A DNA stretch of 64,000 nucleotides, taken from Macrostomum lignano. Lineage: Eukaryota. Positions 1-64,000 of this stretch are shown here, piece after piece. The notes below the pieces were generated by a model. That model did no database searches. It was given only the letters and a program-made list of their open reading frames with translations, and was not told where the DNA came from. Each line of letters begins with the position of its first letter. Positions within the stretch are counted from its first letter, which is position 1. The position numbers were made by a program, and so were the translations under genes. Where the stretch lies: contig NIVC01001474.1 in assembly GCA_002269645.1 (NCBI GenBank), positions 100,475-164,474 of the forward strand, given 5' to 3'.

Positions 1-212
1 GTTGACTACCAGGCCGACGCTCGCCGCAACGCTCACCAGCCGGTCCAGCTGGCGTTGGCCGCCCTCGACAGTCGAGGACAGCAGGGCGAGGTCATCGGCG
101 TAGCCAAGCACACTGAGCCGCCTTTCCGGTTGGCGTCGACCCACGCGTCGCTGCAGCAGAAAGCTATCGTCGTCAGAAGAGAGGGTAGTCCGCAGCACCC
201 AGTCAAGCACCA
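1..212 (-). mobile_element. RTE-like non-LTR retrotransposon, reverse transcriptase fragment (runs off the window edge)
   Basis: The minus strand translates to VLDWVLRT...RRVGRRQPERRLSVLGYADDLALLSSTVEG, containing the RT YADD motif. It is the same family as 25243-28028 and 52880-54265. Confidence 0.85.
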
Positions 213-289
213 TGCGAGGACGACTAAAGTAACATATCTACTTAAGTAGTCCTTGGCACCAGGACGGGCAGAAACGGCGCAATCGTATT

Positions 290-1465
290 CCTCTGAGCAT
301 GGAAGTACGCTCTTGATGAAAAACTAATGCTGGTTGGAAAGGGATTATTGATACCGATAGTGATAGGACAAGAGCTGCTGGAACACCTGAAAAGTACGCA
401 CCATGGAGTAGCAAAATGAAAGAGAGCGGGCATGTGATTTTATTGTCCTGGTATTGAGAACGAAATTGTGAATGTAGCAAAACACTTTGTAAGATGTAAG
501 GACCTTCCGAGTCAGCAGAAGCAACCAATGCAAAGGAGAGAAGAGCCCGACAGTCTTCCAGCACCTTCGCATTGATCTGTTCGAATTTGTAGGGAAGAAT
601 TTCCTGGTGACAGCCGATGGAAAGTCCGGATGGGTGACGCTTGACAGTCTGGATTGTCACACGCCAACATACAAAATTATAAAATCCTTGAGGCAGCGAT
701 TTTACCAGAAGGAGTTTCTGACGTCATTTCGAGCGACAACGGACCGCAATTTGCGGCAAAGCCATTCCAGCGATTCCTGGAACGATGGGAAGTCGAGTGG
801 GACGTCATCTCCAAGCTATCCAAAGACGGTCATCTCAAAGGCGGAGGCCGCAGTGAAAGCCATGAAAAATTTATGAGAGGCAGCTGGAATCCAGACTACG
901 TGAGCCAGACTGGAAGAAACGGAGAAAACAACTCCTGATCAACATCAATTCACATCTATACGAGGGCCAGTCACCAGCACAGTCTTCGAACACCCGGTCA
1001 AGGACACTTTACCGATTCACACAGGCGTGCGTTTGCCAAGGAGTAACAAGCAGCTGATGGAGTAGAAGCAGGGGCGGGCAGTTTCCAGGCAACAACACTG
1101 CATAACATCTGAAAAGGAGTTACGTAAACTCAAGGTGGCTGACCGTGTGGCAATTCAAGACTCACAGACCAGGAAGTGGGACCGCAACGGAATGATCGTT
1201 GAAGTAATGCGGAACAATGACTTCCTATTTGGACAAACCAGTGGAAGAGTCCTGCGCAGGAACCAGAGATTGCTGGCGAGGCGATTGCCAGTGAGGGTTG
1301 AAAAGCAACAATGGAAGCCAGAACTACAAGGCACAGAGCTAGGGTCCAGAGGAATCGAGCAGAACAAACCTCGAATCAGGAGACCCCCGGAGAGGATCCA
1401 AGTCGAACCCTTCACAAAAAGTCTTACACTGTTTACGTGAACAATTTGATTTAAAAAGGGGGAGA
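290..1465 (+). mobile_element. Degenerate Ty3/Gypsy integrase region ending in a polypurine tract
   Basis: Frameshifted pieces read HHG..K..RA (zinc-finger region), IDLFEFVGKNFLVTAD, SDNGPQF (rve core), AEAAVKAMK and the C-terminal QDSQTRKW...GRVLRRNQR. Purine run AAAAAGGGGGAGA at 1453-1465 is followed by TG. Confidence 0.8.
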
Positions 1466-2652
1466 TGAGGGCTGCTGAATTAAAAGGGTGAGATTTTGCA
1501 TTGTTTTACTCGTATATTTTAGACGAAAAAACCCAAAAATATTGGACTCAAGCTCTCAGGTGAGAGGGCTAAGTTTGCTCAACTCGCATCGCAACAAGAG
1601 AATCTGTCAGTAGGGAATCTGGCAGTTTGGGATTTCTATTGAGACACACCGCATCCATCAGGTGCGCAAAGTTACGGATAGGTAAATACTTAAAGAAATT
1701 AAAAAATCATATTTACATTTTTCATATTTACAACGCAACACTGCAGTCGCACAACCCAACCACGGACAGAAAATGGCTGCATAGTCAATATCTTTTGGAA
1801 AGAAACAGAAAACAGTGGCTCCTGTCAATACGGACCACATCACATTCAATCTACACCTCTGTTGCGCTGCAGCTCTTTCCAAACAAATTCCACCTCACGG
1901 GGTTGTTTTACGAACTGCGTCTTAAGACTGACTCCTAAGTTCCAACTTAGACTCGAACTTAAGACTGAGCCGTAAACCCATTTACTTAGGAGTCACTTCT
2001 AACCTCGATCTTAGCTAAGGTCAAGCTTTGGTTATGGACGAGAAAGTTTAAGATTGGGTTGACCATGGACAAATTCCGCATTTCGTCAAACTTTAGCCGT
2101 TTTATATATGCCTTATTTTAGCCAGCAGAGACACTGTTACGGCTTATATTACTCCTTGTTCATTGAGTTTATTTTGCATTGCAAATCACATTCGAATGGC
2201 TGATAAAAGAAGACCTAATTTTAGTCAGAAAGAGATTGAGAAATGAACGTCGTCCCCAGCGGTTGAAGCCAAACCCGAGGAATCCTTTGCATCTTAAGAT
2301 TGAAATTTGGTTCGTAAAACACCGCCCAGATGTTGAACTTCCGGTCAACCGGAAGCTGAGAGCTACAAAACTGCATTTGGTGCGATGCCCCTGATCGCGG
2401 CGGGTTCTTCTGCTGCATCTCAAAACAAGAGACTGCGCTGCTTTATCAAAGTTAGCCATCTGCAGGACTGACCGGAAGCGTTCAACCTACATGTAACTTG
2501 GTTTGGGGCTGCCCTCAGTAAATCAATGCTGCAGATTTGAATGTATATTTGGTGCTAGAGAGGAGGCTTTCTCAGCCACAGCTGCGCAACTGCTCGAGAA
2601 TTTTGTATCTGAGGAAAACTTTGGGCATGGAGTGCAAAGTTCACCGATTCCT

Positions 2653-2823
2653 CTTTGCCTCCCTGACTCCTCTCTGCCTCCCTGACTCCTCTGTGCCTCC
2701 CTGACTCCTCTGTGCCTCCCTGACTCCTCTGTGCCTCTCTGACTCCTCTCTGCCTCCCTGACTCCTCTCTGCCTCCCTGACTCCTCTGTGCCTCCCTGAC
2801 TCCTCTCTGCCTCCCTGACTCCT
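2653..2823. repeat. 19-bp minisatellite (TGACTCCTCTGTGCCTCCC)n; a shorter copy lies at ~3983-4030
   Basis: Tandem units read directly from the sequence. Confidence 0.9.
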
Positions 2824-3129
2824 TCGGACTGAGCTGCGGACTCAGTGGGACTCCGTGGGACTCTTTGGGACCGAGCTGGGGACTTAGTGGGACTCCTTCA
2901 GCTCTGCCTCCCCTCCAGGATGTTTCTATCATTGCATCAAAAGCTGTCACAGCTGCGAGGTGAGCAGGTGGGAATTGGCCTCAGCACAGAGGAGCAGCGG
3001 ATACAATGCTGGGGGATAAAAATCGGCAGAATAAGATGGGCACAATAAAGATCGAACTGAAGCATCAATTGGAATAAACTCGGGTCTACTCCCAGTTATC
3101 CGCCAGCCATTTGCCAGCCAGGCATTTGA

Positions 3130-3985
3130 GAGCCACTGCGGGACCTACTGAAGGCCAAGAATTACTTCATCTGGATTCAGCAGCATGATGAAGCGTTCCG
3201 GGAGATGACAAGGGAGCTGAGCAGTGTCCCTAAGATGACCTTTTATGATCAACTTCTTATCTACCTCTCTTATCTGCATTGCACTCGGATGCTTCCAGAC
3301 CAAGCTGTCTGGACCGCTTTACCCTGAAGCAGAACCAGAGCGAGTGTCCAAGCCGGCTCAAGATTCGTTTTGGAGGCCGAGCGTCGTTAAGCAACGATCG
3401 AGCTTCAACTGCTGTCCGTTTCTTAGACAGTGAAAGAGAAGTCGTCTTTTTCTCGAAAGATTGAAACACTTCGAAATAGTAGTCGAACACAGACCGCTGG
3501 AGCCGATCTCAAATAAGCACTCTTAGGACGAGATCGACAACCCAAGGTTGCAGCGACTGTCCTGAAGCCCTACTAGAGCTTGCGTAAGAAGCTCAATGTT
3601 GAAGAACTAATACTGGTTGGAAAGAGATTATTGATACCGGGAGAGATGAGACGAGAGGTGCTCGAACACCTGCCAAGTATGCCCCATGGCAACGCCATTG
3701 AGAATGTAGCAAAGCACTGAGTAATATGCCAGGAGAATTCCTTCCGAATGAGCAAAGGAATCATCTTTAGGCCAGATCGACAATCCAAGGTTACAACTAC
3801 TGTCTCTGAGGCCATTATCTGAGGCCACGTTGAGAAGTTAGCAAAGCACTGTGTAAGATGCCAGGAGGACCTTCCAAGTCAGCATAAAAAGCCAATGCAA
3901 AGGAGAGAAGAACCTGATAGAGTGTTCCAGCAGCTACGCATTGATCTGCACGAATTTTGAAGGAAAATTTTCTGGTGACTACTGA
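3130..3985 (+). mobile_element. Degenerate Ty3/Gypsy pol (RT connection, RNase H, start of integrase)
   Basis: Fragments read PLRDLLKAKNYFIW..HDEAF, DAS, and LEPISNK..DEIDNPRLQRL. 3590-3985 resembles 310-610 in diverged, partly duplicated form. Confidence 0.75.
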
Positions 3986-4683
3986 CTCCTATCTGCCTCC
4001 TTGACTCCTCTCTGCCTCCTTGACTCCTCTCTGCCTCCCTGAATCCCTGACTGAGGACTTTGAGATTCTTTGGGAATGAGCTTCGGACTACATGGGACTC
4101 TTTAGGAGGAGCAGTGCATGCAGTGCTGGGAAATAAAGATGAGCAGCCTCAGCACCATCGAACTGAAGCGTCAGTTGGAATGAACTTGGGTCTACCAGTT
4201 TGCCAGTCAGACAGTTGCAGCCAGACATGAATTACGCAGCCTCACAACTCACAAACAAGGCACACATGGGAGAACAGCTCAGCGTACAAGTGCAGTGCAA
4301 GCTAAAGTTATGAAACTACATGAAAATTCAATTGGTGACCAACTTATACATCGGCTTTTATCCTGATATACATCACTTGTGTGCACCTGAAGAAGTCGCA
4401 AATTCAAATTGGGTTGGAAATGTCATGCAACAGTCAGACAGTCAGGTTAGTCAGACATCAGTTTTAATGCAAAAAGTCCGGCTGGCAAATGGCTGCTTGG
4501 CTAACAGAAATCTCCTAAATTCGCTGCAAATTTGACATCAGCTCAATGATAGAAAAATAATAATAAGTAAAAAATCCATCAAATTGCTCGATCTCAAAGT
4601 AGATAATGACGCCAAGGCCATGAAGGCAGCAACCCATCGGTCCAACGGGAGCTGCATCTGGCACTCGGTTCAGGACATTCTCA

Positions 4684-6206
<1,523 letters not shown>

Positions 6207-6384
6207 TCACCGCAAGCAACAAAACTACAGTTAATCGATACAGCAACTCGTAAAAAATATATTTTATCTCTGTGGACAACTGCATTTGCTAGGTAACCGG
6301 CTAATTTAGGTCATCATCAATAATCTGCTTTCACGTCTTAATCGAGTCCCACCGAGGCTCTTCTTCGAAAATCGAAAGATTGAC

Positions 6385-6410
6385 AGACGGACAGACAGAC
6401 ATTAAGACAA

Positions 6411-6487
<77 letters not shown>

Positions 6488-6527
6488 TAGACACACAGGC
6501 AGATAGACAGACAGACAGACAGACAGC

Positions 6528-6607
<80 letters not shown>
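6385..6607. repeat. (GACA)n microsatellite inside intron 6143-6621
   Basis: Tandem GACA read directly; it lies between donor GTGAGA (6621) and acceptor (6143). Confidence 0.95.
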
Positions 6608-6621
6608 GGGCTGTCTCTCAC

Positions 6622-7001
6622 CGTATCCAGGACTCAAGACGTGTCCGTTTCGGTATTCCACTTTTTTCGTCACTCCTTTGCACTCGCACAGATCCCTGGG
6701 GTGAATCGTGCTTCCTACAAGTAGCAAAATCACGTCAATGTCGGACTCGATGCCAGTTCTGCCGTCCAGAGTGACCAGGCTGTTGCCCCAGCCCTCCGAG
6801 ACGCTGCCCACCACTAAAAGGCCAACATACTTCAGTCTTCTCCTCAGAACATCCTGCAGGACATCAGCCGTGGCGCTCTGCAAGGCGGCTCTGGAGTCCA
6901 CGAATCCCGAGCGGGTCAGCGCTGAGTGCAGCTGCTGGCTGAGGTCATTGTCGCTGGGAGCGGCTCTGGATGATGGGAGGAGTGGGGGCTGCTGTGATTC
7001 A
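6622..7001 (-). CDS. Exon 2 of the ankyrin-cGLR gene: nucleotidyltransferase active-site core
   Basis: VVGSVSEG...SDIDV fits the hGS...DhD signature of pol-beta-fold NTases of the Mab-21/cGLR type. Acceptor CACAG ends at 7002 and donor GTGAGA starts at 6621; phases match both neighbouring exons. Confidence 0.82.
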
Positions 7002-7353
7002 CTGTGATTGGCTGAGATCAGATGCATAATCAATTTATACCCCAGAGAGTGGCATGGAAAATCTGATCAAGCTTGAATTCTCAAAAGGCTCATGAAGGAC
7101 ATCCTACGCGCCAGATTTTTGTATTTCATCATCATCTAGCAGCCGAGTGATCTTCAAATCTCACCGTTCGAAATGGCGACTTCAAAATGCCAGGTACCTG
7201 AAGGTCCATACAGACACCTGACTAATGGATATGCAGGGACACTAGATTGATTAAAATGCTGGTCACAAGTATAAAGAACCAAGTTTCACCGACCACAAAA
7301 CCTGCAGCAGTATTTCACACCCCTATAACAAGCAGCAACTCAGCAGCGCTCAC

Positions 7354-8389
7354 CTGTCTGCAGTTTCTGCGGCCGAATTCGGTCGCTCATCGCCCGTCAG
7401 CGCACGGTGCAGAACTTGCGCAGATCGCTCACTGCCGAACTCGATGGCACGATTGAGAGCGGATTGAAGTGACTCTCGAGAGCCTTCGAGAGCGGAGGCA
7501 TTGAGAAGCGACTCAACCACCTGATGGTGGTCGTTTTGAGCGGCAGTGTAGAGTGGTGACTCGCCAGTGATGAGTCGAACATTGACGTCAGCTCGTGCTC
7601 TGAGGAGCCTATCTACGAGTAGTACCTCATTGTGGCCATTTGTGATGCAATGTAGAGAGGTGACGAGCCAGTGATGAGTCGATGATTGACGTCGGCTCCT
7701 GCTTTGAGGAGTCGATCGACAACCTCATGGTGGCCTTGCGCTGATGCAACGTAGAGAGGTGACTCGCCAGTGTTTCGTTGAAGACTGACGTCGGCTCGCG
7801 CTATGAGGAGTCGATCTACTACCTCATGGTGGCCATTTTGTGATGCAAAGTAGAGAGGTGACTGGCCACTGTTTCGTTGAAGATTGACGTTGGCTCCTGC
7901 TCTGAGGTGTAGATCCACTATCTCATGTTGGCCTCGCGCTGATGCAATGTAGAGAGGTGACTCGCCATTGTTTCGTGGAAGATTGACGTCGGCTTGTGCC
8001 TTGAGGAGTCTATCTACAACATCATAGTGGCCTTGCATTGATGCAATGTAGAGAGGTGACTCATCTTTGACCTTCTCTTGAAGATTGACGTCGGCTCGTG
8101 CTTGGATTAGTAAATCGACAGCCTCACTATGGCCCAGTAGACATGCAAAAAACAATGGCGAGTATTCACCCCTGTTCTGTTTGTTAACATCGACGCTCTC
8201 TCGAATCAGCCTCACTAAGATGAAGATTCTGCTCAATAAACATACCCACATCAGCGGTGTCAACTCATTTTCTCTCCAAGTGAGAATCATGTCGACACTC
8301 CTCCCACTGGCAATGAAGTTCTCCACGGCTTGCAAATCGTCTGCTTCAATCGCCTGAAAGAGCTCTTCATCTGGGTCATTCCGGCGCAT
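7354..8389 (-). CDS. Exon 1 of the ankyrin-cGLR gene: ~8 ankyrin repeats; 1-bp frameshift at 7639-7641
   Basis: 33-aa repeats of the form GESPLYIAS..GH.EVVDRLL.AGADVN. ATG at 8389. The frame reopens after restoring one A and stays open to donor AG|GTGAGC at 7353. Confidence 0.85.
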
Positions 8390-9450
8390 TGCTCTAATGA
8401 AGCCAAAAAGCAATGAGTGCTAAAGAAAGTACTTTCGATACTTGGAAAGAATAAACGATATAAGCAAAACAAACAATAAACGATATTTCTCCAAGTGCAT
8501 TCAGAGCGAGCTGCTGTCATTTTAACCCCAGCGCTGAAGGCTTTTGCTGCTGAGAGCCAATCAACTTTTCCCGCTTCTCAACCTCATTCGGAAACTGCTG
8601 CCCAGTGCTGGTCAGTAGTATCCGTGGGAGCGAGCTGCTAAAATTAGAAACTGCTGGGGTAAATTCAACCGCCTGCAGCTGGAAGAGATGCGGCTACTGC
8701 GATTTGCACCTGAAAGCCCAGTCTTTCATGAGATCAAATGAATGAAGTCAGTCAAAGAGAGTTTCGAGTCTAAATCCACGCAAAGCACAGCAGACCTTTG
8801 CAGAGGGAAAAAAGTACTTTCATTGTCAGGGGAAATTACTCAGAAGACATTTGCCAAAATTATGGTGTAGTGATCAGAGGCGCCATAAAGGTGCCACACA
8901 AAGACATCGTGGCATTTCCGTCATCTCCGAACCAAGTGACCAGGGTTTCTAATGGGTTTGTATAGAATAAAACACCGCTATGGCTCTACCCGAATGTTAC
9001 TCATGTGAACTTTTTATAAAATGCCGCTCACAATATTTGGGCAAAATGGCAGCAGGAGGTCTCCAAGAGGCCCGCACTGAGGCCTTCGGTTCTGCTTGTG
9101 AAGAACTTCTTTCAAATAATTTTTATTACGGCAGTAAATAGACGTCTTCTACTGCTTGTTTGCATCTCAAAGCCAGGACTACTGTTGCCATGGTAACGAT
9201 TAACAACTCGATTAAGAACAATTTGTTATATTGAACCAGAAGGCGGCCTCACCCAATCCTACCAACAGTAGTCTGTGATAAATGAGCATTTTATTTCAAA
9301 TTTGAGTTGCGTGCCAGCGACTGCAGCATCTGAGGCTACTTAATGAGTCGAAATGACTTGAAAACTTTTGAGTCCATTCATGCACTTTTACTGCACGTGT
9401 GCACTTGATAATTAATTTAGAATACATGTATATTGACAAGGTATCTGCCA

Positions 9451-9763
9451 GGGGATCTGTCAGTAGGGGATCTGTCAGTAGGGGATCTGTCAGTAGGGGA
9501 TCTGTCAGTAGGGGATCTGTCAGTAGGGGATCTGTCAGTAGGGGATCTGTCAGTAGGGGTCTGTCAGTAGGGGATCTGTCAGTAGGGGATCTGTCAGTAG
9601 GGGATCTGTCAGTAGGGGATCTGTCAGTAGGGGATCTGTCAGTAGGGGATCTGTCAGTAGGGGATCTGCCAGTAGGGGATCTGTCAGTAGGGGATCTGTC
9701 AGTAGGGGATCTGTCAGTAGGGGATCTGTCAGTAGGGGATCTGTCAGTAGGGGATCTGTCAGT
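9451..9763. repeat. 15-bp minisatellite (GGGGATCTGTCAGTA)n, ~21 copies
   Basis: Tandem units read directly. Confidence 0.95.
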
Positions 9764-9779
9764 GGATCAGTTCCGACTC

Positions 9780-12140
9780 TCTGCAGACATTCCGCACCTC
9801 TTATGCTTAAAGTTTATCAAGATTAAGCTGAGCCAGACATGATACACATTTATTTTATCTCTCCCTGCCCCAGTCCCATTATCCGCAGAAGCAGCTCTGG
9901 ACAAAGTCTGACCCAGTTGCCGATTGGCAAGAGTAACAAACAACTCTCTCTCTCTTCTCACGCTGCAGAACCGCACCACGTCGAACACGAGATGGAGGAG
10001 AGACAGGGGTTGATGGCGCACCCAGTCTCAGGCCTAATGGAGCAGCTCTGCAGTTGCTGTATAAACTGCATTAATGATTTAATGAGCCACATTTTTAGTA
10101 CTTTTCGAGTGGTTGACAGCCTCGCATTAACAATGGAAGCTGCAATAGTAACCGCTGCATTAGCAGGAGCAATTAAAATCAAGCATCAGTGAGCAGCTCA
10201 GAGCCGCAGGGGCCACTCATACGCAGTTTTGAATTGAAGTTTTCTTAGAACAGCCGCTCGAAGCCACTGGGTGCTTCATCTCTCTGCCTCAACTGTCAGA
10301 GGCTCTCATTGTCCCCAGCATATATTGTGAATTCTACCTTATTAATCTTTTTTTCATAAAGATTGAGAATAATTGAATCTTTTTTCTCCATCAACAACAT
10401 TTCTTACCTTTCCAGTGTTTGCATATTTGTTAGATATTTGTATTTAATCATGAAAGATTGCTTGGATGGCCATATTCTGACAGGCTTTTGACCGATGCTG
10501 GCGCCGGAAACCAATCTGGGGGTGTGACGTTTTGAGGGCTATGACCCAGAGATGCGCTCTCTGACTTCTCACCCCTTTTTGGCCACAGCGTGGCTGGCGG
10601 GTGAAGTGATTTTTCTGTTGTTGCAGATGCCATTGAAATGCAGAGCATCAAATATCAGTGTCAAAAATCCCTTCTGGCTAACAGAATTCAACTCTGTCTA
10701 TATCAACACACTTCTGTCTGCATAAACACACTTCTGTCTGCATAAACACACTTCTGTCTGCATAAACACATTTCTGTCTGTATAAACACGCTTCTTTGTG
10801 CATAAACACACTTCTGTCTGCATAAACACACTTTTGTCTGCATAAACACTTTTTTGTCTGTATAAACACGTTTCTGTCTGCATAAACACATTTCTGTCTG
10901 TATAAACACATTTCCGTCTGTATAAACACATTTCCGTCTGTATAAACACATTTCTGTCTGCATAAACACACTTCTGTCTGTATAAACACATTTCTGTCGG
11001 CATAAACACAATTCTGTCTGTATAAACACATTTCTGTCGGCATAAACACACTTCTGTCTGTATAAACACATTTCTGTCGGCATAAAAACACTTCTGTTTG
11101 CATAAACACAATTCTGTCTACATAAACACACTTCTGTCTGCATAAACACTTTTTTGTCTGTATAAACACATTTCTGTCGGCATAAACACACTTCTGTTTG
11201 CATAAACACATTTCTGTCGGCATAAACACACTTCTGTTTGCATAAACACAATTCTGTCTACATAGACACACTTCTGCCTGCATAAACACACGTCTGCATA
11301 TCACACATCTAGATACTCGTAAACACGGTTCTGTCTACATAACACACTTCGGATATGTTACTAGGTCATATGTCAGTGTTACAGATCTTACTTTGAGCAG
11401 ATATTCTACATCAATCAGGTCTGAGTCTCTGCATCATTTATAAAGTTTATCAAGAATAAGCTGAGCCAGACATACAAGCTTGTACTTGTACATTTGATCT
11501 CTCGCTGGCCCAGCCTTATTGTCCGCAGGACCAACTCTGCCCAGGCAAGAATAACAAATTATTTTCTCTTTCCTCATCATGTTGCAGCCCCGCACCGTCC
11601 AAACACGAGATGGAGGATTGGCAGGAGTTGATGACGCACCCAGTCTCAGGCTTGGGGCATTGCTGTAGCAATTATTGAATGGGCAAAAAGTTTTTAGAGC
11701 TTTTTGAGTGTCGACAGCCCCACATTAACAATGGAAGCTGCAATTCAACAGCAAGAGCAACTAAAACCCAGCATTACTGAGCAGCACAGAGCCGCAGAGG
11801 CCACTCATACGCAGCTCTGAGCTGTTTCGGTTCGCTGATTTTGTTGAATTGAAGTTGTCTCTGAGCGGGAGCTCGAAGCCACTGGAAAAGTGCTCAACAC
11901 CGGAGCGGAAAAAACAATAGCCTTCTACTTGTCTCGACCCCAGCTATCCAAACAGCCGACCTCATAGAATAACGAAGCTGGAGTTTTAGGCTAAGGCTGT
12001 GAGTTTTGAGATGTAAGCCAGCAGTGTGTTTTAAGAGTCTTTCTGACACGCAAGCAAAAGATAACGAGAAAATAAAACCGGTTACTCGCTCATCTCTCAA
12101 GGCCTGTCATTGTCCCAGATTATTGTGAATTCTGTCCTAT
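9780..12140. repeat. Diverged direct duplication (~9780-10330 and ~11420-12140)
   Basis: Shared blocks such as AAAGTTTATCAAGA.TAAGCTGAGCCAGACAT, AACACGAGATGGAGGA, GCACCCAGTCTCAGGC and GCCACTCATACGCAG occur in the same order. Confidence 0.75.
10698..11345. repeat. 20-bp minisatellite (CATAAACACACTTCTGTCTG)n, ~30 copies
   Basis: Tandem units read directly. Confidence 0.95.
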
Positions 12141-13317
12141 GAAGCAGCATTTCTTATCTGTCCAGAGTGTTTGCACAGTCGTTTGTTTTTTGCACTTAAT
12201 CAAAAAATATTGCTTGCTGGTTTGCTGCATTTGGTAGGTGCTATTAATATTATGTAGGCAATCGAAGTTCAGTGTCGGCAAATCACTAATGACCAAATCA
12301 CCATTACGGTTTATAGTTTCTTTTTTTCATTTTTCAATTATTTTTCAATTTTATTTTTCAAAAATTATACTTTGTATCTATCTTTACTAACTAAAGTAAA
12401 AAGAGTGTTATTAGCACTTAGGAAATTCGATTTTGTTAAAATGTGTACTCGGCAGTCACATTACATAAAAGTAAAAGTTACAGCATTACAGGTCCCTGTT
12501 TGATCATTCTGTTGCAGTCATGCAGACATTTTGGAAACAAATTGGTATTTTCATGACAGCAGGCCTTTACTGCTCTGGAGTATTGTTTGGTAAACTTCAG
12601 TCTACAATGCAGCTTAAATCTGCAGGAAGAGAAAGGGAATTCACTGAATGCTTCCAGTTAACGGCAAGCAGTCTTAATGGTTTGTGTTTCAAACTGGACA
12701 CCTAATTAAGAAATTCAAATACATTTGATGATTTCCGACTGTTTGTATAGTTCGTTCTTGGTCTGATTGGAGTCAGTTATTAACGAGTTCGACTATGATT
12801 TTTCTGACTATGATCAGACCATAATGATGTTAAAACAAGCGAATACAAGGTGGTAAGCAAACTGTGGACAGAGTACGAAGCAGTTAAAGGGTCATGGTAT
12901 AGTTATCGATAATTTGAGTCGTCTGTCGTCAAAGGCTAATGCCTGCGGTAGTCTGAGAGTTGAGTCTAAGGTTTGGTCAATTGCAATGCTAGAGAGTAGG
13001 AAGAGGGCCGGTCTGAAGACTGCTTCTTACTTCGTTTGTTAAAAATACAGCGCGATGTTAGTCTGCTATTGGTAGCCTGCGTTGAGCAAATCATCTCAGA
13101 TGGATAGGACGGCATTGATGGAGTTCGCACAAAAACGCACACAATGGAAATGGCTATACATTTTTAAAAGGCAGAGTTGCCAAGTACATGTACCTTATTA
13201 TAAGGCTGTTATTTTACGAGTAATAATTTATCTTGGGCTTCGTTTAAGCTTAAAGAATAAGAAAATTTTTGAACGATAGCCTGAGCTACCACGACGCAAT
13301 CTGCACCAGCTTCGGTC

Positions 13318-15183
13318 ATGGCAAGCGATACAATACTCCTGTTTGAAACAGCGACTAGCAAAAGAGGTTACTATGGAAGCAATTCGACTCAAGCTGGAAC
13401 TCGTACAGGTAATTCGAATGAAGCTGGAGGTGCAGAAGTTAATTCGAATGAAGCTGGAGGTGCAGAAGTTAATTCGACTGAAATTGAAATTCATCCAGCA
13501 TTTTCCATGAAGTTCTGCAACTTGCTGCCAATCGAATACACTGTGATCTTGTCGATTTTGAGTTTAGCTTTAACCTTAAATGACAGCCAACTGCAGAGAG
13601 GTAACGAGAAGTGCGCTGACTTCAAGCCTTTGCCGTCGAAAATTTGTAGTTCAACCTTATTGTTTTGTGCTGTGTTCTCGCTCATTGGGTTGCTTTTGTA
13701 TGCTTATTGTAGCAAAAAGAAGCTTGTCAATGCCAAAGTGTCAGATAAAGATGGCAAAAAACGGTCGTTTAAAAAAGTCTCAGCCTGGATTCCTGTGCTG
13801 GAAAAGCACGCTTCCGTGCCTTCTACATTCCTGCTGATCGCCTGCTTTTTGCTAGGCCTGGTCTTCGCTATTGGAAACGCCTTAAAATCTATTGACGGTA
13901 TTTTCCAGCTCACAAGCGATGAAAACGATAGTAACCACTGCTCGGATCCAAATTTCTGGTGGCACTTTGACAAGTTTGTGATTCCATGCCTAAAAGTCGC
14001 GTTTACAATACTCCAAACCCTATTCTTTGCATTTCATGGCAACCAAAGTCCGAATACGAGCCGTGGTTTCTCAATTTTATTCTCCTTTCTAATGGCCCAT
14101 TTAATCGCCACCAACTTGTCGTCTTGGTTCTCAAGAGTTAACTCTGAAGTTCTGGAACAGCTCAATAATCATAATCATTCAGAAAGCAACAATTCTGGTA
14201 TAAGCAAATTTCTGCCCTATATTTTTCCATTCAGCGCTGAATATTCCCCTCTCTGCGCCATTTTCGCCCTGTTCTGGTGGATCAACATCGGGCATTTGGC
14301 TAAACTGTTGCGCGAGCATCCTGCTGTGAAAAATGAAGAAGATCTGCAGAATTTGCTGAAAGAAAGCTCGCACGATCTGGCTCTTTGTCGGACCTTCTTG
14401 AAACTTCTTGGCCTGATCCTACTGACAGCTTTTACCATATTTTCCTCCATATTTTTTTTCTTGAATCTTAACCGAATGTATCAATATACGATATTCTACT
14501 TCGTTATGATGTGCCTCCACTTTGTCAATGCAATCGCTTTGATTTGTTTCTTTCGGTTTGGCCGTCAAAATCAGAACTCCACTGGTCAGCAGTTTCACAG
14601 ACGCTACGGAGTCGACGTTGCTCTGTTGTGGATAGCTGCAGTATTTGACACAGCTAACAATACATTTTTACTTGCATACAACTTTTACAACATTATCGAT
14701 CCCTCGCGAGTTCAGTTCGATGGTAAAGCCGCCAAAAACTCCGTTCCATTTGCTGTGGCTTTCGTAGACCTGATAATTGGTATAGTGGACACCTGGTTGC
14801 AAGTAAAAGTATTGACTCTGGCGTTCAACTGGACATTCCGCGCCAATTCAACAACGATCGATAGGTTAAAACAGTGCTCTTGCGTAATAATGGCGATAAA
14901 CTTAATAGAGTGGTTGATGTTCACTATTCGCAGCTCCCAAATGATTGTCGACACAGAATCTCTCAAGATTGGGATCCCATCGATAACGCTAATTGTGTCA
15001 ATCATTTGCTTGCCGCTCTCGATATTTTACAGATTCCACAGTGTCGGCTGCTTAGAAGAGATCAGAGGACACCTGGAAAAAGTAGAATTGACGCCAGATA
15101 ATACGATCTACATCGAAATGGTTCCACTGCGGCCTGCTGAGACCAGGCCTGCTGAGACACCGCCTGCTGAGACCGCCTGCTGA
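13318..15183 (+). CDS. OTOP: Otopetrin-family proton channel, intronless, 621 aa
   Basis: Many hydrophobic segments plus family motifs AHLIATNLSSW...E, PYIFPFSAEYSPLCA..W.NIG and PLSIFYRFHS..CLEEI. Confidence 0.9.
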   Translation: MASDTILLFETATSKRGYYGSNSTQAGTRTGNSNEAGGAEVNSNEAGGAEVNSTEIEIHPAFSMKFCNLLPIEYTVILSILSLALTLNDSQLQRGNEKCADFKPLPSKICSSTLLFCAVFSLIGLLLYAYCSKKKLVNAKVSDKDGKKRSFKKVSAWIPVLEKHASVPSTFLLIACFLLGLVFAIGNALKSIDGIFQLTSDENDSNHCSDPNFWWHFDKFVIPCLKVAFTILQTLFFAFHGNQSPNTSRGFSILFSFLMAHLIATNLSSWFSRVNSEVLEQLNNHNHSESNNSGISKFLPYIFPFSAEYSPLCAIFALFWWINIGHLAKLLREHPAVKNEEDLQNLLKESSHDLALCRTFLKLLGLILLTAFTIFSSIFFFLNLNRMYQYTIFYFVMMCLHFVNAIALICFFRFGRQNQNSTGQQFHRRYGVDVALLWIAAVFDTANNTFLLAYNFYNIIDPSRVQFDGKAAKNSVPFAVAFVDLIIGIVDTWLQVKVLTLAFNWTFRANSTTIDRLKQCSCVIMAINLIEWLMFTIRSSQMIVDTESLKIGIPSITLIVSIICLPLSIFYRFHSVGCLEEIRGHLEKVELTPDNTIYIEMVPLRPAETRPAETPPAETAC

Positions 15184-15563
15184 GACACCGCCTGCTGAGA
15201 CACCCCCTGCTGAGACACTGCCTGCTGAGACGCCTGCTGAGACCAGCCTGCTGAGGCACTGCCTGCTGAGACGCCTGCTGAGACACCGCCTGCTGAGACA
15301 CCCCCTGCTGAGACACTGCCTGCTGAGACGCCTGCTGAGGCACTTCCTGCTGAGACGCCTGCTGAGACCAGCCTGCTGAGGCACTGCCTGCTGAGACGCC
15401 TGCTGAGACACCGCCTGCTGAGACACCCCCTGCTGAGACACTGCCTGCTGAGACGCCTGCTGAGGCACTTCCTGCTGAGACGCCTGCTGAGACCAGCCTG
15501 CTGAGGCACTGCCTGCTGAGACGCCTGCTGAGACCCGCCTGCTGAGGCACTGCCTGCTGAGAC
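15133..15563. repeat. Irregular minisatellite built on CCTGCTGAGAC, overlapping the otopetrin stop codon
   Basis: Units begin inside the last codons (PAETRPAETPPAETAC*). Confidence 0.9.
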
Positions 15564-15603
15564 ATTTATCGACTTACATACATAGGTATGTAAGTCGATA
15601 AAT
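15564..15603. other. Perfect 18-bp inverted repeat with a 4-nt loop
   Basis: ATTTATCGACTTACATAC-ATAG-GTATGTAAGTCGATAAAT. Confidence 0.9.
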
Positions 15604-16135
15604 CAATAAGTAGGCAGCTGTGCGCAGGCAACTGTCGTGCTACCATTAACTTTGCTACGATATTATTTTAAATGGGATTTTTTTATAATTTCTCAACTGT
15701 ATCGAACACTTTTGTCCTGAAATTTCGTTACACTTTGACTTTTTTGTTCGACACCTCTTCTATTTGTGCTTATTTCAAATTTGACTATACATGTATATAC
15801 TCGTATATACATTTGAGGCTTGCCATGATACATTAAAATGTGGTAATCAAAAATAATTTTATTCATTATTGTCAATTGATCTGTGACCCAATTACCGTAT
15901 GCGCCTTGCGTCAAATCGAATAGTTAAGTAATTAAAATAAACCTTACCTTCATTTTCACTTCGGACTCTGCGCTGTCTATGGCACATTCACTCGCTTGCA
16001 CTGGGGCAGCCCCCAAAGCGTTTGCACTATTGTGTAATTTTGCAAGCTAAAGTAAGTTAAAAACCCTGAATTAAAATCCTGGATAATTCTGGCCGCGCTG
16101 GCCAGAACAAAGGAACAAGGTTGAAACGGCCATAA

Positions 16136-17197
16136 ATGGCGAGAGTGCTGCAGAACGTCGACCTGAAAGACCTGGCCAACCGGTTGCTCACATTTGACAC
16201 TGAGGATGTTGAGAATCACGTGCCGCTCACTGCGGCTGAGTGCCTGTCAGTGTGCCACATGGCCATGGAGGCAATGAGATCCACAGACATCTGCATCCAC
16301 ATCAAGACGCCAATCAACATTGTGGGCGACTTGCACGGCCAGTTCCACGATCTGCTTCGAATATTCGACGCTCTTGGCCAGCCGCCCGAGTCACGCTTTC
16401 TGTTCCTCGGCGACTACATCGACCGAGGCAAGTACTCGCTCGAGGTGATGACGCTGCTGTTTGTGCTGATGCTGCTGTACCCGAACTCGGTGTACCTGCT
16501 GCGAGGCAACCACGAGACGGCCAACATCTGCTGCAGGTACGGATTCAAAGACGAAATCGGCCAACGAATGGTGCGAATTCAGGCGCACAAAGTGCTTGGC
16601 GGATTCGTCAGGACCTTCCAGTGGATGCCGATGTGCGCAATCATTGATGGCCAGATCTTCTGCTGTCACGGTGGCATCTCGCCAAACTTCATGCTGCAAC
16701 CATTTAACCTTCGAGGCGGGCAGCAGGCCAATGTCCAGGCGTTGAACGAGTGCAAGAAGCCGGTGGAACCGGTCAGGCCCGGCATCCTGTGCGACATCAT
16801 GTGGTCGGACCCAATTGGCACCGCGTTCAGCGCCCAGTTCAGCCAGAGCAGCGAGACTCTGACTGAGGCCAAGTGGCTGCCAAACAAGCGTGGCTGTTCG
16901 TTCTCATTCTCTGGCCAAGCTCTAGAAGAGGTGATGCGGCTGTTCCAGACTCAGATGCTGATCAGAGGCCATCAGGTGGCTATGAACGGCTATCAGTCAC
17001 AGTTGAACAGACGCTGCGTCACCGTGTTCAGCGCGCCTGGCTACTGCGGCGTCTACAACAATATCAGCAGCATACTGCAGATCGAGCGGCTGAACGATGA
17101 TAGCAAATCCCCTGGCAGTTTTTTCCTGCTGCGACCGATGCAAAGAGACCCGTCTGCGCTGGCAAACCTGTTCTGGAACGAGCTGCGCGACATCTAA
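16136..17197 (+). CDS. Divergent PP1-like Ser/Thr phosphatase catalytic subunit, intronless, 353 aa
   Basis: PPP motifs GDLHGQ, GDYIDRG, RGNHE, HGG, WSDP, RG, RGHQ and FSAPGYCG. Confidence 0.93.
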   Translation: MARVLQNVDLKDLANRLLTFDTEDVENHVPLTAAECLSVCHMAMEAMRSTDICIHIKTPINIVGDLHGQFHDLLRIFDALGQPPESRFLFLGDYIDRGKYSLEVMTLLFVLMLLYPNSVYLLRGNHETANICCRYGFKDEIGQRMVRIQAHKVLGGFVRTFQWMPMCAIIDGQIFCCHGGISPNFMLQPFNLRGGQQANVQALNECKKPVEPVRPGILCDIMWSDPIGTAFSAQFSQSSETLTEAKWLPNKRGCSFSFSGQALEEVMRLFQTQMLIRGHQVAMNGYQSQLNRRCVTVFSAPGYCGVYNNISSILQIERLNDDSKSPGSFFLLRPMQRDPSALANLFWNELRDI

Positions 17198-17544
17198 GAG
17201 CGACGACTCCATTTGACACGGTGAAGGAAAGTTCGGCAGCTCACCTCTGCACAGACGATAGAAAGTTATTTATTTTTTTACTAACGAAAGTTCATTTGTT
17301 TGTACTCACTTGGTGAAATAAAACTGCCTTTTTCCTAAAAATAATAAACTGCAGAATAGACTGTCGGCATTTTTTTTGCATCGCTGGGAGTTAAATGGTC
17401 TTGAAGGCGTTTGACACGAGGCTGTAGGTTGTAAAATACCGAAATATGCGAATAATATACCGTGTGATTTACATTGTAAGACGGCAACGGTTAGAACACG
17501 TTGCTTTTAATCTGCCCTTCTTGTGATGACACTTCCAGCTGATA

Positions 17545-18868
17545 CAGGTGGGTGTTTGATGGTGTCATTCCTGATGCAGGTGTGGGTGGGTGTTTGATGG
17601 TGCCATTCCTGATGCAGGTGTGGGTGTTTGGTGCCATTCCTGATGCAGGTGTGGGTGTTTGATGGGGCCATTCCTGATGCAGGTGGGTGGGTGTTTGATG
17701 GGGCCATTCCTGATGCAGGTGGGTGGGTGTTTGATGGGGCCATTCCTGATGCAGGTGTGGGTGTTTGATGGGGCCATTCCTGATGCAGGTGGGTGGGTGT
17801 TTGATGGTGCCATTCCTGATGCAGGTGTGGGTGTTTGATGGGGCCATTCCTGATGCAGGTGTGGGTGTTTGATGGTGCCATTCCTGATGCAGGTGGGTGG
17901 GTGTTTGATGGGGCCATTCCTGATGCAGGTGTGGGTGTTTGATGGTGCCATTCCTGATGCAGGTGGGTGGGTGTTTGATGGGGCCATTCCTGATGCAGGT
18001 GGGTGGGTGTTTGATGGGGCCATTCCTGATGCAGGTGGGTGGGTGTTTGATGGTGCCATTCCTGATGCAGGTGGGTGGGTGTTTGATGGGGCCATTCCTG
18101 ATGCAGGTGGGTGGGTGTTTGATGGGGCCATTCCTGATGCAGGTGGGTGGGTGTTTGATGGGCCCATTCCTGATGCAGGTGGGTGGGTGTTTGATGGTGC
18201 CATTCCTGATGCAGGTGGGTGGGTGTTTGATGGGGCCATTCCTGATGCAGGTGGGTGGGTGTTTGATGGTGCCATTCCTGATGCAGGTGTGGGTGTTTGA
18301 TGGTGCCATTCCTGATGCAGGTGGGTGGGTGTTTGATGGTGCCATTCCTGATGCAGGTGGGTGGGTGTTTGATGGTGCCATTCCTGATGCAGGTGTGGGT
18401 GTTTGATGGTGCCATTCCTGATGCAGGTGTGGGTGTTTGATGGTGCCATTCCTGATGCAGGTGGGTGGGTGTTTGATGGGGCCATTCCTGATGCAGGTGG
18501 GTGGGTGTTTGATGGTGCCATTCCTGATGCAGGTGTGGGTGTTTGATGGGGCCATTCCTGATGCAGGTGTGGGTGTTTGATGGTGCCATTCCTGATGCAG
18601 GTGGGTGGGTGTTTGATGGGGCCATTCCTGATGCAGGTGGGTGGGTGTTTGATGGTGCCATTCCTGATGCAGGTGTGGGTGTTTGATGGTGCCATTCCTG
18701 ATGCAGGTGGGTGGGTGTTTGATGGGGCCATTCCTGATGCAGGTGGGTGGGTGTTTGATGGGGCCATTCCTGATGCAGGTGGGTGGGTGTCTGATGGGGC
18801 CATTCCTGATGCAGGTGGGTGGGTGTTTGATGGGGCCATTCCTGATGCAGGTGTGGGTGTTTGATGGG
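17545..18868. repeat. Minisatellite with interspersed 36-bp and 34-bp unit variants (GTGTTTGATGG(G/T)GCCATTCCTGATGCAGGTG...)
   Basis: Tandem units read directly. Confidence 0.95.
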
Positions 18869-19145
18869 GGGCGATTCTTTCAGAAAGGAACGAATGGACA
18901 ATTCAGGTGTCAGGTTGTCCACCGAGCTCCAAAATATCAGCGCATATCTGCCCGACCCCGAGAAAAGTAATCCCGCACACCTAGGCATTTACCCAAATTT
19001 TTAGTGACATGAGTTTCTAATTAAATAATTATACCACGACTCGGCGTCTGGAGCCTTCATCATAAATTTTACTACTTTGTAAAAAATAAACGCTTGCAGG
19101 AAGAGACTAATTGCAATTCGGGAATTTTTTTAGAAAAGATAAAAA

Positions 19146-19876
19146 TTATTTTCGAAGTATATTTGATAAAATGCAATTAGACAGTTCAAATATGTGACGC
19201 AATAGACAATACTGTTCCATAAAAAAGCGTGAAGACAGTAATTCACTGGCAGTACACTGATAAAGCAGACCAGTTGTTCCGAAGATGCACAGCCTGGAGA
19301 ATGAAAGGTAAGAAGAAACGGTAATAATTTGACATACATAACATACATTAAATTTCCAGTAATATAAACAGGTGTTTAAAATTTTATAATCAGATGTCAA
19401 AATGCTCTTCACAGAAAATAAATTGGCACTTAACACAAAAATAGAATTAAAAATGTGTCCATTGCCAATTTATTATTTGTTAATCAGGTGAAGAAATTCA
19501 AGTATAGCATCATATTGTGGCGAATTGTAAGATAAAAAAAAATAATTTCAATTTCTTACCCACTAGTTTGTAGGATTGATGCAGCAGAAGTTTTAATGCG
19601 AATCTCCATCTGCAACGAAAATTTTAATAAACTAAACTGTTTAAATAAATTAACTAAAATAAATGATTTTTTTTATTTTTTAGAAACAAATATTTTCAGC
19701 GATCTTGGTGATAAACAGTCTTCATTGACCTGACGGACTTCAAGACAGTTAATATTTCATCATATATATTACTGGAATTACTACTCAAAAATAAGTACAA
19801 CAGAGTGAATTTTAATGACACCAAAAGCATTGATCTAACACTTACCAAATCAACATATCTCCAGGCCATGTCTGTT
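19146..19876 (-). CDS. Possible small spliced ORF (~73 aa; exons 19876-19846, 19609-19560, 19293-19146)
   Basis: GTAAG donors at 19845 and 19559 and pyrimidine-rich acceptors. The joined frame reads MAWRYVDL-MEIRIKTSAASILQTSG-LCIFGTT...LRK*. No family motif recognised. Confidence 0.25.
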
Positions 19877-21509
19877 CTAAAAAAACAGAAATTTTGTTAA
19901 AGTTACACAAGTATTTCAAAACTATTTAAAGAAACAAATTCATCAATGCAATTATATATTTTCATCAGCGATCTTGGTGATAACAAGTCTTCATAGCGAC
20001 TCAAGCAATTATTAATTTTTCATCAGTTCAAAATCTTATTGAGCTACTTAGAGTAGAAGTAGATGTGAATTAACTTACAGGAGAATTCATAAAACTTGAC
20101 TCGACCAGATGACCTGACAAAAAATGAAAGGAAAACACAAATAAAGTATGCATTTTCAACTCTAAAGTAATAATTACACTGGCTAGCACAATTGTGAGTC
20201 TCAGCGATCTTGGTGATTAAAACGTCTTCAATTTGCATGCAGACAATTAGTTTTGTTCATCATATTGACCAAACTGTGTCTTCTAACCACTAAAAATGTT
20301 AATCTAACAGCTTTAGATGGGTTTAGCCAGTAGAAATATAATGATTTATTAGTAAATCTAATTAAAAATACACACAAAATCTAGATAGCACACAATAACT
20401 TATATAGATATAATTATGCAATCTATGTAAACCCATATAGAAATATGAGCATAACATTTCACTATCGTATAGGTAGGTACACATTTTCAATTTTACTTAC
20501 CAGTCTATCAAGCTATAACTCAATCAGAACTCAGACTCAGAGCAATGATGTGGTGACGGCAAGTGAAATACTTGCATGCATACCCAACTGTTAGTTTTCA
20601 ATAGCAGAAGCCTTTACTTGGCACAAAAGGAAATTACTGAAAAGAATAAATAAACAGATGTTAATAAATAAGAGACACTTTTCATAACCAATATCTGTGT
20701 ACCAAATAACAATGATTGCATAGATCATATTTAAACCCCTAAAAAAAGAAAATTCCTTAAATTAAAATTGAATAAAAGTCTACTTCTATTAAATATTTAT
20801 CTATGAACCATGTTCTTACATACTTGACAAAGTATCCATATTTTAAGATTTGTTTAAATATTAGCTTACATAAATGAAACAAAAAAACTTTCTAATTGCA
20901 GCTCATAAGCATATTGGGAGATGGTGTCTACTGCAGATCAGCCTGGCTAAGTATGCACAATAGTATGTGTATACTATTGGAGAGTGCAAGGATATATGAT
21001 AGGATGAATATAAGATGCATGCAAGGAAAGGGTTCAGGGCTTATGCAAGAGTATATAATGTATATGCCCTAGGGGGTAAGGTTAAAGTGTCTGGCTTGAA
21101 AAAGGGGATAATTGGCATATTTTAGACCTTCACTATAGTAGTTTGTAGCAAAGCCTCTTAATGTAGCATTTAACATCCCTTAGGTTAGGCATTATTACTT
21201 TCTTTATCAACTTGGCTTGCTACTGCTTTGCTATATCATGTTGAATGCTATCAAGCTTACTTTAAATAATCTTCCTTTAGTTAGCCTTTTCTAAGTATTG
21301 CTCAAAAGCTTTGTATTGCTATTTGGCTCAAGTTATTTTAATTGCCTTAGCTTAAGCTTCAAAGCCATTGGCTAATAACTCAGGGCCCTATTTGGATTAG
21401 ATAATGGCACAACCAAAGCCAAGGAGGGGACAGAAAGTGGGGCAGTTGTCCTCCCCCTCATACATGCGCAACAATCGGCCGAGTTGGCCGATCTGGCCAA
21501 CCGATTTGG

Positions 21510-22650
21510 CGGCCAACCAAGGAAGTTGCAAAATGCCCACCCGAAAAAATACCAAAGTATTAGTACTAAGTAGCTGACAAGGCATTTTGACTTAATAAGA
21601 CAGTCATAGTTACTCTTGCCATTTACCCAAAGTTGCGTTAATTTTCCGTTAGAGTTTTTTTACATGTAAGTTGCATTTTTGGCCAAAAACTACGTTGCAT
21701 TTTTGTTAAAACTAAGTCGCAAGGCTGACCGAATTTTGGAGGTTGCGCATGTATGCTCCCCCCCAGGCAAAGACCAGAAAAAATCAAAGGGGGGACCAAG
21801 CAAATTTTTGCCAAAAACGAAGCCATTCTTCTGCCTCCCTCTTTTGGGTCTTTACTTTCCAGAATCTACCCCTCAGCAAATTTCTAGTTGTTCTACTAGG
21901 ATTAGGTATACAGTAGCCAGATTAGACTTTAGCCATATCTTAATAGCCAACAAAAAATTAATAGTAAACTTAGCTTTGTTCAATGTGCATATGCATACCA
22001 CTGTAGGTCATTGTAAAATCACTTTAAAAAAACTGTTTATACTATCTATACTACCATAGAAAATGTAGCATACATTATGTCCTAGTTTAGATGGCAGATG
22101 AGTCTATAGAAGTAGGCCTAGAACTATTAGCAGTGGCAGATCTAGAGTTTTATTTAGGGGGAGGGGGCAGTCAAAGTTTTAGGATGCCAACATGAGTATA
22201 AAGAGCACTAATTTATAAGCTAGGAGGTGCAAAAAATCATGTGTGAGGCAAAAATCAAGCTTAAAGATGCAAAAAATGCATGCAAAGGGCAAAAAATCAA
22301 GCTTAGAGGCACAAAAATGCATTTAAAAAGCAAAAACTCAAGCTTAAAGGTGCCAAAAGGCATTTGGGATGTAGGAAGATAACCTTGGCTTGAGTATTTA
22401 AACAATGCCACACTTAGAGATATGCAGCCATCCCTATTGCAGCGCATGGCTTAAGTACGCCAGATGCCTACACAACCTGCGCCACACTGTGAAATGACTT
22501 ACCTGTGAAAGAAACCCTAAAGCAAAATTAACGCAGTTTTGGGTAAACGGCAAGAGTAACTATGACTGTCTTATCAAGCCTAAATGCCTCGGCATCTAAT
22601 TAGTACTACGCCTGTATTCTATGGGGTGGCATTTTTGCGACTTACCCCTG
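21510..22650. repeat. Inverted repeat pair (~21510-21690 and ~22490-22650), each arm containing a degenerate 28S rDNA segment (helix 69 region)
   Basis: 22541-22604 reads GGGTAAACGGCAAGAGTAACTATGACTGTCTTATCAAGCCTAAATGCCTCGGCATCTAATTAGT, against the eukaryotic LSU consensus GGGTAAACGGCGGGAGTAACTATGACTCTCTTAAGGTAGCCAAATGCCTCGTCATCTAATTAGT. A reverse-complement copy lies at ~21560-21628. Confidence 0.75.
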
Positions 22651-25242
22651 GTCCACCACCAATGCTGCGCTGCGCAGGCTGATCTGCGCCGGACGCCTTC
22701 CGCCAAAATGCCCATGCGCTGCAATCAGGGCAGCCATGTCTATAATGCAGAAAATAAAATAAAGCTACTAAAAAAAATAATTTTTTTATACTTATTGGCT
22801 GCCCTATAGGAAAAAGTTGTAAAACCACAGACAGTGTCTAGCGCACTTTTGAAATTTTTCTAAAGCGTAGAGTGCATAGGCCATAGGCGCATCGCCTGCA
22901 CGCGCTGCCTTTTCTTACTGGCTGCTGCTCTAGCAAATGCCAAATACATATACATGGAAATGGGTATAATACCTCTGTTGAAGGGGCTTATACACTCGTA
23001 GTTTATTAAGCTTAGAGATGTTCCAAAAATTCAATTTCAATTTTCCAAAACTTGAAATTTTTAAAAAATTTCAATTTCGAAAAAAATTTAGAAGCAAACA
23101 TTTTGGTAGTGTCTAAAAAGTTGCTAAAAATAAACTACTTTTTATTACATATACATGCATTACTTTTACTTAAGCAGTAAATTGAAAGTAAAAAGTGAGT
23201 GTTGATCATGCTAAACTTTGTTTTTCTGAATTATGATTTTGGGAAATTTTAATTTTGATTTTGGAAAGTCAGCGAATTTTGATTTTGACAAAACTGCAGA
23301 TCTTTTGGAACATCTCTAATAATCCTAAAGTGCAGTAAAATAGTTTGACTCTTTTCTAAAGCCCATGTCTGCGGGTTTTTAACATTTATTCCAATAGGGA
23401 TTGGCTGCACTTTGTAATTAGTTAAACATTAATAGTCTCATTAAATATGTGATCTAGCAATAACTGAAGTGAAGAGCATAAAAAAAAATATGGCAAACTT
23501 CTTATAATATAAAATTTGTAATAATCTATAATTGTGAATACTTACAAATATAGGCCTAGCTACATATATATAATTATAGTTGCACTTAGCCTTAAGATTT
23601 AGTGTTGGTCTTATTAAAAATTTAATTTAAATTACTATTTTATTTTAATTTAAAAACTTTAAAATGTTTAAGACACAAAAAAATATTCACTAAAAAATTT
23701 TAATTTGAAAAAGACTGCCTACTTGGGATTTGAGCCTTGCTTCTTGCTATAGTATATGCCATTACAAGGCAGGTGACATAGGCCTGTTCACAAAGCCACC
23801 ATTTGCTTGTAAGACAGCCTTATAGAATATCCATTCTGTATCAATTTTTATAAATATAGGCCTAAGCCATGCCTATAAGCTCAAATATTATAGACACGTC
23901 TGTTGTGCCTATAAGCTCCAATATTATAGTCATAAACACAGCTGCCATGCCTATAATTACTCCATTTAAACAACTGCAAATTAATATAAAAACTAAAACA
24001 AGCACTTTAATTGCACTTTTTAAGATTACATATACTACCTACTACTGAAAGCACCATTATTAAACTTTTTACATTAATAAAAGTTAGAATTTGCTAGTGA
24101 AATTCTTCAAATTTAAAACTAAGGGCATGGCTACACTTACAGGAATCTATGGAATGTGACTACAGTCTACAACTGCAATTACCATGTTTTCATAGTCGTA
24201 GCCATAAGAGCAGCTATCTACCATAGGCATATCCATAGTTTCCAAAAGCCTTTTTAACAATAAATTATTGTATCAATAAAGCACCATCGTACAATTAAGT
24301 TGATAAGATTTAAGGCTTAGGCCTAGCTGAAGTACCAATTAAATGCTATTGTGAGATTTCAACACCTAGTTGGGAATTGAGGCAATTTTCTAAGCCTCAG
24401 GCCGTCAGGGTTTTAATTTTCTGAACCCAGCAGCTCGCTAGTTAAAACACCTGTTAAAGAGCAAAAAGAATAGGGGTCATTGGGAATTTTGGGGGAAGTG
24501 GCTGTACCGACGCGAACCGTTTAACGGTTTCATTGGTTAGTTTGTAAGCTTTGTATATAACATGTCGTAAAAGAGTGGCTTTTAAAATCTCGCTAAAATT
24601 ATGTTCAAAGCGTATTTTTACCTTGGATTAACAAAATAATTTACTATTTTTGCCTAAGAATGTGTTAAGTTTAAAATAATAAAGTATTTCTAAAGTAAAC
24701 AAAAATATTACATTATTCACTTATTAAGGATTAATTTGTCAGGTGAAAATCGTTAGGAAGAAGGACATACAGCTGGAAATCAAAGACACAGTACTAGTCC
24801 CAAAGAATTTCTAACGAAGCATTCGTTGCACACAAAACTCACTCAGTTTTGAAGAAGTGAGTCCTTTATTCGATTTTTTTCCTGCCACATTATAATCTCT
24901 TGCAAAAAGAGATGAGGCCAGCTGTCAAAAACTGAAGAAGCAAATTAAATATGGTGGCGCAACGATGGTTTGCTTTCTTGGATAAGTATATCCATTCATA
25001 GACTATTTAATGAATTAATGGATAATTTTCTTAAATAATAGATAAAACTAAAACTTTAAGGTGATCGGGATCGAGAGCATACATACATGTATGTATTAAA
25101 TAGATATATACATGTACGTATGTAAAGCGCGTTACATACATGTGTGTTGCAATCACCTACAATAGTACTCGTATATATAATATAAACGAAGTAAAATGTT
25201 ACATATGTGGGGCTTTCGGGAGAAAATTATAAAGGAAATTAT

Positions 25243-26240
25243 AACAACAACAACAACAGAATACGCATTTAGCGTCACAGGGCGCGCTTCAAGGCCAGGT
25301 CGCGAATAAACGCCACGCCGCCGGCCAAATCCAGAGCGCCGGCGTCAGCCAGCAGGCAGTCGACGAAACGCTGAGTGCGCGCCTGCCCCCGCCAGTAGGG
25401 TGACTGCGCGTTGGCCGCAGCACAGCTCCTGCACCGGCTCAGTAAGACTCGGCGCGGATGATGTGGCCTTCCAGCTGTAGCCGCCGACGGTGCAACAGCT
25501 CGCTGTGGACGGACCCGGCCGGCGTGGCGATACAAAGCCGCGTTGGCCACTCACTCGTAGCCAATCTTGAAGGCAGCGCGCAGCAGGCCAGCGTGCGCTG
25601 CGTCAACTTGTTGCTCGAGCGACTTCATCAGCGTCCAGGTCTCGGCGTTGTACAGCAGGACGGTCTCGATTACCGCCTGGAACAACGCCGCCCTCAGGCG
25701 GTCAGGTAAGACCTCGGACTGCACGACTGCCCTAACAGAACAAAAGGCAGCCCAGGCAAGCCCGCGGCGACGCCGCAAATCCTCGCAGACGCCGGGAACC
25801 AGACCGCCGAGGTAGACGAACTGCTGACACGCGGAAGTTTGTCGCCTATCCATCAGCGCCTCGGCACAAAATCGCAGTCTCGATGTCGTCCATCAGGCCG
25901 ATGACCACCAGGCCGACACTCGCCGCAACAGCAACTAGCTTGTCCACTTGTCGCTGGGCACCCTCGACAGTTGAGGACAGCAGGGCGATGTCGTCAGCGT
26001 AGCCAAGCACGCTGAGCCGCCTCTCCGGTTGACATCGACCCACGCGTCGCCGCAACAGAACGCCGTCGTCGTTAGTAGGAAGATCGCGGTCCGCAGCACC
26101 CAGTCAAGCACCAGAACGAACAGGAACGGCGCGAGCGTATCTCCCTGAAGCACCCCGGTAGGATGTCTCAAATAAGTCCGATGCCGTCCGGTGTTGAAAC
26201 AGCAGCTTTCGTATCACGGTACATCGCCGTGATTGCGGAA
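25243..26240 (-). mobile_element. RTE-like LINE, 3' part (RT C-half with a (TTG)n tail)
   Basis: GVLQGDTLAPFLF, GYADD and ETVLLYNAETWTL motifs; the TTG tail is at 25243-25257. Confidence 0.85.
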
Positions 26241-28028
26241 CTGTCGCACGCTCAAGGCCGTCTGGCAGAGAGGGGCTCTGGCAAAGCTAGCGCTCGACCA
26301 AAGCTGTGACGTCATCGCACTGCAGGAGGTGTCTATTAAGGCTGATCCGGGGCTACACTGTGAGGATCTGGGCGCCGGATGGACCCTCTACATGTACTAC
26401 ACATCGGCGGACGACGAGGCCGTGAAGGAGTTGGAGCGCTGGTCGGACCGAGGCTGCAGCTGAGATGTCGCTGCGTCTCTCTGTCCCCTCGGCTGCTCCG
26501 GGTCGACGTTCGGCTTCGCAGCCAAAACGCTCGCCTGTTCTGCGCACGCGCCTCCTGCCACCCGACATGACGAGGCTCTAGAAATCTTTGAGCAGCTCTC
26601 GTTACAGGTGGAGGCAAAGGCGCAGCGTGACACAGTGATAATCCTCGGAGACCTGAATGCGGTTTTGCGTAGGTCCGAACGGTCACTGTTCGTCACACCG
26701 CGTGAGAACGGCAACACCGGAGCGCTGGAGGACTTCCTAGAGCGGCAGGACATGGTGTCGGCCAATACCCGCTTCCGCAAGCCGCTGGGCAGGCTCGCAA
26801 CTTTTGTGGGCTACAGGCGCAGGCGTTGGATCGCGCGTGGCGGGAACGCAACACGGAGGCAGGCACAGCTCGATCATGTGCTGGTGCGCTTCGTCAAATG
26901 CCGCGCCATCACGCCGCTGGCTCTGTGGTCTGATCATCGACTCCTCGTCTGCGACCTTCGTCTTCGAGATCCGCTCTACCGTCCGCCGAAGCGGCCACCG
27001 CGGCGCTACTACCGCGCGCTCAGGGACGCCAACACGCACAGCCGCTTTGCTAGCGCTTTCATCACTGCGCTCGGCGGCAAGCGTGGAGGTGCCGAGCGCT
27101 GCAGTTCCAGCCGCCGCGGAACAAGCAGTCCCGCTGATGCGAACGGCCCGGAGGGAGCAGTCGGTATGGCAAGACGACCCCGCGATTCGGCTAGCGAGGG
27201 AAGAGCTGGAGAGACTCCGTTTGAGCAGGCGACCAACACGAAGGCCTAAACGGCTGTCTATCTGCAGTGCCAGCAGGCTGCTGTTGATGACGCCATTCGG
27301 GCCCGATTCCATAGGTCGCGTGGCCTGTTCGGCTATCAATGCTCTGATGGGGCGAAAGCGGCGCATATCGCTAAACCTGGCGGGCGACTCTGCAGGCGAG
27401 CGCAGGAACGAGCTGCGCGACTTCCTCGCAGCCATTGTCAACGCGCCGCCACCCCCGCTGCCAGACAGTCTGACGCTGCTGCCGGAGATGCCGTTGCCGG
27501 CAGAGGAGAGCTTCAGCTAGGTCTAGCACAAGTCGGCACAGCCGACGTTGTGAGGCTCGCCCAACAGGCAACAGTCGGGATGATGTGCCCATCGAGGCGC
27601 TGCGCCAGTGGCCAGTGAGGTTGCCAGAGTGATGCATCGCGTGCTATTCGGTGAGGAGGCAACCAACGAATGGACCACGGCGCACATCTTTGAAGTCCTA
27701 AGAAGCCGGGCACCACGAGGCTTGAGGAGCATCGAGGTATCTGCATTCAGTCCTGCGCTGCGAAGTTGTTCAACCGGATGCTGCTATCGCGGTTGCAGCA
27801 CGTGCTGGATCCGTACCTGCGCCATGAACAGAACGGCTTCGGCCCCATCGCGGCACAGTGACGCAGATCCTAGCTAGCTGGCTCTTCGGCGAGTCATCGA
27901 GGAAGCATGGATACGCCAGTCGATCCTTATTGTTATCTTCATAGATTTCAAGAAGGCATTCGACTCGGTCGGTCGTCAGGTCTGTGCTCCCAAAGGTGAT
28001 CCGCGCGTACAACGTGCCCGAGCAGCTG
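26241..28028 (+). mobile_element. Inverted 5' part of the same LINE (APE endonuclease and RT N-half)
   Basis: NCRTL...DVIALQEV, ILGDLNA, LDHVLV and SDHRLL (APE); EQNGFRP and FIDFKKAFDSV (RT). Confidence 0.85.
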
Positions 28029-28054
28029 CTGAAGAAACTATATTCCATGTAATT

Positions 28055-28865
28055 CAGGGGCGTCGCCAATGGGGGACAGAGGGACATATGTGTCCCCCCA
28101 GTAAAAGTTATGGAGGACATGCCAATGCTTTGTCCCCCCACCCCACCTTGATCTGTTATGGAAATAAAAATTTGCTTCAGAGCGACAAAAGATAGCGCGT
28201 GTGGACCAAAATGGTGCCTGCGGCGCTAAAATGATGCTTGTGTGCTTAAAATGGTGCTTGTGGCGCTAAAATAAGTGACTGCGGCGCCAAAATGAGTGCC
28301 TGCGGTGCTAAAATGGTGCTTGTGGCGATAAAATGAGTGCATGTGGTGCTAAAATGAGTGCCTGTGGCGCTAAAATGAGTGCCTGCGGCGCCAAAATGAG
28401 TGCTTGTGGCGCTAAAATGAGTGACTGCGGCGCCAAAATGAGTACCTGCTGCGCTAAAATGGTGCCTGCGGCGCTAAAATGATGCTTGTGTGCTTAAAAT
28501 GGTGCTTGTGGCGCTAAAATAAGTGACTGCGGCGCCAAAATGAGTGCCTGCGGTGCTAAAATGGTGCTTGTGGCGATAAAATGAGTGCATGTGGCGCTAA
28601 AATGAGTGCCTGCGGCGCCAAAATGAGTGCCTGTGGCGCTAAAATGAGTGACTGCGGCGCCAAAATGAGTGCCTGCTGCGCTAAAATGGTGCCTGCGGCG
28701 CTTAAATGATGTCTGTGGCGCTAAAATGATGTCTGCTGCGCCAAAATGATCGCTGACAACACCGATTTTGAAAAATATTGTACATTTAGGAATTAAGTCA
28801 TGTTACATGTACATGTACAATTCTTGGCTTTGTCCCCCACCATAAAATCCATTGCGACGCCCCTG
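28055..28865. mobile_element. hAT-like MITE with an internal ~21-bp tandem array
   Basis: TIRs CAGGGGCGTCGC(C)AATGG at both ends. Flanking duplication TGTAATT at 28048-28054 and 28866-28872. Internal AAAATGAGTGCCTGCGGCGCT repeats at ~28210-28750. Confidence 0.8.
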
Positions 28866-30537
28866 TGTAATTATGAGCGTATTGCTTATGGGCAACTTAA
28901 AGGCTGTTTTGATTGTGTCTGATACAATCGCAGCTTTAGAAAAAAGCACACTTTTTATCGCTTTTAGTACATGTACAATCGACCGTCAAATTGTCTTAAT
29001 TAATACTTTATAATTGCAGCTTTGTTATGTAGTATAGTTACAAATGTAATCTACATGTAGCAATTTATATAGTAGCTGCGTCTTTTCTAGCCTCAGTATA
29101 GTATAGTGTAGGCTGCAGGAAACGTATGGTGTTAGCAGCAGGAATTATAATTACATGGGAATTATATGGAAATATTCCATGTGTAGAGCCATCGCCGTCA
29201 CACCAAAGGTGAATAACAGGAGGTAAACAAGACTGAGAAATGGTTCACATTTGGGACGTCGAGATGCTAACGGACTTCACAAGCTGCTGTTCTGATCGAA
29301 TAACAAACAATTTGATTGGGTTGAACGCAGAGAAATTGTCTCAATTCTCGGAGGACTTATGCACATCGAGATCTCGACGTGGGAGTTTGTGCGCGTTACA
29401 ACTCTTTTGGTATTGGCTGAAGAAGCATTTGTTTAGAAATTGGGGTTAGTAAACGGTCGCTTAATTATAGCACCAAAGTTGCTATGCTTCGTTACGCCGA
29501 AGCATATATTTTATGATCGGTCCTTTGGGGTTGAAAATTAATTATTATAGCTACATGTAGATCTTCCACTTGGAAACAATCATCCACGAATGCTATGTAA
29601 TTGTGCACCCCAAATTAAAAAATTCCCTAGGCGAAAACCCCCGTTCTAGCATTTGTCTGAACTGTTCAAGAAGTACAGCTGTACATGTATGCTAGAGTCC
29701 CCAGATCGGCCCTTAAAACTTTGCCCGTTCATGTATAGCAGGTTGGGAGTCCCGTCTCATTAGCAGGAGTTCCCCGGGTGTACTTTTGCGCGGGTAACTG
29801 AGTGTGGCCGCCGCGCTTTTTCATGGTATGCACCTTCAAACACATATGGGACCTGTTGGTCCTTTCGTCACACTAAGACTGCATGCTACCCAGCCTGGCG
29901 GAATTGTACCGGCGGAACGCGGATCCCGAAGTCATGGCCCCAGCTGAGAAAGAGCAAATGTGTACAAAGAGCATTTATAACACTTGATGCCAAGAACTCC
30001 AGGCTGCATGTGGTGAAGAGTCGCTGTGAATAAATGTTTACAGTTGCTTCAATTCGTCTTCGATCATTTCACAAGACCCAACTTGCACAAGCTTTTAGGA
30101 CGAACTTGATGTTTCTTTTTCTTACGCCTAAGGTAGCGACTATTTCAAATATTTTGGCTTTTATCAGTAACCATGCTGTACAATAAGTTTTTATCTAATT
30201 AGCGTATCAATAAAAGTTTGACAGGTCGTCATCAGCTAAAAATTGTCAGCGATACTTTTGAGATTGATAATTGCGCAACTAGCTCGTAATACTCAAATAA
30301 GTGTACGCTTGATTGGGTTCTTGCTATTTGAAATCCACGATGGAAACCAGCATAGTTAACCATGCAGCGGATGGTTTGCGAACGACAGTACAATCTATAG
30401 ACTTAGCCAGTCCTTTCAAAAAGATGTGAATACACATAGAAAGAGTAGCTTTATATAATTTTTGAGAAAAAATGAAAGAGAGTATAACAAGTGGACGGGG
30501 CCGAGACGCTGATCAAAGGACGTTAAAGCCATGGACG

Positions 30538-31599
30538 TTAAATGTCTCTGAGCTCAGTCCAGAACAGGTTGTTAATTGCGGCTGCGTCCCTGTGCGTCGG
30601 TCTGATAATAAAAAAGCTGCCTGGATGTCGATTGTTGTCTACCATGCGGTCCACCTGCAGGATGCTGCACGCGTTGTTGTAGACACCGCAGTAGCCTGGC
30701 GCGCTAAATACGGTGACGCAGCGTCGATTGTGGTGCGTCAGAAAACCATTTTGTGCGACCTGGTGACCCCGAATCAGCATTTGGGTCTGGAACATCCGCA
30801 TCACCTCCTCCAATGCTACGCCCGAAAACATGAAGGAGCAGCCGCGTTTATTTGGCAGCCACTTGGCCTCAGTGAGACTCTCCGACGTCGGGCTGAACTG
30901 CACATTCATTACGCCGCTCATGGGATCCGCCCAGATGATGTCGCACAAAACACTGGGTCTAGACGGTTCCACTGGCTTCTTGGACTCGTTCAACGCCTGG
31001 ACATTGGCCTGCTGTCCGCCTCGTAGGTTAAAGGGTTGCAGCATGTAGCTCGGCGAGATGCCGCCGTGACAGCAGAAGATCTGGCCATCTATAATTGCGC
31101 ACATCGACATCCATTGGAAGGTCCTGACGAATCCACCAAGCACTTTGTGCGCCTGTGCTTTGATAAACCGCATCCCGATTTCGTCTTTGAATCCGTACCT
31201 GCAGCAGATGTTGGCCGTCTCGTGGTTGCCTCGGAGCAGGTACACCGAGTTCGGGTACAGCAGCATCAGCACAAACAGCAGCGTCATCACCTCGAGCGAG
31301 TACTTGCCTCGGTCGATGTAGTCGCCGAGGAACAGAAAGCGCGACTCGGGCGGCTGGCCGAGCGCGTCGAATATTCGAAGCAGATCGTGGAACTGGCCGT
31401 GCAAGTCGCCCACAATGTTGATTGGCGTCTTGATGTGGATGCAGATGTCTGTGGATCTCATTGCCTCGACGGCCATGTGACAGACGGACAGGCACTCAGC
31501 CGCAGTGAGCGGCACGTGATTCTCAACATCGTCAACATCAAAGGTAAGAAGCCGGTTGGCCAGGTTTTTCAAGTCAATGTCCTGCAGAATTCGGCCCAT
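30538..31599 (-). CDS. Divergent PP1-like phosphatase, paralogue of 16136-17197, intronless, 353 aa
   Basis: Same PPP motifs and same length as the first copy. Confidence 0.93.
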   Translation of the reverse strand: MGRILQDIDLKNLANRLLTFDVDDVENHVPLTAAECLSVCHMAVEAMRSTDICIHIKTPINIVGDLHGQFHDLLRIFDALGQPPESRFLFLGDYIDRGKYSLEVMTLLFVLMLLYPNSVYLLRGNHETANICCRYGFKDEIGMRFIKAQAHKVLGGFVRTFQWMSMCAIIDGQIFCCHGGISPSYMLQPFNLRGGQQANVQALNESKKPVEPSRPSVLCDIIWADPMSGVMNVQFSPTSESLTEAKWLPNKRGCSFMFSGVALEEVMRMFQTQMLIRGHQVAQNGFLTHHNRRCVTVFSAPGYCGVYNNACSILQVDRMVDNNRHPGSFFIIRPTHRDAAAINNLFWTELRDI

Positions 31600-33020
31600 T
31601 CAAGTCGCTGGATTGACGGTCAATGCTATTCACCTCGAGTTTGGTTATTGATTACCAGTTAGGTGATGCATTTGTGAAGTTGACTTCGGCGTCACAGGAT
31701 GCATTGCTACTTACATCGACACGATTGACCAATGGACAGCATTGGTCATGATTAAACATTCAATACTATTGTCCAAGCTTATGTTTTAATAATTAAAATG
31801 TCTCTGAGCTTTTTACTTTGCGAGACAGCATAATAGACTTGATTGAGCTCAAACTTTTAGGGTACATTTTTAATCCGGAAACGACCATAGACAGGCACTT
31901 ATCAGACAATAAAATATGGGCTACAATAAATTATGATTTAATATTACTTGAGCTTGAGACTTTACTCGTGTTTTCTGCTAGAGACGAGCAGACGAAGAAT
32001 TTGAAAGGTGTGAAAGGTAGAGATAATCCTAGGCCCCCACCAACCCGTGCGAACTGATGGCTCATTAACCCAGCTCTCTCTAAATTGGGTTTCCGACTAG
32101 AAGATGCTCTGGAGTCCTGGACCAACCAGCGTCTTTTAGCTATCAGTGAAACGCTGCTTGGAATTGCATTGACCATGCAGGGACAAAAAGGACTTTTTGC
32201 AGGGGGTTCTTGCCTGCGAACTCTCCAATAGCATTGGTGCAGAGCAGTCATGGCCCTCTGAAATCCTTGCTGGTGAATTCTTTTATTGTTGAAATCTTAC
32301 ATTCCAATAGGACCAGATGTGCAACCGACAGCTCAGCCGCAGCTATTGCGCGACACATCTGAAGGCTGCCTACGGCTGTTCAGTACAAGAACTGGGGGTT
32401 GCCACACACACCCTCAATTACCCCAGCTAATGCTGGCACCCATTTTACAGATGGCTGAATTGAAGCACTGCAGAGTTGAGTGTCTTTCTCAAAAGTACTT
32501 GCTCAACTTAAGTTGGTTCGATAATCGGATCACCGACCTTTCAGATATGAGTCCGACGCTTTAGGCTACAAGTACAACCCTAGGGAGTTTAGAAATCAAA
32601 ACAAAGCAAATAAAATAAATTACGAGCTATGTATCAAATTTGCCTTTTCACTCTGCTCACAATTGCTTTAACTGATTCAGAGCAAACAAGCTACTCTTAG
32701 TATTAAACAATAGATTTCTTCGTTGAAAAGTTAAGCACAAGAAAAATTCAAGCAAGTAAATTGCAATACTACTCAATCAAACTACTGAGAACAGAGACAG
32801 ATGAAGAGTGCTCCCAGCTAAGCAAGATCAAGTAGCCTCTCATCCAACCAGTCAGGTACTCGGACTGCAAATAGGCAAAGAGTTCCGAGACTCAGGTAAG
32901 CTCAGGTGACAGCCGACTCTCGATGAAGTTCTAGCAGTTGACGGCGCAGATGCTGCCTTCCAACTTGATGTCGCGATCCGAAGGTGGGGAAAATCAGCAA
33001 TCTGGGAGGGGAACCGTGGT

Positions 33021-33990
33021 CACAGGGTGTATAGCGGTCCTTTGACTCATAGACACGCTCACACAGGGTGTATAGCGGTCCTTTGACTCATAGACACGCT
33101 CACACAGGGTGTACAGCGGTCCTTTGACTCATAGACACGCTCACACAGGGTGTACAGCGGTCCTTTGACTCATAGACACGCTCACACAGGGTGTACAGCG
33201 GTCCTTTGACTCATAGACACGCTCACACAGGGTGTACAGCGGTCCTTTGACTCATAGACACGCTCACACAGGGTGTACAGCGGTCCTTTGACTCATAGAC
33301 ACGCTCACACAGGGTGTACAGCGGTCCTTTGACTCATAGACACGCTCACACAGGGTGTATAGCGGTCCTTTGACTCATAGACACGCTCACACAGGGTGTA
33401 CAGCGGTCCTTTGACTCATAGACACGCTCACACAGGGTGTATAGCGGTCCTTTGACTCATAGACACGCTCACACAGGGTGTACAGCGGTCCTTTGACTCA
33501 TAGACACGCTCACACAGGGTGTACAGCGGTCCTTTGACTCATAGACACGCTCACACAGGGTGTACAGCGGTCCTTTGACTCATAGACACGCTCACACAGG
33601 GTGTACAGCGGTCCTTTGACTCATAGACACGCTCACACAGGGTGTACAGCGGTCCTTTGACTCATAGACATGCTCACACAGGGTGTACAGCGGTCCTTTG
33701 ACTCATAGACACGCTCACACAGGGTGTACAGCGGTCCTTTGACTCATAGACACGCTCACACAGGGTGTACAGCGGTCCTTTGACTCATAGACACGCTCAC
33801 ACAGGGTGTACAGCGGTCCTTTGACTCATAGACACGCTCTCACAGGGTGTACAGCGGTCCTTTGACTCATAGACACGCTCTCACAGGGTGTACAGCGGTC
33901 CTTTGACTCATAGACACGCTCACACAGGGTGTATAGCGGTCCTTTGACTCATAGACACGCTCACACAGGGTGTATAGCGGTCCTTTGACT
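33021..33990. repeat. Homogeneous 41-bp minisatellite (GGGTGTACAGCGGTCCTTTGACTCATAGACACGCTCACACA)n, ~23 copies
   Basis: Head-to-tail units with no spacers. Confidence 0.95.
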
Positions 33991-34679
33991 TTCTACTCGT
34001 CGGGAATGCACACTCCCTGTCCCTGTGCCTTGGAGGCTGGCCCTCATATAGCTGTGAGTCGCTCGAATATCCTCTCTCTGGTCAAGTTTTTTCGCGCGCA
34101 CAAACCCCAAATGAGTATCATGGCCGCTCACGTAAGCGAAACAGAGGGTTGCCGAGCTGCTCGGCCACACAAAAGTATGAGCGGTATTGGTTTGATTGTC
34201 GTATGATTGTCTCTGTACTTTTCTTTCTATGCAATTTCCTCGATTGAACAGACAGTCATCTACATGTATGTAGTATTTGCTTTCACGAGCGTGCATGCCC
34301 ATTAAACTAAAGGAAACCGATGCCTTGCTTGCACCCTGCTAGGCAGATCCAGTGCAAGTAGCATTGTAAATATAGCATGCATTTTGAGAATCTAAAAGAC
34401 AGTAAAACAACTTTACCAAAAAGCCAATACGCGAATTTTAATAATATATTCTCCGATAAACCATAGAAAACATGAACAATGTAGAACTTTCAGCTCAATA
34501 GCGGCACCAAACTTCCGGGATCTAGTTGTCGGCGATCGGTCTTACACCTCGTATTTCAAATGGCGCCACCAGGGTCTTGGTTACGTCACAACACCAGTTC
34601 AATATGGTACGTAGGGTCGATAAAACACTTAAGCTTCAATCGATCAGAGTCCGAAGTACATCGAGTCGCAGTTTAGCCG

Positions 34680-35446
34680 TCACAGCACACAGAGTGCGGT
34701 GGACGGCCCAACCAGCTGCACCTCCGCTCGACCGTTCGGCTCCGAGTTTGCTCCGCTCGTTCTCACGACGCTCGTCGCCTCAACCGCTACGAAGCTGCCG
34801 CCGCCGCCGCCACCCCCGCAATTGCCCGAGCCGCCGCCTCCGCCCCCGCCGGAGCTGCTGCCGCCGCCGCCGCCTCCGCCGCCGCCTCCGTAGCCTCCAA
34901 ACGCGTCGTCGCCGTCGCCGCCGCTCCAGCTGCTGCCGAAGCTCTCACCGCCGCGACCATTCTTTCCACCGAAGCCGTCGTCGCCTGCCGACCACCAACC
35001 GGCGCCAGCTCCGCCGTTTCCACTGCCGGATGTCCTCGCTTGGCCGCCGTTGCCGTCTGTGCCGCCAGCGCCAGCTCCGTCGCCGTCGCCGCTGGTCCCG
35101 GGCTGGTCGCTGCTTCCGTCGATTCCGTTGCAGCCGTCATCGGAGCCAACCAGCGGCAGCGCTGACGACGTGTCGATACCGTCGACATAGACGAAGGTGC
35201 CACCGCCGCCGCCAGCGGCGTCATTTCCACCGCCAAGTTTGTCGCTGCCGACCTTGCCAACGATAATCGCCAACGTGACTCCGGCGTCCAGTCTGAAGTA
35301 GCCAGATGCGAGGACGCCCTTGCCGCCGACCGTGGAGCCGCCGGCGCTGCCGCCTCGAGCGCCCCAAGCGCTGATCTTGTAGCAGCCGGTGGCGTCGATC
35401 GGATGGGTCACGAGGCTGCCCGTCTGGGTGGTCACAGCCGCCGGGG
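34680..35446 (-). CDS. Copy A exon 2: ALK/LTK-type glycine-rich domain
   Basis: YKISAWGARGG..GGKG...GYFRL..G.TL.IIVGK.G, GGGGGTFV, GGGGGGSFV..GAN..PNG. Acceptor AATGCAG ends at 35447 (phase 1). Confidence 0.85.
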
Positions 35447-35597
35447 CTGCATTGGATTCAGCGAGTTGGTTGCTTTTTAAAATGAGATTAAGCGACAATG
35501 AGATTTGAGCTACTTTTTATTAACACGCATGTACGAGCCAGGAAAATGTTTTGGTTATATCTAAAAGCAATTGAGTCTTAAGCTAACAATAACTCAC

Positions 35598-36153
35598 CGG
35601 TCAACACTTGTGGGACAGCAGTCGTTGTTTTTGTCGGAGTTGTGGTCGTTGTTGTCGGAGTTGCGGTCGTCGTCGGAGTTGTGGTCGCTGTTGTCGGAGT
35701 TGTGGTCGCTGTTGTCGGAGTTGTGGTCGCTGTTGTCGAAGTTGTGGTTGTTGTTGTCGCAGTTGTTGCAGCTGTTGTCGCACTGCATTCAGGCCGGTTA
35801 TCCAGCAGCTGTGTCAGACAGCCCGAGCCCGACTTCCACTTGTCGGCGAGGTCGCACGAGGAGCCGAGCACGCACTTTCCGCTGCTCAGCGTCACCGAGC
35901 CGACCGTGTCTCCCGGATGCAGCATCTGGAACACGGAGCAACTCAGCCGCCCTCTGGCAGCACATTCCACGGCGCAGATCCGATAATCCGTGACCCCGGA
36001 GACCTCCTTGAACGTGGCATTGGTTGCACCTGGAAGGGGCAGTTCGACAACGCAGAGGTTGACAGTCGGCACCGTGAAGGTGGCGCAGCGGACAGACTGG
36101 CAGCAGACGGCGGACAGCAGAGCCAGCAGAACTGCACTGCTAGCTGCAGTCAT
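35598..36153 (-). CDS. Copy A exon 1: signal peptide, PAN/apple-like domain, ~60-aa Thr-rich stalk
   Basis: Hydrophobic N-terminus; C..EC.....C.VF...C.L spacing; donor G|GTGAGT at 35597; TATAAA at 36242-36237. Confidence 0.8.
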
Positions 36154-37364
36154 GGTGCAACTTGGATTTTGGCTTCAGGAATTGGGCTTGTGTGAGCAGT
36201 CAAGAGCTGTGATAAGTTGCCTGTCTTTGCTGCAGGTTTATAGCGGTGGCTCTGCTTCTGTGCATGGGTTGGCGGCACGGGGTGAGGCAAATCACTGGGC
36301 CACCAGTTGCCAATGGAAACGGCCACTAACAACTATTGCGGCTGGGTGGGGCGCGCCTTTCTGCTCCATCACAGAAGAGAGATAACAGCACCGGAGCCAT
36401 ATGAATGCTTTGCCTGTATTAATCAACGGGGGGTGGGGGTGGGACAGCCCCCCTACTAATTGGATGGTTAGGATCATTTGGCAGCAGTGGTGCAGTCATA
36501 TACTCGCAGCTGCTACAAATGCCCTTGCTGAGATCCTGATGAAGCATGGCACTAGACCTGCCCTACCCCCTCACTTAACCATGGCTTAGGAGATAATTCT
36601 ATGTATCTAAGTTCTATTCAAGTTTTATGAACCCCTGCAGCGTCTCGGTGATTCAAGTTAGGTGCGTAGTTTTTTCTCATTAATAATTTGGCATTATTAT
36701 GATCATGTATAAGTTAAATGAAGACATGAATTTAAACTTTCCCAGTTAAATGAAACTATAAACCATAATTTGACACGTTCAAAACAGTGTCCGCCGCATG
36801 CTTATGCACTAAAGGCATTTACTACAATTAGTCAATCTGTCAATTTATTACGAAAACCACTAGAAAACTTGCGTGTGATTCTTCTTAAAAAGTTGTTGTT
36901 CTTGGTCTATTTTCTACTGCTCTCCCTACAAAAGGCCATCGCGGTGTAAAGTGTGAGTTTTACAACTTGCATGGGAGATCCAAGGGAATTTGATTACTGA
37001 GGCCACAGACAAATAAGTAATAACCAGACCAAGTACCCCAGCTCCCACCTCCTGACGATCGATAACAAGGGCTTCGCTTCCTACCCCTCAAACATGGGGC
37101 CTGTTGTATTATTGTTGCCTTTTGCCGTGGGATATGGATTTCTAACCATTTATCCCAAACTTTATGTGCAATTAAACAGTTTAAATGGGCAGCATTATTT
37201 TAATGGTTTACCCATATTGATCAAAAACAAAAATAAACACTTGTAAGACAAAATGAGGCCTTTCTTGTTGTTGCAGATAGAATACAAACACCAATAAGAG
37301 TACATGAATAGCTACGCTCACCTTCACCTGGTTCTAAGACTACGAGCGTATAAATTATATTAAT

Positions 37365-37664
37365 TTATTTATATAAATTTATCCCATCTCCGGCATGCAC
37401 CAGCCGCTCCCTAAATGTTGAGAAAAACTTATTGCCCAGTCTGAGTCCGTGGCTTTCCTGTACTTGCTGCAGCATCCACACAAATTTCCATTCAATATTT
37501 CCTCTGTTCGGCGAAAAAAATATTGCCAGGGACTGCCAATGGTTTCGAATCAGCTTCAACGTGTGCGGTACATCCAAGAAGGCTGAAACCTGAATGCCTG
37601 AATACTTATTGGTCTGTGACTGAGGCAAAATGTGGCAACTTTTTAATGCTGCTGAGCATTTCAT
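37365..37664 (-). mobile_element. P-element/THAP9-type transposase remnant
   Basis: DVPHTLKLIRNH and IEWKFV..LQQVQE..GLRLGNK match the P-element GTP-binding region. Confidence 0.7.
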
Positions 37665-38069
37665 TTGCTCGCACTCGATCCCTGATAATCCTTGAGAACT
37701 TAATCAAACAACTTCAGAGAACAGGAACAAAAATTGATGAAGCATAATACGCAAAATCCCTGCTACTTGTGCAGTGTTTCTGATGAAGGTAAATACCCCC
37801 CCCCCACTTTCTCAGCCATGAACTAAATTCTTTATCTGACCCTCCAGGTAAAAGAATCGCCGACATCTGTCTTAATTTAACATGCAAAGCATGCCAATCT
37901 GTTGTATTTACGAGTATTTCATCACCCCAAGCCAAAAGTTGCAAACTTCTTCTGTCTTGAATCAAGAATATTTGTAAAAAAATGTTGACTGCAAGTACTC
38001 TTAGCGTTAAGCTAGGCCTTAGCTTAAAAAATTGATAGCTTTCTAAAGACTAGGCTATCACTAGTCTTG

Positions 38070-39150
38070 TTTTTTTTTTAAATTTGGAGCCTTAAGTCAA
38101 GTTTTTCGAAGATTCCTGGCAGAAAAATTGGAAAATGCCTCAGATTGAAATTGCGCGGCCACATTAATCTTTTTGAGGCTGTCGCACAAAAAAGGCATGG
38201 GACTTTTCACCGCGAGTAGTGCACATGAAGGCTATTCAGAGTGTCTACATTACTTGAACATGATACAATCAGAGCTGCCTTGAACTCTTTGTGAGCACAT
38301 TACCTGCTCTTTGCTCATCCGTGGTGCGTGTGCGCTCGCCTCTTTGCTAGTCGACTGTCAATTATGCACATTCCCCAATCCTCACATTCCCCAATCTGCA
38401 CATTCCCAAATCTGCACATTCCCAAATCTGCACATTCCCCAATCTGCACATTCCCCAATCTGCACATTCCCAAATCTGCACATTCCCAAATCTGCACATT
38501 CCCCAATCTGCACATTCCCCAATCTGCACATTCACCAATCTGCACATTCCCCAATCTGCACATTCTTCAATCTGCACATTCCCCAATCTGCACATTCTTC
38601 AATCTGCACATCCCCCAATCTGCGCATCCCCAAATCAGGCCCTACCAGACACCCTACCAGGCTTCGAAATTCCACCGTAAAACCCCCAACGGAAAGCTAT
38701 AGCACAGCTAATCGAAACGGTGTCAAGGCCATTGGACAGTCCCATCAAGAAGCCGCGACAAGTCGTGGCGTAATATCCAGATGATTCACTTCGTAGCCAC
38801 ACAGACCCAGGACAGCGAATCCGAAGTCAATAGTGAGCAGATTGGTGGACAGGAAAATATGATACGTCTTAGAAATAGGAATTATGCTTGAAATGGGATA
38901 TTTCGCTCGCAGCAGTTGATGCAGCATGCCTTTGAAATATGCAGACCAAGGCCTACAAATTGCAGTGTGCGATGTTGCACACCTGCTCAACCTCTTTTTA
39001 AAGCAGGCATGGCTGGAGATCTTGTCTCCATGCTGCCCTACTAACCGAGGAGTACTAGGGGTACACGTCCCACGAGTGTTTGAGGTGGATCCTAGGGCCA
39101 CTGGACAGACTGGGAAACGGCGCCAGTCACCCTTCCGGAGCTTTGGCCTT
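38070..39150 (+). repeat. ~1.1 kb direct repeat, copy 1, with a 16-bp minisatellite (AATCTGCACATTCCCC)n at ~38365-38630
   Basis: Nearly identical to 42450-43600. Confidence 0.9.
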
Positions 39151-39199
39151 TGACCTTAGCCGCCAAGATTTCGGGTTATCTAGGTGTTACTCCCAGCTA

Positions 39200-40125
39200 C
39201 TAATGGTGTGGAGCTACTCCCAGCACACTGGGCTCAACTCCAGTGTTTTTCAGAGCGAGGTGCTTGCCATCAGCTCCTGCGCGGCAGAGCTGCGCCGAAG
39301 GCAGCTTAGCGGTCGGAAATTTATTTTTTCACTCTGACAGCCAAGCAGCCCTTCGGGCCCTCTGCCGCAGCACCACCAGCTCCAGGTCCGTCCTGGACTG
39401 CAACACCCAGCTCAACGGGCTTGCGCTAGGCAACCAGGTGGAGCTCAGATGGATCCCGGGCCACGCCGGCTTCGCGCTGACCTGCTGGCCAAGGCTGGCT
39501 CCGCCGGCGCGCTGCTGGGGCCGGGCCCGGGAGCCCCCATCCCCGCCTCGGTGATCAACTCCCGCGTTAAGCGCTGGACTGACTCCGAGCATCTCCGCAG
39601 GTGGCACGACACCCGGAATTGTAGGCAATCCCGGGCGGCCGTCCCCTGCCCCTCTCCTCTCCTGCGTAGAGCCCTCCTCAGGCTCAACCGCAGAGACCTC
39701 AGAGCAGTTAGCATGGCCCTCTCCGGGCATGGCTGCTTCTCTCGCCACCGCTTCCTTCAGGGCCAAGTACCCGAGGAGCGGTGCCCCTTCTGCCGCTCAG
39801 GCAGTGAAAACGCCGAGCACTTTATCTGCCACTGCCCTTCACCAGGGCCAGGCTCACTCACCTGGGCCAAACCCGGTTCTCTCCGACGTTTGCAGGCCCG
39901 AGAGCATCCCGCTGCTCGCCCGGTACCTCAGGGACACGGGACGAGCTGACTTCTCCCCCACCGCCGGTGAGGAGGACCGCGCTGCAGGCGAGACCGACGG
40001 GTCCCCCTGAGCGACATCGCTTCGATGGAAGTCTTTGGTCGCCAGGGGCTAGCGGAATGGGCGGTCTCCTCCGCCTCCTCGCTGCATCCGCCGGACGCCC
40101 CCTGCAGCTAAGTCAAGTAAGTCAG
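39200..40125 (+). mobile_element. 5'-truncated RNase H-bearing LINE (I/R1-superclade type), 3' end
   Basis: SVFQSEVLAI..., SDSQAAL and LRWIPGHAG (RNase H); C-terminal CPFC...ENAEHFICHC knuckle; TAAGTCAAGTAAGTC tail. Confidence 0.8.
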
Positions 40126-40569
40126 GACATAAGATAAGGTTAGAGGTCCCCGCCATGCTTAGACTCTCCGGAGAACTATTATCTTAGGAAATAAGAACAT
40201 ATTAATTTTCTCTGATTTTAGAAAGCCCAGCACGTGAGCAGCCTGCGCAACTTTTTTCGATAAGGTCATCTATCCAGTACATAGTACATTCACATGCCAA
40301 TTGTGAGAGTTAAATTTAGGGGTGGACAGACTTATGCATCATTATCGTCTCTTTGTGCATAAGTTGAATGATTTAATTATGTCATGTAAGCAGTGAAGGC
40401 ATATATGATGAGCAATTGTCAGTTTGCGATTTTCTTGAGAATATCATTATTATTAACACAGTTGCATGCTCGCAAATACAGAAGAGATAAATTTCATAGC
40501 ACCTAAAAGTTATAAGCTTCTAATTTCAGAACCACTATGAAAAATAATGTACGCTCGTTAAATGATTCT

Positions 40570-40900
40570 ATAGAAAAGGAATCGCGGAAGCATCGACTCA
40601 GCTGCAGGGTTTTCCGGGCGTCCGCCGGATACAGCGAGAAGAGGCGTCGCCGCCCATTTCGCTAACCCCTGGCGACCACGGGCAGCTGGTGCTGCGGTGT
40701 CGCGCAGGGAGTTCCTGTGGTGCCTGTGTCCGCAAGGCGGTCCCCCGCTGGCGAGTCCAGGAGGTGGATGGTCACTCGCCCGGTAGCCCTTAGGTAGCGG
40801 ACGAGCTGGCAGAGGTTCTCGGGCCTGAGAACGTCGGAGAGGTCCGGGTTTGTGCCGAGGTAGGTGAGCCTGTCCGGAGTAAAGGCGGGGCTTCACAGAT
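40570..40900 (-). mobile_element. 3' fragment of the same RNase H LINE family
   Basis: The reverse complement resembles 39850-40110, including GGGGCTAGCGGAATGGGCG-like and CCCTGCAGC ends. Confidence 0.6.
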
Positions 40901-41120
40901 AAAGTGCTCCGTACATGTATTTTCGATACAGGAGAGGCATAATGGACATGATTCTCACTGCGTAGGGCTCAAAAGTATTTGAATTTCACGGTTTATAGAT
41001 AAGCATAGATAAACTGTATTTTTTGCAGATTGCAGTAGCAGTAAGAGCGTAAATATTTTATGGTAAAAATATTACTAAGTAAATAACGGGCAAGTGCGCA
41101 GTTAGCGACGGTGAGCAGAC

Positions 41121-42185
41121 ATGGCATTATGGAAGTATTTCCAGCGCAACCGATTAACCAGCACAATGGGCATTCTGCTTGTGGCAGCAGCCACTGCCTT
41201 ATTCTGGTTCGGTCAGCTGCAGTCACCTGCTGGCAGCCAGAACCTGAAGACGAAGAACTCCAGCAGCGCGGCGCCACCAATCATCAGAGATGAACACTTG
41301 TTCAACATTACAGCCGAAGACAAGAGTCTGCAGCAGTACATCAAGTTGGCGTCGGAACACAATGTCACCACCAGCTCGCTGAGAGCGGTCATCACCATTC
41401 TGGCCTATAAACCGCGGGAGAAGAAGCTGAAGCACTGTCTGCAGAAACTGTACGCGAATTTCAACAACCAGTTCGGCTATCCAGTTATTTTATTTCACGA
41501 GGCGGACTTCCAACCATACCTGGCTGCAGTGAGATCTACCGGCTTCAATCCTCTTCTCAATTTGTCCTCAATATTCTTCCAGCAGGTGGACATGAGCGTC
41601 CCCAGCTCCTACATAGCTGAGTTCGGCCAGCCGCCCAAAAAAGGTTGCGGCGCCAAGAACAGCATCGGGTACAGGAGCATGTGCAGATTTCAAGCCAAAC
41701 TGATCTACGAGGAGCCCATGATGAGGCACTTTGACTACCAATTAAGACTAGACGACGATTCGGTGTTGGAGAAGCCGATCTCGTTCGATCTGTTTGCAGC
41801 TCTCCGAGATGCTCGGTGCTCCTATGGCTACGTGCAGACTATCCTGGACTCGTGCGCGCACAACACCTTCCAAGTGGCAGCAGACTACATGCGAATGAGG
41901 GCGATTAGTCCGACCTTCTTTGATCGGCTCAAGCGTAACGAAGTGTTCTTCAACAACTTCGAGGTCTCCAGTCTGAAGGTCTGGCGATCCCAGCAGTACA
42001 GGGACTTCTTAGAGCACGTGGACTCTCTGGGCGGATTCTACACGCACAGATGGGGCGACGCCCCGATCAAGACAATGGCTCTGAGCATGATTGTGCCGGA
42101 GACTGAGATCTGCAAGTTCAACAACGTCACGTACAAGCATCACGGTTTGAATAATAAACGTCTAAAGACCGAGTTTCTGCATTGA
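41121..42185 (+). CDS. GT15-family (KRE2/KTR/MNT1-like) alpha-1,2-mannosyltransferase, type II membrane protein, intronless, 354 aa
   Basis: N-terminal TM anchor; GYRSMCRF, FDYQLRLDDD, YGY, FFNNFEV and GGFYTHRWGDAPI correspond to the fungal motifs SYRHMCRF, YDWYWRVEPD, FWSNFEI and GGFFYERWGDAPV. Confidence 0.88.
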   Translation: MALWKYFQRNRLTSTMGILLVAAATALFWFGQLQSPAGSQNLKTKNSSSAAPPIIRDEHLFNITAEDKSLQQYIKLASEHNVTTSSLRAVITILAYKPREKKLKHCLQKLYANFNNQFGYPVILFHEADFQPYLAAVRSTGFNPLLNLSSIFFQQVDMSVPSSYIAEFGQPPKKGCGAKNSIGYRSMCRFQAKLIYEEPMMRHFDYQLRLDDDSVLEKPISFDLFAALRDARCSYGYVQTILDSCAHNTFQVAADYMRMRAISPTFFDRLKRNEVFFNNFEVSSLKVWRSQQYRDFLEHVDSLGGFYTHRWGDAPIKTMALSMIVPETEICKFNNVTYKHHGLNNKRLKTEFLH

Positions 42186-42449
42186 ACTGATGGCAGCGAT
42201 GTTTATTCTTAGAGTTTCTAACTAACATGAGAAGAAGAGAATTAATTGCAGAATTATTAAAAGTTTATTTATTAACAGAATGCCTGCCTTTTATAAGACA
42301 TCTTAGTCTTGATTATTCGTCATCAAGCGCACTGCTCAAACTCTGAACTTATTGAGTCTTACAATAACGAGTCCTACCGTAAGTTGCACAAGCTGTTGTC
42401 TAAGACCACTTCTCCCAGAAATAAATCGAAGCGTTGTGTTTTGTTTTTT

Positions 42450-43600
42450 TTAAATTTGGAGCCTAAAGTCAAGTTTTTCGAAGATTCCTGGCAGAAAAAT
42501 TGGAAAATGCCTCAGATTGAAAGTGCGCGGCCACATTAATCTTTTTGAGGCTGTCGCACAAAAAAGACATGGGACTTTTCACCGCGAGTAGTGCACATGA
42601 AGGCTATTCAGAGTGTCTACATTACTTGAACATGATACAGTCAGAGCTGCCTTGAACTCTTTGTGAGCACATTCCCTGCTCTTTGCTCATCCGTGGTGCG
42701 TGTGCGCTCGCCTCTTTGCTAGTCGACTGTCAATTATGCACATTCCCCAATCCTCACATTCCCCAATCTGCAAATTTCTCAATCTGCACATTCCCCAATC
42801 TGCACATTCCCCAATCTGCACATTCCCCAATCTGCACATTCCCCAATCTGCACATTCCCCAATCTGCACATTCCCCAATCTGCACATTCCCCAATCTGCA
42901 CATTCCCCAATCTGCACATTCCCCAATCTGCACATTCCCCAATCTGCACATTCCCCAATCTGCACATTCCCCAATCTGCACATTCCCCAATCTGCACATT
43001 CCCCAATCTGCACATTCACCAATCTGCACATTCCCCAATCTCCACACTCCCCAACCTGCACATTCCCCAATCTGCACATCCCCCAATCTGCACATTCTCA
43101 ATCTGCAAATCCCCTAATCTGCACCCTACCAGGCTTCGAAATTCCACCGTAAAACCCCCAACGGAAAGCTATAGCACAGCTAATCGAAACGGTGTCAAGG
43201 CCATTGGACAGTCCCATCAAGAAGCCGCGACAAGTCGTGGCGTAATATCCAGATGATTCACTCCGTAGCCACACAGACCCAGGACAGCGAATCCGAAGTC
43301 AATAGTGAGCAGATTGGTGGACAGGAAAATATGATACGTCTTAGAAATAGGAATTATGCTTGAAATGGGATATTTCGCTCGCAGCAGTTGATGCAGCATG
43401 CCTTTGAAATATGCAGACCAAGGCCTACAAATTGCAGTGTGCGATGTTGCACACCTGCTCAACCTCTTTTTAAAGCAGGCATGGCTGGAGATCTTGTCTT
43501 CTTGCTGCCCTATTAGCCGACGGTAGGGGTACACGTCCCACGAGTGTTCGAGGGCCACTGGACAGACTGGGAAACGGCGCCGGTCACCCTTCCGGAGCTT
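42450..43600 (+). repeat. ~1.1 kb direct repeat, copy 2, with an expanded 16-bp minisatellite at ~42738-43115
   Basis: Nearly identical to 38070-39150. Confidence 0.9.
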
Positions 43601-44199
43601 TGGCCCTTGGCCTTAGCTGCTAAGGTTACGGGTTATCCCGAAGCGCTTCCCTGTGCGTTATCAGGTGTCTCTGGTTACGGCTGTGAGGTAAAGGTGACCG
43701 TAACAGGGTACGCAGCTGGATTGCTGAAGGCTTTGATGCTGAAGGTTTTGACCGCTGGAATGTCGGGCAGCAAAACCGGCCGCTAGCAGTTTCTTTTTTA
43801 TTTCTTGCTTCCGTGACTCTGCTCACCCTTTCCCGATTTCAGCCATGGCTTCTACCGCCTCAAGTAATCCCGCTGAAGCCGGGACCCCGGCAACTCCGGC
43901 CGGTGATTCTGGCGCCAGCGCCGCCTTTTTTGTCTGCGGAAAAACCTGGACGCGCATCCGCGAGCCCTCTGGCCAGACGTATTTTACTAATTAATGAAAA
44001 TGTAAGCACTTGCAGTGTTCTGACTACTCTACTAAAAGTAAACAAATATGCAAATGTAGAATAAGTAGATATTATTCTTTATTTTCAATCTTGAGGTAAT
44101 TTATTATTTGGCGCAAATAGAAACGCACGGTCGTCGTGTTAAGATTCTTACTTGCTCAAGTAATTACAGTGTTCTGTTAGTCAGCACTTATTGTTAGAT

Positions 44200-45058
44200 A
44201 TTACAGGGGAACCTTGGGAGGCTGCTGCTGTCGGTCCAAAAGAAAAACCATAGCGACCCCTGCCCCCCTCCCCTCCCCCCAGGAAACAAGCCCGGCTGGA
44301 TGCCAACCAGCGATGTCCCGGATAGTCGCTGACTGCGCCCGGCAGCTCAGCCTCCTGGCCAGTAGCAATACTGTCAGACTGAAATGGATCCCAGATCAAG
44401 CAGGTTTTCGAGGAACGAGTTGGCAGACACCCTTGCAAGAGACGCGGCTCTGGCCCCTTCTCTAGCCCTGTTCCCCTATCCCTTCTACGGTCATCAATCG
44501 TCAGATCGATAACTGGGCTGATTCCCCTCACAGGGACAGATGGGCGGGCAGCCAGAACTGCCGGAAATCACGTGCAACGGCTCCGTGCCCCTCCCGCAGG
44601 CTCAGAAAGGTCCTTCTGAACCAAAACCGGAAGGACATTCGCGCTCAGGTCATGACACTTACCGGTCATGGCATACCTCTCCAGACACTGCTTAATCCAA
44701 GGAGACCTCGAATGTGAACTTTGCCCTTTTTGCGAATACGACAACGAATGTTCTGAGCACTTTGTCTTTGACAGCTTTTTCTTCAACAGAGACCGGCTAC
44801 GCTACCTCGGGCCGATTCCGTCCATTGACGAGGTCTGCCAGCCCGCCAGCAATCTACGGCTCATCCAGTTTGTTTCGGGCGACAAGACGAGCCACTTTGT
44901 CCCCTACGGAAGATCACGCTGCAGGACGGACTGGGGGACCACCCTGACCGGCCCTCTGCCTGTCTGCGGGCCTTCAGGGGCTAGCGGAATGGGCGACCCT
45001 CGCCTCCCCGCTGTGTCTACGGACCACCCTGCAGCTCGCTAGGTCGAGTAAGTCAAGT
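44200..45058 (+). mobile_element. Diverged RNase H LINE 3' fragment
   Basis: VRLKWIP.QAG, LTGHG.L..H, CPFCE..NECSEHF and a GTAAGTCAAGT tail. Confidence 0.65.
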
Positions 45059-46928
45059 GACCGAAAAGTAAAATATTCTCGAGGTTTTTAGTGCACTGGT
45101 ACCAGGTATATTTATTAATCTTATTTTCCTTCGAAATACCCCGTGGAAAGCAGAAATTGGATATTAATTTGAACCGTTCAAGGTACAGTTCCTCTCTTAA
45201 AACGGTGAAAGTTTTCAACGGTAACTGCATGCAGGTAATTAATTAGCTTTGAAAAGTGAATCCAAAGGACACCTAGCAGGGAGAAGAAGATGGTCATATT
45301 GTAAAACTCTTTTTCTAGAGTCAACAGTGTTTCGGAGGTCGAATGTTGCTGTGGGGCTTACAAAACTAAATGAAACAATTTTATAATCCTTCTTGTGTTG
45401 CACCCAATTTCTCAGCTTGTTGATTATGTAATGTATGCCCCGCGGTTTTAAGTGTGAGCTGTGCAAGTGAAACTTGCATGGGAGATCCGAGGAAAGTTGT
45501 GTACACAGTTTGGCGGCTGTTTAATGCTGCTCAGTTGAGAACTCAGCTTACATGTATTAATTTAATGATTTAGACAGGTCGAGAGATTAGGACAGGATAC
45601 AGTAGCTAAGGTCAGAGGCGCTCGAAGGTCAGAGAGGCAACAGTTCTGACACAATAAAACAAAGGCAGGGCTTTTAAATAGAAACGCTATGCAAAGCCCT
45701 CTGTAGAGGGGACTTGAAGGATAGAATCGACAGGGCGCATATCAGCAATGGGTGACAGCTTAGTGACCCCATAGAAACATTGTTATCAGACACTAGGAAA
45801 AGAATAGAGAGGTTGAGTGCTAACAAGAAACGCTTAAGATTTCCCGCAACTATATCTCTCATGACTGAAGTACACTGTAAACATTGAGGTTAGGGAGGCC
45901 GAGCTGACGTGGTAAGAAGCAGTCACCCGGATGGTCGAGAGAGCCGCTCTGCAGTGGAGGGAAAGGTTAATGCTTAAATATAGTATTCGAAGCTAAGGGC
46001 AACGCAGTTCTGGAAGCGAGTTTATTGGGATCCAAACGAGTCAGCAATGGCGCCGAAAGAAATGCCCATTGTAGCTCCACAAATTACGACGTTGGAAACG
46101 GTGGATGTAACAAAATTATTGCTCGGAAGCGCATGATGTACGTGAAAGGAGACAGTGAATTCCACCTGTCAAACGACGTAAACTATTTGCAATTTAGAAG
46201 AATAGAGTCGGGATGAGAAGTCCTGAAGACAATCCATCGAATTGTCTTCCCCAGTGGTTTTAGCAGTCACTTTTAATGCCAAGGTAGACAAAATTGACCA
46301 GAGAAGAGGAATATAAGATAACTTCGCGGCTAAAACCTCCCTCTGGCTTGGGGTATGAAGGGCGCTCCTCAGTTGGAACCCAGCAACCAACCTCCAGCAG
46401 CAAGATGCATACTGTTCAAGAAGACAGTGTTAGGATCTTATTCCTATTCTCGCTCAAGCCGAGAGGCCAAGCTATAGACGTGCAAGATTGAATGCGACGA
46501 CATTATTAAACAGAAACATTTGGAGTTGTTTACCTGAAAAAAGGGATATTAATTTTTGCTTTATCATAAAATATTGTAATAACAGCAAGTTTTATTTCAA
46601 TATTTTAACTAATCAGATAACAAATAATTTAGGCAGCTTATGCGACCGAAAGGTAAGATATTAGCAGGGTTTTTAGTGCACTGGTGTATTATTTATTTAT
46701 TCATTTATTTATTTATTTATTTTCTTTCGACGAAACAGTTTATCGACTTTAAACCGGTCACGTCGTAAAGTCCTTGTCTTAAACGGTAAATTATTAACGG
46801 TAGGTGGTAATTATTTGGCTTTAAAAAGTTCAGCTTAGTAATAAGCAGCTTAGTTGACACTTTCGAGAAGATGGTGATGTTGTAAAACTCGAACATCCAG
46901 CTTCTTTTTCTTGAGTCAAGTCGACCCG

Positions 46929-47048
46929 TCAGAGCAGACACGGCAGTGCGGTGGACGGCCCAACCAGCTGCACCTCCGCTCGACCGTTCGACTCCGAGTT
47001 CGCTCCGCTCGTCCTCACGACGCTCGTCGCCTCGGTCGCTACAAAGCT

Positions 47049-47092
<44 letters not shown>

Positions 47093-47779
47093 AGCCGCGT
47101 TTCCCGGAGCCGCCGCCGCCGCCCGAAAAGCCGCCGCCTCCGCCCCCGCCGGAGCTGCCGCCGCCGCCGCCGCCTCCGCCGCCGCCGCCTCCGCCGCCGC
47201 CGCCGTAGCCGCCAAACGCGTCCTCGCCGTCGCCGCCGCTCCAGCTGCTGCCGAAGCTCTCACCGCCGTGGCCCTTCTTACCGCCGGAGCCGTCGTCGCC
47301 TGCCGATCTCCAACCGGCGCCGGCGCCGCCGTTTCCACTGCCGGATGTCCTCGCTTGGCCGCCGTTGCCGTCTGTGCCGCCAGCGCCCGCTCCTTTGCCG
47401 CCGCCGCTCGTCCCGGGCTGGTCGTTGCTTCCGTCGATTCCGTCGCAGCTGTCGCCGGATCCGCCGCCGCCGCCAGCCGCGACCAGCGGCATTGCTGACG
47501 ACGTGTCGACACCGTCGATATAGACGAAGGTGCCACCGCCGCCGCCAGCGGCGTCATTTCCACCGCCAAGCTTGTCGCTGCCGACCTTGCCAACGATAAT
47601 CGCCAACGTGACTCCGGCGTCCAGTCTGAAGTAGCCGGATGCGAGGGCGCCCTTGCCGCCGAACGTGGAGCCGCCGGCGCTGCCGCCTCGAGCGCCCCAA
47701 GCGCTGATCTTGTAGCAGCCGGTGGCGTCGATCGGATGGGTCACGAGGCTGCCCGTCTGGGTGGTCGCAGCGACCGGGG
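46929..47779 (-). CDS. Copy B exon 2: ALK/LTK-type glycine-rich domain with expanded poly-Gly; splice acceptor mutated (AG to AA at 47780)
   Basis: Same motifs as copies A and C. The acceptor reads AATGCAA instead of AATGCAG. Confidence 0.75.
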
Positions 47780-47922
47780 TTGCATTGGATTCAGCGAGTT
47801 GGTTGCTTTTTAAATTAAATCAAACAACGATGAGATTTCGACTACTTTGAATCTCAACACTTGCATGTAGAAAAATATTTCTGTGTTTTAAACGCAATTG
47901 AGTCTTAAGCTCAATAACTCAC

Positions 47923-49108
47923 CGGTCAACACATGTGGGGCAGCAGTCGTTGTTGTTGTAGGAGTTGTCGTTGTTGTTGTTGTAGGAGTTGTCGTTGTTA
48001 TCAGAGTTGTGGTCGTCGTTGTCGGAGTTGTAGTCGTTGTTGTCAGAGTTGTGGGCGTCGTTGTCGGAGTTGTAGTCGTTGTTGTTGTCGGAGTTGTGGT
48101 CGTTGTTGTCTGAGCTGTGGTTGTTGTTGTTGTCGGAGTTGTTTTCCTTGTTGTCGGAGTTGTGGTCATTGTTGTCGGGGTTGACGTTGTTGTTGTCGGA
48201 GTTGTTTTCCTTGTTGTCGGAGTTGTGGTCGTTGTTGTCGGAGTTGTTCGTGTTGTTCTTGGAATTGTGGTTGTTTTTGTTGTCGGAGTTGTGATTGTTG
48301 TTGTTGTCGGAGTTGTGGTCGTTGTTGTCGGTGTTGTGGTCGTTGTTGTTGTCGGAGTTGTGGTTGTTTTTGTTGTCGGAGTCGTTCTCGTTGTTGTCGG
48401 GGTTGCGGTTTTTGTTGTCGGGGTTGTGGTCGTTGTTGTCGGAGTTGTCGTTGTTGTTTTCGGAGTTGTCGTTGTTGTTGTCGGAGTTTTTCTTGTTGTT
48501 GTCGGAGTTGTGGGCGTTGTTATTGAAGTTGAGGTCGTTGTTGTTGTTGGAGTTGTGGTCGTTGTTGTTGTCGGAGCTGTGGTCACGGTGGTCTTAGTCG
48601 TTGTCGTTGTTGTCGGTGTTGTGGCCGTTGTTATTGTCGGAGTTGTCGTTGTTGTTGTCGGAGTCGTTCTCGTTGTTGTCGGGGTTGTGGTTTTTGTTGT
48701 CGGAGTTGTGGTCGAATCGGTCTTCGTTGTTGTCGGACTGCATTCAGGCCGGTTATCCAGCAGCTGTGTCAGACAGCCCGAGCCCGACTTCCACTTGTCG
48801 GCGAGGTCGCACGAGGAGCCGAGCACGCACTTTCCGCTGCTCAGCGTCACCGAGCCGACCTTGTCTCCCGGATGCAGCATCTGGAACACGGAGCAACTCA
48901 GCCGCCCTCTGGCCGCGCATTCCACTGCGCAGATTCGATAATCCGTGACCCCGGAGACCTCCTTGAACGTGGCATTGGTTGCACCTGGAAGGGGCAGTTC
49001 GATAGCGCAGAGGTTGACAGTCGGCACCGTGAAGGTGGCGCAGCGGACAGACTGGCAGCAGAGGGCGGACAGCAGGGCCAGCAGAGCTGCACTGCTAGCT
49101 GCAGTCAT
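47923..49108 (-). CDS. Copy B exon 1: signal peptide, PAN-like domain, ~270-aa Thr-rich stalk
   Basis: ATG of MTAASS at 49108; donor G|GTGAGT at 47922; TATAAA at 49192-49187. Confidence 0.8.
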
Positions 49109-49544
49109 GGTGCAACTTGGATTTTGGATTCCGGAGCTTGTGTGAGCAGTCAAGAGCTGTGGTGAGTTGCCTGTCTTTGCTACAGGTTTATAGCGGCTGC
49201 TCTGCTTCTGTTCTGGGGGGGGGGATTGGCGGCAGGGCGTGAGGCCAATCACTGGGCCACCAGTTGCGATGGAAACGAGACTAACAACTTTCGCTGGGGT
49301 TGCTGGCTGTTGTATGGGGATCTAAAAGATTTATCTGGAGTTGGAAAGCAGTTGTTCCCCCTTATTCGTTTTTATAGATTTAAAGAGCTGCATGTTCTGT
49401 ATGTCGCAGACGCATGTAATACCATTGCAACTAGTATATAGTTTCGGTGGAACCATTCATGCTTTAAATGCGGGCAAAGTTTGGCGTTTTTGTCGATTTT
49501 TATTTGATTACTATTTGATAAAATCGTCTTTACCGCAACAAAAG

Positions 49545-49980
49545 CCACAGTGCTTTCACGTCTGGATCCCGGCCGCCAGTGCCATCAAGTCCGGGGATGA
49601 ACTGTAGCAGGTCCTGCTGGATCTGCACCCTGACCTCGAGGTCAACGGGCTCCTACACCACGCCACTTCTCGCAAGGAGGAGAATGGGACCACGGTGATC
49701 CAAGGGCTCTCTGACGCCTAGGCTTGCTTGCTTGTTGCCTAAGTCCACAATACACCTTGGTCTGACTCAGCTGACCATCCTCTGTTGTGAGGAGCGGCAA
49801 ACGCACTCGCATCTCTCACCATATGATCAGCCATCGCACTGCCACCATCAGCTTGCTGGGCCAGCACCAAATGACGATCCCCATCTGCAAAAGTTGTCCG
49901 CAAGGACGGGTGCAGTCTCAAGTTCTTTGGAACAGTCACAGATGAGCTCCTTCGGGATGCTCGGTCTGGCCCCATTCTGA
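49545..49980 (-). mobile_element. Probable degenerate LINE 3' fragment
   Basis: An RWL.HMVR-like motif typical of the RT C-terminal region; heavily frameshifted. Confidence 0.35.
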
Positions 49981-52879
49981 AATTTGGTTATGCGAACAAT
50001 CTGTCACTGCCGCGGCGTCTGATCCGTCCCCTGATACCCTCAGGGACCTTCAGAGTTTCATTTACGCCGCTGAGCAATGGGCGGATCATTGTGGTCTTAC
50101 AGCGTTTTGAGACTAAGACACCAGCAGGACCAAGTGGCAGATTCGGCCGCTCACGCTTTACGGAAAGGGAAAAGGCAAGCAGACTAAATGTCTAAGGGAT
50201 TATTACCCTGTACCACAGGCTCGTCTGGTCACCCCACGTTCAAGCAAAAGCCAAGAGGGCCCTCGCAAATCTCGCGCAGGTAACGATTGCAATCAGTTTG
50301 GTTCGGAGCTGTGCTTTGGAGTTCGATTAAATATTTCGATATTTTCTAAATCAATAGTTACTAGCGTAGTCTGACGTTGAGTAGAAGCTCGAAGCTCGAA
50401 GCTAAGTAAAACCATTGTTACGGCACTTTGTCACTATTCACATAGATTTGATTTATGAATTGAAGCTTTTCAAATGAAATGAAATGAAAAATTATTTCGC
50501 CACAGTGTCGCCACAATGGATGTACACGTCCCGTACATGCGTAATGTCAGAGCGACGCCAGAACGTTTGGGAGAATTGTTAAAATATTCTCAAAAATTCA
50601 TGGTATTTATTGCAATTATTCAGTTAGTCAATTTATTTACTAGGACCAGAAAATTTGCATTTTATTCTTCTTGAATTGTCCTTGGACAAAGCGGATGTCA
50701 ACGAAGCACCGAATGGTACGGCTGGAGTCCATTGTTCAGGCGATGTGCACCGCCCATAAAAGACAGAGTTGGCAATTAAAATCAGATTTTTGATTTCTTC
50801 CTTTTTAAATCAAGTATATTTGTAATAAAAATCTGGACTAGGCCTAGCTTAAAAATTAAAAGCTTTCCAAAGACTATAGGTCAAGAACAATATGAAAAAC
50901 AATATTGATAAATATTGTCTACATTTAATATTCTAGTCTAGTAAATATAACTAGCATTCTTGCATGGCTTAAGAGTACCTGCATGCGAATTTCTTTACAA
51001 ATATACTTGATGTAAAAAGGAAGAAAATATTCCAGCGATTGCAACTTTGCTAACTTAAGCGCAAATTTATTGTGTGGAGTGTGCATTCTAAATTAATAGA
51101 ATGGTAATTTATACTGTTGAAGAGTTTATTGGGTGGCGATGAGTCACTCAAAAATTCCCACTTCTAGACACTGGGGAACAAGTGCCTAGGAATTTGCAAA
51201 TTCGAATAACTCTTACTGCAGAGGTCTTGTAGTGTGAAGCGCTGTCTGACTTGGCTAAGCGGTGGCGGCCGGTTCCGGTGAACAGCTGTTGTCTCCTGGA
51301 GTCCTTAACTTTATCTGTGGGTCGACCAAAACGAGAGCGAATCAGAATTCTTGATGGTCCTCGAGCTCGGAATTAACAATAGAACGTGCGCCCCTATGAA
51401 CAATTGAATGCTTTGAATGCAATAGGTCCTCCTGAAGGGCGTCTTCTTCGTTACGTCCAAAACGTAACGGATAACTCAAATCAACTCAATAATCCTCTAG
51501 GAATGTATCCTAGGAAACAAGGCCTTTCTCAAATGTGTCGACAACAAGTGGCTCTCGTAAACTCAATTAATCAACTTATTAGTGCTATAGCAAAGAACTA
51601 AATCGGGTAACGCTTACCAATCTGTCCGGATTTCTTCTCTCAGAGATGGGCCTTCTTAGTTAACGATTCCAAAGTCTTCCTTGAGACCGCTCCGAGTCTG
51701 AATTTTTTACTCGGATTTTCGCTTATATTTATAGTAAAATTTTGGTGAAAACTGGTTTGAAATCCGGTTATTTATTTAGGTCATGCGTGTTTGATTAAGG
51801 GGTCATGAATGTTTGATCATCACCATATATATGGAATTAAGCAAATACAACTCTCCAGAACCAGTTCCTTTATCAAATAAACGTTGGTCCTACGTATGGC
51901 TCTGAGTCACTTCTGTTTCCACATGACTCATTCTAAAAATAGATATTTTAAAATAGAATGACGCATGATGACTCATTCTAAAAATAGATTGCGAGTTTTA
52001 ATTGATTTTCTTAGATGTTACTTGAAGTAGTGCAATACGGTATGATTAGCGGCTCTCTACACTGTCCCACATCAAATGTAAGCATGTATTGATTCTGTAA
52101 TGAAAAAGCAATTTTCTCTTATCTCTGCAGTGTTTTTTCCCAGGAAATCAGCCTCCAAAAAAGTACACAATGTTTTATAATGCAGTTGGTGTTTGAAAGA
52201 GAGTCAGGCTGGGAACGGGGCGCGCAGAGGCGCTCGGAGGTCAGAGAGGCGACAGTTCAGACACAATAGAACAAAGGCAGCGCTTATAAATAGAAACGCT
52301 ATGCAAAGCCCTCTGTGAGGTGACATGAAGGAGAATACGAGACACCTATCGTAGAATCGATAGGCCGCATAACAGCAATGGGAGGAGAGTGTGACAGAAC
52401 ATTGACCCCATTGAAACATTGTTACGAGACACTAGGAAAGGAATAGAGAAGTTGAGTGCTAACATCAAAGGGCTAATACTTCTGTATTAGATGCAGGGGT
52501 ATATGTTCAATAGTTAGAGTGAAATTATTTTCCTAGATTTTTTCCTGAGCAGAAGAGGGTCTCAGTATAAGTCTGGAGAACAAGTCTGAGTATATATCTG
52601 AGCTAGTATTTCTTACTCCTTACTGGTAGCGTAATTAGTAACCGAGCGGTCTACTATTTGGCCCGAAAGTTCTTACACATGTAAATGTGTCTCTTGGAAC
52701 AACTCTTCGTTTTGAATTTCTCAGTAGATACGCTCGTATCTAAGTATTCAATCATCCAGTCCTTAGTCGTTACGAATATTAGAGGGTCACGGCCTTCTTA
52801 ATAATGTATATGTATTTCTAAGATCGACTACGTTTCAATTCGATCTCCTTTAGTATTCTGTGTATCATTAGTAAATACA

Positions 52880-54265
52880 AAAAACAACAAAATATGCGGT
52901 GAGCGTCACAGGGCGCGCCTCAAGGCCAGGTCGCGAATGAACGCCACGCCGCCTGCCGAATCCGGGGCGCCGGCGTCAGCCAGCGGGCAGTCGAGGAAAC
53001 GCCGAGTGCGCGCCTGCCCCCGCAGGTAGGGTGCCTGCAGCAGCGTTAGCAGCGTACGACTCGTCGCGGATGATGTGGTCTTCCAGCTGGAGTCGCCGAC
53101 GGCGCAACAGGTCGCTTGGACAGACCACGACGGCGCCGTGTTGGTCACTCGCTAGTAGCCGATCTTGAAGGCGGCGCGCAGCAGGCCAGCATCATGCGAA
53201 ACGAAAGGCAGCCCAGGCAAGCCCGCGGCGACGCCGCAAATCTTCGCGGACACCGGGAACCAGACCGCCGAGGTAGACGAACTGCTGACAACGCAATAGC
53301 TCTGTCGCCTGTCCATCAGCGCCTCGGCACAAAATTGCAGCCTCGATGTCCTCCGGCACGCAGAGCACGACGATCTTCTGCGTGCACCAGACCGACACTC
53401 GCCGCAACAGCAACTAGCTTGTCCAGTTGTCGCTGGGCGCCCTCGACAGTTGAGGACAGCAGGGCGAGGTCGTCAGCGTAGCCAAGCACGCTAAGCCGCC
53501 ATTCCGGTTGACGTCGACCCACGCGTCGCCGCAACAGAAAGCCGTCGTCGTTGGTAGGAAGAGCGGTCCGCAGCACCCAGTCAAGCTCCAGAACGAACAG
53601 GAACGGCGCAAGCGTATCTCCCTGAAGCATCCCGGAGGATGTCTCAAAAAAGTCCGATAGGCCGTCCGGTGTTTAAACAGCAGCTTTCGTATCACGGTAT
53701 ATCGCCATGATGGCGGAAATCAGCTGCTCTGGCACGTACGCACGGAGCACCTTTGGGAGCACAGACCTGACGACCGAGTCGAATATGCCTTCTTGAAATC
53801 TATGAAGATAACAATCAGGATCAACTGGCGTATCCGCGCTTCCTCGATGACCCGACGAAGAGCCAGAATCTGCGTCACTGTGCCGCGATGGGGCCGAAAG
53901 CCGTTCTGCTCAGGACGCAGGTACGGATCCAGCACGGGCTGCAACCGCGATAACAGCATCCGGTTGAACAACTTCGCAGCGCAGGACTGAAGGCAGATAC
54001 CTCGATGCTCATCAAGCCTCGTGGTGCCCGCGGCTTCTTAGGAACTGCGACGATGTGCGCCGTGGTCCATTTGTTGTGTGCCACCTCACCGAAGAGCGCG
54101 CGATTCATCACTCTGGCGCCCTCACTGGCCACACAGTGGATGCTCAGCGCCTCGATGGGCACCTCGTCCGGACCCAGCGCTTTCCCGCCCGGTGACTGTA
54201 GGGCGAGCTTCACAACGTCGGCTTGTGCTGACTGGTGCTAGGCTGAAGCTCACGTCTGCCGGCAA
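52880..54265 (-). mobile_element. 5'-truncated RTE-like LINE (RT), with internal deletions
   Basis: EQNGFRPHRGTVTQILALRR, FIDFKKA, LQGDTLAPFLF and YADD; 3' end shared with the 25243 copy. Confidence 0.85.
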
Positions 54266-55235
54266 TGTATGCCGGCATTAGTATATACTGGTACAGTGTA
54301 TGATTTCCTTCTATTTCCTTCTTTGATTTTTTTTTTAAGTCTCAGAGTATTTGAAAACAGTTGAAAAGATTAACTGAAACAAGTTGAAAACAAGATACAA
54401 GGTAACAATACTCAGTGCAACAAGTTGGTTGGCTCACTAGCCACTTCGCATCTATTTATACTATCCAAAAGACCTAGTCAATATATTAATTTTGAGATAT
54501 GTATAATTAAAACAAACTAGCAGCATCATAACAAACCTAATAGTAAAATATTATTTTACAGTTCAAAAATGAACTCAACTCAAAAATGAATATTATTGTT
54601 AACTGTCAGAGCAGTTAAACAAATATTTACTAAAAACGAATTTGGCTTCTATTAGTAGCAAATAGCACAGCAACGAGGAACGCTTAGATTTCACGCAACC
54701 ATCTCTTGTAAATGAAGTAGCTAAACACTGAGGAGAGGGAGCTAATGACGAAGAATACGAATAAGCAATCAGCCCGGCGGTCGAGAGAACGGCTCTGCAG
54801 TGGAGGGAAATAGTTAATGCTCATATATAGCATTCGAAGCTCATGGGCAACGCAACGTGGATATACGTACAGAGCGAGCGAGTTAGTAGTGAATATTAAT
54901 GCCGATCAGGTAGACGAAATTGACCAAGAAAATACAGCCGCTTGAATTAACAATCACCTTGGAAACTGCGATAAATCAGCTATGCTGCTTGTTGAAAGTG
55001 GTACAAGAAACCTGAAAACTATCGAAGCTCTGATGTCCGTATCTATATTGTAAACATAATCTAAGCGTACAAAAATTGTTTATAACTCATTGTCGATAAC
55101 CCAAACCCAACGTGCCAAGCTTGTGTAAATGTGAAACAAACTATCAATTATAAGAAATTCTTTTATCAACGAAACACGAAAAAGGCATCTGAAATCATAA
55201 AATAGCCCTCCTCCTAGCTAGGAATCCTTAAACTA

Positions 55236-56117
55236 CGGGTGTCCAAAAAGTAGTGATACTTTTAACCGTAGCTCTCGTTCTATAGCTTCCTGTGATTTAA
55301 AATTTTATGAACTGATAGCGGAAAATCTCTTCTACAGACTGCTTTTTGAATTTTTAAAATTGATACCAGAGAACAAAAGTTATACCCACGAAAGTAACAG
55401 TACCTGTATCATAGAGTTACACAAATTATAGGCTGAGCTTCACGAGATCCATGCCGAGTAAGCTTCGATGAATTGTTAATTTAGGCTTGTCCAACCTGTC
55501 AGCAATCTCTCTAATGGTCAATCGGGAGTCCTCGTCAAGAAGATTCAGAATGGAGTCCGCCAGTACATCAGGTCGATGAACGTATGGCCGCCCCGTCCGA
55601 TGCTGATCTGCCAAGTCAGTCCTTCCCTCGCTGAACTGCTCCATCCATTGATAAACTGTCATTTTGCTGACCGCAGAGGATCCGTGCGCAGAGCAAAGTT
55701 TTGCGTGAATTTCTGAGGCACTATGGCCAGCACCCCAAAGAGTGAAGATGGTACTTTGCTGAGCAACAACTGAGTGCACATCCATGTGTGTTGTCGAGTA
55801 TGGGCAATGAAATCAATTGCAAAATGCAAGCTCCTCTGTTTGCAAGTAAAGTAATGAATTTAATGCTTTATTTTTCTGCAGAATGAATAAGTGCAGAAGT
55901 CGACTATCATAAATTTTGATATAGTTTGTGTAACTCTATGATACAGGTACTGTTACTTTTGTGGGTATAACTTTTGTTCTCTGGTATCAATTTTAAAAAT
56001 TCAAAAAGCAGTCTGTAGAAGAGATTTGCCGCTATCAATTCATAAAATTTTAAATCACAGGAAGCTATAGAACGAGAGCTACAGTTGAAAGTATCACTAC
56101 TTTTTGGACACCCCTCG
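55236..56117 (-). mobile_element. Mariner/Tc1 internally deleted derivative with ~195-bp TIRs and TA target duplications
   Basis: TIR arms ~55236-55430 and ~55920-56117 (end CGAGGGGTGTCC); TA at 55234-55235 and 56118-56119. ORF 55785-55426 encodes a mariner HTH (SASEIH..L...G..AVS..TVYQW..QF.EGR..L.D..RTGRP). Confidence 0.88.
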
Positions 56118-56407
56118 TAATCAAGAGACACATCTATGCGACCGAAAGGTAAAATATTCTCGAAGATATAGTTCACGGCATGGTATATTTATTTATTTTA
56201 GTTCTTAGTCAAACAGATAGTACAAATTTGATGCCAACTTTAATCGTTAGTTTTTATCATAAAACAGTAAAAATTGTCAACGGTAAGTGGTGCGAGGTTA
56301 TTTGCTTATATTCAAAAGTTCAGCTTAGTAATAAGGATACTAAGGAGAAGATGTGATGTTGTAAAACTCGAACATCCAGCTTCTTTTTCTTGAGTCAAGT
56401 CGACCCG

Positions 56408-57222
56408 TCAGAGCAGACACGGCGGTGCGGTGGACGGCCCAACCAGCTGCACCTCCGCTCGACCGTTCGGCTCCGAGTTCGCTCCGCTCGTCCTCACGAC
56501 GCTCGTCGCCTCGGTCGCTACGAAGCTGCCGCCGCCGCCGCCACCCCCGCAATTGCCCGAGCCGCCGCCGCCGCCCGAGAAGCCGCCGCCTCCGCCCCCG
56601 CCGGAGCTGCTGCCGCCGCCGCCGCCTCCGCCGCCGCCGCCGTAGCCGCCAAACGCGTCGTCGCCGTCGCCGCCGCTCCAGCTGCTGCCGAAGCTCTCAC
56701 CGCCGTGGCCCTTCTTACCGCCGGAGCCGTCGTCGCCTGCCGACCACCAACCGGCACCGGCGCCGCCGTTTCCTTTGCCCGATGTCCTCGCTTGGCCGCC
56801 GTTGCCGTCTGTACCGCCAGCGCCCGCTCCGTCGCCGTCGCCGCTGGTCCCGGGCTGGTCGCTGCTTCCGTCGATTCCGTCGCAGCCGTCACCGGAGCCG
56901 CTGCCGCCGCCGCCGCCGGCCGCGACCAGCGGCAGCGCTGACGACGTGTCGATACCGTCGACATGGACGAAGGTGCCACCGCTGCCGCCAGCGGCGTCAT
57001 TTCCACCGCCAAGCTTGTCGCTGCCGACCTTGCCAACGATAATCGCCAACGTGACTCCGGCGTCCAGTCTGAAGTAGCCAGATGCGAGGGCTCCCTTGCC
57101 GCCGACCGTGGAGCCGCCGGCGCTGCCGCCTCGAGCGCCCCAAGCGCTGATCTTGTAGCAGCCGGTGGTGTCGATCGGATGGGTCACGATGCTGCCCGTC
57201 TGGGTGGTCGCAGCCGCCGGGG
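56408..57222 (-). CDS. Copy C exon 2: ALK/LTK-type glycine-rich domain (intact)
   Basis: Acceptor AATGCAG ends at 57223; full motif set including PLVAAGGGGG. Confidence 0.85.
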
Positions 57223-57366
57223 CTGCATTGGATTCAGCGAGCTGGTTGCTTTTTAAATTAGATCAAACAACGATGAGATTTCGACTACTTTGTATCTCAA
57301 CACTTGCATGTAGGGAAAATATTTCTGTGTTTTAAATGCAATTGAGTCTTAAGCTCAATAACTCAC

Positions 57367-58165
57367 CGGTCAACACTTGCGGGGCAGCAGTCGGAGTTGT
57401 GGTCGTTGTTGTTGTCGGAGTTGTGGTTGTTGTTGTTGTCGGAGTTGTGGTTGTTGTTGTTGTTGTCGGAGTTGTGGTTGTTGTTGTTGTCGGAGTTGTG
57501 GTTGTTGTTGTTGTCGGAGTTGTGGTTGCTGTTGTTGTCGGAGTTTTGGTCGTTGTTGTCGAAGTTGTGGTTGTTGTTGTCGGAGTTGTGGTTGTTGCTG
57601 TCGGAGTTGTCGTTGTTGTTGTTGGAGTTGTTGTTGTTGGAGTTGTCGTTGTTGTTATTGGAGTTGTGGTTGTTGGAGTTGTCGTTGTTGTTGTCGGAGT
57701 TGTGGTTGTTGTTGTTGGAGTTGTGGTTGTTGGAGTTGTCGTTGTTGTTGGAGTTGTGGTCGTTGTGGTCGAATCGGTCTTCGTTGTTGTCGGACTGCAT
57801 TCAGGCCGCTTATCCAGCAGCTGTGTCAGACAGCCCAAGCCCGACTTCCACTTATCGGCGAGGTCGCACGAGGAGCCGAGCACGCACTTTCCGCTGCTCA
57901 GCGTCACCGAGCCGACCGTGTCTCCCGGATGCAGCATCTGGAACACGGAGCAACTCAGCCGCCCTCTGGCTGCGCATTCCACTGCGCAGATCCGATAATC
58001 CGTGACCCCGGAGACCTCCTTGAACGTGGCATTGGTTGCACCTGGAAGGGGCAGTTCGACAGCGCAGAGGTTGACAGTCGGCACCGTGAAGGTGGCGCAG
58101 CGGACAGACTGGCAGCAGAGGGCGGACAGCAGGGCCAGCAGAGCTGCACTGCTAGCTGCAGTCAT
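57367..58165 (-). CDS. Copy C exon 1: signal peptide, PAN-like domain, ~140-aa Thr-rich stalk
   Basis: Donor G|GTGAGT at 57366; TATAAA at 58254-58249; the spliced CDS is 1614 nt and in frame. Confidence 0.82.
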
Positions 58166-58967
58166 GGTGCAACTTGGATTTTGGATTCCGGAGTTGAGCT
58201 TGTGTGAGCAGTCAAGAGCTGTGATGAGTTGCCTGTCTTTACTGCAGGTTTATAGCGGCGGCTCCCGCTTCTGTGCATGGGGTTGGCGGCACGGGGTGAG
58301 GCAAATCACTGGGCCACCAGTTGCCAGTGGAAACGGCCACTAACAACTATTGCGGGGGTGGCAGGTTGCTGTCTGGCGATCTAAAAGAAGTATCTGGAGT
58401 CGCAGAGCAGTTTCTCCTCATTCATTTTTATAGATTTGAATAAGCTGCATGTTCTGTATGTCACAGATGCATGTGATACCATGACAGCTACATGCAGTCT
58501 TAAAATACGAAATTTACGATTTTTTCCTCTATAGTCTTCATCACAAAATGATATGGTGGAACAGCTTATTTTAAATTACCAATTTTACTCGTTAAATGCA
58601 AGTAATTTTGTATGTATTCAAATTTAATAGTTGTAAAATTCCTGTCGAAACCAGAAAAACAGTCCAGAGTCTGGGTTCAATAAAAATCCTTGGACTCAAA
58701 CCCGCAGCTGCTGGGAGGGGGGTTGGGAGAGAGAATTGATGACGGCCGGTATTTCGCAGTGAGCAGAGAGTTAGTTGGATGGGGATCAGGGAATCTAGTC
58801 GCAATGAAAAGCCAAGTTTTGGGATCGCAGGGAACATTTAGCAGCATTAGGGGAACAAGGTTGGACAGAGAGAGTCAGGGATATCTAGGAAAGGCTGAAG
58901 ATATCAAGTGGACTGGAAGCTTGAGTACCACAAAAAAGATGAGGCGCCTACAAAACAGACAGAAGGA

Positions 58968-58974
58968 CAGACAC

Positions 58975-59013
<39 letters not shown>

Positions 59014-59014
59014 C

Positions 59015-59053
<39 letters not shown>

Positions 59054-59084
59054 CATAGACAGACACATAGACAGACAGACAGAA

Positions 59085-59117
<33 letters not shown>
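58968..59117. repeat. (GACA)n microsatellite
   Basis: Read directly. Confidence 0.95.
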
Positions 59118-59324
59118 GGGTGAGATTTCCTAGCTTCTAGGGGTGAGATTTCCTAGCTTCTAGGGGTGAGATTTCCTAGCTTCTAGGGGTGAGATTTCCT
59201 AGCTTCTAGGGGTGAGATTTCCTAGCTTCTAGGGGTGAGATTTCCCAGCTTCTAGAATGAGATTTCCTACCTTCTAGAAGTGAGATTTCCTAGCTTCTAG
59301 GGGTGAGATTCCACCCCTAGAAGC
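59118..59324. repeat. 23-bp minisatellite (TGAGATTTCCTAGCTTCTAGGGG)n ending in an inverted part-unit
   Basis: Read directly. Confidence 0.9.
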
Positions 59325-60080
59325 GCTGGAACCAGCGTCAGCGCTGGTTCCAAGGACGATTTTGGGTCAGGTTGCGCCAAGCTGGGTTTCCAGTCCATTG
59401 GCGCTTTGCCTAGTAGTCCCTGGCCAACGGCTACTGCTGAGCTCCTGCTGACAGGCTTTAACAATGGAATTGAGAAAATTTTGATACAAAAAACTCAAGA
59501 GGAAAGATTTTAAATTAGTTTTATTTCTACGTTCCTAGAGTTATCTTATAGCATTTTTTGCTAATTAATAATTTATCAAGGCCCGCCTCAGGCAGGCTTG
59601 GCGATTTTTGAGCTATTTTTAAAGATCAAGAATTTCTTAGAAAGCATCTTAGCCAATTAGCCAATTCGTTTTGCGGTCGTACTATAAAAATCTATAAATG
59701 ATCACAAATTCTGCTTTAGAGAAATTTAAGTGTATTTTTCAAGTACATCGTGTGCTTCGTGCAGACACTTGGATATGAGCTGGGAGCTGTATGCTAGAGT
59801 ACAAAAGTAAACTCATGATTCTTAGAAATATGCTTGAAGACATAAAAAACTTGCATTCAGGACGCAATATAGAATAAATACTTGCAGGAGCTTTGCATTG
59901 TTAAGCGGAGACAAAGGCAGAATCTTTTTTAGTAACACTAATAAAATCACTGCTGGTCATACCGTACGACGTATTTTAGGCTAAATATAAACGTTGAGAT
60001 GTTCTCAAATTTAGCTATTAAGGAAAGCAATTGTAAAACTAATGTGCCAGCTGTCCTCTTGTCAGCATCAGCGACGGCCG

Positions 60081-60150
<70 letters not shown>

Positions 60151-60199
60151 CAGACAGACAGACAGACAGACAGACAGTCAGACAGACAGACAGACAGAC

Positions 60200-60294
<95 letters not shown>

Positions 60295-60322
60295 CAGACA
60301 GACAGACAGACAGACAGACAGA
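60081..60322. repeat. (GACA)n microsatellite
   Basis: Read directly. Confidence 0.95.
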
Positions 60323-60593
60323 TGAGACTGTCCAAGCAGGCACAGCTGAGAGGCTAGAGCGGCATTAAAATGAATTACATGTATATAAGTGCAAGCCTAA
60401 GACAAATAAAAAAATCAGGCGCAGTTGCTGGGGCCACAGGTGCGCGATAGGGGCATTGGGCAAGGTGCAGAAAGACAAACACGGATTTCTAAACATAAAT
60501 ACCTGGGTAAGTCAGTCGGTAAAATAACAAATCGATGAGTCATAGTAGGATCTGAAGCCACACCGAATGGTCTGGCAGGTAAGAAGCTGGTAA

Positions 60594-60662
60594 TTATCTG
60601 GTCAGAGAGGAGATCACGGCCGAAGCCATCTCAAAGAACTGCATGATGTAGCTGTAGTTGGG
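60594..60662 (-). CDS. PRKAA: AMPK catalytic alpha subunit, last exon
   Basis: Acceptor TTTCAG; PNYSYIMQFFEMASAVISSLTR* resembles the AMPK C-terminal helix (HTxEFFEMCAxLI). Confidence 0.85.
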   Translation of the reverse strand, partial: PNYSYIMQFFEMASAVISSLTR

Positions 60663-60715
60663 CTGAAATGGAAGCAAAAACAGTTTGAATTTTTTAGACA
60701 CAATCATCTCAATCG

Positions 60716-61010
60716 ATAGATATTCAGTCACACAATGACACAAGTTGGTAGATATTCAGTCACACAATTATACAAGTTGGTAGATATTCAGTCACACAAT
60801 GATACAAGTTGGTAGATATTCCGTCACACAATGATCTCAATCGATAGATATTCAGTCACACAATGACACAAGTTGGTAGATATTCAGTCACAATGATATA
60901 AGTTGGTAGATATTCAGTCACACAATGATATAAGTTGGTAGATATTCAGTCACAATCATATAGGTCGGTAGATATTCAGTCACACAATGGTATAAGTTGG
61001 TAGATACTCA
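60716..61010. repeat. 32-bp intronic minisatellite (GTAGATATTCAGTCACACAATGATACAAGTTG)n
   Basis: Read directly. Confidence 0.9.
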
Positions 61011-61083
61011 GAACACTCACAGAAAGAGGGAAGGAGAGCCAGTCCACCCCAGTATCGCAGGGTGGCACAGTCTTGTCGCAGAC

Positions 61084-61365
61084 CTCGCAGCCTCCAATGC
61101 CAGTGACGCCAGGGTCACAGGCAGCCGCAGCGGCCGCCTCAGAAGCTGGAGACATCTCCCTGTCCTTCGGGTTGCCAGGCAGAACCAGCCGGAAGTCGAG
61201 CAGGAAGCTGCTGTCCTTCTCAACCATAAACAGTTGCAAACTCATCTTAGCAAAGCTGCCTGGCGCCAAGTCGGCTTCTGAGGAGTTCAAACGACGCCGA
61301 ACTCTCAGACGGAAATCGTTGAGCACTTTCCATTCGAAATTGTTCTCTGATAGGGCCTTGTACAC
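61084..61365 (-). CDS. PRKAA: AMPK alpha exon (C-terminal beta-subunit-binding domain)
   Basis: VYKAL...FEWKVLNDFRLRVRR...KMSLQLF.V....FLLDFR; 282 nt, phase 0 at both ends. Confidence 0.9.
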
Positions 61366-61392
61366 CTGGGGATGGCATTGATGGGTGGATTG

Positions 61393-62045
61393 GAGTGTGA
61401 CTCTCAGGTAGATCACACCTGATGGAGTGTGACTCTCAGGTAGATCACAGCTGATGGAGTGTGACTCTCAGGTAGATCACAGCTGATGGAGTGTGACTCT
61501 CAGGTAGATCACACCTGATGGAGTGTGACTCTCAGGTAGATCACAACTGATGGAGTGACTCTCAGGTAGATTAGATCTGATGGGATGTAACTGTCAGGTA
61601 GATCAAATCTGATGGAGTGACTCTTAGGTAGATCGGATCTGATGAGGTGTGACTCTCAGGTAGATCACAGATGGTGATGGAGTATGACTCTCAGGTAGAT
61701 CACAGCTGATGGAGTGTGACTCTCAGGTAGATCACACCTGATAGAGAGTGACTCTCAGGTAGATCACAGCTGATGGAGTGTGACTTCCAGGTAGATCACA
61801 CCTGATGGAGAGTGACTCTCAGGTAGATCGGATCTGATGGAGTGTGACTCTCAGGTAGATCAAATCTGATGGAGTGACTCTCAGGTAGATCACAGGTGAT
61901 GATGGAGTGACTCTCAGGTAGATTAGATCTGATGGGGTGTGACTCTCAGGTAGATCACAGATGATGATGGAGTGACTCTCAGGTAGATCGGATCTGATGG
62001 AGTGTGACTCTCAGGTAGATCACAGATGGTGATGGAGTGTGACTT
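61393..62045. repeat. ~32-bp intronic minisatellite (CAGGTAGATCACAGCTGATGGAGTGTGACTCT)n
   Basis: Read directly. Confidence 0.9.
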
Positions 62046-62106
62046 TCAAACTGGGTGTGAACATACGATAATTAAGCAAGCAAAGCAGTGCACCCAGGCG
62101 CGGTAC

Positions 62107-62418
62107 CTCCTGCATAATATCGTACGGTCCGCTCTGACTCCTCAATCCCAGATGCCATTTCGCTCTGGCACCGCGGCTAGAGGTGGCGACCTCCAGGTTG
62201 CGGGACATTGGCACCCCGCCCTGCATCCGCTCCGGATGCTGCTTGCTGGCCGCAGTGGCGAACCCGCTGCCCGCGGATGATCCTGTCGGGGTGCTGACTG
62301 TCGATGCAGCGATACTAGAGGCAGCATCGACGGATGCAACGGCGGCGCTGCGCTGCTGGTCACCGCTTGTCTCCTCCGCTACGTAAAAGTTTCTGACTCG
62401 CTCGCGCCTGACTGCGGC
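62107..62418 (-). CDS. PRKAA: AMPK alpha exon (linker, alpha-RIM region, start of the CTD)
   Basis: NFYVA, HPERM and AKWHLGLRSQSGPYDIMQE; 312 nt, phase 0 at both ends. Confidence 0.9.
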
Positions 62419-62419
62419 C

Positions 62420-63420
62420 TGGGAGGTGGGGAGACGGGAGGTGAGAGATGGGATGTGGGAGATGAGATGTGGGAGATGGGATCTTGGAGATGCGATTTGG
62501 GAGATGAGATGTGGGAGATAAGATCTGGGAGATGGGATGTGGGAGATGGGAGGTGAGAGATGGGATGTGGGAAATGGGATGTGGGAGATGGGATCTTGGA
62601 GATGAGATGTGGGAGATGGGATCTGGGAGATGGGATGTGGGAGATGGGATCTGGGAGATGGGATCTGGGAGATGAGATATGGGAGATGGGATCCCAGAGA
62701 TGGGATCTTGGAGATGGGATGTGGGAGATGGGATCTTAGAGATGGGATATGGGAGATGAGATGTGGGAGATGGGATCTGGGAGATGGGATCTTGGAGATG
62801 AGATCTGGGAGCTGGGATTGGTAGTCGGGATCTGGGAGATTGGATGTGTGAGATGGGATCTGGGAGATGGGATGTGGGAGATGAGATGTGGGAGATGAGA
62901 TGTGGGAGATAGGATGTGGGAGATGGGATGAGGGAGATGGAAGATGGGATCTGAAAGATAGGCTGTGTGGGATGGGATCTGGAATATGGGTCGTGGGAGA
63001 TGGGATGTAGGAGATGGGATCTGAGAGATTGGATGTGAACGATGGGATTGAAGAAATGGGATCTAGGAGATGGGATGTGAGATGGGATCCGACAAATAGG
63101 TTCTTTCTAGGAATTTTTTTGGAAGATGGAATCTTTCTGGGGGGTGGGATAAATGCTTTAGGATCTGGGATTGGAGGAAAGATGAAATCTAAAAAGTGAC
63201 CAAAAGGGAGATGGGATCTGTGATACTGTATTTCTAGAGTTTATTTCTAGACAAACAATATGACACAATAGACAATATCCTGACACAACAGACAATCTCC
63301 TGACACAACAGACAATCTCCTGACACAACAGACAATCTCCTGACACAACAGACAATCTCCTGACACAACAGACAATCTCCTGACACAACAGACAATCTCC
63401 TGACACAACAGACAATCTCC
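62420..63420. repeat. Intronic 14-bp (GGGAGATGGGAT(G/C)T)n array (~62420-63090) and 20-bp (TGACACAACAGACAATCTCC)n array (~63255-63420)
   Basis: Read directly. Confidence 0.9.
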
Positions 63421-63471
63421 ACTCCAAGGTTGTCTACAAGGCCACCCCTGACACAGGAAAACACAGCAAAC

Positions 63472-63758
63472 CTGCTCAGGCCCTGCAGCATCAGCCAGCC
63501 GCCTGTCCAGCACCAGCTGATAGGCCACCGCCAGCTGATTGCTCTGAGGGTCGTCGCTAAGCAACGCGGCCAGCACCGACCGCTCGGACACGCGGCAGCG
63601 GGTGGCCACCTCAGCCACTGCCAGCTTGTCAACAATGGATAAATCTTGATGGGCGCCGTCGGACGGGACAGGTAGGCCGGCAGGTCGGTCTGGAACCAGG
63701 GGTGCCGGCGAATGTCCTCGATGGTGGCCCGGCGAAGGGGATCGGCGCAGGTATGGAG
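63472..63758 (-). CDS. PRKAA: AMPK alpha exon (end of kinase domain and autoinhibitory domain); 1-bp frameshift at ~63668; the gene continues beyond the window
   Basis: DPLRRATIEDIRRHPWFQTDLPAYL[F]P...AVAEVATR...LAVAYQLVLD matches the AMPK pattern [27 protein letters not shown]...LAVAYHLIID. Confidence 0.88.
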
Positions 63759-64000
63759 CTGAGCAGGGTGGGGTTTTAAATTTATTAAATTACTAAATTA
63801 TCATCAATTAATGAGTGTTTCCATCGTCAACTCGAAATCTCATCCAATCTTCAAAAATCTCACCCTACAACAACAACAACAACAACAAACAAACTACAGC
63901 AATCCTGGGCAAGCCAATTAAGTTGGGTTGCTGTCAAAATGCGCGCGCAAGCGCAGATTTGCGCAAAACAGCGAGTCGCGGGGGTCGGAGATCTATCAAA

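What the first reader, a model, noticed from the sequence alone, without database searches (positions are those of the whole stretch)
34680..58165. Three-gene family of secreted PAN - mucin stalk - ALK/LTK glycine-rich-domain proteins
Seen: each Thr-rich ORF ends at a phase-1 donor (ACC G|GTGAGT) and splices over a ~145-bp intron into the glycine-rich ORF, giving in-frame CDSs of 440 aa (A), 678 aa (B, if spliced) and 537 aa (C). Each has a signal peptide, an 8-Cys PAN/apple-like domain and no TM segment or kinase. Stalks are ~60, ~270 and ~140 aa, and poly-Gly lengths also differ. Established: the glycine-rich domain is the ligand-binding module of ALK/LTK receptors, and PAN domains bind proteins or glycans. 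Inference: soluble bivalent tethers or decoys with tunable spacer length, possibly mucus, adhesive or seminal-fluid components. I do not recognise this architecture from a characterised protein.
Basis: partly seen in the sequence, partly recalled or inferred. Interest (0 to 1): 0.75.

Follow-up and report, generated by a model that had tools for sequence, protein, structure and literature searches.

The report
Secreted flatworm mucin-like proteins with ALK-type domain
Three neighbouring, so far unannotated genes of the flatworm Macrostomum lignano encode secreted proteins that join a small cysteine-rich head, a sugar-coated threonine-rich rod of variable length, and the unusual glycine-rich binding domain otherwise known from the human ALK/LTK receptors; the design is real and uncharacterised, but what it binds is unknown.

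Summary
Three minus-strand, two-exon genes lie at the stated coordinates and give 440, 678 and 537 aa. All have a phase-1 GTGAGT donor and introns of 151, 143 and 144 nt. Copy B has CAA instead of CAG at the acceptor.

The window is Macrostomum lignano contig NIVC01001474.1. NCBI annotates no gene at A or B. A second contig carries two further copies with the same structure, and there B's counterpart has an intact CAG.

The C-terminal domain is a true ALK/LTK-type TNF-like/glycine-rich domain: a family profile hits ALK/LTK structures at E=3e-40, and the predicted fold matches only ALK/LTK/SCD-2. It is closer to bacterial surface proteins (40-46% identity) than to ALK (about 20%). There is no membrane segment, EGF-like module or kinase.

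The PAN/apple call for the N-domain is plausible but unproven. The stalk is a 21-nt minisatellite of 7, 35 and 16 copies, 66-77% Thr.

Both coding exons are under purifying selection (pN/pS 0.12-0.62). Stalk-less paralogues already exist as unreviewed UniProt "Apple domain-containing protein" entries.

Best reading: secreted, O-glycosylated two-headed binding proteins of a surface or mucus layer. The role is inferred only. This is a new variant of a known kind, of moderate interest.

The parts
36235..36244 (-). Gene A: conserved TATA-box motif GCTATAAACC, 89 nt upstream of the ATG
   Evidence: Invariant in the alignment of the three upstream regions, which have about 90% mean identity over 200 nt. 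Coordinates.
35598..36153 (-). Gene A exon 1 (556 nt, phase 1). Signal peptide 36153..36088, Cys-rich N-domain 36087..35782, Thr/Pro stalk 35781..35598 (61 aa; 21-nt repeat x7.3).
35447..35597 (-). Gene A intron (151 nt), GTGAGT...CAG
   Evidence: There is an in-frame stop 7 codons after the donor if the intron is left unspliced.
34680..35446 (-). Gene A exon 2: TNF-like/glycine-rich (ALK/LTK-type) domain plus stop. This copy has two in-frame deletions that remove the AAGGGG and FSGGGGG motifs.
   Evidence: The homeologous copy A2 on L002 lacks the deletions.
49185..49194 (-). Gene B: conserved TATA-box motif
47923..49108 (-). Gene B exon 1 (1186 nt, phase 1). Signal peptide, N-domain 49042..48737, stalk 48736..47923 (271 aa; 21-nt repeat x35).
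47780..47922 (-). Gene B intron (143 nt), GTGAGT...CAA. The acceptor AG is mutated to AA in this copy.
   Evidence: The counterpart B2 on contig NIVC01003194.1 has CAG.
46929..47779 (-). Gene B exon 2: glycine-rich domain with expanded GGC runs (longest Gly run 16)
58247..58256 (-). Gene C: conserved TATA-box motif
57367..58165 (-). Gene C exon 1 (799 nt, phase 1). Signal peptide, N-domain 58099..57794, stalk 57793..57367 (142 aa; 21-nt repeat x16).
57223..57366 (-). Gene C intron (144 nt), GTGAGT...CAG
56408..57222 (-). Gene C exon 2: complete TNF-like/glycine-rich domain plus stop

Best explanation
This is a tandem array of three young paralogues in Macrostomum lignano. Copy B has a damaged splice acceptor and copy A has two in-frame deletions. 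Each copy has its own TATA promoter.

Each encodes a secreted, non-enzymatic glycoprotein built of four parts:
- a signal peptide;
- a roughly 100-aa cysteine-rich head with a PAN/apple-like core motif;
- a Thr/Pro-rich rod, presumably O-glycosylated, whose length is set by the copy number of a 21-nt minisatellite;
- a C-terminal TNF-like/glycine-rich domain of the ALK/LTK type.

Proposed mechanism (inferred): the protein is an extracellular two-headed binder in a surface, mucus or secretion layer. The head binds one partner, a glycan or a protein. The glycine-rich domain binds a second partner through the loops that project from its rigid polyglycine lattice. This is the way the same fold is used for cytokine binding in ALK/LTK and for host recognition in a phage tail fibre. 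The stiff glycosylated rod sets the reach between the two.

Shown here: the gene structure, the domain homology, the absence of a membrane segment or kinase, purifying selection on both exons, and the rod-length variation. Inferred: splicing, secretion, glycosylation, the binding function and the tissue.
For: The same phase-1 GT(G/A)AGT donor and a 143-151-nt intron are present in all five copies. The CAG acceptor is present in four of the five, counting two copies on a second contig.

The glycine-rich exon cannot stand alone. It has no Met at all in A and C and no signal peptide of its own.

The intron behaves as non-coding. Its lengths differ by amounts that are not multiples of 3, and it is 73-96% identical between copies, against 93-98% for the exons.

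All 20 pairwise pN/pS values for the N-domain and the glycine-rich domain are 0.12-0.62.

Paralogues A0A1I8IMG2 (46% identical overall, 58% in the N-domain) and A0A1I8HRN4 carry an N-domain and a glycine-rich domain in one polypeptide without the stalk.

Domain identity of the C-terminal part:
- A family profile hits ALK/LTK ectodomain chains at E=2.7e-40 over profile positions 11-294.
- 16 of 28 aligned relatives hit PF12810.
- The AlphaFold model of A has pLDDT 60-90 in this domain. Its only significant Foldseek matches are 21 ALK/LTK/SCD-2 chains, at E 4e-6 to 5e-4.

Other features:
- Only the N-terminus is hydrophobic.
- The stalk is a 21-nt repeat of 7.3, 35 and 16 copies with 66-77% Thr.
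- The fold serves as a binding tip elsewhere: ALK:ALKAL and LTK:ALKAL complexes are in the PDB, and the Pam3 phage tail fibre gp24 uses it too (PMC9608196).
Against: - No transcript or junction read was available, so splicing is an inference.
- A second AG (tttaaaaAG) lies 26 nt upstream of the in-frame acceptor in every copy. Paired with the strong donor it would shift the frame. It gives an in-frame product only with a weak donor 4 nt downstream, and that product has 10 more residues.
- Single-sequence Pfam scores for PF12810 are below the gathering threshold: 10.3-21.6 bits against 24.5.
- The N-domain has no significant match to any Pfam family or solved structure, and its model is of low confidence (pLDDT 49).
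- Copy B lacks a canonical acceptor. Copy A lacks two conserved glycine motifs.
- No binding partner, tissue or phenotype is known.
Confidence: 0.55

Rival explanations
1. Soluble decoys or traps for the ligand of a flatworm ALK-type receptor. The free glycine-rich domain would sequester the cytokine, and the stalk and head would anchor it in the matrix.
For: The domain is homologous to the ligand-binding TG domain of ALK/LTK. The proteins have no membrane segment or kinase.
Against: - Identity to ALK/LTK is only about 18-24% in the structural alignment, against 40-46% to bacterial and metagenomic proteins.
- The roughly 25-residue insertion that ALK has between the VGQxG strand and the GGGGG motif is absent here (alignment).
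- No EGF-like module follows the domain; the protein ends about 10 residues after the last strand.
- No ALK ligand is known in flatworms (my own knowledge), and no search for one was run here.
Confidence: 0.07
2. Mucosal or epidermal pattern-recognition (immune) lectin-like molecules. The head and the glycine-rich tip would bind microbial surface glycans, and the mucin rod would hold microbes in the mucus. This is the same mechanism as the best explanation with a specific biological role.
For: - The same fold recognises host surface receptors in a phage tail fibre (PMC9608196), and its relatives include bacterial PEP-CTERM surface proteins.
- The family shows tandem duplication, homeologous copies and rapid length variation.
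- M. lignano has several subfamilies.
Against: There are no expression or binding data. pN/pS is below 1 throughout, with no sign of diversifying selection at this sampling.
Confidence: 0.15
3. Components of a reproductive (prostate or seminal-fluid) or adhesive-gland secretion.
For: The proteins look secreted, are mucin-like, are lineage-specific and sit in a tandemly duplicated family.
Against: The characterised M. lignano adhesive proteins ap1 and ap2 have quite different domains: vWD, C8, TIL, TSP-1, EGF and C-lectin (PMC8621496). Nothing here ties these genes to either organ.
Confidence: 0.1
4. The two ORFs are not joined in frame. The product would be a truncated head-plus-mucin protein, through use of the upstream AG or intron retention. 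The glycine-rich ORF would then be a decaying relic, or the whole cluster would be pseudogenes.
For: - An upstream AG with an A/T-rich tract is present in all copies and shifts the frame.
- B has lost the in-frame AG.
- A has lost two conserved motifs.
- NCBI annotates no gene at A or B.
- None of the candidate products tried is in the protein collection.
Against: - The glycine-rich frame is kept open and under purifying selection in five copies, with pN/pS 0.15-0.51.
- All indels in it are multiples of 3.
- The in-frame CAG is kept in four of five copies. One donor change, GTGAGT to GTAAGT, preserves the consensus.
- Paralogues join the two domains in one protein.
- A CTAAT/TTAAT/CTCAT branch-point-like motif lies about 9 nt before the upstream AG. 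By my inference that is too close for that AG to be used.
Confidence: 0.08

Closest known systems
ALK/LTK extracellular TNF-like/glycine-rich ('TG') supradomain (Pfam PF12810; PDB 7NX1, 7NWZ, 7LRZ, 7LIR)
   Same: It is the homologous domain. The ordered motif set is shared (YxIxAxGAxGG, GGKGA, VGQxG, GGGGGSFV, AAGGGGG, GGAGW, GGFGGGGGG, GGGGGYSGGGGG, GGGGGSY, GxVxI). The profile E-value is 2.7e-40, and the predicted fold matches only these structures.
   Different: There is no transmembrane segment, kinase, EGF-like, MAM or LDLa module. Identity is only about 20%. The ALK-specific insertion is missing. The domain sits at the C-terminus of a secreted protein, behind a mucin rod.
Unreviewed M. 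lignano proteins A0A1I8IMG2 and A0A1I8HRN4 ('Apple domain-containing protein'), and the A0A1I8J538-type fragments that UniProt names 'receptor protein-tyrosine kinase'
   Same: Same species, and the same head plus glycine-rich-domain combination. A0A1I8IMG2 is 58% identical in the head and 46% overall. The cysteine near the C-terminus is shared.
   Different: They have a linker of about 20 aa instead of the 61-271-aa Thr/Pro stalk. They are automatic predictions with no experimental characterisation. The A0A1I8HRN4 subfamily is only about 30% identical in the head.
Bacterial glycine-rich-domain surface proteins (PEP-CTERM and MYXO-CTERM sorted, some with PKD or Ig-like domains)
   Same: They are the closest sequence relatives of the C-terminal domain, at 40-46% identity and E down to 1e-21. 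They are likewise extracellular and not kinases.
   Different: They are prokaryotic and have different N- or C-terminal partners and anchors. They have no mucin stalk and no Cys-rich head. Their function is equally unknown.
Cyanophage Pam3 tail-fibre protein gp24 (TNF-like plus glycine-rich receptor-binding tip)
   Same: The TNF-like sandwich feeding a stacked glycine-rich lattice is used as a distal recognition module on an elongated stalk. It is reported to be structurally similar to C. elegans ALK 7LIR (PMC9608196).
   Different: It is a trimeric viral fibre with an alpha-helical shaft. No sequence relation was tested here. This is an analogy of use, not membership.
PAN-mucin-module matrix glycoproteins such as C. 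elegans LET-653 (PAN domains, mucin-like linker, ZP domain). This comparison rests on my own knowledge.
   Same: The general plan is shared: an N-terminal PAN-type head, an O-glycosylated linker and a C-terminal interaction module in a secreted protein.
   Different: The C-terminal module is a ZP domain, not a glycine-rich domain. The PAN identity of the flatworm head is unproven. No homology was tested.

Membership tests
ALK/LTK-type glycine-rich domain family (PF12810) | Single-sequence score above the Pfam gathering threshold (24.5 bits) | tested here: not met
   C scores 10.3 bits (E=0.67). A scores 21.6 bits (E=2.4e-4). The extreme glycine bias lowers these scores. 16 of the 28 aligned relatives match PF12810 at E<=0.01, with a best E of 2.1e-11.
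ALK/LTK-type glycine-rich domain family (PF12810) | Profile-level homology to solved TG domains over the whole domain | tested here: met
   A profile of the three window proteins plus 25 homologues hits ALK at E=2.7e-40, LTK at E=1.2e-34 and SCD-2 at E=9.6e-17. The ALK match covers profile positions 11-294.
ALK/LTK-type glycine-rich domain family (PF12810) | Ordered set of glycine motifs flanked by TNF-like beta strands | tested here: met
   The alignment shows 21 invariant columns, nearly all Gly. B and C have every motif. A lacks AAGGGG and FSGGGGG.
ALK/LTK-type glycine-rich domain family (PF12810) | TNF-like sandwich plus polyglycine lattice fold | tested here: met
   The AlphaFold model has pLDDT 60-90 in this part. 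The only Foldseek matches at E<=0.001 are 21 ALK/LTK/SCD-2 chains. TM-scores are modest (0.3-0.47), so support is moderate.
ALK/LTK receptor tyrosine kinases | Transmembrane segment, intracellular kinase domain and membrane-proximal EGF-like module | tested here: not met
   There is no hydrophobic window beyond residues 1-22. The ORF stops about 10 residues after the last strand. No Pfam family at all is reported for full-length A.
PAN/apple domain (PF00024, PF14295; PROSITE PS50948) | Significant match to a PAN/apple model | tested here: not met
   No Pfam family matches the window N-domains even at E<=10. Two members of the distant A0A1I8HRN4 subfamily hit PAN_1 at E=0.026. The UniProt names of the paralogues imply a PROSITE hit, which was not reproduced here.
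PAN/apple domain (PF00024, PF14295; PROSITE PS50948) | Core cysteine pattern C-x3-C-x5-7-C-x2-F ... C-x-L on a helix followed by strands | tested here: inconclusive
   The sequence shows ICAVECAARGRLSCSVFQ...GKCVLGSS. A profile search of the PDB gives as best hit the N-terminal region of a fungal 'Kelch domain-containing protein' (6RYV). I recall that region as a PAN domain. The E-value is 0.91.
PAN/apple domain (PF00024, PF14295; PROSITE PS50948) | PAN fold (beta sheet packed on one helix, nested disulfides) | tested here: inconclusive
   The model has pLDDT 49. Its order of elements, strand-helix-strand-strand-strand-helix, is compatible with a PAN fold. Foldseek finds nothing significant.
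Mucin-type (PTS) domain | Tandem-repeat Pro/Thr/Ser-rich region | tested here: met
   The region has 66-77% Thr and 10-13% Pro and is built of a 21-nt (7-aa) repeat in 7.3, 35 and 16 copies.
Mucin-type (PTS) domain | Dense O-glycosylation | not testable with these tools
   This needs glycoproteomics or lectin blots.
Gel-forming mucins | vWD/C8/TIL assemblies and a cystine-knot domain | tested here: not met
   No such Pfam hits.

The most novel reading that the evidence does not exclude
The stalked proteins, together with their stalk-less paralogues, are a flatworm family of free extracellular recognition molecules. They would use the ALK-type polyglycine lattice as a variable binding tip, in the way phage tail fibres do. 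Reach would be tuned by minisatellite slippage in the mucin rod. That would make the 'receptor' domain of ALK/LTK one late recruit from an older, widespread family of soluble and surface binding modules shared with bacteria.
Probability: 0.25. Interest if true: 0.65.

Novelty: new variant of a known kind. Interest (0 to 1): 0.4.

Why it matters
The glycine-rich TG domain has been characterised in animals almost only as the ligand-binding part of the ALK/LTK oncogenic receptors. Here it sits in a simple, secreted, non-kinase protein that has been duplicated several times in an animal open to RNAi and transgenesis. That offers a direct route to asking what the fold binds outside receptor signalling.

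The array also gives a clean example of protein reach being altered by minisatellite copy number. It adds at least five gene models that are missing from the public annotation of the M. lignano genome.

The functional reading is untested, so the present value is that of a well-defined lead rather than a discovery.

Tried and rejected
- Direct Pfam scans of the full proteins and of the N-domain gave nothing usable.
- A word-indexed search with the N-domain found nothing. An exhaustive HMMER search found one true relative only; the other five hits were repeat artefacts.
- A profile search with the N-domain alignment returned only A0A1I8HRN4-type fragments.
- The AlphaFold model of the N-domain was of low confidence (pLDDT 49), and its Foldseek hits are meaningless.
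- BLASTP of C against A0A1I8IMG2 was spoiled by composition filtering. I replaced it with a MAFFT alignment.
- Exact look-ups failed for the spliced, unspliced and alternatively spliced products. This gave no indirect transcript evidence.
- I considered that an 11-nt identity between the intron (AAGACTCAATT) and the M. lignano spliced leader (PMC5173321) marks a retroposed origin or a trans-splicing signal. I rejected this as probably chance, because copy A2 on the second contig does not keep it.
- Intron folding gave z-scores from +0.9 to -1.2, which are not significant.
- Literature searches for Macrostomum with glycine-rich, apple domain or mucin, and for PF12810, found no characterisation.
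- Li et al. 2021 (PMC8639777) is not held.

Full report
**Origin of the window**

The 354-aa ORF at 41121..42185 (+) is identical to a protein of Macrostomum lignano. It lies on contig NIVC01001474.1 of assembly GCA_002269645.1, so the window is roughly bases 100,475-164,474 of that contig. In the 21 kb around that ORF, the NCBI annotation calls only a phosphatase gene and this glycosyltransferase gene. Genes A and B of the finding are therefore not annotated. None of the spliced, unspliced or alternatively spliced products I tried is in the 15-billion-protein collection.

**The observation**

Three gene copies lie on the minus strand.

| Copy | Exon 1 | Intron | Exon 2 | Protein |
|---|---|---|---|---|
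| A | 36153..35598 | 151 nt | 35446..34680 | 440 aa |
| B | 49108..47923 | 143 nt | 47779..46929 | 678 aa |
| C | 58165..57367 | 144 nt | 57222..56408 | 537 aa |

- The donor is ACCG|GTGAGT in phase 1 in all three.
- The in-frame acceptor is ccaatgCAG in A and C, but ccaatgCAA in B.
- B has no other AG that would keep the frame and the start of the domain.
- tblastn finds exactly three N-domain/glycine-rich pairs in the window.
- The duplicated unit is the gene plus about 200 bp of upstream sequence. That stretch is about 90% identical between copies and holds an invariant GCTATAAACC motif 84-89 nt before the ATG.

**Is the splice real?**

No RNA data could be reached, so this rests on sequence logic.

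1. The glycine-rich exon has no Met at all in A and C, and no signal peptide of its own. It cannot be translated alone.
2. Left unspliced, exon 1 stops 3-11 codons after the donor.
3. A second contig, NIVC01003194.1 (locus L002), has the same layout of gene, glycosyltransferase, gene. Its two further copies are A2 (434 aa) and B2 (658 aa).
   - All five copies have a phase-1 donor. It is GTGAGT four times and GTAAGT once, and that one change keeps the consensus.
   - Introns are 151, 143, 144, 150 and 151 nt. The differences are not multiples of three.
   - The acceptor is CAG in four of the five. B2 has CAG, so B's CAA is a private change of the window copy, or an assembly error.
4. Introns are 73-96% identical between copies, against 93-98% for the exons.
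5. All 20 pairwise pN/pS values lie between 0.12 and 0.62 for both the N-domain and the glycine-rich domain.
6. Two paralogues in UniProt carry both domains in one polypeptide.

One caveat applies. Every copy has another AG (tttaaaaAG) 26 nt upstream of the in-frame acceptor.
- Paired with the strong donor, it shifts the frame.
- Paired with a weak donor 4 nt downstream (GGTGA|GTTATT), it gives an in-frame product 10 aa longer.
- A CTAAT/TTAAT/CTCAT motif lies about 9 nt before that AG. If it is the branch point, the AG would be too close to be used. This is my inference.
- Either in-frame model gives the same architecture.

**The C-terminal domain**

Single-sequence Pfam scores for PF12810 are below threshold: 10.3 bits for C and 21.6 for A, against a cut-off of 24.5. 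Compositional correction on a sequence that is 33-38% glycine explains this.

The homologue search gave 556 hits at E<=0.001. Among the 120 listed, most of those that carry a source name are bacterial, for example Planctomycetes PEP-CTERM proteins. Identity reaches 40-46%. A coral protein and an M. lignano 'Apple domain-containing protein' are also among them.

The alignment shows the full ordered set of glycine motifs between beta strands. Its profile hits solved structures strongly:
- ALK ectodomains at E=2.7e-40
- LTK at E=1.2e-34
- C. elegans SCD-2 at E=9.6e-17

The ALK match covers almost the whole profile.

The AlphaFold model of A has pLDDT 60-90 in this part. Its only significant Foldseek matches are 21 ALK/LTK/SCD-2 chains. 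The homology claim is therefore sound.

The domain differs from ALK in four ways:
- Identity is about 20%.
- The ALK insertion after the VGQxG strand is absent.
- No EGF-like module follows the domain.
- There is no membrane segment or kinase.

Copy A has lost two conserved motifs through in-frame deletions. Its homeologue A2 has not. B has expanded GGC runs.

**The N-terminal domain**

The evidence here is weak.
- Pfam gives nothing, even at E<=10.
- An exhaustive HMMER search of 1.84 billion representatives finds a single real relative, A0A1I8IMG2. It is 58% identical over the head, and there the head is followed directly by a glycine-rich domain.
- A more distant subfamily (A0A1I8HRN4 and at least seven fragments) aligns at about 30% identity. 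Two of its members touch PAN_1 at E=0.026.
- A profile search of the PDB puts the N-terminal region of a fungal 'Kelch domain-containing protein' (6RYV) first, but at E=0.91. I recall that region as a PAN domain.
- hhalign against plasminogen, HGF and factor XI PAN/apple sequences aligns the same C-x3-C...C-x-x-F core at P=0.05.
- The model is of low confidence (pLDDT 49). Its order of elements is compatible with PAN, but Foldseek finds nothing.

I therefore call it a cysteine-rich head with a PAN/apple-like core, membership unproven. It has nine cysteines between residues 23 and 123, not eight, unless cleavage follows C23.

**The stalk**

The stalk is a 21-nt (7-aa) minisatellite present in 7.3, 35 and 16 copies. 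This gives 61, 271 and 142 aa with 66-77% Thr and 10-13% Pro. The homeologues have 41 and 255 aa.

In A0A1I8IMG2 the same position holds a linker of only about 20 aa. The stalk is therefore an expansion specific to this cluster.

**What it most likely does**

The architecture is that of a secreted, rod-like glycoprotein with a folded module at each end. The TG fold is a binding device wherever its function is known:
- cytokine binding in ALK/LTK (PDB complexes);
- host recognition at the tip of the Pam3 phage tail fibre, which the authors found structurally similar to C. elegans ALK (PMC9608196).

Relatives of the domain are also found in bacterial proteins with cell-surface sorting signals.

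I therefore favour a two-headed extracellular binder in a surface or secretion layer, with its reach set by the stalk. Alternative readings are:
- a ligand decoy, which is unlikely given the distance from ALK;
- an immune or mucosal role;
- a reproductive or adhesive role;
- non-joined or decaying genes.

The known M. lignano adhesive proteins have different domains (PMC8621496). No paper describing this family was found.

**Verdict**

The PAN call and the functional ideas remain open. The head-plus-glycine-rich combination already exists in databases as uncharacterised automatic entries, so the stalked, tandemly duplicated form is a new variant of a known kind. It is of moderate interest.

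Noticed in passing
window 41121-42185 (+): An intronless gene for a type-II membrane protein of glycosyltransferase family 15 (PF01793, alpha-1,2-mannosyltransferase type, E=6.5e-33) lies between the mucin-like genes A and B. The same position is occupied on the second contig. As far as I know this family is mainly fungal, where it extends O-linked mannose on Ser/Thr-rich proteins. Whether the linkage means anything is unknown.
   Followed up: partly
L002 (NIVC01003194.1:41687-62751), 3822-5273 and 15834-17961, minus strand: A homeologous or allelic copy of the cluster with two further unannotated genes. A2 is 434 aa, has a 41-aa stalk, a GTAAGT donor and an intact glycine motif set. B2 is 658 aa, has an intact CAG acceptor and a stop shifted by 4 codons.
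   Followed up: yes
window 47780 (minus strand, last base of B's intron): The acceptor AG is AA in copy B only. No in-frame AG lies nearby. It could be a young null allele, a weakly spliced copy or an assembly error.
   Followed up: partly
window 35569-35579, 47896-47906, 57340-57350 (minus strand): The 11-mer AAGACTCAATT near the 5' end of each intron is identical to part of the M. lignano spliced leader (PMC5173321). It occurs nowhere else in the window. It is kept in B2 but not in A2, so it is probably chance.
   Followed up: partly
window 16136-17197 (+) and 30538-31599 (-): Two intronless 353-aa genes with the calcineurin-like metallophosphoesterase domain (PF00149), which look to me like PP1-type Ser/Thr phosphatases. 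They lie in inverted orientation and are 86% identical at the DNA level.
   Followed up: no
window 13318-15183 (+); 7613-8413 (-): An otopetrin-like 621-aa ORF (PF03189) and an ankyrin-repeat ORF.
   Followed up: no
window 38072-39180 and 42444-43637: Direct repeats of 1.1 kb (93-96% identical) flank the glycosyltransferase gene. Each contains a 16-nt minisatellite (TGCACATTCCCCAATC, 17 and 24 copies).
   Followed up: no
window 25244-28028 and 52877-54265: Related fragments of a non-LTR retrotransposon, with weak endonuclease and reverse-transcriptase matches below the Pfam cut-offs. One of them lies between genes B and C.
   Followed up: no
window 9450-9763, 10693-11296, 15132-15564, 17547-18869, 28208-28749, 33021-33990, 60698-63088: The window is unusually rich in long minisatellites, with periods of 14-41 nt and up to 48 copies. 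Several of them create long spurious ORFs.
   Followed up: no
UniProt A0A1I8J538, A0A1I8GD06, A0A1I8GLI0, A0A1I8JE37, A0A1I8I988, A0A1I8IA00: Short M. lignano fragments of about 190 aa (head plus the start of the glycine-rich domain) are named 'receptor protein-tyrosine kinase' by automatic annotation, although they contain no kinase. The name is probably propagated from the PF12810 hit.
   Followed up: partly
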